A stretch of 64,000 nucleotides of DNA from Ramazzottius varieornatus (GCA_001949185.1 BDGG01000002.1:1209481-1273480), one strand, 5' to 3'; positions 1 to 64,000 are shown, counted from the stretch's first letter. The notes: a model not told the origin generated them from the letters alone. Numbers and translations: made by a program.

Positions 1-353
1 ATTCCTTTCCGTTCATCCTTCACCTTTTCCGAGTTCGGAGACGAGACTGCTAAGTGCGTTTGATCAAAAATCTGGTTGCATCTGTTGGGTCTTAATTGAT
101 GACAATCTGCAATGATGGAAGGGGATTCAGGTAAGCTGCGCAATCCGCATTATCCATTATTTGTTCGTCCTAAATACTTTTTTGGCGCGGCTTCCCTTCT
201 GTGCATACTCCTGACTTCCAGGGGCGCGGTACTCTTCATCACAAAAGCGCATGGTGAAGAACTTTGATGACAGAGAACGGATCTCAAAAGCGATCAAAAA
301 TAGATGGAGATCGTTTTCGAACTTTTGTTGCTTTTTCAAATTTCTAACAGTGC

Positions 354-490
354 CACGTGACTTGCGGCCAAGCCTTGAAGGCGGATAGACCACGTGGCCC
401 TGAATTCTATTTGGTGGGTGGTATTTTGCTGCGCTGTGTCACGATGGCACGTGTCATTTGTCGGGCTGCTGCCGAATCTGAAGTCACGTG
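354..490. promoter_or_regulatory. Cluster of four CACGTG E-boxes upstream of the B55 gene
   Basis: CACGTG at 354, 391, 448 and 485. Function is inferred. Confidence 0.5.
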
Positions 491-585
491 GATGCGCCAT
501 CTTTGGAACCATGATTGATTAACGTGCACGGTTGTTTATCTCTGTTGTGGTGAGGATTGTTGTTTTCAATTTTTTATCGTTGCAG

Positions 586-3500
586 AACCAGTCGCGAAAA
601 AGACTGAAAATTCGGAGCCTTCCTCGGCATCATCTCCGTGTGACACCCAATGGTATTTGTCTCAAATAAAGGGTTCGTTGGAGGACGAGAATGTGGACGG
701 TAAGAAACTAAAGAAAGTGGATTTCTTACGAGTTGATTGTCTTTCTTGATTGATGCAGTGCGAATGTGCAGTACTGTACTGCGAAATGCACCGCTGTATT
801 TTTCTTTCCTTTTCAGCGGACACGATATCAAGCATCGACTTCAACGAAGATGGCGAGTTTCTGGCCGCAGGAGACAAGGGAGGGAGGATTGTTGTTTTTA
901 AACGGGACGTTGAGGTAAACAGTGCGGGCGCACCACTGCGCCAGATCAGTACCCGCGCTAATCATTTTGCTCTTGGTTGTTATTACGGCAGGATAGGCTT
1001 CCTCTGTTTCTTTCTTTCATTTTGTCTAACTGTCACAAGGAAGGCGACACAACGGCGGAGAAACTGAATGGCGAGGATCGCAGCGTGAAATACCAGTTGT
1101 AATTCTAATGATGTCGCGAAGGAGCGAAAGAAGGAAGAGGCAACTGCGCCAGTTTTACCACTGTCATTACTTTCCATCACGCAACGCTTTTCTTCCCTCT
1201 TTTCGCAGCACCTACATCGCGACTCGTGCTCAAGGGCCAAAGTGAGGATCGGGAGAAGGACCCAGTGATTCTCTTTAGATTCTCTTTGATCCTTTAGAAG
1301 GCCGTTGCTTACGGGCTCTCTAAGGGATCAAAATGGTCCGGCCGCAAAATCGATTTCCCATCTCTTCACTTTTCGCCCGCCTCTTTCCCCTTCCTCTGCC
1401 CAACTTATTACCTTCAATTAGTAGTGCTACGAAATCTCTTCCCTTTCTTCCTGAACGGCGATTTACTCGATTAGGCCATTCAGTGCTTCCGCTTTGCCCG
1501 ATTACCGCCAAAGCTGAGCTGTCAAGCCATATGAGACACTCTAGTACTGTAGAAATCGTGCTTCTTTCCCATCCAGATAACCAAGGTTGGACCAGATTTT
1601 CTATTTGCACAACCTAATGACGATCTCTTGGCTTTTGTCAGTCCGTGTTTTGTTTCTTTCAGAATAAGCAACCTTTTGGAAGGACGGATTATAATGTCTA
1701 CAGCACCTTCCAAAGTCACGAGCCGGAGTTTGACTATTTGAAGAGCGTGGAAATTGAGGAAAAGATCAACGACATTGCCTGGTTGAAACGACGCAGCCCG
1801 GCGTTATTTCTCCTTTCAACAAACGGTACAAATTTTGCAGCGATGTCCATTGAGCACATTTCGAAGCGCAAAATTGGCATTTCGCATAATATTTCATTAG
1901 TGTTTTGAAAGAGTCCGGATTTTATCCGGGGATTTTACTTTTGCAGATAAGACTATTAAGTTATGGAAGATATCGGAGCGGACGAAGCGCGCAGAAGGGT
2001 TCAACCTCCGGGAAGAAGACAGCGGGAAGATCAAGCATCAGCGACTGGAGAGTCTGCGCATTCCCGCACTGAAGAATGTCGACGGAGTGGTGGAAGCCTC
2101 GGCCAGGAGAGTGTACGCCAATGCCCACGCCTACCATATCAACAGCATCGCCGTCAATGCCGACCAGGAAACTTTCCTCAGCGCCGACGATCTCCGTATC
2201 AACATTTGGCACACTGAGTCGAAAAACCTTTGTTGGAGTACGTTCTGTGGAATTTGTCGGAATGTTTAGCAGTATCTCACGTACCTGCATACAAGAACCT
2301 ATTGGAGTCTAATGGGTACTTGTACGCAGGTGTGGGCATTACGAACCTGCACACATGAGCCTATTGGTTTGTAATAGCTATGTGTATGCAGGGGTGGGAA
2401 TACAAATGAGTGTTCAGTTAATCCTCTTCAAATGTAACGTTTGATATGTATTCTGATCGGTGGCTGACGTATCCTTTTTTTGCTTACAGATGTGATTGAC
2501 ATAAAGCCGGAGAATATGGAGGATTTAGCCGAAGTGATAACGTATTCGCGCTTTCATCCCACCGAAAACAGTGTTTTTGCGTTCAGTAGCTCCAAAGGAG
2601 TTATCAGACTTTGTGACATGAGGAGGTCGACACATCACGAGCAGCATGCCAAGCGTAAGAAGAACGGGAGGATACCTTCCAATAATTTTTTGTCTCACAA
2701 GGAATTATTCAGTAGGGAGGAATGGGAGTTCGACAGACAAATTCAACAAGTTTGATCTCTCCAGTGGCGCACACAGTCTGTTCAAGTAACGGAAAGGGTA
2801 CGCCACTTGGAGACATTGATCTTGCCGAGTTTGATTGTTTTTACAAGTGGCGCGGGTCTTCATTGCTGTCGGCTAGATACTTGCGCAACTTGAAATCTCG
2901 ATAAGATCACTTTTCCCAAGCGGCGCGTCCCAAAGCGTGCGCCACTTTGGAGCAATGATCCTGTCGAGCTGTTTGCCGAGCTTGCATAAAGGTCTGGAAG
3001 TGAAGGTGAAGTTTTGGGTCAGGCATCATTTTACTTATTCATTTTCCGTTGCAGTTTTTGCGGATACGGAGGAGGCGGGAACGCGCAACTTTTTTTCGGA
3101 AATTATTGCCAGTATTGCTCATTTTACCTTTAGCTATAACGGCCACCTGATGGCCGCACGCGACTACATGCATGTCAAGCTGTGGGACCTTCGCATGGAG
3201 ACCAAGCCTGTCGAGGTTTTCCAAGTCCATGAATACCTCAAAGCCAAGCTGTGTACTCTCTACGAAAATGACTGCATCTTCGACAAATTTGACTGCACAT
3301 TTTCACATGATGACAAGTAAGAACTACCAAAACACCAGAATGACAAAATTCTTCACCAAAACAAATTTCCGCAAACAGACTTCACAAGACTGTTTCCAAG
3401 TGGCGCATGTTTCAGTATTTGGCCGACAGACTGCGTCACTTTGGAAAACCTTGTCGAGTTTGATTATCTTCCCGAGTGGCGCACGCTTGCATGCTATTGG

Positions 3501-3897
3501 CGGAATGAGTGCGCCAGTTTGAAAACGAACTTTTCGTGTATGTCATGCTATCCCTGCACGACTATTCGGAGAAAACATTCGGGATTTTCTTTTCAGGGCG
3601 ATTTTAACGGGTTCGTACGGCAGTCTTTTCCGCGTTTTCGACATTGCTTCGAAGAAGGACGTGACATACGAAGCGTCGAAAGACGTGACGAAAGTGAAGG
3701 CCGTTCTGAAGTCCAAGAAGATCATCACGGGCAGCGATCGCTTGTCGGCGCAGAAGCGGAAGAAGGACGAGATTGCCACCGATAGTCTGGACTACAGCCG
3801 CAAAGTCCTACACGCCAGCTGGCATCCGAAAGAGAACGTCCTCGCTCTGTGCTCCACCAATAACCTCTTCATGTTTGAAGACGCCCATCAACCTTAG
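586..3897 (+). CDS. PPP2R2: PP2A regulatory subunit B55 (PR55/twins family, WD40); exons ~586-699, 817-914, 1663-1825, 1947-2237, 2490-2654, 3055-3316, 3597-3897; first coding exon not located
   Basis: The spliced translation gives [124 protein letters not shown] and [12 protein letters not shown], all hallmark B55 blocks. GT-AG introns are in consistent phase. Confidence 0.97.
2755..2950. repeat. Intronic ~80-bp inverted-arm unit array (3 units)
   Basis: TGGCGC arms at 2765, 2848, 2921 and GCGCCA-type arms at 2798, 2881, 2937. Confidence 0.85.
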
Positions 3898-4208
3898 TCA
3901 TTCTTTCTTTCCTATTACTTGTTGTTTCCACCTGTGTTTTCATCCATAGAGTATAGAATAATATTCTACGCATGTGAAGCCTCTCTTCGCTTGTTTGCTG
4001 GACACGCTCTTTCCCTCGAAGATGCATTGTGAAAGATAAACGGGGCTTTTGTTGTTTCCACAGACAGAGTGAATGATATGAGGAGAGAATTGTTTTCCTT
4101 TTTAAAAGCTGTAATATTTTTACTGACGGATAAGTTACATTATCTTATCGACAGTTCCTTTCATGTCAGACTTGAGCGTTCCGTGCTGTTACCTACTGAA
4201 ACGGCTCT

Positions 4209-4972
4209 AAGGTTGACCTGAGAGCCCAAACACCCTTCAACTTTTACCATCGAAAGTACTCGGTTGCCTACTGTTTGAAGGCACTCACAACTGCGGGTAA
4301 AATCTTTTGGCCGCAGGCCGAGGCGGCTGGAGGTATTAAAGAGGTCCGTAATTTGGCCCTTTTTCTACGAAGTTGCTAATCAGGTCCGTGCTCGGCACAA
4401 CCTTGACTGATGATCTATGAAAATTTCGTAGAAAACGGGCCAAATTGCGGACCTCTTTTAATCCTCCAGCCGCCTCTGGCCCAAGGAGAAAATTTTGAAT
4501 GCGTGGAACCCTCTGGATATGAATGTGGAACCCTTAACTTCTCGACATCTATTGGGCTTCGTATCGTCCGAAACATCCAGCACCAAAAATGCATCGAATG
4601 TACTTTTCCACACTTCTGCGGCTTCAGGCTGGTGAAACGAAAATTTTCGTTTTTGTCGATTTTCCGTCGATGAGTGGTCCATCACGAAAACTCCGTCGAA
4701 AATGAAGTTTTTGATTCGCCAACGCGAAACTGCAAGTGTTTAGCAGTCCATTCAATGCATTTTCTGGTACTAGAGATATCATGTTTCGGACGATACGAGA
4801 CCCAGTAGAGATGTCAGAGCTCCAAAAGTGGTATCAAGAAGGTTCCGCACTCAAAATTTGCTCCCTGGCCAAAAGATTTTTACCGGCAGTGGAGAGTGCC
4901 TTCAAACAGTAATCAGAACCGAGTACTTTCGATGACAAAGTTGAAGGATGTTTGGGCTCTTAGGTCAACCTT
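4209..4972. mobile_element. Fold-back MITE with ~77-bp TIRs and nested internal palindromes
   Basis: AAGGTTGACCTGAGAGCCCAAACA..GAAGGCACTC at 4209 is mirrored by GAGTGCCTTC..TGTTTGGGCTCTTAGGTCAACCTT ending 4972. Internal inverted pairs at ~4321-4475 and ~4478-4870. Confidence 0.85.
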
Positions 4973-5421
4973 CGTTCACTCACAAGGGCCAACTCGAGCA
5001 AGTCAAGCACAAATAACGGAAGTATAACTACATATCAAGAACAATTCATCTTTGTTTTGATTTCCTTTACAGATGTGACGATGCTATGCACTCTTGCTGT
5101 TATTAGTGACCACGCCATACTTGCGGCCCAGCCCCTCAAATTGTTCCATAAACTTTGGGCGGAAGCAGCTCGAGCTAACATGCAGCCGGCCGACCGCGTG
5201 CGTCTGTTTCACTCATAACGACAGTTTCTCGTGTACGACGTACCCATTAGACGTGTACGATCGAACTCAGAGCCCACCCACAGATCCAGTGACGCGCCAA
5301 ATCATCATACAGTACAGCATCGCAAATGAAATGAAACACTGTATATCTTCCACCTGCCATGAATACCACGAAATAAAAAATAGACGTTCAAACAGGAGAA
5401 ATAATTTACTAGACAGTCGTA

Positions 5422-10445
<5,024 letters not shown>

Positions 10446-10523
10446 TCATGCAAAGACAACAGGACATCAATCAGGTGGTAAAGGAAGAAGACTGTTGCGG
10501 AATGCTGACAGTCGGAAAGAAAA

Positions 10524-10714
10524 TTGCGAGAGCTCCGCCCAAAAGGCTGGCCTTCCAGCGGAGCTTCAGAACGAATCATAGACCACTTGAGTCATCGTAG
10601 AAAGCTGTTCAGGCATTCTAAAGCCCTTAAATTGGGGCAATCTATGGCAAGCCTGAGCTTATGGCGGAAGATCAAAGAGAAGTTTCTTGGCACCGAAAGT
10701 GGTCTCTACCATTA
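10524..10714 (+). repeat. ~190-bp dispersed repeat, second copy at 43979-44169
   Basis: The sequence TGCGAGAGCTCCGCC..CTACCATTA is near-identical at both loci. Confidence 0.9.
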
Positions 10715-11956
10715 GTCCTCTGTCGTACGTACAGGCATAGGGCATTATTATACCCTGTTCAAAAAATTGGAAAAATCATAAAAAATCGGGAATCACCCTG
10801 AGTAAAAGTTCGTGCTGTCTGAAGCTCGAGCTTCCTCTGATGAAATTGCGATTCAGAGTCCCTTGGGTATAAAACCTAAAAAATGCAGAAAATCGCAACG
10901 CACAAGTCCTCAGAGCACTGAATCTGGGCAACGTTCTTTAGGGCAGCGTTCTCCAGGTTGACTACCGATTTCGCTGGCTGAATGACAAACCACGTCAATA
11001 CATCGGCGTTCCGCGCAGTTGCACCAGGTCAACGTGCATCTGCAGCACAGCTGCTTAGCCACTGGGCATAATTGTGCAGCACAGCGCAGCGTACAGCGTC
11101 CTGGTAATGTGCGCAGCACAGTTACAGCGTACTGTTGGACCTGCGGTCCAGAGCTCTACAAGTCCCAACTCCAAGTCTCCAGCTCTACTGATGCGCAGCT
11201 GTACTTCGCCTTGCCTGAAGGTAGGACACACGATCAATCGATTGATTGATTACCTTGAGCGAATAATTTACAAGGCGGGGCGAATATTCGTTACGTCGTC
11301 GACGGTTTCCTCGATCGTCAGAGGATAACGAAACATACAAAAATACAGTAATGACAGCTCTGACAAGTGGAAGCGATCAAGGCTAACTCCAGAAGATCAA
11401 CACATGGAAATTACAATCTGAGATCAGGCACCAGAAACGATATGGAATACTCGCGCAAACGTAGCAGAGAGAACTAACCACTAAACAAGGAAATGTTTAG
11501 TGGTTAGTTCATTTTTTCTGCCTTCTTCCAGGTGCTCACTCGTCTATTTCCGTGTCCGACTGGCTTCGTCGTACTCGGTTGGATGCTTAAGCTGGTCCAT
11601 GTTCATGGTTTGGTTTTTCTTGTCCGTCGCGAGGGTCCTCTACGCTGACTTAGGTTCACCGTCCGAACCTGGTAGTGCCGACGGGAACTTAATCTGCCTT
11701 GCTTGGCGGATTGTGGTTCTGATGAGCATTCGTCGGCCATCCTCCCCCATAGTTCCCGGGGCAGGTTTCCCATTTTCCGCCACTATCGCGTCCACTACCC
11801 TGGTGACCACCAAGTCCAACGTTGTTTCCTCGTTGTCCCCAACCGCCACGTCCACTGCCCCGTCCAGAAGAACTGTTGCCCCGAAAAATCAAAGCCGGAC
11901 CCGAATACCGACAGCCTTTTCCCCCGACAGCCTCGAACTCGAACAGCTTCGAACCC

Positions 11957-12020
11957 GAAGAACCTCCGACCCGAAGACCTTTTTCCCCGAAGAACCTCCG
12001 ACCCGAAGACCTTTTTCCCC
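11957..12020. repeat. 31-bp tandem duplication with degenerate flanking copies
   Basis: GAAGAACCTCCGACCCGAAGACCTTTTTCCCC occurs twice in tandem. Confidence 0.85.
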
Positions 12021-12117
12021 TAAGAACTCTTCTGAGAAGCCTCTAACTGATGCACCGCCAAAACGGTCCAGTGACTGCTTTATCGCGACCAAACTCATCG
12101 TCGTTCACGTACCGTTC

Positions 12118-12457
12118 AGTCATGTTGGCATATATGAATATTATATTAAATTAGAACTTATTAGATGCTTTCTGTACCTAATATATCATATTAATATTTA
12201 TTAGCTGTCTTTATTAAAATTAAATTAGATGTAACCCAAAGCTGGAAATATTGTATTAAAATCAACCGTTGAAAAACGCATCCGAAATATTATAATATAT
12301 TATGATGAGAACTCGACCAAACAAGTTAATATATAATATCACATCAGATGCCCTGGGGTCGGGACATATTATGTTAAGATTATATTAGAACTCTGGCAGC
12401 GCGGGCTTACTAAATTGAAATTATATTAGGCTAGAATACCCTCATGCCAACATCACT
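12118..12457. mobile_element. AT-rich non-autonomous TIR element
   Basis: AGTCATGTTGGCAT at the left and ATGCCAACATCACT at the right bound a sharply AT-rich interior. No clear TSD. Confidence 0.55.
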
Positions 12458-13486
12458 AGTATCTACCGAATCTGATTGAGTAGGTCCCGTCACTCCAGTA
12501 GAACTGCGACGGATTCTCCTGCCAGTGTCGGCCAGGATGTGATGGGGATAATAGAGGCATACGCCGGTCCAGCAGTTACCTCTTTTGTTAGAGGGGCTTT
12601 CCATCATCCCTCCTATATCACGAAATCTTGTACGCTTTCAGCTGTCGTTCCTGATGCCGATGGTCGACCTGATGGTGATGGTCGACCTGCGATGTCATCC
12701 AGACATCCACATGCCGATACAGTTCTTGCTACCCCGCTATATTTTCAGGCGTTATCGAGCCGTCCAGCAAAATGTCGAGCTCGTTCTTTGCACAGGCTTG
12801 TCGAACATCAATAAATGTTCTCAACCTGTAAAGAGGTGGCCATTAAATTTTATTGGCGGTACTTTCAGTCAGTCCAGTCAGCGGCAAAGAAACACTTCGG
12901 TAGTGCCAGGTTGGTCGAAACACCAGCTGGGAAAAGGTCACAAAGGGAACAGCTGGAAAATAGCTAAAAGAATGGCCATATCAGCCCGGGCTCTGAAGGT
13001 TGAGCGGAATCCGAGCAAGGTTATGGCTGCACTACTGAAGAAACAAACATATGACGCCATCGCGGTAATGCTAAAGACTGCACAGGACATCCGGATCCTG
13101 TTTAAGTAAGCCGCCTTACCAGATGACGCCACCAGTGTTTGCGGTACTCGTACGGCTCTCTCTGATCGCCACAGGTATCGTGCTACCACGAACTCCAAAG
13201 CGCTTTTACCGTACAACATGCTGGATAACCATGACAATTACCTTGTGGGTTTAAATCTATTGGGAAAGGATTTCTCGGTAAGGTACCAGGTACGTCCAGC
13301 TCAACTGCAAACAGACCCAGTCGTGAATCTATGTATACTTCGCTTCCAGTACACGCACAATGGGTAATCATGGAACATGCGGAAAGGACGGAAAAATTGG
13401 AACGGGCCTGTCATGTGATTGGGCTGAACTTTTGAGGGAATACAGTACTACCTTGTATGGTGAGGAGCATTATTCCCTCCATTACA

Positions 13487-13735
13487 AATCCCGCGGTGAA
13501 ATCCCGGGTGTATCGCATCCCGGGTGTATCTAGTTCCGTGCTACGTATATCCCGGGATGTGTATCGAAAACCCGGGAAGATGAATCTCGCAGGAACTTCA
13601 CATTAATCGGGCTCGGTATATCCCGGGATTTTGAGGACTGCCCGGGATTTCAGTTGTCCGAGATTTGCTGCCACCAGGCTTGCATCCCGGAAATACTGGG
13701 TCGCGAGATACTGGAATTTCGGGATTTCGAACCGG
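13487..13735. repeat. ATCCCGGG/CCCGGGAT-rich cluster, probable subterminal repeats of a decayed DNA element
   Basis: About ten ATCCCG(G/C)G / CGGGAT motifs in both orientations. Confidence 0.55.
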
Positions 13736-13858
13736 TACCGTATTGCATACATAATAGTGCAGCTCTTTGATTGGCTTGTTGGTTGTGGATAGCTGACTAC
13801 ACTTACACTGACTCGCACGAGAACACTGTAGTCTTGTAGACAACAACTGCTGGTAGTA

Positions 13859-14023
13859 CAGTGTAGGACAAAATTAACCGTTAAAAATGGGCGTAACTCT
13901 CCAGCTGAGCTTACTTACTACTCAGCCAATGAAAATTAGATTTTACTGCATGCGCATATTTCATTGGCTTTAACCATCTGGCTCCATACACCCGTTTGTA
14001 ACAGTCTATTTTGTCGTACACTG
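13859..14023. mobile_element. 165-bp Tc1/mariner-type MITE with TA TSD
   Basis: TA|CAGTGTAGGACAAAAT ... ATTTTGTCGTACACTG|TA, with an internal AGCCAATGAAA/TTTCATTGGCT inverted pair. Confidence 0.8.
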
Positions 14024-14329
14024 TATTTGCACTAGTAGTACGAGGTAAACGTCACAATTCGGGCGATGCTGCGGTATGGGGTGGCAGCACATGTCGCTTT
14101 CGACAATGGCTCGAACCGCTCCCAGACACCGTACCGCAGTAGGGAATTACAGCGCGGTAGATCACATGTGGTATCTTGATTTTTATCTCGGATTTGTTTC
14201 CTCAAAATCAGAGAAAGACCAGCTAGTTCCAAACGACAACAATTCCACCAACAACATGAAGTAGTAAAAGAAAAACAGTAACATATGATCAGAACGAAAG
14301 GGAATCCCCAATGTGAAGTTACCAACTTA

Positions 14330-15470
14330 GCGGAATCCGCGAGTGAATGCCTCCGGATCATGATGAGCTTTAACTGTCTTCCTGATCACATCTGGGGAAA
14401 ACGGAAACAGGCCTCTTTGCGAATCCGGACTTGAGGCACTTTCCTACATTGAACGCGTACTTGTCGACACATCCCTCAGTCCGGTACCACAGTTTGACCA
14501 CATGCGAGAGCAGATTGTCATTAGTGACCTGACAATTAGAACGGAAATAAAACTTAAGGGATTCTCTTAGAAATGACAATTGGTGTATCAAGGTCTTCAC
14601 GATTCCGCCTTCAACAAGACGACGATCACGTAGGTACATCTCCCACTTCTTCTTCACCCCTCCGAATGCTGAAACCTCAAACGGTTGAAGATGATTGGTC
14701 TGCCCGGCTGGAAGACATAATATCTCCACCCGTTTCTCTGTTGCTTCGAAGAACTTCTTGCAGTAACGAACCAACCGGAGGTTATTGACATGCGTGAAAT
14801 GGCCATCAACAAATATGACGGTCTGCAACAAATCAAGCAATCAACATTAACGAGGAATCCTCCAGATTTGAACTTCACGTAGTGACGTCATAATTTAACA
14901 TTACGTTCGGTTTACCACGTTTACCATACCAAACACAATGACGTCACGCGCTGTCATAGTTTAAATTACCTTTAGTTCCGTTATGGCTGGAAAAACTTCG
15001 TCCTTGACGTAACTAGCGAAGTGAACTTGATCCATGTACCCGGAAGAATTAACCGCGTGATAGCAAAGACCATGGGTATCGTAGAGACGTGACAGGACGT
15101 GTACCTTGCCGGAGTAGAGATCCACAAACTTTAGCTGGATTCCGACTGCGTTTCCACATGGAAGGATAGTCACGGACCCCTCCTCAGTTCCGTCGAACTG
15201 TGAGGGAATCTGCTTGGCCCCCTTTCTGGCAACAACCCGATCGTACATTTCGGAGGTATCAAAGGCAGTTTCATCCGAGTTCCAAACTTGTTCTGGTTTT
15301 TCCAGGAATCCTCCAGTGTACAGCTTCTGAAGTTTGGACATATAATCCTCACAGCGTTCAACTGTCCACTCCCTGTCTTTCTTCCGATTCGAGCAATGCG
15401 TAATCCGCATGGAAAGTTCTTCACAACGATCCAGAAAACGACGGAAGAATTTGTCTTCGAACGTTGCGTT
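14330..15470 (-). mobile_element. Degenerate pogo/Tigger-type DDE transposase remnant with introns
   Basis: QVWNSDETAF, VIFVDGHFTH, LPAGQTNHLQPFEVSAFGGVKKKW and CLKSGF, with frameshifts. TIRs not found. Confidence 0.85.
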
Positions 15471-17425
15471 TCCTAACTCTAATAAAATTACACATTAAAT
15501 TCAATTAAATTCGCGATTGTTGTTCCGCTGTTTCCGTTGACGTACCTAGTTGAACTGCGACTACCGAAAACAGCTGCGAACAGTGATATCGGTTTTAAGG
15601 GACTCGTAATATCGCAAACGAAGGAGCCTTTGTAAAAACGGCGATGCGGTATTGCGTCAGTGCACTACCATTGCTCACTGGCGGAAGTACGTCATGGCAA
15701 ACATCCTACGGCTTACTTAAGGGATTCCTAAAATGATTGAAACCGACTCTATGACGTAGATCACAGCTATCGCAAAAAGCGACAACAGCGCCTCTCCCGG
15801 CCTCGCTGTTGAGTTTTTTCCAGGCTTTTTAGCATTACAGCAACTCTCATTTCTTCCGAGCGTTGTATCTTCAAGGTCTAGGCTGTGTGTGTGCTCAAAT
15901 CTGTTTTGGCTAGATAGGGAAGATCTTTCTCCACAAGATAGCATTGAAAACAAACGGGCTACGAGGTACGAAATTCTAGACCGCCCGAATTGTGACGGGA
16001 AAATCACTACGTCCGAATTGTGACGTTTACCTCGTAATGCATTTTCCACACTGTATAATCACGCTGAACATCTCGGAACTGTTGCAGTTGACGGAGCTGG
16101 AAAGGTGGTCGAAGCAGCTCGGCGAGACCGAACGTTTCAGGTTGATACGGTTCAATAGGCGGTACACTCGGACGGTAGCCTTCGCTGGTACCTTGAGCAA
16201 GATGGAACGGAACTACGAAAAGTTGCTGAAGGGAGGAAAGAGAACTGGGCCATGGAAAGAGACAGGGTAAGCTAAAATTATTATTGTGGTTGGTCGGTAG
16301 ATGGCGCACTGTTTGAAAGTCTCATTTCGCTGTATTTGTATGCCGGATTATTTTTAGAAATCAATTGACCATAGCAGAGTTTGAAATGTGTGTCGGATCA
16401 GAGCGTCGGATGCACAATGTGCAGTGGAAAGCAACAAGTATCGCAAGTTGAGGGCTCTTATTTGCACGAGGATACTCCTGTACTGTGTAAGATTCAAGTT
16501 AGAGTCTAGCCTCGCTTCGAGAGGGAAATGCGAGCTAAATACAGAGCAATGGTTATGATCAACATCCCATGTCTTTCTGGCCTTTTCCTTCCTCACTTTA
16601 AAACAGTGCAGTGTTCGAATAATATCAACAAGACGCTTTGCACTCTTTCTTTCCATCTTTGCCTGGCAGACAAGAAGAGCAAGCAGCAGTTGCATCTGCG
16701 CGATGAAGCTGATGTTCGATCCAGGCCAGCTGTAATAATTACCTCCGCGAATGTAACATGTGCCACAGCTTCTTCTTCTTCTCCATCTTCTTCTCCTCGG
16801 CGTTTTTCCGTCGTTCGTGGAAGGAAGGAAGCGCTTTGACTTTTCTTCTAACGAGGCAAACATGCTCGACATAATTTCTGCTCCTACTACGAGTACACTG
16901 TCCTTCTCTTTCAGTCTGCGCATGTCCTCGTTGTAAAGCAGTCGTGGCCGTTGTGGCTAAAAATTGATACTTCATCTGGATCATAACCAACCAGTCTTAC
17001 AGCAGTTCGACAGTAGTTGAGTTTCAGCCAGCAACGACGACGAGGAGGAGCTCTCGTCTCTGCTCTCGCTGTGAGACGTTTTTCTTCTTCTTTCTCTTTG
17101 GTGCATACAATGACGTGGAGTTAGCTGGTGGAGTTCCTTGACAGAGTTCTTCGTTCGAACGATCGAGTTCCATATCGGGACTGATTACATAGCACCCACT
17201 GTATCGTGCGAATATCTTAAAAAAATTTATCATTTGTATCCTGGGTGTTGCCTTTGTTGATCCCCGTTGAAATATACGGGTGGAGATTTTTATACGGAAG
17301 GGAAGTTTATTGCATGAGAATAGGAAAAACCCGGGATCTGTTTGGCTTGGCCTGATCTTTCCTTGTTGACTCGACCGATATCCAACCCGATCGGTCGGGT
17401 GCGCTTCCCCGCCAGGACGGCCAAC

Positions 17426-20400
17426 ATGGCAACTCTTCAAGGACTTTCGGGATTTGATTCGCGGTTGCTCAACCTACTCCTGATCTGCACATTGTTTTGT
17501 GGAATTTTGAATGCTCAACAAGAAGGTCGAGACCCTGGTCGGGACCGGGTAAATAGCTCAAAATTCACTTTGTTCTGTTTCAAGCAAATTTGTAGCATTA
17601 GCATTACTTAACACAAAAAAAACCACTTGTTCAAATTTAATAGAACTTTACTATTTTGTTCTTAATTTGCGTCTGTTTACGATCACCTTGAAGGCCTGTT
17701 TAAGCCTAACTGTCCATACTGGGTTGACCTGAGCTAACACAGACGGTCTCTGAATCAAACAGGGAGGTTGCTGATGATTCGAAACCGGTACCAGTTGGCT
17801 GATGGATTAGCTTATCAGCTACCGTATCTTCGATATTTACCCTGCGCAAATGTTTGGCAAAAAATGGATATGAATTTTAGCAGTAAATACATCTTATTAT
17901 TTGGAGACGTACTGTAGTATTTTGGTTGAAGAAACAACAAATTTTCTTCGTCTTCACGCCGCTTTCGTTGTCATTTTGCTACGTTTTGCTTTCCAAGTAT
18001 ACTGTATGGGAATAATGTTTATCGGTGGCGTCTTCTCTAGGCTTGCGAAGGATGCTCACAGCCGCAGCAGTGCAAATGTTACGGCAGTAAAGGAGAGTCT
18101 GTAAGTGCTGCATGCTTTTCCCTATAACTTCCGGTTGTTCAATAGACCGGTTTGGGAGGTGTATTCTGATGAGATATAAATGGATTGAAACAACCGTAGG
18201 GAGCTTTCGGCAACCTGGGACTACAAGGACCGCCTGGTCAACCCGGATATATGGGCGCAGAAGGCGCTCCCGGCCCTCCGGGTTTGTGCCGTCATTCTCA
18301 GCAGTCTACGGCTGAGTTCTTCGGCAGTGATAAGCATATCAAGGTTGTTGTCACTTGTTCTTGTAGGCGAGATTGGAGACCGTGGAGAGGTTGGCCCACT
18401 TGGACCAAAAGGTCAGCGTGGCACTCTAGGACAAACTGGAGCTGCTGGGCCACCAGGCATGAATGTAAGTAGTCTCCAGGTTCTCCGACATACTGTATGA
18501 CGATTAGCTCAAACCGTGAATTCCCTTTTCCTAGGGTATGATCGGCTTGGAAGGTCCTCGTGGTCCAAATGGCATTGACGGCTGTAACGGAACAGACGTT
18601 AGTGCTACGGAATTCAATTTCCTGATTTTTACCTCTGCGAAATTGTCTCTGCACGCTGTTTCATGAGGGGATTTTGTAGGGAGGTCCTGGTTTACCTGGT
18701 CCTTACGGTCCATCCGGCGTTCCCGGCCTTCCGGGTTTGTCTGGTCCCAAGGGTCTGAGAGTAAGTCCTTCAAGAGCATGCGTGTTTGCTCTGGAAAAAA
18801 CAACAGTCGTGACGGCGTCTTTTTATCGAACAGGGAGAGACTGGTGAAGGAGGTATCAACTCTTTTGGCCTGAAAGGAGACTCTGGAACGCCCGGAATTC
18901 CCGGAGTCGGAGTAAGTAGCCATTCATCGATTGTCGAAACTATTGAGCGCTCGTTCTGACTCAGTACCATATCACGTAGGGATTGCCTGGTCAACCTGGA
19001 CGAGATGGTCCTAAAGGCCCGAAAGGAAACGCTGGACGACCTGTAAGTACAGTATCAGCAGTATGTGGGACGTCGGCAACGATTTCACCCAGGTTTTCAT
19101 CTCATATGGCGCACGTTTCCACTGTAATCAGCCGAGAGCACGCGCCACTTGGGGTGACGACCGGGGTGGACGAATTTTCCAACTTTCCTGTACTAGCGCA
19201 TGTTTCACAGTATTCCATCGTTATGCTGCTGCAACTGATGTTTCGTAAGAGGTGTGTTTTCTAGGGTATGCCAGGTGCTCCAGGTTTGCCCGGTATACCT
19301 GGTCCACAAGGTGTCGGCAAGATGGGTGATCGCGGTGACAAAGGTTTGCCAGGTCTGCCTGGTCCACCAGGCCGCAGCCGTGGCTTCCTCCCTGGACCTC
19401 AACCCCAACCTGGCTTCCCCGAGTTTCTCCAACAAGTGATCGGACAACCTGGCCGAGAAGGCTACAAGGGTGACCGTGGTACATCCGGCCCACCCGGTAT
19501 CCCTGGAAACCCTGGTCTGGACGGCTTTCCTGGTCGACATGGCCGCAAAGGCGAGAAAGGTGGCCCTGGTGAAGCCGGACCTTTCGGCAAAATGGGCAAG
19601 GTAACGGAATCTTTTTCCGTAGTTGAGAACCGGGCAAATAAAACGTACAAGTTTGTCGTGCGAAGTGGCGTGGGCTTGCGCTGTTACCTGCTGGAAGAAT
19701 GCGCCACTTAGAAAGAGCGACGATACGATCTTCCCAGTAGCGCACCCATCCACTGTTATTTGCTGGAAGAGTGCGCCACTAAAGGTTAGGGACTTGTACG
19801 TTTACTTGCTCAACCAATCGATGGTAGCACCGAAAAACTTAGTTTTGCTTCTATCTTTCCAGGACGGTCCACCGGGCCAAGCTGGACGCAAAGGTGAAGT
19901 CGGTTATCCCGGTCTACCTGGTTTGGATGGACCGAAAGGAGCCAAAGGTTCACTCGGTCTTCAAGGCGACAGTGGTCGACCGGGTCTATCTGGTGACCAA
20001 GGTTTGCCTGGCCGAACAATAGAAGGACAAGGCGGCAGCCCACCTGGGCCGATGGGACCAGCTGGTCCCAAGGGCTACAAAGGTGATACTGGATACCGTG
20101 GAAGACCTGGCTTGCCTGGCCGATTGGGTGAACGAGGACCGCCCGGTGCTCCTGGTATCGATGGCACACCTGGTGTTCCTGGTAGTCAAGGCGCGTCCAT
20201 TAACGGCGACCTCGGTGACGATGGTAAGCAATGCATTCTTGAGAATACTCAGCTAAGCTGTGATTGTTAGGCAGAATACGACGTTTGTTCTTGCGAAAAA
20301 TTCTAAGTACATACATGTGCAGGAATCTGTGAAGAGGTGGACCTGTCTATCGTAAACAAGTTTGTAAAATACTAGGAATCAACGAGCAAGGTTTCGTCCT

Positions 20401-23400
20401 GTAAACGAAGATGTTATAATAGGTTCAAAAAAATCTACCCGGATTCCGAACACCGAATTTTACTCAGCTGCGAATCTTTATTTAAAGGTGAACCCGGCGC
20501 GGATGGAGTTCCCGGCGAGAACGGTCTGCCTGGTCCACAAGGCATGAGCGGCGAGAAAGGTCAACCCGGTGTAACGGTAGAAGGACCTCTAGGGTTCGCT
20601 GGTCGTGACGGTCGACCCGGGTTTTACGGGCCCAAAGGCAGCGTCGGTGATCGGGGTCCGTCTGGTGAGAAGGGTGAGGCTGGCACAATCCTCCAGCCTC
20701 GTTACCCTGGCGGCATTGGTGTCAAGGGTGGCATCGGCGACACTGGGGATCGTGGTCCAGATGGCATGGATGGCGAAAACGGCCCGAAAGGCCAACGCGG
20801 AGATGACTGCGGTGTCTGTGGAGGTGGGCGACCTGGCTGGAAGGGTGATCAAGGTGACGTCGGCTATGATGGACAACAAGGTCCGGCTGGAGCTCCAGGT
20901 GCAGCGGGACCGCAAGGTCGCAAAGGCCCGGAAGGATATCAAGGACCTCGTGGCTTGGACGGAGACAGAGTAAGTGAAGCGAGAGGTCTAAGAATATCCA
21001 TTATTACGAGGGAAGGTTGTAAAGTTAGCCGTCCAGGTTCGTCTGTTTTCTCCTAGTTACTCCCAAACATTTATGGATAGATTGATAGATGAACCAATGG
21101 GCTGTCGAGTTGTACCAGGTACAGTCAACTTGAGGGTTCAGAGAATCCAAGAGATCCGCAATTAAAGCAACGTTAGAATCCCATGTTAAAATGCTAAGAC
21201 TGACGAGCAAACACTCAATCAACCAACACACACTACGGCCGACGTAAGATCTAACACATCCTCAGCATTTGGTAATTCCTCGTAGCTATCGCATAACGAC
21301 GTCATGGTCTCTTCAGCTACGATCAGGGTTGCCAGGTCTTTCATAACACGTTGTTCCTCTTTTTGGGAAAAAAATGATCTTACTTGCGATGTATAATAAG
21401 AGCGGAACAACTGAGACAAGCGATCGCTCGAAAACAAATACTGATAGCTGTAGGTTCAGAAATATCTGATGCATTCAGCTACAACAGAAGAGGAGAAATG
21501 ATTGATTGGTCGATCGCATATGAGGGAGGGGCAATCAACTTTTCAACTTCTCTTCTCCCAAAAATTTGCCCCATATTTGAATGGAACTAATGTAGTCTGA
21601 GTTTTACATTCAAGCGGGTTTCTCAAGGAATATGTGAAACAATATCGTAGAAAAATATTCGTTCTGGTTAAGTCAAAGTTGTGGTCATGTGTGAAAACTT
21701 TTGGTACACGCACGATGGGTAATTATCGGACAGTAAAAAATATGAGACAGGCGGAAACGATGGCAAAACGGAAAATCAACCGTAGAAAAGTGTCGAAAAG
21801 TGCAGTGGGATGCTTCTTGAACTTCGCGAACGCGAAGAGTTTACGGGGATGGTGACGCATACAGTACACGCTTACTGTGACGCAATTCGCGAAATTGAAG
21901 AAGCATTACAGTATTATTGTGGATCGGTCGAGTAGGTACGTCCTTCCGTACCGCCGTAGCGAATAGGCCTGTCCCATCATTTTTACTGTCCCATAATTGA
22001 TTACCTATCGTGCGTGTACGCTGACTCTGACTCTGATTTGCAAAACGGATTTGCGAAACGGCAGAAGTCCTTTTTTGACCATCGTTTTGCTTGCAGGGTG
22101 TCGACGGTCGCAACGGCAGCAAAGGTTCGAAGGGTGAAGGCGGCGAAGCCGGTATTGTCATCTTCCCGCCGACAATCGCTCCAGAGAAAGGCGCCAAGGG
22201 AGACCGTGGCTTGGACGGAGCCCAAGGTGCTCCCGGCGGACCTGGACGACCAGGCGCGCCAGGCTTCCCTGGATTACCGGGTCAAACAGGCCAGAAGGTA
22301 GGCCGTGTTTTAATGCACCACTGCACCACCCGGTAATACTTGTGGCAATCGTTTGACATTCTTCCAGGGCGATCTCGGTGACGATGGCAACGCAGGCCTA
22401 CCAGGCGTCCCCGGTCTGCCTGGCCGACCTGGAAATCAAGGTCCTCCAGGTCCTCCCAGCCTGCAAGGACCTCCTGGCCGCAAGGGTGAAGGCGGTAATC
22501 GTGGTCTGCCTGGCTTACCCGGTATCAAGGGCGCTAAAGGTAGGTCAATTCGGTGTTTCTTCCACGTTTTTCCAGAGATAAAGCAAGCAAAATTTAATAT
22601 TTTCAAGTGGCGCACGAATCCATTGCCACTGGCGGTAAGCACTAGCCGTCCGAAATAATTATATTTGGTGGCGCACGCTTTCATTGTTATATGCGGAAAC
22701 CATGCGCCATATGAAATATGGTTCTTTTGGCCTAGCTCGTAGTTCTTCCTTCGGATTCTGGACGTGTGATCGTTTTCTAGGTGAAACCGGCCCCTTGTTT
22801 GCTCAGAGTGAGATCCTTATACCTAAAGGAGACCAAGGTTGGCCTGGTCGACCTGGTGCACCAGGCTATGATGGGGCTAAGGGATTCAAAGGAGACAGTG
22901 GCTTGGCTGGTGAACCTGGGTACAAGGGGGCCATGGGCGATGAAGGATACCCTGGCCGTCCTGGAATTCTTGGGGCTATCGGTGAACCTGGTTACCCTGG
23001 TGTGAAGGGCGATGATGGCTTTATGGGACTTCCTGGGCTGCCTGGTCGACGTGGCGCATCTGGCCAATTCGGTCTCAAAGGCATCAAGGTACGAAAATCT
23101 GCACCCAGAAGAAACGCTGCAAGACTCCTTCTTGAGTTTATCAGAGGAGATTCCAAAAGTACCTGTAGAATAGTCCACATTTTCCCATGTTTAAAAGAAT
23201 AAATTCATGTGTCTAGCAATGACTATCCAAAGGAATTTTTCTTGTTTGTTGGTATCGTGAATGGCAGATTACCGTTTTGCGAATAGTCGAATGATTTTTA
23301 ATATGACACAGTTAGAACATCATGGCATAAGATATATTTGATTCGCTTTCTCCTAGGGTGATCGTGGCGAGGACGGTCCAAGTGTCGGTATCGACGGAGC

Positions 23401-26400
23401 TCCTGGTCGTGAAGGTCCATGGGGTCCGAAAGGTGCTCGTGGTGAGGCTGGTGATGACGGGCCACGTGGACCAGACGGTATCGCAGGTCGACGCGGCTTG
23501 CCTGGTGACTCTGGACGACCGGGTGTCCCTGGTCCACCAGGTCTCAACGGACCCAAGGGTGATATCGGTGAAGTCTTCGGAGCTCCTCCAGGCCCAAAGG
23601 GTTTCGCTGGAGAGTCCGGCTTCCCCGGCTTCCCTGGTGGAAAGGGAGATCGTGGAACAAACGGTCTACCGGGTATCAACGGATTGAAGGGCGTCAAAGG
23701 TGACCTCGGTGCCGGTGGCCTACCTGGTGCTCCGGGTTTTCCTGGTGCTCGCGGCTTAGCTGGTCCTCGTGGTTTGGATGGTACACCTGGCTTTGGAGGT
23801 ATGAAAATGAGAACCAGAACAGAATACTCTTCCCCATGTCATAACATGTTGCAGTGTAGTGACTGCTCAACTTTCGAGTACCTGCATACAGCTCACAGTG
23901 TACCTGAAATGGCTTTATGGTATGCAGGTACTTGCGAAATGGCGCATCGAACTTGTTTAATTCTACATGGCGGATGTTATTGATACGTCGTAGGTTTGAA
24001 GGGAGCCAAGGGCGACTACGGTTTCCCAGGACGACCGGGCCCTAACGGGTTCCCCGGAATACCTGGCTTGGCTGGAGCGAAGGGTTTCAAAGGCGACGCC
24101 GGTCTGGATGGTCGAGATGGCTTCCCTGGTGTCTCTGGTCTGAAAGGTATGGCTGGCACACCCGGAATGCCTGGTTTACCTGGTCAGCGCGGAGAAAGCG
24201 GAGGCGAAGGCACGCGTGGACCCAAGGGCGACATGGGAGATGCCGGTATGTGGACATAAAACAGCCAATGGTGGAAAAACTAACAGTTTGGTTGCACACC
24301 AATACATTAAAATACATTAGAGAAACGTCTGGAATCACAGACGCTGATTCCACACCTTGGAGTGACTATACCACTATCATTTGCGGTTAAGAGCGTTGTG
24401 GTAGTCTTCGCTGAATTCTGTGCATTAATGCGATCGAATTCAACCAATAATTTTACATTAATCGACGTAGGCTATCCCGGTGCACCGGGCTTCCCCGGTA
24501 CACCAGGCCGACCTGGGCTGAAGGGAGCCCGCGGTGAAGACGGCGCAGTGATTGGTGGCGCCGTCGGTCTGCCAGGCTTCGCTGGTCGACCTGGCATTCC
24601 TGGAGCTCCTGGAACCAAAGGCGAACGTGGAGACATGGGCTTCGAAGGGCTTCCAGGTATTCGCCGTCCACAACCGGCATAATCAGCCTTCTTTCCTTCG
24701 GGAATGATTCGAATACTAAAACTTGATGTGTGGTATTTTAGGCGTTAATGGTATCAAGGGCGAACGTGGTGACAACGGTCTGCCTGGTAGACCTGGTCTG
24801 CCTGGATCGATTACGGCGAAGGGTGCCAGAGGCGACAGTGGCGCGAATGGACGACCTGGAACACCTGGAGCTTCGGTAAGTTGTCGATAACGGGTATGCC
24901 AAAGTGTTGTACTTGGGATGCCAGTATAACGTGAATTTTCTTACAGGGGGATGATGGCTTAGCAGGCTATCCAGGCGTGAAAGGTCTAGCCGGCACTCCC
25001 GGCATGCCTGGTCTACCTGGTGCACCAGGTACCCCCGGTGTCAAGGGCTTCAAAGGTGATGAAGGCTTCGCTGGACTGCCTGGTCGACAAGGAGCTCCTG
25101 GCCGTCGCGGTGATAGCGGCCTGCCCGGTCTTGGTGGTGTCAAAGGCGCGATTGGCGATGACGGTCTCGCTGGCTTCCCGGGTCTCAAAGGCATGAGCGG
25201 AACACCTGGTATTCCAGGCCGACCTGGACTTGATGGACGGATTGGCGGAGCTGGTAAGATTCTTTGGGACGACGACAAAGCATTTCATCCAACCGCTGTT
25301 CCCAAGTGGCGCACACTGTCTGCCGGTCAAAAACGTGCGCCACCTTGGTACGATGGAATCAACCAGGTCGTTTTCCCCAGGTGGCGCACAATCTCAGGTG
25401 ATAACTATGAAGAGGTGCGCCACGTGGGAGACCGATCTGGAGGAAATCTTTTGTCGACGACCGTTGTTCCCTTGGTTCTTTAGGTTTTATGTTTTGATTT
25501 GCAAACGACGATACTCAGTACTTTGATATTTACAGGCACTCCTGGCCGACCTGGTGAAATTGGTGAGCCTGGTCTAACTGGCCTGTCCCGCAAGGGAGAA
25601 CGTGGTGCTGCTGGATTCCCCGGTACTCCTGGTCCCAACGGTAATATTCCTTACTCTTGGGTCGAAAGTCTTCAACGCTGTATCTGGTCTCTGAAGCAGA
25701 CGTCTATATTCTTCAGGACTTGCTGGAGCAAAGGGTGATCAAGGTTATCCAGGCCGCAATGGCCTACCCGGTGCACCAGGCAAGCCTGGATATGGACCTC
25801 CCGGCCAGAAGGGTTTCGCCGGAAACCCAGGCCTACCCGGCTATGCTGGTAAGTCCCGTATTTCCCTTTTCACAACTGCCCCTTGATTGAGTGCTCGAGT
25901 GGTTTGAATGAGCGAGAATTTCCCAAATTAGAAGAAACCATGTCAAATGCAAAGAAACGATCTGACAACCCACCTAGAGTTAACTGGTGGTCTCCCCATT
26001 GTTCAACCGGGAAGACGTATTACGATATTCTCCTCTTTTGCTTACAGGACGACCAGGACCAGTCGGCCCACCAGGTCTACCTGGTGCTCCGGGTTCAGCT
26101 GGCTTCAAGGGTGACGCTGGTGATTACGGTTTACCAGCTGTTGGAACGGAAGGACCTAAGGGCGCTCGTGGTGACGCGGTACGTACTTGTCCGCTCTGCA
26201 GGACATGCGAGTATGTTTAAAGTCAACCTGATGGCTTTTATAGGGTGTAAATGGATTCCCCGGACAGCCAGGTCGCAAAGGTCCACGTGGCGACGACGGT
26301 ATCCCCGGCATCGGCGGACCAAAGGGACCGATCGGCGATGAAGGTTACGCTGGTCGTCCTGGTCAGGCCGGTTTCGGCGGTGCAAAGGGAGCTAAGGGTG

Positions 26401-28196
26401 AAGCTGCCCAACGCGCCATGTCTCAACCCCGAGCTCCAGGTATCAAGGGTTACAAGGGTGACCAAGGCTCCCCTGGAGAGAATGGCCGAACTGGACAACC
26501 CGGCATCCCAGGTTGGTGTGTCCTCTGTTCAAGGTTACAGTCCACATCGACTCAACTATGACCACGTTATACCTTCGTTTTTCAGGTGCACCTGGTCTGA
26601 AAGGAACACGCGGTGAACTTGGCCAAGATGGTATTCCGGGTCTGCCTGGTCTTCCTGGTACTCGAGGCGAAGACGGACTTCCGGGCCTCAAAGGTGGGTT
26701 GAACAATTCACATTTGTCCGCCTGCGACGTCGGTAGAAAGATCATCCAGATTCTTCTCTCAAGTGGCGCACGCTTTAGGCAAAAAGAACGAAGACGTGCG
26801 CCTTTTGATGGGAAGCATTCAAACCTGACGTGAATGACTTCCAGGTGGCGCACGCTCAGTGCGATATTGGCTGGTGGTGTGCGCCACTGAGGAAAATAGT
26901 TTTATACCTTTCGTTTGCCGGCCTTCAATATGTCAGAGAGCTTTTGAATGTGGTGTGAAACTGAATCTTGTTCAGGTACTGCCGGTATCGTTGGCTACGA
27001 AGGCCAACCCGGTATTCCTGGCTCCCCCGGTCGACCTGGACCTCCGCCTAAGCCTCGTGGATTCGTCTACGCTGTCCACAGCCAGACGGAAGTGATTCCA
27101 CAGTGTCCTGGTGGAACTTCCCGCTTGTGGACTGGTTACTCTATGCTGTTCCTTCAAGGAAACTCGAGAGCTGCTGGTCAAGATCTCGGTATGAACTCAG
27201 CCTTTCTCTTTTTTTCTTCCAAAAGGCGGTCTCTTCATACAATCTTCCACGTAGGTGCACCCGGAAGTTGCATGAGGAGATTCAGTACAGCTCCTTTCAT
27301 GTTCTGTTCCATCCTGAACACCTGCAACTATGCCAACCGAGGTGACTACAGCTACTGGCTATCCACCGAAGCTCCCATGCCCATGAGCATGGAGAACATT
27401 TTCGGTCAAGATATCCAGAAATACATCAGTCGCTGCTCGGTCTGCGAAACTGACACCCAGATGATCGCAGTTCACAGTCAAAGTCTGCAAGTACCGCAAT
27501 GCCCTGCTGGATGGCAAGCAATGTACCCCGGCTATTCCTTCGCCATGGTGGGTAGCACATGATTCATCCACATAGAAAACAAAGCCTTTCATTTGGAATC
27601 GTCCGATCAAGTACCCCGATTTCTCATCCAGTGTGTTTCGGTCGTATGGCACACTATAATAGAAACCAGGGCCTAATAACCCGCCAAGCTATGGACAGGT
27701 ACCTTGGTTTCTGTCGCGATGTGCCATTTTATTCATAAGGTACACTGTAGTAGAAACTAAGGGTGACGAACTGATCGGGCTGTGATAAAGTACCATGGTT
27801 TCGGTTTCAACGTCTCACCATGGTGTTTTCTACGAGTGGCACGGTGCCAGTGGTAATTTGTTTGAAATTCTTTTGCAGCACACGGCAGCTGGCGCTGAAG
27901 GTAACGGCCAAAGTCTGGTATCGCCCGGTTCCTGCCTGCAAGAGTTCCGTACGCAGCCCTTCATCGAGTGTCACGGTACCGGCGGCTGCAACTACTTTGC
28001 CACCACGCTAAGCTTCTGGATGACGACACAAGAAGAGTCCGAGCAGTTCAGCAAGCCGCGACCTCAAACGTTGAAGGCTGGCGCCGTGCGTCAACGGGTG
28101 AGCCGTTGTCAAGTCTGCCGACGGATACCGCCGGCCTTACAGATCCAGCAGCAACAACAGACACAACAGCAAAGAGAGAGGTTCCAACGTGGTTGA
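17426..28196 (+). CDS. COL4A1: Collagen type IV, alpha1-like chain (signal peptide, 7S Cys region, interrupted Gly-X-Y domain, NC1)
   Basis: Signal peptide exon 17426-17548, 7S exon [20 protein letters not shown], many Gly-X-Y exons. NC1 has [78 protein letters not shown] and ECHG are alpha1-type rather than alpha2-type. Confidence 0.95.
21240..21927 (+). repeat. ~690-bp near-identical duplicate of 44741-45421 inside a collagen intron
   Basis: Direct base-by-base match with few substitutions and one small indel. Confidence 0.92.
21707..22016. mobile_element. CACGCACGA-ended MITE (TA TSD); other copies at 54242-54438, 61893-62060, partial 45201-45421 and ~59370-59435
   Basis: TA|CACGCACGATGGGTAATTATCGGACAGT ... 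ACTGTCCCATAATTGATTACCTATCGTGCGTG|TA. The copies share an internal GGCAAAA..CCGTRGAAAAGTG core. Confidence 0.85.
25298..25430. repeat. Intronic ~80-bp inverted-arm unit array (2 units)
   Basis: CCCAAGTGGCGCAC-20-GTGCGCCACCTTGG then CCCAGGTGGCGCAC-25-GTGCGCCACGTGG. Confidence 0.85.
26755..26895. repeat. Intronic ~80-bp inverted-arm unit array (2 units)
   Basis: AAGTGGCGCAC-24-GTGCGCC then CCAGGTGGCGCAC-25-GTGCGCCACT, period 82. Confidence 0.85.
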
Positions 28197-28625
28197 GAAG
28201 AACTATTTTAGTGATACTCTCAGAAAAATAAGTTTACGTTGGTGATTTTGTTTGTACGGTTCTTTTCTTCTGGAGAAGGAAGAAAAACACTGCCATGATG
28301 TTTATCCTTGCATTTACCTTTTGCTACACTGCGTCGACAACGTTTCTACTTGTTATGCTGAGATCGTTCTTGCATTTTTCGGGCATCTATGCCATTTTAT
28401 ACTCTGGCGTCGACTTACATAAAAGTATAGGAAAAGAAAAACACTGATGGACAGATCACAGACGAACGATAAAACCATACAAAACAGTGATCATAAATTA
28501 CGTCATGAAAGATGGCTTCCTTATGTCAGATCCGTTCGTTGGTCGCCTTTTCTTTCCAAGCAAGCGCACCATGTGATTTGAAGTGTTCTTGCTCGAATCT
28601 GTTATTGATGGCTTCCGAACCGTTC

Positions 28626-30012
28626 TCAGCCGTCAGCGAACGATAGTTGGTCGCCATGAGCATTCAAACGGAGCCAGTCCAAGTAGTTGGGCACTCGTGT
28701 GTACACGCCACCGATCCCACGTGCGCAGCCCATGCCGTAGGACACGATACCGACTTGGTAATGAGATCGTCGTCGAGCATCAAAGCACACCAAGGGTCCG
28801 CCGCTGTCTCCTTGACAGGAGTCCTCCCCAGGTCGATCACCGGCACAGAGAATATTGTTCATGTTGGGTGGACCATTGGTCCCGTTCTGGATAAAACAGC
28901 TACCGCCAAATCGGGTAGGTAGGATGTTAAGGTGGACTGCTTTCAAAGGAGTTGGCCTGCGGCTGTTTCCACCACCTTCCTTCTCCAATCCGAACCTATA
29001 ATAAGTTGTGGAGGCTCGACAAACAAGCTGGACATGATCGTGTTTCCGAGTGGCGCACGCTTTCTGCTGATGACACCGAATGGTGCGTGCGCCATTTTTA
29101 TTAAATCGATCAAACAGACAGGTTGGCCGGGTTTCTTTTGACTTACCCACTAACGGAACAGATTTCTCCGACAGGTGGGACTTTGGGTCGCAAGCAAATC
29201 GGGCAGACACACGACCCACCAAAGTCAATGTCGTCATCCACCGTGAGGAGGGCGATGTCATTCTCGTTGCTGTTCTTGTTGAAGCGGGAGTTGATGACGA
29301 TGCGGATGACGTTGAACTCTTGAGCACAGCCATCGGAGATTCCGTCTGGATTTCTGATACTAGTTGTACTTGCCATGGCGCCGGTCTGAACCTTGAAGCG
29401 ATTGGGATCGTTGACTTGCCGCGTACTACAAAAAGCAACATTGATACCTGGAACGTCGGCAGATGGTTTTACCCCCTTCATTTTCTCATAGTGACGCACA
29501 CTGCAGCTAATAACAAGAGAGACGTTGGCGCCACTTGGAAAAACAATCCGGTCGGATTCGTTTATCAACGTCTAAATGCGCCTCGCGTTTGATGTTTACT
29601 TAAAGTTGATGACGCAGTGAACTGCGGTTAAGATGGTCCTTCGACCGATGATGGATCCTCCGCAAATGAAGAACCCATCACGGGACAATTTAGCCTGCCA
29701 GCAAGCATCTCCCATTCGGGCATCCTGTCCTCCAACGATTGTCGGCTCAGCCATCAATTCAGGGAAGTTTCCTTCCCGAGCACCGATCGTCCCAAAGTTG
29801 GCCAGCTGCAGCTGGAAAGGATCATCGTCGCCTCCGCGGGAGATTCCGCAAATGTCCTGCACTACGTCCCTCCTCTCAGATTTGCGTCCAGGCACAGCCA
29901 ACGCTGGCCTTGGAGGAGCAGTTATGGGTCTCCCGACTCTAATTTGACCAAAGATATCACCGAAAACACTGAAAATATAAAAGATAGCGAGGGAACATCT
30001 TATCACGCTCAT
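28626..30012 (-). CDS. Secreted trypsin-like serine protease (S1A); exons 30012-29600, 29425-29147, 28995-28626
   Basis: Signal peptide [18 protein letters not shown], then [27 protein letters not shown] (Asp at S1), GIVSYG and GVYTRV. Confidence 0.92.
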
Positions 30013-31216
30013 TTCACAAAACTGACAAAAAGTGTCGGCATCAAAGAAAATGACGGTATAAAATTTGACAAGTGCAGCCCACTTTTCAACACTTTTCATT
30101 ATACAAAGTATCTGCTGTTCTTTTCCAAGAGGTCGCTTAGTTGGTATTATCTTAGCTCGTTCGTGTCGTGTAATTCTGTTTGCTTTTGGGTTGAATAATT
30201 TGTGACTTTAGCGGTAAAATGTGCTCAATTAACAATAATTTGTCCTCCATTACAGTGTGATTGACGGTATACTCACAATTTATGGGTTCCAGTCAGCAGG
30301 TGTCGTTGGTTGAAGTCGGTTAGTCCGACGACTCACCGATGCTTTGATAAACCTTGAATAAGCATCACGATCCCGCACACACAGCAAAGCCTGTGGCAGT
30401 TGACAGTAAATTTGGTGTTATTACTGCATTGTGTCGTACGATTTTTTATTTGATGAAGCGTTTTCCCTGACTTGTCGTCCGAAAAATGTTGCATGGGGGG
30501 AACACAGAAGTTGCTTGGCTCCTGCTCTTATAGATTCCTTGTCCTGAGGGAAACAGCAAAAAGCAATCTTACATCGTCAAAGGTGTAAAATTCTCATCTC
30601 AAGCGGCGTTACTGGCTGGAAAAGTGCGCCCTTTGAGGAAACGATTTTTTCCTGTTTTTTCGCTTTCTCACTTGGCGCGCAGTTGCACTCCGATTAACCG
30701 AAAGCCTGCACCACCTGAAAAAATGATCTTGTCTGTTTCGTCTGACGGCCTTTCTAAATTTGCATATTTAATAATTCTGATTTGCGTGTCGGACCAGGAA
30801 AACGGAACAATGAGAAAGTACTCTCCACATCAAACAAAAAGTCTAATTTATGGCCATCACAAGAGATTAACCTCACTCGCTCTTGCATCAGTTGCATGGC
30901 CTGGATTGCGCATGAACGAACACCACTGATGACATTCGAACGCCCATCAATGCGTTCTTCAGTGTCGTCGGAAGAAGACGCGTTCGCGTGAACTCGAAGG
31001 TGCGAAGTACCAGTAGCTTTCACTATGCCATCGATGAACCTATTACTAACGTTTACTGCTTTTCGCCATTGTCATCATGGACGCTAGTTGTGATGCACCA
31101 AAACGCACCCCTGCAACGTTTTTCTGTTTGCTGGCCGGATGAATATTGGGCTCAAACTCAATGGTTGCACGTCATAAGCCATGCGTAGATAATTCCCTGC
31201 AGTAGGCGTTGTCTCC

Positions 31217-34200
31217 ATGGCCGGGATGAAGAGTCGGTTAATATCATTCATCTTGCTCGTGTATTTTTCGAAGCTAATCGGCGGGGAATTAGTAAAAAAT
31301 TCCGCCTCGCAGAACGGAACCTTTTTGGATTCATTCGAACCAGTTGCTTTTCGTTCCTTGTTTTCAAGACGACCACAGCAGTTTCTGAGACGCATTTCCG
31401 ACTCTTCCTCGGAGAACTTGCTCGTCCAGATGCCACTGGGGCTAAACTGCACTGCTGATGATAATGGCGCCAAAGGTTATTGCGTCGATCTGGGCCAAAC
31501 CGCTTCGCGCTGCTACGACCGCGATGTCGTCGATTCGGCGGACTGCGACCCAGCCACGCATGTCTGCTGTACGGAACGACGAGCCATCACAGTGGACGAC
31601 GTCCCTTGTGGACTCCTCGGACTGTCCATTCGTAGTCCACGAAGACCCCGACTTCCGAACGATCCAATGGTCAACGAAGTCTGCTGGATGGCCTCACTCA
31701 TGGGCATTCTAAAGTCTAACGGAATGAACCAACACGTTTGTGACGCGGTGATTTTCAACTCGACACATGTCATGACGCCGGCCGAGTGTTTATTGAGAGT
31801 GAAGAAAGATTTGGCAAAGTATAAACGTGTGCTGGCCATGGTCGGAAAACCCGTGCATGTCTTCAGGCAGTCGCTGGACTTCTCTCAGCCGCGGTGCGGG
31901 CAAGAATACGCGGTACTGATTGGAGGTGAGGTATTCAGAGCAGATGGTGCTATGCTCGGACGCATTACGAAGAAAGGCTATGTGTTTCTGCAAGTGGACG
32001 GGAATATTCTCAAGGACCGTTGCACGTGTCGCGTCTGTCTGCCGACGTATGGCGACCTTGCAGGCTTGACAACGTCATCGCGCTGTTATGCCTCGGGTTT
32101 TGTACCAACGGACAGTGGAGGTACGTAGCCTACGTGAGACATCATCTGGAAGCTCGATACTCCAACTGAACAAAAGAGTTTCCCAAGTGGTGCGAATTCG
32201 CAGTGTTTTAGGCTGGAAGCATGCGCCGCTGGGAAAGTCTATCTCGTTAGTGTCGGTTATTTTACCAAGTGGCGTATAATGAGGGTGATAAGTGGGTCCG
32301 GCAAAGGGGATGATCTTCTCTAGTTTGACTACCGTGCTCCTTCATGGTCTTACCCGGAACTCATACGATTTTTCTGCACTCGTAGAGAGGAAGAAAGGGG
32401 TGAAAGATCGCAGCAGCGCCCTGCTGACACTGGATACATTCCGAACCAATCTGGTTTCTCCATCGGCGTGTCGAATATTGCTCGCGCCGCAGAAATTGCA
32501 AGAAGAGCAAACGGAAAAAATCATCTCCACCCTCCTTTGCAGTGTCGCACCTACCTTGGGATACGGACGGTGTCTTGGGGTGATGGGTGACGGGCTGACC
32601 TGCGTTGGGGAGCACGGTCACCATTTCCTGGTCGGCCTGTCCATCCAGCCGCAAGACTGCTACTCGGCACCACGGTTATTTCGCAACGTCATCGGATGCC
32701 ATGACGGTATCGACGACCCAGACATGGCCTGTCCTCTTCCCCAGCTGACTCCGCCCGGTTTTGGAACGTGTGGAAGTCCTGGCAGTAACCATACCGATCC
32801 CTTTGGACTGGCCTTCCAGACCAGCATGGGCAAGGCCCAACGAGCCCTCAACGTGGGTCGCCGCATGCAGATGGTATCATCCTTCCCGGTTTCCGATGCA
32901 GCCTTGATGGGACGGTCGGCCTTTGCCGAATCACAAATTTCCAATCCCGGCCTGCATTTCCAGTATGACGCACTGGCAATCTGTTGGGAGGTGGCGGTGG
33001 TTGATCCGTCCCGTGGACATTGCAGTGGCGCTCTGATCTCATCGCGCCATGTCCTGACTGCAGCCCACTGCTTGACAGAGTTGGTATAAATTCCAGACCA
33101 CTGTATATTTACAGTAACGAATAACATACAGTCGTCGGGTACCAACAATTGAAGGTATACACAGGATGTCGACGCATTTCAGGGCCGATGGATCTATCAT
33201 GAGCCACCCGGAAGTTCTCCGAGTGTACATCGGCTTCGACAGCATACCTCGCGACTCGACGAAAGACTGCGAAGTAATCGCCACAGTGAAGAGCATTCGC
33301 GTCCACCCGCTGTATACCAAGCCCAGTGGTACGCGCTTCTACGATCTCAACGACATTGCTTTGATCGAACTGGACAGTCCACTCGATCTTCAGAACACCA
33401 AATGCATTTGCACCATCTGCCTGTCCAACGCCGAAACGCCTGTAGGTGGTGAACTGTGCACGTTGAGCGGTTACGGCTGCCCTACGCCCATCCTGGCCTC
33501 CGAGTCCTGCCCGGCTCCCAGGCCATGGGGCCTCACATGGTCCAACGTCGTCGTCCTGGGACCAAAAGTCTGCTCGGCCATTCCACACTTCACACCGGAA
33601 GCCATGATGTGTACGGTCTCTGATGGCGGTAAGAGACAGGTCGTTCGCCTCCTACATACGGTCGACGATTTGTTCCACAATATAGCGTGGTAAAACGCCG
33701 AGACTTAATAGATCTGTTTCGCAAGTCACGTTTCGGCTCTGAATAGAATAAAATTTCATGATTTTATACTGTGTCAATTTCTGTGCAGAAACCGTTTCTC
33801 ACTTCCGGCACAGAATATTAGCATAAAGGGATATTAGGCCGCGCGAGTTCAGCAGGGCATCGGAATTCGCGGGGCCTCTCATTTAGCCTCTACCGGATAA
33901 ATCCCGGACTTGTTTCGCATTTTTCTGGCGACAGTTTCGGGAAGACAATTATCTCTACCTAACTTCAATGCTAATTTCGGTCGAAAACAAGATGGATTTC
34001 GAGAAGGAACGAGAGTGGAAGTCAAGTGGCGCAATGTGGGAGAGGTGTGTAGCTCGGATCACTTGAAGCGCCAAGTCCAATTCGCTGATTGGTCTGATCA
34101 CGCTCCACTCCACCAAAATTTCAAATTTCGACCAAAGTGGTCAACAGTACAATCAACTCAGCTTGCACAGAATTTCAAATTCTGCGATATCAGGCAAAAC

Positions 34201-35227
34201 ATAAGCCGTGGATAACTGCACGGCATAAAACCTGTAATTATGCTGTGCAAGCCGAAAACATGACTTGCGAAACAGGTCCAATAACATCTGGCGTAACGAT
34301 AGGCTGGAAGAGTCAGATACACCCTGTCCCAGCCAACTTGCTACCACTCATAATATTGAGTTGTTCCCGACTCGATTGTTGTCCAACTTCCATACTATAT
34401 TTCTTTGGTTCACTATCCTATTTGCTATTTCACAAAAAATTATTAGCCGGAAATCGGTTTACAAAAAGTCGAATTCGACGCAAAACCAGAAACGGTGCGA
34501 GAAGAAAAAACTCAGAAATTTTGGAGTTTTCACGATCATTCTCAAAAATTTTTTTTTCAGTATGTGGCTGAACTCCTGAAGTTTTGTTACTGAAAATAAT
34601 TAGAAATAGGTCTGAGCTACCCAAGAAGGGGTCAAAAACGTGAATTTACCGTTCAGAACCATAGCTAGAATTTTCGCCGTAAAACGGTTTTCCCGGCACA
34701 CTAGCCAAATTTACCAGTTTCTATTCATTTGCCGAGCTAGTTCGGTATTCCTATGGCTTTTTTCGATCTTCCCAGACTGCTCAGATAGTTTTAGGCCTGT
34801 CTACATCAGATCGCGGATCGCAACCGATCGCTGATCTGATGTAGACGTCGTAGTTCGAGGTGGTAGCAAGTTGGCAGGGACAGGGTGTATTTGCGACAGG
34901 TTTAAGGAAGAATCCGAATCACTGTTTTAACGATTTCTTTTTTCCTTCATACGAGTGCGTCGAACAACATTTGGACCAAGTATGTTTTTCTTTTCTGTGG
35001 TAGGAGCCTCCGGATGTTACGGCGACAGTGGCGGACCGTTGGTTTGCTACGATCCGGCAAACCACCGGCATTACCTCGGCGGCGTCTTCAGTTTCATCTT
35101 ATCCACTACCGGAAGTGTTCCTCAACGTTGTCGTACGCAACCATTAGTTCCTAATTTCTATACCAAAGTACGCAATTATCTTCCATGGCTAATTGAAAAT
35201 GTCCCGGGACTGGAGATCAGCAGTTGA
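31217..35227 (+). CDS. Clip-domain protein with a degenerate protease-like domain followed by a protease domain with intact triad; exons 31217-32120, 32386-33079, 33165-33628, 35004-35227
   Basis: Signal peptide and six-Cys clip-like C..GYCV..C..C..VCC. First domain has TPAEC and GVMGDGL (no His/Ser). Second domain has TAAHC, NDIALI and GCYGDSGGP. Confidence 0.85.
34023..34236 (+). repeat. ~210-bp dispersed repeat, second copy at 53741-53951
   Basis: Shared CAAGTGGSGCA..GTCCAATTCGCTG..CCACCAAAATTTC..GGCATAAAACCTGTA. Confidence 0.8.
34320..34887. mobile_element. 568-bp MITE with 28-bp TIR and TA TSD
   Basis: TA|CACCCTGTCCCAGCCAACTTGCTACCAC ... GTGGTAGCAAGTTGGCAGGGACAGGGTG|TA. Confidence 0.88.
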
Positions 35228-35841
35228 GCAAAAAGGTGTTACGAAACGCAGCCGTGCTACCTTGCGGAAACAATGCATTCCTTAATCCGGACAAGCTTTG
35301 TCATTCAGTCGGAGCAGCCTCATTCGCTCGGTCATATAGGCCACGATTCATTGCATCCGTACGGGAAGAAAAATCCGAAGAAGCCGTTTGGACAGTTTCA
35401 TGGAAATCGCCGAAAATGGACTGCAAGTGACAGCCGGAAGTAAACCGAGAGCCTTATTGGCTTCATGGTTCCATTGTTACCAAGGCGTTTCTGTTCGAGA
35501 AGAGACTTGGGTAATCGACCAAAAGATACCAAACTTGACAATAAAGAAGTTTAGGCTTTGGCATAGTGTGTGAAGGACGGAAGGAATGTGTTTCACATGG
35601 AGCAGGACGGCACACCGGGCAAAAGAAAAAACGGAAATGAACAAACAACTAACGGCTTAAGTATAGACAAACCAGGAAAGCTGCTCTGCTTGTGTGGAAA
35701 TTCTTCTTCATGAGATCAGATTAACCGGAACCTCTCTTTCCGACACGGAAATGTGTTGAAGGGATAGTAAGAAAGTTGGTATGGAGTCCTTATGGTACAG
35801 TGGATAGAATCAGAGTGGAAGCCATTCTTTCGGTGTCAGCT

Positions 35842-37918
35842 TTACAAAGCGTACATCCGCATCTGTTCTTCCAAATCTTCGTTGTTCTGATCCCCAAACT
35901 TGTCTTTCTCCCGCTCCATCAGTTTGAAGATCTGCTCCAGTTGTTGTCTTCGGGTCCTGACATAAAAAGCAGACATGATTGAATCGATTGGACGTTCGTA
36001 AAAACATGCGGCAGTTTGGCATGCGAACCACGACGTTCGCTTTTCCGAGTGGCGCACGGTTGAAGGCAAAAAGACTGAGAATGTGCGCCACTTGGATAAC
36101 AATCTCGTTGTGTTTGTTTGGTAGTCTCCCATCTGATGATGCAAACAAATCCGGTGTTCCCTCGAAAGTTCTGCGCAGTCACATGACTGGCCCATAAATT
36201 AGGCCCCAGGTGATCGTGGTTCAGTCATCAAGGCCCGGGGATTATTTCATGGGCCCGTCATGTGACAGGCTCATAAAATACCCAGAACGTTCGAGGGAAC
36301 ACAGTATGTGGAAGAATACGTACTCGACTTCTTGTAAACGCTGTTTCTCGCTCAAACCTTTCTCCATTTCGCGGGTGGTGATTTTATTCTCAATCTTCTT
36401 CAGCTCGCCTGGAATATGCATGGCGAACTCCAACGGGTCTCGGCCCTTGGCCTTTTTGGAAGTACCGGTCAAAGCTGGCATGTCGTCCATGTAGTCAGCA
36501 TCCTCTTCCTCCGCACTGTCATGGTTGAGGTTGTTACCAATCACCTCGAGCTTTTCCCCACCCCGTTCGCGAATGCTTTTCTTAATCTGTAAAAGAACAC
36601 CCTTAATGCTGTAATACTTCATGAACTTCGCGAAACACGTCATCATACGCGCGAAACATCCCTTAGGGGTTGGTGGGGCAAAATTTTCGGACCGGGGTTC
36701 AACTGTACGCGTATGATGACGTGCTTCGCGAAGTTCATGAAGCACTACAGTATAATTTGAGTCCCATTTCCGTGCTGATACAAGGTTCGAGAAAAAAAGA
36801 ATCGATCTTCCGCCCGCCGGTACATGGTTTCACCCAGATCTTCATCCCAAGTGGGGCGGTTTTCATTGTTGATGGCTAGGAGTATGTGCCACAAGGGAAA
36901 GCTATCTTGCTGAGTTTCACGTGGCGCATGCTTCCAGCCAATCACGGTATAAAAGTGCGGCGCACGGAAAGATGTCCGACTAAAGTAACTGACTTCGTTG
37001 CCGACGCTCCAAATATCCCTAGCGAGGATATTTGAAACGGAAAACCCTGTGGGGGGAGTGCACCAGAAAGCGAGGCGGTGTGGGAAAGCGTAACAAAGTG
37101 GCATGCATGCAGGCAGGGAAGCAGCGGATTTCCTGACCTGATGAGCCAACTCTGCCATGGTGTTCCTCTCATCCCCACCATCCTTAGCCAAAGACTCCAT
37201 GATGGGGAAGGCCGTAGCGAGCTGATGATAATCGCGACCGTCAACGTTGCCAGTATCAAGCAAGGGACCGAACAGGTGATTGAAGGGGCAATTAGCCGGA
37301 CCAGCAACATGTTGTGGACGGGAAAGCGAGCTGTCTTCATTGTTTACCTTCTTCGCGTTAGTCTTATCGCCTTTCTTATCCTTCTTGCCCATTTTATCCT
37401 CCAGTTTCAGGTCCAGGCGTTTCATCCACTGGTCCGTAATGCGATCCATGTCGACATTGTCTTCTTCGTTACCGTCCTCGTACATGCGTCGTCCCTCGAG
37501 ACGACGCTTCCGTAGGAGATAAACGGAGCCCACAATCCCAGCCAGCAGAGTCACGACGATAATTGAGATGTTTGTCGATGTCAAGTACATTCGGTTCGGT
37601 CGATAATAACGGACGTAGAGCCAGCTTGCCCACGAACTATACTCCCGAAAAATGTCCGAAGCCTGCAATGCAAGAAGAGAATAAGTGCAACAGCGTACAT
37701 ACCGTAGAGAAATACCGAAGAGAGTTGACCGTTGCTCAACCAGATCGTCCTTTCATTTGAAGTCGCCCAGTTATCCCCAAGGCTGACGCCAACATGTTCA
37801 GCCGAAAAGCACTGTTCGTTTTCCGAAAGACTGCGCATTATCCGAAGTCGTCATTCACTAGGTCACCGATAGCGATAAAATATAGGTATACTCCTACCAT
37901 TCTTTTGATGTCTTCCAT
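35842..37918 (-). CDS. MXRA7-like single-pass membrane protein; exons 37918-37898, 37662-37138, 36586-36324, 35956-35842
   Basis: N-terminal TM IIVVTLLAGIVGSVYLLRKRR and an acidic linker. The C-terminal LSEKQRLQEVETRRQQLEQIFKLMEREKDKFGDQNNEDLEEQMRMYAL resembles the MXRA7 helical C-terminus (recognised from memory). Confidence 0.75.
36154..36306. mobile_element. ~150-bp MITE family; copies at 57255-57393 and partial 13403-13447
   Basis: TTCCCTCGAAAGTT..CAGTCACATGAC ... GTCATGTGAC..TCGAGGGAAYACAGTA shared between copies. Confidence 0.75.
36609..36750. mobile_element. Palindromic MITE with ~43-bp arms; related sequence lies inside the hAT-type elements (~52630-52770, ~54780-54890)
   Basis: CTGTAATACTTCATGAACTTCGCGAAACACGTCATCATACGCG and its near-perfect reverse complement. 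Confidence 0.8.
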
Positions 37919-40900
37919 CTTTTTCACTTTGCGCCCAACCAGCCTCGAGACAACGTCGGAGGGTAACAACGCCGTTTCCGAAAGAGTTTTCTCGCTATCG
38001 TCCGGCTAAAAAGAAACGGAATAATATCATCCGGAGTAAGGGTCAATATTACCCAACATGTTCAAATCCAATAAATAATATCGAAACAATTTTTCGCACG
38101 GAATGTTCCGGTCTTGCTGCGACGCTTCCGATGTAACACACGGAAATAACAAGAGCTTACTGGTTCAAAGAAAACCTAGGTCGGTGTTGAGAAGAGGATG
38201 CCACGGATCGATGATCGGCACTTGTCCCTTGAACGCTCGTGTTCAACGATGGGGCAGAGAGACCTGTGTTCCACCAATTTTCACAATCCACAGTATGATG
38301 ACTGCCAGATGCTGCGGGACTTACGAGCTTCTTGTTGTGGATCAAGGATCGATTCCAGTAATCACACTACATTCATCCCTTACGAGCGATCGATTCTATA
38401 GGTAAAGCGCCCACAAAGATCAGTAGAGTCAAAAAATCTGGAATTTCGAGATGTTGCACGGCGCTGTATACCGTACGGTACGTACCTTAGAGTTCGATTA
38501 TCGAGTGTCATATGCATCCCGCTAGATGGCGCTGCAGCATTTCGTTCTTCGTTGACTATCGAGGAGCTCTCTGGCTCTTGGACGCCTTTCCTACTATAGA
38601 TAGACCAAAATATTTCTTGTTAAAGCGTTAAAGTAAAAACTCGACCCCAGAGGAACCTTAAGAGCACATACGCAGCGTCGTGATCACTGAGCTGGAGTAC
38701 CCGCATGCCATGGTAAACTGCTTCCTGTAAAACATCGGAGGAAAACAACCAACACAAATTACTGTATGTACCGACATGTTTTTTTAACTAACCCGTGGAA
38801 TTGTGGACTCACAGATAAATATATTGAGGCACTTGGTCTTTGTTGGAGCCGGTTGCGTTTCCGTACTGCAGAGAATAACCTGTCGCTTTGTTTCGGTCTC
38901 GACGCAGGAACAGTCCAGGGTTAGCGTCTTGACCTTCCCCTAGTAGGGATCCCAGTCAACCAGAGCTTCGCCGGCCACTTTGAAGTTGTACACACCAGTA
39001 GAACAGATTTCAGGAAGTCTCTCCGTGACACCCAAGACTCTCCACCACAACCATAAACGGCCTTTATCAGATCCGCAACCTTGTCCGCCGGACACTTATC
39101 TTAACACCTCACATACCCTCTGCTTCTCATCGCTCTTCTATAGTTATGTCGAAATCTCCAGATTACGTGATACGAGTAGTCTACTTTCCAAACAGCCGTC
39201 AAGTGGCGAATATCTCGTGTTTCCACGCTTTAAAAGTCGCCTGATTTCGAAAAACCTTTTCCACTGTCCACAGGTCCCGCGTCGCGACAGAATGTGGATA
39301 AATTTTTATTTAGACAGGGGATGACGCTTTTGCCGTATCCGAACAGCTTTTGGAAAGTTCCGCTAGATGTCGGACCTTCATAAACGAAGGTCAGGAACTT
39401 CATCAGAGAATTCAAACCCAACGAGGCTATCAAGCGGTGTCCAACTCTGACGCCGCTGGATGCGCAGCCGCCTCTCCAGCATTAATCACGAGCGGTTCCA
39501 TCGCTCAAAACCTTGGTGCTCACTCTTTTTCCTCTACCTCACCTCGAGCGAAGGATAGTTCCTTCCTGGAGAGTACGTCAAACGACGATAGATGCCGCAA
39601 AAGCAACAACCCTTCCGTGAAAGAACCAGATCTGCCAGACAAACACCGATTAAGCGATGGAAAAAAAGGCCTGGTCCGTAGTTTCTACTGGACCGTAATC
39701 TTTTGTCGCGCGTGTACGTGTTAATAGGCTGCTTGCGATTTCTCAGGGGGGCTCCGCACCGAAAACGAAATCGCACAGAAATGGAAATAGAAAATCGAAT
39801 CGACCCGCCCTCGAGCCAATCAGGCGCGACTTCTTGTCATTTCGATGCGATTTCGAATTTTCGTGCGTTTCCGCTCCCATCAAATTTTCGGAATTTCGAT
39901 GGGACCCCAAAATCGGACTTGCTTGGGGTCTTCGCCTCGAACATCAATTCCATTTTACGCTGAATCAGCTGATTGCTCGTAAGTATATGTTTACTTTATC
40001 TGTTCGATGTGGTTGCTTTAGGGACCTCACGAATCCCCCATCCACTGCTGCCAGTCCTTGCCATTAGAACAGACTGTCCTTCCAGCCACGAATGTAAAGT
40101 TCCGCAGTACACCACGTCAAGATCCGCGACCACCTGGGCCTCTATCCACTTTCTCGAAACTGAGCGACCAGGACCGGTCCGACTGGTTGCTACGGCGGCT
40201 CTGCATGCATCTGTAAATTAAATAAACTGTACCACTTTTACGCTCCACTGTGAAACTATCTTTTGTTTGTTCGCAGACAGACATTGTCATATTTGCCACT
40301 TGTAATTTGTAATATATAAGGAACATTTGCGGGTCACCTGCTCTGTTTCGCCCCACATGACTCTGCTGCTTCTACCTTCTGATTCGTCGAACAAATTTTG
40401 AGAAGAGGAGGAATGCGGGCGAGAGACTTATGCCTTGTGATATCTTTTCTACATTGTTTTTTCGTAATCGGCGAAGTTGCAGGCACTGACGATGTGGTGG
40501 ATGTGCGAGACGCTTTCCCACCGGGATGGAATCATTCTTGTTATCGGTGCAAATTACCGGAGGATGGTCAAGATTGCTTATCGGACGAACCTAGCCTTCT
40601 GGCGAAATTCATAGGCAATTGTTCAGGCGACCACGCGGGCTCAAAGACCATTGTTGCTTTCTGCATGATGTTTCTGCCAAAGGATCGCACTCCTGGGAAA
40701 AGTGGTAAGCGCTAGTGTTCACGTAAACTCGGTTTATTAACACTTTAAGCACGATCGTTTTCATGTTTGCAGAATACTACCGTCCTCTTTGTGTATACAG
40801 GAATTTTATTGGCTGGTACTGTGTTGCGGAGGCTGGTCTAACCAATAGGCAATTTTCGAAATTTAAAAATTCGGATAATTGGCAGGCCATGAACGCCAAA

Positions 40901-42749
40901 TCTCAAAAGGGAGAACTGGTCGTCTTGATTTTCTTCTGACCGCACTGATGACTACAAAATTTATCCCAGGCTCGACTTCGATAGATGAGACTGTCCCCAG
41001 TGCTCCAGTGTTTTTCTGAGCGAATACCGTGCACGTGTCTCGCGCGAAGAGACGAAACACCAAATTTCACCAAAACCACCCGAAACCATAGAAGAAATTT
41101 CCAGCGCGCTGGGGTTTTGCTGGTCATCAGTGTTGCTTTGGTGAGAAGACCGAGGTACATGCAAACAAAAAGACCCAGACCCGAAAGACCAAAAGCTAAA
41201 ACTGGGAGGTGAATTAAACTGAGTGATTGTACACAAGAAGGACGGTCGTACGCGGAGTGTTAATGTTTCAGTTGTGCTTCTCCCGCCGACGTGATCAGAC
41301 TCACTTCTTTCAGATCACTTTAAACGCGATTGCGAGTATGCATTGGCTGGAACGGTCAACGACCCAGAAACCAACATATCGAATCCTGGACCGTATAGGT
41401 ACAGTTGCTGTTTGTTGTTGGTTGTCCTTGCAATATGTGACATATGCATGTGTTTAGGTATAACTGGAAAGCAACAACAGGTATCGTCGACTAGCCAATG
41501 CTGTGCTCACGTTGAATCATTAGCACGAGTTGTAACTCATACGGGAAGTAACATTCAGTGCATGCGCTGCTCGAGTCGCGCTCGGTTACAATAGCTTATT
41601 CGACTCGAGTGACTAGCGCAAGTGCGATTCGGCTCTGAGTTCGGTGAACGTGTCAGCGTTGTATTTGGTCTCCCAATTTTAGTTACAGCTTCACTGCAGA
41701 GTTCAGTCTCACGGTATACATTCAATTCGGACGATTCAGTTTAACTCCCGGATAATTTAGTTTTCCTCTCGCTCGAAGGCATTGTACTCCCTTGCTACCG
41801 TGGGAAAAAAGGCACGTTTTGCCAATAATTAGCCCTTTTGCGACGATAGTTCGACTATGATGACCTAATTTTACAGTCACAGGGATAAGCGGTGCTACGC
41901 TGTTTGAAGCCCTACTGCAATGGGTATTTGGCTGTGTTTCCGGTGCGCATTGCGCCGAATACGCCATGGCGTCGTCCGGTGTGATAGAGGTAAAGTTGTT
42001 CTGGTAGATCAGAGCAACTCGCACGGTTTTGTACGGATGCATTTCAAGTGCGGAGTTCTTCCTCGACTTGAGAAAAGAACGAGTTTGAGAAAAGCACGAG
42101 CTTTTCTCGAGGCGAGCCCTCGGTGCGGCAATGGGCCAATGGCCCACACAATGCTCGGACAGATTGCATCTTTGGTGAGAGCAGTGACAAGAAAATCACT
42201 TTCGCAGTGTTTGTAGTGAACTAGCGGTTTTCTGGCTGATCTGACCACACTTCACGTAATTGAACAACTAATTAGAAGTGGTGAGAGGAGCCCATTGACG
42301 GTGCATCAGTTAAGACCGGTAGTAAGATAAGCCGGTCGGTGGTGAGTGGAGCCCTCTCTAAATCCTAAATCCAGAGAGTGATATGTGGAGGCGGGGAGGG
42401 AAACCGAATTCCACGAGACTAAAACTAAAATGCGTGGACTGATATTGGAGATAAGTTCAGGTTTATACTCTGAAAAAAAAGAGCATGGGAAAGATGAAAC
42501 TCTATTGATTTAAATATGGTTCCAAAGTTTGTTATGGACAAAACTAAGCTCCATGTCACGAACGGGAAAAATGGCCATTTTTGGCCTAGTTTCTCACAGA
42601 GTAAACGATTCCTTCCAGGTCTGAAGTTTATACAGTAGACCATTGGTGATAGAGGTTTCTACATCAGCCGATTTGTTGCAAAACGCACGGGAAGTCCAGA
42701 AATCAATTCTTCCCCTAAAGTTGCTGAGTCAGCTTGTGACATCTCACTT

Positions 42750-43337
42750 CCGTCTACCATTGACGACAAAAACATTAAAACATGCCCAATCAAACGATCA
42801 AGAGAAGAGCACATGACCACAGGGCGGTACAATCAGAAGCGTTGATTTGACTTTACTGAAATCACAGCCGGAATCACAAGCCTCCCCAATCCACATCACC
42901 AGTTGGTTCGCAAACCGTTATTGAGCAACAAATGTTCTAATCGCTTTTCCATGGTACTGTACAGCTTCCTACACAGCTCAGGAGTTACGGGTTTCTCCCA
43001 CGCTTCATACAGTAAGAAGATTCAGTGCCCAGCTCCGAGATCGTCCGAAATACTGCCCGATCTTTGCCCAGATTACGTTCTCATCTCTCATTCTCCTTAC
43101 GGCGCTCACTACAGGCTTACTGGTTCTTTTCCCGCGTCCCATCCTGAAATTCAGACCACAAAGCATTCAAAGAGGTACAGTTCGAGATTTAAAGAGAAAA
43201 ATTTGCTGCAAGCTGAACACCTAGCTTCACCCGGAGTCAAATCAAGGCTTCTGATTGTACCGCCCTGTGGTCATGTGCTCTTCTCTTGATCGTTTGATTG
43301 GGCATGTTTTAATGTTTTTGTCGTCAATGGTAGACGG
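42750..43337. mobile_element. Element or inversion bounded by ~103-bp near-perfect inverted repeats
   Basis: CCGTCTACCATTGACGAC..GATTTGACT (42750-42852) versus its reverse complement at 43235-43337, one mismatch seen. No TSD. Confidence 0.8.
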
Positions 43338-43787
43338 CGGGCCGTACGAGTTCGTACAAGACCAGCACTCCCAAAATAAAGTGCGATTATGGCAATCCAT
43401 ACGCGTGAAAATTTCCGATCATGCTTCTGAACTATCAATACACTATGTGGCTAATTGAATTACCAGACTGCTTTCAACGAGCGATCCCACCATGATTTTG
43501 GCTTTTGGTGAAAACCAGAGATTAACTGTGCCGTCACTAGCCCCACCTACGGTCGGTTTTGCCGACCCCAATTTCGGGTTTTCATCCCACAAAGCTCACG
43601 TGACTCGCTCGATGGCACCTTCAAGGAATACCTCTGCCTTTCGATTCTGATGGAAAAGTTGGGTATCACTAATGGTTTCTATAGACGAAAAGAGTTCGAA
43701 GTCGATCAGACATCTCTGGAAGACACCAGGCCAATAAAGGGCGTTTTTCCCGTTCGTGACATGGACAGCGTTGTTTCAATACTAGTC

Positions 43788-43925
43788 ACTAGTGCTGGCA
43801 ATGATACAGTATACCGATATCGTATCGAAAATATCGATATGAAACTCGTATCGTATACTGCAATAAAATATTCGGCGATATCTTATCGCGCCATATTAAA
43901 ATATTCTCGATATATCGGTATTTTG
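43788..43925. repeat. GATATC/GTATCG-rich terminal fragment of a TIR element
   Basis: TAGTGCTGGC start followed by repeated CGATAT/TATCG motifs. Confidence 0.45.
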
Positions 43926-44219
43926 CTGAACTACAAACTCGCCAGTCATATCTCGTTTACGGAAGACCATGGTTGATTTTGCGAGAGCTCCGCCGAAAAG
44001 GCTGGCCTTTCAGCGGAGCTTTAGAACAAATCATAGACAACTCGAGTCATCGTAGAAAGCTGTTCAGGCATTCTAAAGCCCTTAAATTGGGGCAAACTAT
44101 GGCAAGCCTGAGCTTATGGCGGCAGATCAAAGAAAAGTTTCTTGGCACCGAAAGTGGTTTCTACCATTATCAATTGTATTGATCGAAACAACACATGGAC
44201 CTCTGGTTGTAGACGCTAA

Positions 44220-45090
44220 TACGATAATTCCATTCAAATACGGAGAAAAATTTTGAGAGAACTGGACAATTTAAAATTTCGTGAAACGATGTGTCATCTA
44301 ATCACCCCACTTTTCATCCACGAGTGGCTGGAAATTTATCCTGATATCCGCTTGTCTACTTCTCTACTTCTCTAGCTTGGAGGCTGGAAAATTAGATAAT
44401 TTTGAGTTTCATCTTCGTCGTTTTATCTTTTCAGTTGCACGTTCTTAAATTCGTGTTTCTCTCCTACGTCTTTCCATCTTCGATCATGTCTGTACCGCAG
44501 AGTATGATACCTTCGCGTCTAAAAGAAGGTCTGACATTCCTTGCGCTGGAAGCAGCAAAACACACTTTGTGGCGGCTGATCATCCGCAGCAGCGTCTCGA
44601 AAGCATCTCTTGACATCCGTACTTCTTGCCGCCGTCTGTCTTTATTTCAGCCTTGGCAGAATGTTGCTGAGGAAGTCCTTACTTTTCGAAACTTCCGTCC
44701 AAGGCTGTAGATGCCGCGTGGACGACAGTAGAATGCGAGGCGACGTAAGATCTAACACATCCTCCGCATTTGGTAGTTCCTCGTAGCTATCGCATAACAA
44801 AGGCATGGTCTCTTCAGCTACGATCAGGGTTGCCAGGTCTTTCATAACACGTTGTTCCTCTTTTTGGGAAAAAAATGATCTTACTTGCGATAAGAGCGGA
44901 ACAACTGAGACGAGCGATCGCTCGAAAACAAATACTGATAGCTGTAGGTTCAGAAATATCTGATGCATTCAGCTACCACAGAAGAGGAGAAATGATTGAT
45001 TGGTCGATCGCATATGAGGGAGGGGCAATCAACTTTTCAACTTCTCTTCTCCCAAAAATTTGCCCCATATTTGAATGGAACTAATGTAGT
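44220..45090 (-). mobile_element. Internally deleted PIF/Harbinger-like element
   Basis: Imperfect TIR TTCCATTCAAATACGG..TTTTGAGAG / CTCCCAAAA..CCATATTTGAATGGAA. The minus strand encodes SKDFLSNILPRL..RQEVRMSRDAFETLLRMISRH, resembling the Harbinger transposase N-terminal FRMS..F..LL motif. Confidence 0.5.
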
Positions 45091-46294
45091 CTGAGTTTTA
45101 CATTCAAGCGGGTTTCTCAAGGAATATGTGAAACAATATCGTAGAAAAATATTCGTTCTGGTTAAGTCAAAGTTGTGGTCATGTGTGAAAACTTTTGGTA
45201 CACGCACGATGGGTAATTATCGGACAGTAAAAAATATGAGACAGGCGGAAACGATGGCAAAACGGAAAATCAACCGTAGAAAAGTGTCGAAAAGTGCAGT
45301 GGGATGCTTCTTGAACTTCGCGAACGCGAAGAGTTTACGGGGATGGTGACGCATACAGTACACGCTTACTGTGACGCAGTTCACGAAATTGAAGAAGCAT
45401 TACAGTATTACTGTGGATCGGAAATCAACTAATTATATCATGCCGCGTTGTGTTCGGCTTACCTCATTTTTATTCGATAGCCACACTTCCTTCCTTCACT
45501 ATCTTCACATGTCAGGTCGTTATAGGTCAGATTATTGCCTCTTATGTCAAGGGGCGGGTGGAGGAAAGTGATTGTGACAAAACCAAAGACCCAGAATGCA
45601 CTGCCGATGTTCGCTACCGTGGTTTCAAGCATATGTGTCAGTTACCCCTGTGTAATAAGTTGCCGCGTCTGGACATCCCAGCCTATCGATTTGATGCGTT
45701 CAATTCAACCGGGAACGAGACGATCGGCTGCTATTTGGGAACAAGTCCCTGTCCTACAGACGGCACCCCGTCGACCACGACCACAGCAGCAACAACAAGT
45801 TCGCTGTTGACGGCCTCCTTGACTTCCACCACAAGTACTGCTGCTACGTTCCCCATTACTTCGGTAACCGTTTTGGCAACCACACTCTGCGGCAATTTGC
45901 AATCGCATTCAGTGCTGTAACTACTTCGCGATCTTTATTCAAACCATCCTACACTGTCATCGCCGCAGCACAAGAGATTGGTCAGAAGCGACCTTCTGAA
46001 TATGTTGAGCACTTGAATGATTTAATCTTTCCAAATAATATGACGATATGATAATGCTTCACTATTTTATCGAAACGACTGGACGGTGCAGACCGGAAGT
46101 TGCGCTTTACTGAGTTTATGAAATGTTTTCGAAGCAGTCTATGCTTTTTTGACGTTGTAGGTTATCAACATGTGTTTTCATGCCTGGTACCGGTTATGAC
46201 ACATGCCCAGTGCTGTGCACAGAATATCAAGGAAGTAAGTGGGCGGGCTTAGCGCCCCGTGCAGGCCATGGATGTCTTTGACGTTCAACAATTA

Positions 46295-47385
46295 CTGTGC
46301 GGCCCCCGCCAAGTTTGTGCAACTCAATTATAGGTCTTGTGAAAAATTCAGATCAAATTTTTCCCCCGAATCATTTTTCCTCCTAGCTTATGCCGCCTTT
46401 TTTGAGATGGGGGTTGCGTTTCCGTCGGGAACGGTCGTTTCGCAAACTCGATTTGAGCTGTTGGCGGTAACGAGAGTTCCCAACCATGAACCAATAATTT
46501 TCTACAGGTCTCCACGGTGAATCTCCAGAGACCAAATTGGCCGCAAATGATTAGCAAGAGTTTAGGATGTCTGATGAGACTGAACAGAATAATTTACTAT
46601 TCAATTTCGAAAGGCAACCGAACGTTTTGTCCAAAATTTTCGGGTTTAGCGGGAAACCATGATTATTTCAAAAATTTGGTTTCGGCGTAGAAATCGTGAG
46701 TGGACCTGAAACTGTGACTAGTCAGAAAGCCAGATAAGTTTACTTGCATCTGAACTGATTTTGAACGAAATACCTTTGGCCGAAGGACAGGAGCGATTTT
46801 TCGAAACTGCACGAACACTCGAAAAAGTTGTCAAAACTGACAAGTTCGACGCGGAGAGAACTATTCGGGAAAACGTCTTAGGCATCCTTCCACCCAAGCT
46901 CTATTTTCTAGTGATGACCAAGATGTTGTTCTGATATTGCAACCATCTGGTTTTACGGTAGAATGTCCCTGTACTTGCGTAGGTGTATGCGCATCGAAAT
47001 CTTCCCCTTTTTCCGACTTTAGATTTTGAAAAATCAGGGCTTAAGTATGATTAGTTCGATTGAATCACACAACAAGATTCTGGAAGGAGAAACATCGTAC
47101 TCGAAGAGCAAATGTTTTGGGACCACAAAACAAGACTCGGATGGGAAACGAATTTTTCATGAGGATGGGTACGGATGAATCTCATTCCGAGCGCCTGTGG
47201 TCGATCCCTCTCCGCGGTTGACGTTGAGTTTTGGTCGAAGACTTTTCCTTTCCTAGAAAGAATTTCCGGCTAAAAGTTAGCGCAGGGCATGTGTTATCAC
47301 AGAATAATGCAGCGAGAAAGATACGTGCTCACTGTCAGGAACCCAATTGTTTTTTAAAACTTGCACTAACTTGGCGCTGCCACTG
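46295..47385. mobile_element. Decayed Tc1/mariner-type non-autonomous element
   Basis: TA|CTGTG..CGCCAAGTTTGTGCAA at the left and TTGCACTAACTTGGCG..CACTG|TA at the right. Confidence 0.5.
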
Positions 47386-47728
47386 TAAATCTGCCGCTGA
47401 TTGAAAGCCACAAAACTACCTTGCACGACGAGGGGACGCTATATCTAGCTGTCCCTGGCTCGATGCTAGAGGGGACGGGTGTCACCGCAGCAGGCTGGGG
47501 TTAACTTCAGGTTTAATCAAGAGCCCAACTCGAGACAATAAAACTTTTGTTCATAGTTTGGTCTGTTTTATCCATGAGTGTATGTTTGCGGTCACGTGAC
47601 CTCTGGCTCTCGTTCCCTATGGGGAATTCGGGAACGATCCAAGCAAGTGTTTTGTTCAGAACGAAATTTTGAGCAGATCTAACCGATTCGTTTTGGATGG
47701 ATGCGTGGACCACAAATAATCTCCCGTA

Positions 47729-50287
47729 CACGCGGCTGGCCTAATTGTAGGGATGGACAAAATTATAGGGAGCGCAAGCTGGCGACAATTTAACGCAAAG
47801 AATGTTATAATGGAACAGAAACTGGCCATGTGACGTCAGGAAGTGAATATTTCGCAGTGCGCTTTTTTCGTACGGTATCATTCCAAGTTCTGTGTTCTTT
47901 CATGAGTTGGTTTTCCAATCTCGAGAAACTATACCTTGTAAAATGGCCTCAAGAGCAAGAGGCGCCGAAGGTATACCGTGGAAAGTTTGAAAGATGCAAC
48001 TCGCGCAGTGGCAAACGGGATGTCAGTTCGGAAAGCTTCGCTAACGTTTCGCGTTCCTCAGATGACTATCGTCCGCTACGAGAAATCCCCAACAGCTCAG
48101 AAGATTGGGCGAAAGACGAAGCTGGATACAACAGAAGAGGCTTTACTGGTGGACATGTTGATCGCGTTTGGAAACAGCGGATTCCCGATGAACAAACACG
48201 ATCTCCGTTCTTTTGTGGATGAAATAAGCTTCGGCAAAGGTACTGTAAGGCCAGTTAACTTGGCGAATGATGTCATTGTAAGCGTGTACCGTATGCGCCA
48301 TCATACCCGTAAACTCTGCGCCAACTGTGACGTCATTCATCAAGTTCGTGAAGCATGACAGTACATTTTCGTTTCTGAAAACTGTTCAGTGAAACTAATT
48401 GCTCCTTTCTTCTCAGGTATCGGTACATTCTTTAGTGAGGAGTGGCACCGTCGGTGCATGCGTGACAATGAGAAACAGATTTCCCTTCGTATGGGATCCA
48501 ATGTTGATCGGAAGAAGGCGCGGGAATGGACTCCTGAATGTGCCGAAGACTGGATCAGCCTGTTAGCTAAACTTGAAAGCGAAGGATACCTCTCGGACCC
48601 TGCTGCTAGAATAAACTTCGATGAATAAGGCTTCATGTTGGGTTTTGAGAAGGAGGAAGTCTACGCCGCAAGAGGTGTGAAGCATGTCCCTTCTTACACC
48701 GACGGAACTACTCGGGACGCTGTCAGCACTTTGTTTTGCGGAGATGCAGCCGGAAAAATGTACAAGCCATTGGTCCTGTTCGACGGCATTATGCACCTGA
48801 AAAGCATGTTCGATAATACCGATGGCAAATTGTACATCGCAGTGAACGGTTCGGGGGTATGGACTGCGATGTCATAACGGATCACTTCCGGAAGGTTATC
48901 TTGCCGAATGCGCTCCAAAAGGTATCACGTTTTTTACGCTATCAAATGTGTGGATGATAGGTGTCTGACGCTTGTTACTGTGATGTGAGCTATGATTTTA
49001 ACTGTGATCTGCGTTTGCTATCTTGTAGTGCGTCGTTCTTTGCGATGGACATTACAGTCATGTCAACAACGCTCAGCTTTTCAAACTATGCAGAGACTCC
49101 GGGAAAGACATCAAACTCATCTGTCTTCCTGCGGGACAAACGGATAAATTGCAGCCGTTGCATAACTGCACGTTCGGATGTATGAAGGTGAAGTGGACTA
49201 ACTATAAGGCGTCCAAACGCCTTGATTCTTCGTTCGAGGTAAAGAGCATTGCCTGAAGTTCTTATTAATTAACTTTGCTCTCTGGAAATTTATGTTACTC
49301 TTCAGATAACTCGCAACACCTTTGCTGGGCACTTGGCATTGCACTGCACCCCAGAAGCTTCCAGATTCTCTTTCGAGTTCGAAGCACCACTGAAGAGCGG
49401 CTTCAAGAATACTGGCATACTCCCTTTTTCACCCGAGAGGATTCGTGCAACTGTCGACAAGGAGTTAGCAGCTCAAGACGCACCCGTATTGCCCGTGCTG
49501 ACTAAGGAAAGTTCGCCGATGAAGGACGTGTCCAAGATTCTTCGTTCTATAGTTTCTGGGGATGAAGATAAAATTAATGCGAGTATTGAATCCATCGCAA
49601 GCATCTATGGCGGTCACAAGTCAGTTGCGGAGACCGTAGTAGCTGCAGCAGGTAAAGCTTTCTCATTTTCGAAGCCGAAAGAACAGAAGAAACCGAAGGA
49701 TCAGAGACTTGCTCTTGAGAGAGGCAGAAACGTTCTCGACACTGAGTACGTCGCAGCAATTAAGAACGAAATCGGGCACGACAGGCTCTGAAGGATGCAA
49801 AGAAGAGCAAAGCTTCGGAAATTGCAGGTGAAGTGCCGAAAAATCGTGGAAGACCGAAGACTGTCCAGATCGAACTGCCAGTGGCCGTTAGTAAAAGGAC
49901 AAGATCGAAGTCTGCCAAAGCAGATTTACCCGTCGCTTCGAAGAAAGGCAGGTCGAAGAAGGTCAAAAACTGATATCGTTCCGTGGTCGGACAAGTGTAG
50001 TTCCTTTTTCTACCTCAAATATCAGGAAAAAGTTAGCTGACTGTTGTCGCAGTTGGAGAACTGGGTTATGCTATTTCCTGTTCATCTTAATGCTTTGTCG
50101 GGGTTTGCCGGTTCCAGTTGATCCGCTGGATCGCATTAGAAGCTTTAATAAAATCAGATGCAAAGCGGCAATGTATGGTGAAAGCCAGTTCTGTTTCAAT
50201 CGTAAGCGAACACAGCTGGCGGAGCCGCTGTTTCGGAAATGACTTCCCCATAATTTTGTCCATCCCCACAATTAGGCCAGCCGCGTG
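47729..50287 (+). mobile_element. Full-length pogo-type DNA transposon (2.56 kb) with a disrupted, intron-containing transposase
   Basis: TA TSD and ~43-bp TIR CACGCGGCTGGCCTAATTGTRGGGATGGACAAAATTATRGGGA. HTH-psq-like MSVRKASLTFRVPQMTI, CENP-B-type helix, INFDE*GF (in-frame stop), LCDGHYSH, LPAGQTDKLQPL and LKSGFKNTGILPFSP. Confidence 0.93.
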
Positions 50288-52289
50288 TACATTCTTAAGC
50301 CTTAAAGTTCTGCCACCTCGCCACCCCCCCCCCCCCCGTATTCTACAGAATCATACCGTGCGCCCAGTCCATTCCCGGACCAAAATGCATATTCAGAAAT
50401 CATCAAAATCTTAGCAGTAGGCCGCAAAGGCCTACTCAAAGTCACAGCGGAAATCTAGTTTCAACAAGCAGCGGATGCTGAATAGGATGAACTTTTCGAA
50501 TACGGAGAGGCCAGTCAGGTTCAGCACTCAACCTCCTTTGCGACCTGCACGTGGTTGAGATTCATTTCATTTGGATTTTTGAGATTTGGTTTGGCTCTCC
50601 CTTTTTTTCGCCGTTCACAACGGTCCTTGCTTTCCTTAACTTTGTTGGACACGATGTGCTACTTCGACACAACCAGCCATCGATGGCTGAGAACTTCATT
50701 CATGCTTTACCCTGGATGCTCGGGTGCTTCGAAGGATGCGCTGCTGTAGAAGCTGTCGCTGAAATATCAGAGGTACGTGTGACACTGGGAATATAGGATC
50801 ACGGCTTTTGCGGGACAGTCCCTACTTAGCCGAGTAGACGTACGCACACATCAGAACCATGAAAGATGATGCTTCAAGGTAAGTTTTGCTTCGAGGCTGA
50901 AGTACGCAATTTTACAGAGGTGCGCAAGTTGAACGCGGTTGGCTTTGGTTTGGCAGGTGGCTCATGCTGTTTCGTTACCCTTCCGGCGTCTACCTACCAT
51001 TCCACTGACTGATAGGAGCACCTGGGGATGTCTGCTGCCTGCATAGTGAGGAATTCTTTGCAGATACGACTGACTGTTCGAAAATCGACAGAAGGTTAAA
51101 TCTTCCATTCCATGGATCGGCCTTGCATGCATTGTTTAGACCAGTCCCTGGCCGTAGGAAGTGGCATCAAGAGCTCCCGTGATGATAACCACAACACTGC
51201 ACCATGTTCTGCAGCGCAAAACTGCAGGGGCGCAGTTGAGCGGTCCACTTCCTACGTCCAGGGGCTGGTCTGAACGATTTACACAAGGCCGATCTGTCTG
51301 CCATTTCGGTAACCGGGTCTTTGATCAACAATCAACGGTTACTGCCACATGTACCTGCGAAAGCCATAGCAGCGACCCATGTGCCGTTATCCATTGAATG
51401 TTGATTTGCGAAATTCAGCACTGTCGGTACAGCCCTGTTGGTGGCCCCAGTGACTAGGACTATGCTTGCTCCCGACACAGAATTGTTCCGTGCATAACCG
51501 ACGAGACAAGGCCGTGCTCGTGCACAGCCTTGTTTGATGTCAGTTGATGATTCCATGCATTAGTTTCTGACCGTGTTCTAGGTGCGGTAAAATCACTAGC
51601 AGGAAGACTGCACGATGCCGGACTGTCCCTTTTGGCCAACTTTATGGTAAATTTGAAACCATTTTATTGACCTCTGAGATTTATCCTAAAGATTCAAGTT
51701 GCGCCTTAACCAACCTCCCTGTTCTTTTTCTAGTGTATTCTAGTGCCGAAGCTCCCGTTGCTGTTCCTGCTGTGGATACCTAAAGAATAATACGGGTCTG
51801 TCCCTCTTGAGTGAATTTTCCGGTACGCAGTTCTTTTCCCAAGCTTTCACTTTCGCTTGCATTTAATTTCATGTGCATAATCTTGCAAGCAGTTCCGCAG
51901 ATGCCGACCGATGGCCCAACGGCATACCGGAGTGATGTCGCAACCCTTCGACTACCAGCAAAGCCTCCTTTCTTCTTTCTGGCGGGAAATTGTTAGTCTT
52001 TTGTAGGTCTTGAGCCTTTGAAGCAGTTTACTCTCTCTGATCTTCTTTTGAGTTTTTACAGCTTTCGATGGGCGGAAAACAAACATTTAGATTTTCTAAA
52101 AACTTCGAACTTCACCTACTGATAACTTCGGTTTCCCAGATCTTAAAAGTTCGAATTTCGGAGCAGTAAAGATCACCACCAGCATCCAGAAATTCAGTCT
52201 TGAGAACTTCACGAACGACGAAATTTTCCCGCAACATATTTTACGGAAAATTTTCACAGGAGTCCTCCTTAATTTCTCGGGAATCCGGT

Positions 52290-53084
52290 CAGTGTTGTTT
52301 CGATCAATACAATTGATAATTGAAAATGGCCGAAAACGAGGGTTTTGGAATTCCAATACGACAATTTCAAATTGAAAATTGCAGGCTGGACAATTTTGAT
52401 ATTAATTAGAACTGTAGTGGAATTCGGAAAACAGAACAAAATTATAATTGGTAATCGAAATACAGAATGTAGCAATTCAAATTATTGAATTTGCGCAAAA
52501 CAGCGTGGTAAAGCGCACGTAGGTGCATCAAGTGTCGGAGTTTCTAGGCGTGTTTGACGCTTAATTGGCCGAATGTGTGTGCGTATGTGCATGTCGCACG
52601 ATGGCGAATGACACGATGCTTAGTACTGCGTAGCTTCCTGAACCACGCGCGGTGCTTCAAAGTACAAGCGAAGTTGAACCCCGGTCCCAATACTTTTCTC
52701 TACTAACCCCTAAGGGATGTTTCGCGGTTATGGTGGCATACGCGCGAGACTTTCAGAAGCATGACAATCGGGTTGACGTCAGCGCATCCGTACACAGTGC
52801 CTTGGCAGTACCATGCTTTGTGCTAAACATCTGACGGGCATTCTACGCGCATGAAACGAGAGGTTTGCGGTACGTTACAGTACGTATGAATGATATTATT
52901 AGAATGACGAAAATGAACTAATATTAAAATAACATCAAATGCTGTCGCGAGCTGAATTCCAATTAATTGTAATTACTAATTCAGCTGGATTGAATCTCAC
53001 ATGATTGAGATAGCTGTGGCCCGAGGTATTCCAAGTAATCGTAATTGCAAGGAGAATCAAAAAAGTCCTATTGAAACAGCACTG
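52290..53084 (+). mobile_element. ~800-bp hAT-type non-autonomous element, copy 1
   Basis: CAGTGTTGTTTC / GAAACAGCACTG termini. Homologous over its length to the reverse complement of 54459-55258. Confidence 0.75.
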
Positions 53085-53264
53085 ATGGCGGTTAGGGATC
53101 GGGATCGGGATCGCGACCAGCACCAGCAACGGGTACATGTCCAAGCTTCAGATCGTCAACGCATGGTCACGAACGGGGGTACCGGATTGTGAGACGAGAA
53201 CTGTGCAACCCTGACCCAGAGCAACGCTCTAGCATTAGCGGCTTCCTAGCACACTGGGATAAAA

Positions 53265-53578
53265 TTAGCTAGTGGTCCCGACCACTGGGAGGGCCGAGCG
53301 AGTGCGACCGAACACCGAGAAAACCAACATGTTATGCAACACCCCCTTCCTCCACTCACACCATTGCGGAGACAAAGACGAGTCGGCTGAACGCTGCAGA
53401 CGTGTTCTCGGTAACGGACTGAATAGGGTTTTCGATCTACAAACCAAAATTTCGAGCACTCCGATCAAGTAGCGCATTATTTCACACTGCAGAGTTTGAA
53501 ATTTCAGCAAGCTTCATCTTTGGCGACATCCATTGAAATCATGACAAACTCAAAAGGGCCTCGCTTCGATCGGCCTGA
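53265..53578 (-). mobile_element. 314-bp non-autonomous Helitron-type element
   Basis: 5'-TC, 3' hairpin AGTGGTCGGGACCACT then CTAA, inserted between A and T. Near-identical to 56178-56491. Confidence 0.8.
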
Positions 53579-54458
53579 TTCTCAGATGCCTGTAACAATC
53601 TCGCTCGCTCGGCCGTTCCAGTGGTCAGGAGTCCTGATATATCATATATCATATTTATCCCAGCACTAGTCAGGACCACTTGCTTGTGCTGGTTCAGGTC
53701 GAAAATCTGATGGACTTGCAGAAGAGACAAGATCGGAATTCAAGTGGGGCACAGTGAATCAGGCGTGTCCCGTGGATCACTTGGCGCGCCAGGTCCAATT
53801 CGCTGGTTGCTCTGATTCCACCAAAATTTCGAATTTCGTACAAACAGGTCAACAGTACAGTTAACTCGGCCTGCACAAAAGCTCAAATTCTGTGCAGCGA
53901 TATCAGGCAAAACAAAAGCTTCGTGGATTGCTCCATGGCATAAAACCTGTACGGGCACGAAGGGGAAGTTTGGAGCATGTTAAAAGTTTGGACCATACAA
54001 TTGCGAAACAGCTGGACGGAAATACGTGCGTACGAGTGCTGTTCACACAAATGCACTTTCTGGCAATTTTCTATGGTTTAATCCGTCTTTTCCGTCTGAT
54101 CCAAACTCCCCCTTCGTGCTTGTACGTATGCTGTGCAAGGCGGCAATATGACTTGCACGCAGGTCCAGGAACGGCTGGCTGTATCGGTTGGTGCACCAAC
54201 CCATTTCGGATGCTTGTTTCTCATCGGAGTAATATGCAGTACACGCACGACGAGAAAATATGGGCCAGTAAGAATTATGGACCAGGCGGAAAAGACGGCA
54301 AAATGGGAATCCAACCGTAGAAAAGTGACAGAAAGCACATCAATGTGAATGCGTCGCGTGCTTACGTTCTTCCGTACTGCCATAGCGAAAAGGCCTAGTC
54401 CATAATTTTCACTGGCCCATAATTTTTCGTCGTCCGTGCCCAGCTTGCGAGTTTTAAG

Positions 54459-55258
54459 CAGTGTTGCTCTAATATGAATTTTTCGATTCTAATTGCATTC
54501 ACGATTAATCAGAATACTTCGGGCGGCAGCAATTTCAATTATCTGAGACTCTGCTCAGCTGAATTAGCAATTACAATTAGCCAGAATTCAGCTTGCATCA
54601 GCAATTTAAATTATTTCAATTGTTGTGGTTCATTTTTTGGATCTGGATATTCCCCAAATACCGTGTTTTAATGCGACTTAAGCCTATCGTTTCATAAGCG
54701 TGGAATGGATGTTGGATGTTTAGCTCAAAACATGTTGTACTCAAGGCATTAAACACGAATGCGCTGATGGAAGCAAGTATTGTAATGCTTCCTGGAGCCG
54801 TGCGCGTACATCGTCACGGGAAACATCCCTCCAGAGGTCGGTAGGGAAAAATACCGGGACCGGGCTTGAACTTCGCGCTTACATCGCTGCACCGCGCATG
54901 ATCCGCAAATCAACACTGTAAGCCTCGTGCCTTTCTCCTTCGTGCGACATGCACATGCGCATAGCCGGCATAGGTGTTCGCCCAATCGAGCGCTAAAGAC
55001 ACCCAGAAACTCCGATACTTGGGACACCCACGTGCGTTTTACCGCGCTGTAGGGCGCAAATCCAATATTCTGAATAGCCACATTCTGTATTTCGATTACC
55101 AATTATAAATTCTTCCGTTTTCAGAATTCTAATACAATTCTAATTTATATCGGAATTACCCAGCTTGGGATTCCCAGTTTCAATTGTCCTATTGGAATTC
55201 AAAAACGGTCGTTTTCGGCCATTTTCAATTATCAATTGTAATGGTCGGAGCAACACTG
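54459..55258 (-). mobile_element. ~800-bp hAT-type non-autonomous element, copy 2
   Basis: 11-bp TIR CAGTGTTGCTC/GAGCAACACTG and 8-bp TSD GTTTTAAG/GTTTTAGG (7 of 8 match). Confidence 0.82.
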
Positions 55259-55630
55259 GTTTTAGGGGTGGTTTGCGTTCAATGGAGACAATGGGGGTAG
55301 CCAACAGCGAGAAGGATTGCACGGGTCATAGCAGTCAAGGGTCGACTTCATTAACACTGTAGTGTTTATGCACAGATTGTGTCCGATTGAAATCCGTGGC
55401 ATGGAAACACTGATACCACCATATCACAATGCGAAAATTTTATTGTTATTCAAACAGTTCCAGACTAAGTGAGTTTTGCGTTCAGTCACCGTGCTGACCA
55501 CATTCAACTCTCACACATACTTGGTCGAGTTGGTCGTTTATGGAGTGGTGCAACCATCGAATATTCTTTTGCCGCACTTTGGTTGTGTAGCATGAGTTGA
55601 GCCAATAAATTGTATCTTCCGCAGGGCGAA

Positions 55631-56785
55631 ATGGGTCGTTGTGAGTTCAGTGTACACGATAGTATCGGAGTCTTGGTGAAATGCCCCATTCTGCTTACCG
55701 TTATCTTAACCGCGTGTGTGGCGGAATCAACTTCTGCGCATGTAGAAGATTTTGAATGTTTAATATGTGAATCTGGCAGCGGAATAAGTGAGAAATGTCT
55801 GGACCCCATACGACCTCACTTTGACGATTACCGGAAGTGTTCCACCGGTCATTGCTTCGTGCGTCATACTGGATCAGGTAAGTTCGCCGATCTGTACGAG
55901 TCGAGCTAGACTTGTTCTTGGGCTCCCACGAATGATAGTATAAACTAGTACGCAGTTAAGCTAACGTGTTGTTACAGCGAGATCAGTGGATCGGGGCTGC
56001 CTTGACATATTGTCGGATGACGAACAGACGCATTGTGCAACTTTGGAATCGTCGCTGAAGAACCAGTCTGTACTAAACGCAGGCGTCGGCACTGATGAAT
56101 GCTGGGTCTGCGGGGCCACCAAGTGCAATGTCGTACCACTGCGACTGACGGTAAGCAGTAATGATATCCACTTTTCATCAGGCCGATCGAAGCGAGGCCC
56201 TTTTGAGTTTGTCATGATTTCAATGGATGTCGCCAAAGATGAAGCTTGCTGAAATTTCAAACTCTGCAGTGTGAAATAATGCGCTACTTGATCGGAGTGC
56301 TCGAAATTTTGGTTTGTAGATCGAAAACCCTATTCAGTCCGTTACCGAGAACACGTCTGCAGCGTTCAGCCGACTCGTCTTTGTCTCCGCAATGGTGTGA
56401 GTGGAGGAAGGGGGTGTTGCATAACATGTTGGTTTTCTCGGTGTTCGGTCGCACTCGCTCGGCCCTCCCAGTGGTCAGGACCAGTTGCTAGTTCTACCAC
56501 TTTGCTAGCGCTTTCTCTTGATCAGCAAGGACCGTTCTATTTTGGTTAATAGAATAACGTCTCGTTTTGCAGGAGAAAACAATGTCATGGATAATATTCG
56601 TGGGCGCTGCTATTGGATGCGTTTCAGGGACTATTTTCATTTCGGCTCTTCTATGGTATTGTCGATGGTTGTACCAGGGAGGAAAGGTGTCAGTCGACCT
56701 GAGTGGCCCGCAGATATACGTGATCAGGAACGAAAATTCTCTATGGGACTTCGTGGACCGTATTTCTAATCTTGGGCGAAAATAA
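55631..56785 (+). CDS. Ly6/uPAR three-finger-domain type I membrane protein; exons 55631-55877, 55978-56150, 56573-56785
   Basis: Hydrophobic leader, ten-Cys CLIC..C..C..C..RGC..C..CWVC..KCN, TM WIIFVGAAIGCVSGTIFISALLWYC and a short tail. All introns are GT-AG and in phase. Confidence 0.8.
56178..56491 (+). mobile_element. 314-bp non-autonomous Helitron-type element (intronic)
   Basis: A|TCAGGCCGATCGAAGCGAGGCCC ... CCAGTGGTCAGGACCAGTTGCTAG|T. Confidence 0.82.
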
Positions 56786-58199
56786 TGAGCGCAGTCCGAC
56801 AAAGCTAGGTGACGCGGCCAGGGCTCGAAAGGAATGTCCTGGATTGAAGTCCAGAGTTTGGAAGCAGCTTTGCAGTATCTCGTTGCAGTTTTGCAAACAG
56901 CACGCGAGGCTATATGATTCAGTGTGAAAGGTGAAAACCTGGATTCAATGTCTTCTGTTCCTGCCTGGGTCATTTGTAGCATGTTTTTGCAAATTATTTA
57001 CAGTTTTCACATTGTTTTCACATTGCTTTTTGTTTCGTACTGTGTCAATAGTTTTGGACGCGTGTCATCTGGTTGACACCGAGAACACGGACTACAGCAA
57101 CACTGTAGATGCAGCAGAAAACTGGCAGTTATTTCGTGATATTAACGGAGGCTGTAACCGGCCGGCGTAACAGCGGAAGAAAATGCGGATCGAGTTAGCA
57201 TTACACGTGGAGCGCGAATATGGAAAGCTAAATACGATAAATGAGCCAATTCTTATCCCCTCCGAAAGTTCGGCCCAGTCACATGACAGGCCCATAAAAT
57301 AATCCCCGGGAAATGCTAACTGGACCACGATCAACCGGTGTCTAATTTACGAGCAAGTCGTGTGACTGCGCAAAGCTTCGAGGGAATACAGTACGAGATA
57401 AACGACATAGGTCGGGTATGTCGATTTTCGCACCATAATTTGGGCAACGCGAAAAGTTTGAATATCATCGACGACGCTTGATTCATCTCTCATCATACGC
57501 CTGTTCATACAACTTTAGGCTTTTCAACATTGGACTGACCCATCTCTCTCCCAGGGCAAATTCCTGTGGTCTACAACGCGTTATCTTTCGCATACCTAGT
57601 AAGACCTCGAACAGAAGGAACAATCTATCTCGAGAAAAAAGAAGCGGTTGATGACATGCAACAGGAGCTGAGAAAATGTATGCCCGAATTACGTCGTCTA
57701 CTTCCTACTGTAAAAATCCGCTGCGTCCGCGCAGTACGTACACGTAACGATGCACCGCCGGGGGGTTGAACAGGCAGTAAAGACGGACTGGTGCTGTACT
57801 TCACGTGTACAATGACGTGCTACGCGGACGCAGCGAATTTATACAGTAACCAGCCAATGCTGTTTGTGTGAAGCACCGGGTCGGCTGATCCAGGGTCGGT
57901 TGGTCTCACTTTTTTCGTCAGCCGTCCAAGAACTGCACTGACAGCCGACCGGTAGTCGCGATTCATCGTAATGAGGAATATCTAGGTACGCAGGAAATAC
58001 TTCCAAGTAAATCCTCCTTCTTTTTCTTATTGATAATAACGGTACGGAAAACTCCATATCCGGACGTAGGAGCTTTTAAACAAACTCAATAGAACACCTT
58101 CTAAGATGACGCACGTTTCTACTGTTACTGGCTGGTAGCGTGCGCCACCTGGGACATCGATCTTGTCTACGGTATGTTTGCAGCTCCCGCGTGTACCGA

Positions 58200-58960
58200 G
58201 ACACCGACTCATCGGATGGACAGAGTACCCACTGAGGTAAACGGTTACGAGCCACTGACCGAGCATTAGGATACGTTCGTGCAGTAACGGGAAAGGACAG
58301 GAAACAAGCAGAGTAGAGAACAGATGAGGCGAACAATATCTTGCGCAAGTTGCGTTTCCAGGTTCGCTGAGTGGCTGCAAGGGGCTGCGAAGCTATGATA
58401 GCTGCACCACGAGGTTTCCACCATTTTTGTCAACATCAAGGCATGATTAAGTGGATCTGCATCTGGCGCTAATCGAACTGTTGGGACTTAATGAGCGTTG
58501 CCGTACATCCGCCCCAGACGGGATCCACGCCAAAATGGCCTATTCCACCGTTAAACTCCATAGGGATGTTCAGAACCACGAAGATGAGCCAACTGTTCAG
58601 TATGAAGATCGCACACCACTTCGGAAGGGAGAAGTACCGATACTTGAGGGGAAAGAACACAGCTACGGAGCGGTTGATGGCCAGACAGAGGATAAGACCG
58701 AGCTGATCGGAAGGAACACCCAAGGCATGAGGGTCTCGACCAGTACCATGTGCCCGATCAGCATACCCAAGCCTTTGCGCAAACTCCGTGTCATCCATAT
58801 GGTTATTAAGCGAAAACTATCCAGAAGACCAATGGAGAGGAAGAAATAAATCTTCAGTCTGTAACGAGCGGCCAGTCTTGATTGATATCTTTGCCATATC
58901 GCCGGTTGTGAAATAGTGATGTTGGACAAGGTCCAAAACCTAAGAGAGGAGTAAATGAAG
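58200..58960 (-). pseudogene. Rhodopsin-type GPCR pseudogene
   Basis: TM1-2 FFLSIGLL..RSLRKGLGMLIGHMVLVE, TM3-4 LCLAINRSVAVFFPLKY..FILNSWLI, TM6 RKILFASSVLYSACFLSFP and TM7 WLVTVYLSGYSVHP, spread over different frames with stops. Confidence 0.6.
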
Positions 58961-59045
58961 TTATGGTTGAGCTCTCGGAGTCTCCTGTCCAAATCAGCCT
59001 ACGCGCGGCTAATGAGCGAGGTGCGTGGTGAATGTACTGTGGCGA

Positions 59046-59095
59046 NNNNNNNNNNNNNNNNNNNNNNNNNNNNNNNNNNNNNNNNNNNNNNNNNN
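59046..59095. other. Assembly gap (50 N)
   Basis: Run of N. Confidence 1.
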
Positions 59096-62000
59096 CCATG
59101 ATTGATCGTAAATTTGACGTTGCGCGGAAAAGTGCGGACGGAGCCATTTTGTGGTTTTTCACTATCGGACTGTCAGTACACTAACTTCTCCCAAAAGCAA
59201 CGTGCAGTTATGCGCATGGGACACGGTCTTCATTTGCCTGCTTGTATCATTTGAACACGCCCACCGATTTGCATGATTAGAACACCACCAGGTACAACAC
59301 ACTCTACACTTTCGGATCACGTGGTGGGCGAGTTGCTGGTTCAATCAAGTACTTCTCTACGGCTGATCCTCCATTCTGCCCTCCTGTCCGCCTGTCCCAT
59401 AATTTGTACTGTCCCACAATTTCTCGTCGTACATGTCCTGGGTTCTGGACGAGTAGCTCTCTTCGGGTTTGGCCCTCACAACTTCTCGGAGATGAGACCG
59501 CGAGTTCATTCCATTTGCAGTGGAGACTGTGCTTATGGCCAGCTCTCATCAACACGTACGGGCTGACACTTCCAGGATGTCGGGCATCGATTCCATTACA
59601 CGCCATCTCTACTTTGTCGTTTCGCCTGCACCGGCAGAAAACATTTCCTCTGAACCTTTCTTCTGGTCCTTCAAAACCCCATCGCCCATAGAACATTTAT
59701 TAACGCGTTTCCTGCGCAAGAGAAACTCCTGCCTATCTTTCGGACCGATTTTGTCTGAATAGAACCGGAGTCGAGAGAAAACAAATTGGGATCTTAAGGT
59801 TGTTTCGGTATCGCGTGTGGTAGTATGGAATCTTGATTACGTGCTTCACTTTGGACGTACAGAAGTTGAGATACAACTACTTAATGGCCCTGGCGTTATA
59901 CATTTGTCGTGCACTGTGTACGAATACCGCCCATTTAACGTACGTACAGCTCGATATGTGACTGGACGGGCGTTGATGGCGCATCCAGTGGCAACAGCTG
60001 ATCAAGATGGTTACTCGGCCTGATGCAGCGATTCCACTTCATCACGGAGAACCATTACGGACCTCCGTCAGGAGCTCCGTAATGAGTGATTCTACTTTCG
60101 ATCATTTCGAGCCGGTTATGACAGGAGAAGTGGAATCAATCATTTCGGAGCTCTTGACGGAAGTCCGTGATAGCTTCTCGTAATGACTTCTATAGGACTT
60201 TACGTAAATTAAGAAAAGTGCGAAATGCACCGCGTCCGACATGAGCGATAACGCGACACAACATTCGGTTGATTGAAATATATGGTGGTTTGAACGGAAG
60301 ACCCGGAAATACAGTGCGGGAGCAACCAGGAAGGTACACAAAAACTCCGAAACTTATTAATTGACGTAATCCCTGTTATATTCCCGTAGACTACTACGGC
60401 GGTCCTGTGTTATTTTATATTGTACCTACCTCTTCATTATTGTAGTCGTTGTGAATTTATGATAATTAAGTATATATACTCGAATGAGAGGAATATACAT
60501 GTAGAACTTTCGACAAGAAATTACGACAGTTATGAGGTATATTCTACTTCCTCGTTCCAGCCAGTAATCAGAAATACGTGGTGGGTCCGTAGATTGCTCC
60601 TCTCTCGAGATGACTTTTTCCGTGATGGTTTTTTCCAGTTATGGTAATGGAAAATTTTCGTAAAGAGCAAAAACGCGCCAGTTACGAGAAGTGGAATCGC
60701 TGCATAAGTCACTGTCAGCACCGGGATCAGTAATTTTGACTACGATACGACTTTGATTAATACGATAAAAGTCATTCAAGTGCCCACTCGATAAAAGTCA
60801 TTTGCACGGAATGGTCCGCGTTCAGTTCGGCTTCCATTCTATCACCACCCATCATCGTTATCAGTCCACACCGTCCATCCGTTTCTTTAGTAGCATTCAC
60901 CGAAGTCCTTTCAAGAGGCATTCTTGAAGGTTGGCTTCGCTAGTTTCTTTCCGTCAAATTTATATACGCAGTTCAAATCTTTCATGTTCATACCCACAGG
61001 TCTTCTTGACCCAGGATTGTCAGCATCACAGGTAGATTTAGCGAGGAGTATAGCCAAAGCGGGAGAGTACCAGGTTCATGTTTCTCTTCTCCCTTCGTGT
61101 GGTTGTCTGGCTGTGCCCTGTCGTCTTTCGCAGGTTCCAACAAATCACAGTGGTCAAAGAATCAACGTGCGTTAATTATCAAAGATGAAATGGGGAATTA
61201 TGTGTTGTACTTCTCTGAGAAAAACCTCAAGAGTCAAAACGGAAAGCCCTGCTGTCCAGAACACAAGCAATCGAGCCTTCAACTGGACAAGTCAAGTGCT
61301 CATAAAGAGAAAAACATTGGATGAAAGAGCTAAAGCAGGAAATGACGCGCAAGAGCTTGCAAAGGAAGGAGATCAAGTCATCTCTGTAGACTTGAGAGCC
61401 AGCACCGCAGCTTCTCCTAGACTACAGGTCAGCAAGCTACATGACATTGTGCAAAAGCAGCAGCAGTAACAGCAGGAAGAACAGCTAGAATCAGCAGGTC
61501 TGACTATCATCGTTCAAAACCAGAAGGCGCGCATATGCTTGGAATAAAAGCCCGAAACGTCACCGAAGTGCAGTACAATCTTTGCGCCAGTCGCAAAACC
61601 TAACATCTGCCAACATCACATGGAAGCAGTCTCCTTTGGTCGATCTTCAATGAGTTAATCTTCAGAAGGTCAAATGATGAGTAACATCCGCCCGCTACAC
61701 AACAACCCATCCAACCCGATACATAATACGTCTAAAAAAAGTACCATGAGAAACGGTTGGAACGTGGGCAACTAAACTGAACTAGATCCTTCATTCAAAT
61801 GGCGCGCCTTATCTTTGTCACTGGCTGGATGAAGTGCGCTACTTAGGAAAACGATCTGGGCTAATTCATTTGCCGACGTTGCAATTTTCGTGCACGCACG
61901 AGGGGAAAGCATGGGACAATAAAAACCTTGGGACAGGCGGGAAGGACGGCAAAATGGAAATTCGACCGTGGAAAAGTGTCGAGAAGTGTGGCGTACGTAC

Positions 62001-62130
62001 GTACGTGCTTCCATATCGCCGTAGCGAAAAGGCCTATCCCATAATTTCCAATCGTACGTGTACCGGTAAGCATTGAGCTTGCAAGAATAGTCATGATTAA
62101 AGTGAATCGACGTACCTCTGAGTTGCGAGT

Positions 62131-63320
62131 TCACGATCTCTTCGAGCTGTCTTCAGCCGCAACAGGCTTCTGATCCTTCATCACAGTGTCGTAGGTAGGA
62201 GGACCTTGACTAAAGGACTGGCTAACGGCCACGTTCCCTGCCAAGAACTCGCACAAGCGTACCGGAGACTCCCGTGTTGTCTTGGACTTTGCCCTGTTTT
62301 TCCCTTCACTGCCCTCAGAACACAGGTCATTCGAGCAGCCGGACGACCGGCCTTTGCATTTGGTGGTCTTGAGCTGTCTGGCACTTGGTCGTGACTTTGC
62401 TGTTGTTACGAAGCCCACCAGCGACTCCACCACCTAGAAAAACATCTAAGTAATAATTGTATCAATACATGTGTATTATCCACATCACAGTATGAGTAAT
62501 CGGGCCGGGCGAAGCGAGGCCCTTCTTAGTCTGTCGAGATATCAATGGACGATCAGATTGTTGGAGCTTTCACGTATCGCAAACTCTGTATTGAAAATAA
62601 ATGCGTACCTTGATCCGGGCAACAGAAATTTTTTATTCGCAACTGCAACGCAACGCAGTAGAAATGTGCGGCCTATAATCTTTTGCCTCCTTTGCTCGGC
62701 CTTCCCAGTGGTCAGAACCACTAGCTAGTATTTATGGGTATGGTGACGCACACAGCACACTCGTGTGTTGACGAAATGCTTGATATTCATGAAGCATTAC
62801 AGTGCGCCACCTACCAGCTCGAAATGGTCAACCTTCATAATTTGCTGTTGACCACCAGGCATATCTAAAATTCCACCAAGATACAAAAATGTTTGGGCTA
62901 GGGCTACAATTTTTGAAGAGGGAGTTTCCCTCAGTAATATGCAGGATGTGGATTCCCTTACTTCTTTGATTCTGCTGCTTTTGGAAAAAGACGTCGAATC
63001 ACTCGAACCCTTTGGGGGAACGAGATCACTTCCGGCTTGAGTTCGGTAGGGTGGTTGCATTCGACAAGCTTTGAAGGAGTCGCCCAGACAGCGATGACCA
63101 GGGGCAAAGTAGTTCTCGCAGATGTTATAGTCGACGGTGCGATTCGGTGGCGCCTGGATTGTGTTGCTCATAATAACAGTCTGTAACCGGAAATTGGTGT
63201 ATTCTTCAAAGCGCGCAGACGGTAGACCGCGCTCTTCACCGTCTAACAAACGTATCGTACGCGGAAGATCCCTTCTCTGAGCCTCTACGCCAGTTTGTCC
63301 ACTTCTCCTGCACAAACAGA
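62131..63320 (-). CDS. Possible 3' exons of an unidentified gene (exons ~63320-62815 and 62436-62131)
   Basis: Two open frames joined by a phase-0 GTAGG..TTTTCTAG intron, with a PPTY motif. No family recognised. Confidence 0.3.
62500..62728 (+). mobile_element. 229-bp Helitron-type element with the same ends and a different interior
   Basis: A|TCGGGCCGGGCGAAGCGAGGCCC ... CCAGTGGTCAGAACCACTAGCTAG|T. Confidence 0.75.
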
Positions 63321-64000
63321 GGAAAAATTCAACACCGAGTCATTCCCTGGTTGCCAGCGTAGCTGGGAATTTGTTCAGCTCGTTCCAAATCGCGCGTGGA
63401 CCTGCCTATTTCTACGAAAACAGCGAACAAAGCTGTGCTGGGTTCGAACCTGTCAGTAGAAATGGGTAGCTGCGGCCCATTCTCAGTACAACTGACCTCT
63501 GACCAAATTGTTCCGGAAACTAGTTTTAAGTTTTAGGACCCCAAGGGCAAAGTTACGGCAAACTTACCGCACGATGCCCTTTGATATTCCTAACAACTTC
63601 GGAAGCAAAATCGATTGTACTGGGAACGGGCCTCAGCTACCCAAATATCGTAAAAAAGGCCAGATGAGCTATTAATATTAGGGTGATGCTATATGTACCC
63701 CTTAGAACCACGTTTGGCTACAGGCACCCCTATCACACCCCGTTTAGCTATAGGCACTCCGATTTAATTCATTAATTCAAACACTTGGATGCGATATCAC
63801 TATGGGCACTATGGTTATCACTATGGACACCCCTGTTTTTGAAATCAGTCTTTCCTTCGAAATTTTTGGGCCAGATGTACGCCGTGTTACAACCGAATGT
63901 ACTGTGGTATCTTGACCACCCCGCTGTAGTAATCTTGCCCATGCCATTGTAGTAACTTTGTTGCAGCATTCGTACTATTTTGCTCGACTATGTCTGACAG

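What the first reader, a model, noticed from the sequence alone, without database searches (positions are those of the whole stretch)
2755..36970. Pervasive intronic arrays of an inverted motif pair with fixed 25-nt spacing: (TTYCC)AAGTGGCGCAC-N25-GTGCGCCACTT(GG)
SEEN: short arrays of 1-3 units, period 70-87 bp and usually about 80, in introns of all six genes in the gene-dense half. B55: 2765-2945, 3401-3516. SMARCAD1: 5653-5842, 6455-6576, 7634-7840, ~8890. Collagen IV: 19107-19147, 19666-19778, 22608-22709, 25307-25422, 26764-26886. Trypsin-like protease: 29051-29094, 29492-29533. Clip protease: 32188-32277. MXRA7-like: 36050-36090, 36852-36962. Further copies at ~30604-30712, 58140, 61800-61841 and 62802. 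Of 26 pairs I measured by hand, 15 have exactly 25 nt between arms and most others 20-29, although spacer sequences are barely alignable. I saw no arm pairs in coding exons or in the smallest introns. INFERENCE: conserved arms and geometry with a diverged spacer is not what a neutrally decaying MITE should show. It suggests a maintained code read by a dimeric DNA-binding factor or a conserved pre-mRNA hairpin. I know of no description of this element, and it is the best candidate for an undescribed system here.
Basis: partly seen in the sequence, partly recalled or inferred. Interest (0 to 1): 0.92.

Follow-up and report, generated by a model that had tools for sequence, protein, structure and literature searches.

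The report
Known palindromic MITE filling tardigrade introns
The motif pairs are real, but they are the inner core of an abundant 125-bp palindromic mini-transposon that is already listed in the published repeat library of the tardigrade Ramazzottius varieornatus, so this is not an undescribed regulatory code.

Summary
AAGTGGCGCAC with at most 1 mismatch occurs 35 times in the window against 0.9 expected. The genome holds 768 perfect arm pairs against 0 for the control. The spacer is exactly 25 nt in about 76% of pairs, and arrays have a period of 71-83 bp.

The arm pair is not a free-standing signal. It is the centre of a 110-125-bp palindrome, TGGGAGCTCGGCAAAC...arm-25 nt-arm'...GTTTGCCGAGCTCCCA. 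Elements carry 1, 2 or 3 internal units. I estimate about 13,000 units, roughly 3% of the sampled DNA.

RNA contigs show that these elements sit in the middle of otherwise short introns. Element-bearing introns are 280-400 bp. Element-free introns are 53-131 bp.

The consensus matches entries ramVar1-0, -16, -23 and -7 of the curated R. varieornatus transposon library (Peona et al. 2024). Those entries are annotated as non-autonomous DNA transposons, one of them as Sola.

The arms are 2-3 times better conserved than the rest of the element. They show no compensatory changes, so there is no sign of hairpin maintenance. The outer repeats co-vary between subfamilies. The most likely cause is selection acting on the element itself, with the arms as a transposase-binding site. 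A host function is not excluded.

The same family was noted by the scan on other windows of this genome.

The parts
2721..2987 (.). 3-unit element in the 400-bp intron 2655-3054 of the + strand B55-like gene. Termini TGGGAG...GCA lie at 2723-2986.
   Evidence: nhmmer hits; termini; intron from RNA contigs, GT..AG
3367..3544 (.). 2-unit element in the 280-bp intron 3317-3596 of the same gene
5610..5878 (.). Degenerate element of about 3 units in the 344-bp intron 5541-5884 of the - strand SMARCAD1-like gene
   Evidence: gene identity
6410..6618 (.). 2-unit element in the 299-bp intron 6371-6669
7590..7887 (.). 3-unit element (termini 7593-7884, 292 bp) in the 394-bp intron 7547-7940
19065..19186 (.). 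Solo element (collagen-gene region; intron not verified by RNA)
19623..19806 (.). 2-unit element
22598..22709 (.). Two partial units (cores only)
25263..25465 (.). 2-unit element
26725..26931 (.). 2-unit element
29009..29129 (.). Solo element
29446..29577 (.). Solo full-length element
30601..30754 (.). Two degenerate units
32144..32253 (.). Solo element between two long open frames (31217-32128 and 32292-33089)
36010..36133 (.). Solo full-length element. As a single DNA strand it folds into a 15-bp stem centred on the arms (MFE -24.7 kcal/mol, z = -3.4).
36817..36959 (.). One to two degenerate units
58077..58187 (.). Solo element in the copy-poor second half of the window
61756..61886 (.). Solo full-length element

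Best explanation
The arm pairs are the inner core of an old, very abundant, non-autonomous DNA transposon of the MITE type in the Ramazzottius varieornatus genome. It corresponds to library families ramVar1-0, -16, -23 and -7.

Anatomy. Each element is a 110-125-bp near-perfect palindrome. It has a 38-39-bp outer repeat (TGGGAGCTCGGCAAACAAACTCGACAAGATCGTTTTCCC), the 11-bp arm, an oriented 25-nt spacer, and the mirror image of arm and outer repeat. Longer elements of about 190 and 270-290 bp carry 2 or 3 arm-spacer-arm units. The units are joined by a 24-36-nt piece of inner flank, which produces the 71-83-bp 'arrays'.

Insertion. Shown: copies landed in the middle of ordinary short introns and were kept there. 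Inferred: exons and compact intergenic DNA tolerate them less.

Age. The family is old. No copy examined has a relative better than about 86% identical.

Arms. Shown: the arms are 2-3 times better conserved than the rest. Inferred: they are the cis-acting site, probably the transposase-binding site read as an inverted pair. Only lineages with intact arms and spacing kept transposing, while the outer repeats and spacer drifted into subfamilies.
For: Anatomy and termini. Element lengths fall into three classes: 110-126, 186-202 and 249-292 bp. Linkers are truncated inner flanks.

Abundance: 79 units in 264 kb, 3% of the bases; 47 units in 200 kb of evenly spaced samples, which extrapolates to about 13,000 genome-wide.

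Published identity: the same consensus appears as ramVar1-0/-16 (113 bp, DNA transposon, TIR 'whole', TSD unclear), ramVar1-23 (125 bp) and ramVar1-7 (123 bp, DNA/Sola, 4-bp TSD, 56-bp TIR). The arm occurs 57 and 55 times in the stored part of that library (PMC11071193). Assembly size of 55.83 Mb matches.

Subfamilies sharing the arms: 450 termini of the ramVar1-0 type and 62 of the ramVar1-7 type at up to 2 mismatches. Left and right outer repeats co-vary (z = 3.3 and 2.4; 74 of 143 double changes are complementary). Arms and spacer do not.

Insertion into existing introns: element-bearing introns are 280-400 bp and element-free ones 53-131 bp. In four of the five introns the elements lie about 39-69 nt from both splice sites. 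In intron 5541-5884 a degenerate unit ends 6 nt from the 5' splice site.

No conservation beyond 4 nt outside the termini.

The paper reports no TE family shared with Hypsibius exemplaris, which points to a lineage-specific expansion.

No Rfam family matches.
Against: No autonomous partner was identified here.

The TSD is not demonstrable. Left and right 4-mers match 1.75 of 4 positions, against 1.67 after shuffling (p = 0.34). Only an A-W-W-T/AAAT flank preference is seen.

In a cut-and-paste element one expects the extreme termini to be conserved at least as well as internal sites. Here a perfect 24-nt terminus occurs 18 times, against 768 perfect 22-nt arm pairs.

Even among the best-matching copies in the genome, the arms differ by 0-14% while other parts differ by 12-48%. 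Mirrored subfamily variation explains only about 2% of flank positions. Selection on the element is therefore an inference, and selection on copies where they sit is not excluded.
Confidence: 0.8

Rival explanations
1. Host-level exaptation. After insertion, the arm pairs are kept by purifying selection in the host. They would act either as paired sites for a dimeric DNA-binding protein (insulator-like or a domesticated transposase) or as the GC-rich nucleus of an intronic hairpin. Such a hairpin would fold the insert away so that introns lengthened 3-5 fold are still spliced by a short-intron machinery.
For: Arm divergence stays near 11% whether flank divergence is 22%, 30% or 40%. Arms are 2-3 times better conserved than flanks at both GC and AT sites. 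The same holds in terminus-ascertained copies and in best-match pairs. The 25-nt spacing is kept more often than control distances. The family looks uniformly old, with no young class. Copies are concentrated in the gene-rich half of the window: 30 in 37 kb against 2 in 27 kb. The element folds as a hairpin.
Against: There is no compensatory change in the arms: 4 of 134. No pairing excess appears in arm or spacer-stem pairs. Orientation relative to the host gene is mixed. The HMM collection is biased towards good arms, which flattens any arm-versus-flank correlation. Subfamilies with distinct mirrored outer repeats share the arms, which is what selection on the element predicts. The family is reported as not shared with H. 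exemplaris. The covariation test has little power in the arms because so few positions are mutated.
Confidence: 0.12
2. Mutational or technical cause. The stable GC-rich stem is less exposed to damage than the loop and the AT-rich, indel-prone outer repeats when the palindrome extrudes. In addition, alignment and ascertainment may exaggerate the contrast. No selection of any kind is needed.
For: The spacer (loop) is the most diverged part at about 30%. Flanks contain T-runs with 6% gaps. Some spacers have become new perfect palindromes, for example CCAATATTGG in L027. The HMM score is dominated by the arms.
Against: The contrast persists when copies are ascertained by the terminus alone. It also persists at matched base composition: GC sites are 9% diverged in arms against 29-31% in flanks. 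The transition fraction is similar in all parts, 0.53-0.64.
Confidence: 0.05
3. A eukaryotic counterpart of bacterial REP/REPIN elements, moved as single-stranded hairpins by an HUH (Y1) enzyme, or a Helitron-type derivative.
For: The architecture resembles REPINs: two conserved inverted arms, a variable spacer, and tandem clusters. No clear TSD is seen.
Against: No Y1_Tnp domain is found anywhere in the genome, while the same search rings in 6 of 14 control genomes. Helitron Rep fragments exist, but the element has long terminal inverted repeats and lacks Helitron-type ends. The published curation places it among TIR DNA transposons.
Confidence: 0.03

Closest known systems
ramVar1-0, ramVar1-16, ramVar1-23 and ramVar1-7 of the curated Ramazzottius varieornatus TE library (Peona et al. 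2024, Mob DNA 15:10; PMC11071193, supplementary file 3)
   Same: The consensus built here from genomic copies matches ramVar1-16 over its 113 bp except for 2-3 positions. Arms, 25-nt spacer and most of the outer repeats are shared. ramVar1-0 has the same arms and spacer. ramVar1-23 adds the TGGGAG...CTCCCA termini found here. Annotated lengths of 113-125 bp and 'TIR = whole element' agree with what I see.
   Different: The library gives only single-unit consensus sequences and a class label. In the text and stored supplement searched here, the following were not found: the 2- and 3-unit forms, the preference for the middle of short introns, the extra conservation of the 11-bp arms and the 25-nt spacing, and the absence of young copies.
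MITEs (miniature inverted-repeat transposable elements) in general, for example Stowaway/Tourist-type elements
   Same: Short, non-coding, in thousands of copies, with terminal inverted repeats, AT-rich flanks and an association with genes and introns. Subfamilies share the protein-binding part of the repeat.
   Different: The whole element is one palindrome with only a 25-nt unique centre. The best-conserved block is internal, 39 nt from the end, rather than terminal. Internal units are multiplied. The TSD is not demonstrable in these old copies.
Sola superfamily DNA transposons (label given to ramVar1-7 in the library)
   Same: A 4-bp target duplication is recorded by the curators. Here the 4 nt outside the termini read A-W-W-T, most often AAAT, on both sides.
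   Different: No Sola transposase gene carrying these repeats was sought or found. Three of the four library entries are left without a superfamily, with TSD 'unclear'.
Bacterial REP/REPIN/BIME elements
   Same: Two conserved inverted arms around a less conserved spacer, hairpin potential, and short tandem clusters in non-coding DNA.
   Different: Eukaryotic and intronic, with long outer inverted repeats. No Y1 (RAYT-type) transposase domain is present in the genome.
Introner elements (intron-generating transposons)
   Same: An abundant short transposon family found in introns of unrelated genes.
   Different: In four of five RNA-verified introns the element sits about 39-69 nt from both splice sites. 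No sequence beyond 4 nt outside the element is shared. The element therefore lengthened existing introns rather than creating them.

Membership tests
MITE / non-autonomous TIR DNA transposon | Short length (under about 800 bp) without coding capacity | tested here: met
   Elements of 110-126, 186-202 and 249-292 bp between the same termini
MITE / non-autonomous TIR DNA transposon | Terminal inverted repeats | tested here: met
   Left and right 49-nt halves are reverse complements in the consensus. The library lists TIR 56 bp or 'whole'.
MITE / non-autonomous TIR DNA transposon | Target-site duplication of fixed length | tested here: inconclusive
   No shared flank of 5 nt or more beyond chance. 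A-W-W-T logo outside the termini. Left and right 4-mers are no more alike than shuffled pairs, p = 0.34. Curators record 4 bp for ramVar1-7 and 'unclear' for the others.
MITE / non-autonomous TIR DNA transposon | High copy number, dispersed on many contigs | tested here: met
   768 perfect arm pairs; termini on at least 17 contigs; about 0.24 units per kb in evenly spaced samples
MITE / non-autonomous TIR DNA transposon | An autonomous element with the same terminal repeats encoding the transposase | not tested
Only termini coordinates could be listed.
Sola superfamily | Sola-type DDE transposase in the autonomous partner | not tested
   The label comes from the published curation of ramVar1-7 only
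Structured RNA or selected hairpin | Base pairs kept through compensatory changes | tested here: not met
   Partner is compensatory at 4 of 134 mutated arm positions. Pairing equals the shuffled expectation in arms and spacer stem. No Rfam match.
REP/REPIN-like element | A cognate Y1 HUH (RAYT) transposase in the genome | tested here: not met
   PF01797 gives 0 matches in the genome, while the control rings in 6 of 14 genomes
Introner element | The element itself supplies or abuts the splice sites of the intron it occupies | tested here: not met
   In four of five RNA-defined introns the elements start about 39-69 nt from both splice sites. Only the degenerate unit in intron 5541-5884 ends 6 nt from the 5' splice site. 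No conservation outside position -4.

The most novel reading that the evidence does not exclude
The 11-bp arm pair at fixed 25-nt spacing has been taken over by the host. Thousands of old copies would then be kept intact where they sit, either as paired binding sites for a dimeric protein (for example a domesticated transposase or insulator-type factor) or as a clamp that folds the insert so that lengthened introns still splice. This would explain why arms stay near 11% diverged while the rest of the same copies reach 22-40%.
Probability: 0.1. Interest if true: 0.7.

Novelty: already known. Interest (0 to 1): 0.2.

Why it matters
As found, this is routine repeat annotation. The most abundant repeat of a compact 56-Mb tardigrade genome explains why some of its introns are 3-5 times longer than their neighbours. 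It should be masked before any motif or structure search in this genome.

One point goes beyond the published library entry. An internal 11-bp inverted pair with fixed spacing is 2-3 times better conserved than the termini across about 13,000 old copies. If this reflects selection on the element, it marks the transposase-binding site of an otherwise uncharacterised (possibly Sola) transposon. If it reflects selection in the host, it would be a large-scale co-option of a transposon, which is worth one population-genetic test.

Tried and rejected
- Rfam scan of 2500-8500: only a sub-threshold miRNA-family hit, E = 0.099.
- JGI metagenome scan for the arm pair: three contigs carrying one unrelated, probably bacterial, perfect hairpin that shares the arms by chance. 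The flanks do not match the family.
- Long TSD search: the longest common flank words are no better than shuffled pairs.
- Hairpin-templated conversion of arms (an earlier scan note said the arms co-vary): rejected, with 4 compensatory changes out of 134.
- Introner reading: rejected.
- REPIN or HUH reading: no Y1_Tnp in the genome.
- Young subfamilies: the best non-self matches of two solo copies are 77-86% over most of the element (up to 89% over partial stretches), and 74% for a 3-unit element.
Orthologous introns therefore could not be compared.
- Pfam on ten open frames of 37-64 kb: nothing, so the nature of the copy-poor half remains unknown.
- A resemblance of A(A/G)GTGGCGC to the insect CTCF core was recalled from memory only. 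It fits the 3' half, not the 5' half. It was not tested and is not relied on.


Full report

The 11-mer AAGTGGCGCAC, allowing one mismatch, occurs 35 times in the window on both strands. Dinucleotide-preserving shuffles give 0.88 on average and never more than 4. With up to two mismatches per arm I find 20 arm/arm' pairs in the window. Eleven have exactly 25 nt between the arms and the rest 20-33 nt.

In the whole assembly (55,842,812 bases, 200 contigs) the exact pattern AAGTGGCGCAC-N15-40-GTGCGCCACTT occurs 768 times, against 0 for the reversed control. Of the 52 distinct copies listed, 42 are 47 nt long, which means a 25-nt spacer.

I sampled 264 kb without regard to the motif: the window plus twenty 10-kb stretches spaced every 200 kb on contig 1. 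In that sample, 90 of 105 arms have a partner with at most 3 mismatches at 20-30 nt. Sixty-eight of the 90 are at exactly 25 nt.

2. What the arms belong to.

I aligned copies together with their surroundings. The arm pair turns out to be the centre of a much longer palindrome:

(A-W-W-)TGGGAGCTCGGCAAACAAACTCGACAAGATCGTTTTCCC | AAGTGGCGCAC | 25-nt spacer | GTGCGCCACTT | GGGAAAACGATCTTGTCGAGTTTGTTTGCCGAGCTCCCA

- The spacer is not random. It has an oriented consensus, GCTTYCAGCCAATAACACTGRAAAC, with 66-72% mean identity.
- Elements bounded by the same termini fall into three length classes: 110-126, 186-202 and 249-292 bp. These correspond to 1, 2 or 3 arm-spacer-arm units.
- Units are joined by 24-36 nt that look like one truncated inner flank.
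- A profile HMM finds 79 non-overlapping units in the 264 kb, 3.0% of the bases. There are 47 in the 200 kb of evenly spaced samples, which extrapolates to roughly 13,000 units genome-wide.
- Outside the termini only four positions are non-random: A, W, W, T, most often AAAT. Beyond that nothing is conserved.
- A target-site duplication could not be demonstrated in these old copies.

3. Where the elements sit.

Transcriptome contigs from four runs of three studies, laid on 2500-8499, define twelve introns. The five introns that carry elements are 400, 280, 344, 299 and 394 bp long. The seven without are 53-131 bp.

The element accounts for almost all of the extra length. In four of the five introns it lies about 39-69 nt from both splice sites. 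In intron 5541-5884 a degenerate unit ends 6 nt from the 5' splice site.

These are therefore insertions into the middle of ordinary short introns. They are not intron-creating elements. Unit orientation, judged by the spacer, is mixed relative to the host gene.

The window's first 37 kb holds 30 units and the last 27 kb holds 2. Ten open frames in that second half have no Pfam domain, so it is probably gene-poor. I could not annotate it, and I could not test intron against intergenic density genome-wide.

4. It is already described.

The assembly size matches Ramazzottius varieornatus at 55.83 Mb (PMC5531438).

Peona et al. 2024 (PMC11071193) published a curated repeat library for this species. 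Its supplementary table contains the element:
- ramVar1-0 and ramVar1-16: 113 bp, 'DNA transposon', TSD 'unclear', TIR 'whole'.
- ramVar1-23: 125 bp, with the TGGGAG...CTCCCA termini.
- ramVar1-7: 123 bp, DNA/Sola, 4-bp TSD, 56-bp TIR.

The arm 11-mer occurs 57 times in the stored part of the library and its complement 55 times. Many library consensus sequences therefore carry it. My HMM consensus matches ramVar1-16 except for 2-3 positions, and it has the same arms and spacer as ramVar1-0.

Both terminus types are present in the genome: 450 of the ramVar1-0 type and 62 of the ramVar1-7 type, at up to 2 mismatches.

The same paper states that not one TE family is shared with Hypsibius exemplaris, and that reciprocal masking annotates almost nothing. 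This points to a lineage-specific family. The claim that the element is undescribed is therefore wrong. In the parts of the paper and supplement I searched, I found only consensus sequences and class labels.

5. Is the conservation pattern unusual?

Partly yes. Four measurements agree.
- I ascertained copies only by the outer 24 nt of the terminus (n = 21). The near and far arms are then 85% and 87% identical to consensus, against 71% for the inner flank and 72% for the spacer.
- In 33 HMM-collected solo elements the arms are 11% diverged, against 29-32% elsewhere. Arm divergence does not rise with flank divergence: 10.7%, 10.3% and 11.6% for flank terciles of 22%, 30% and 40%. The HMM ascertainment works against seeing such a rise.
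- The contrast holds at matched base composition. GC sites are 9% diverged in arms against 29-31% in flanks.
- Genome-wide, a perfect 24-nt terminus occurs 18 times, against 768 perfect 22-nt arm pairs.

The 25-nt spacing is kept in 76% of pairs. Control distances of 14 and 23 nt inside the flank keep their mode in 53% and 40% of small samples.

The family is uniformly old. The best non-self genome matches of two solo copies are 77-86% identical over most of the element, and up to 89% over partial stretches. A 3-unit element has a single match at 74%. Even among the best matches of one copy, the arms differ by 0-14% while the other parts differ by 12-48%.

6. What maintains the arms?

A selected hairpin predicts compensatory changes, and there are none. 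Of 134 mutated arm positions, the paired position is still consensus in 115, compensatory in 4 and otherwise changed in 15. No arm or spacer-stem pair exceeds shuffled pairing. This also rejects hairpin-templated conversion, which an earlier scan note on another window had proposed.

The outer repeats behave differently. They show mirrored covariation (z = 3.3 for the terminal 25 nt and z = 2.4 for the inner flank; 74 of 143 double changes are complementary). The library subfamilies differ by mirrored changes in the outer repeat while sharing identical arms.

That is the signature of several transposing lineages. Their two ends must stay alike, and their arms must stay constant. This amounts to selection for transposability, with the arms as the likely paired binding site of a transposase.

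This step is inferred. No transposase was linked to the element. Mirrored variation explains only about 2% of flank positions. A host-level constraint on inserted copies therefore cannot be excluded. I give it about 0.1.

7. Other readings tested.
- No Rfam family matches.
- The genome has no Y1 HUH transposase domain, so it is not REPIN-like.
- Helitron Rep fragments exist, but the element has long inverted termini.
- The only hits to the arm pair in JGI metagenomes are one unrelated bacterial hairpin.

8. Limits.
- The representative-protein search with a SMARCAD1 exon returned no recognisable tardigrade orthologue.
- As a result, I could not compare orthologous introns in another species, which would be the decisive test between selection on the element and selection in the host.
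- Intron location is RNA-verified only for 2500-8499.

9. Verdict.

The 'undescribed system' is a catalogued MITE-like DNA transposon family of R. varieornatus. The scan's first stage also noted this family on several other windows of the genome.

Noticed in passing
L036 (G000:C1:1684595-1685241) and L037 (G000:C1:1693354-1694000): Two stretches about 9 kb apart are near-identical reverse complements of each other over at least the 300 bp read here, including a 2-unit element. This looks like a recent inverted segmental duplication. Only two differences were seen.
   Followed up: partly
window 37000-64000: The second half of the window holds only 2 units, against 30 in the first 37 kb. Ten open frames of 114-172 aa there have no Pfam domain. 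An assembly gap (50 N) lies at 59046-59095. The nature of this copy-poor stretch is unknown.
   Followed up: partly
window 6555/7662, 7851/6534, 3449/3384: Transcriptome contigs of all four runs join different copies of the element (for example 6555 to 7662, with TAAC between and CA..TG ends). This is most simply assembly chimerism across repeats. Recombination or template switching was not excluded.
   Followed up: no
L027:301-347; also the spacers listed: Some copies with perfect arms have a spacer whose centre has become a new perfect palindrome, for example CCAATATTGG in L027 and CCAGCC...GGCTGG elsewhere. It looks as if one half was rewritten from the other. This is not a general trend.
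   Followed up: partly
L046-L048 (JGI metagenome contigs Ga0163155_10053215, Ga0163147_10025006, Ga0105048_10008640): A GC-rich (53-56%) organism, probably a bacterium, carries a 45-nt perfect hairpin that starts and ends with exactly the same 11-mers (23-nt spacer) but has unrelated flanks. This is a chance look-alike.
   Followed up: yes
G000, for example C1:7969218-7969727, C1:8073116-8073436, C8:1237774-1238238: About 20 Helitron_like_N (Rep) fragments are present. Several have in-frame stops and a few are open over 220-470 aa.
   Followed up: no
window 2625-3084: One run (X4) has a contig covering the whole element-bearing intron 2655-3054 at depth 15, against 258-480 for the spliced form. 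This suggests unspliced precursor or retained intron at a few per cent.
   Followed up: no
window 2279-2398 and 11954-12027: Unrelated tandem repeats: a 62-bp unit at 1.9 copies (77% matches) and a 32-bp unit at 2.3 copies (97% matches).
   Followed up: no
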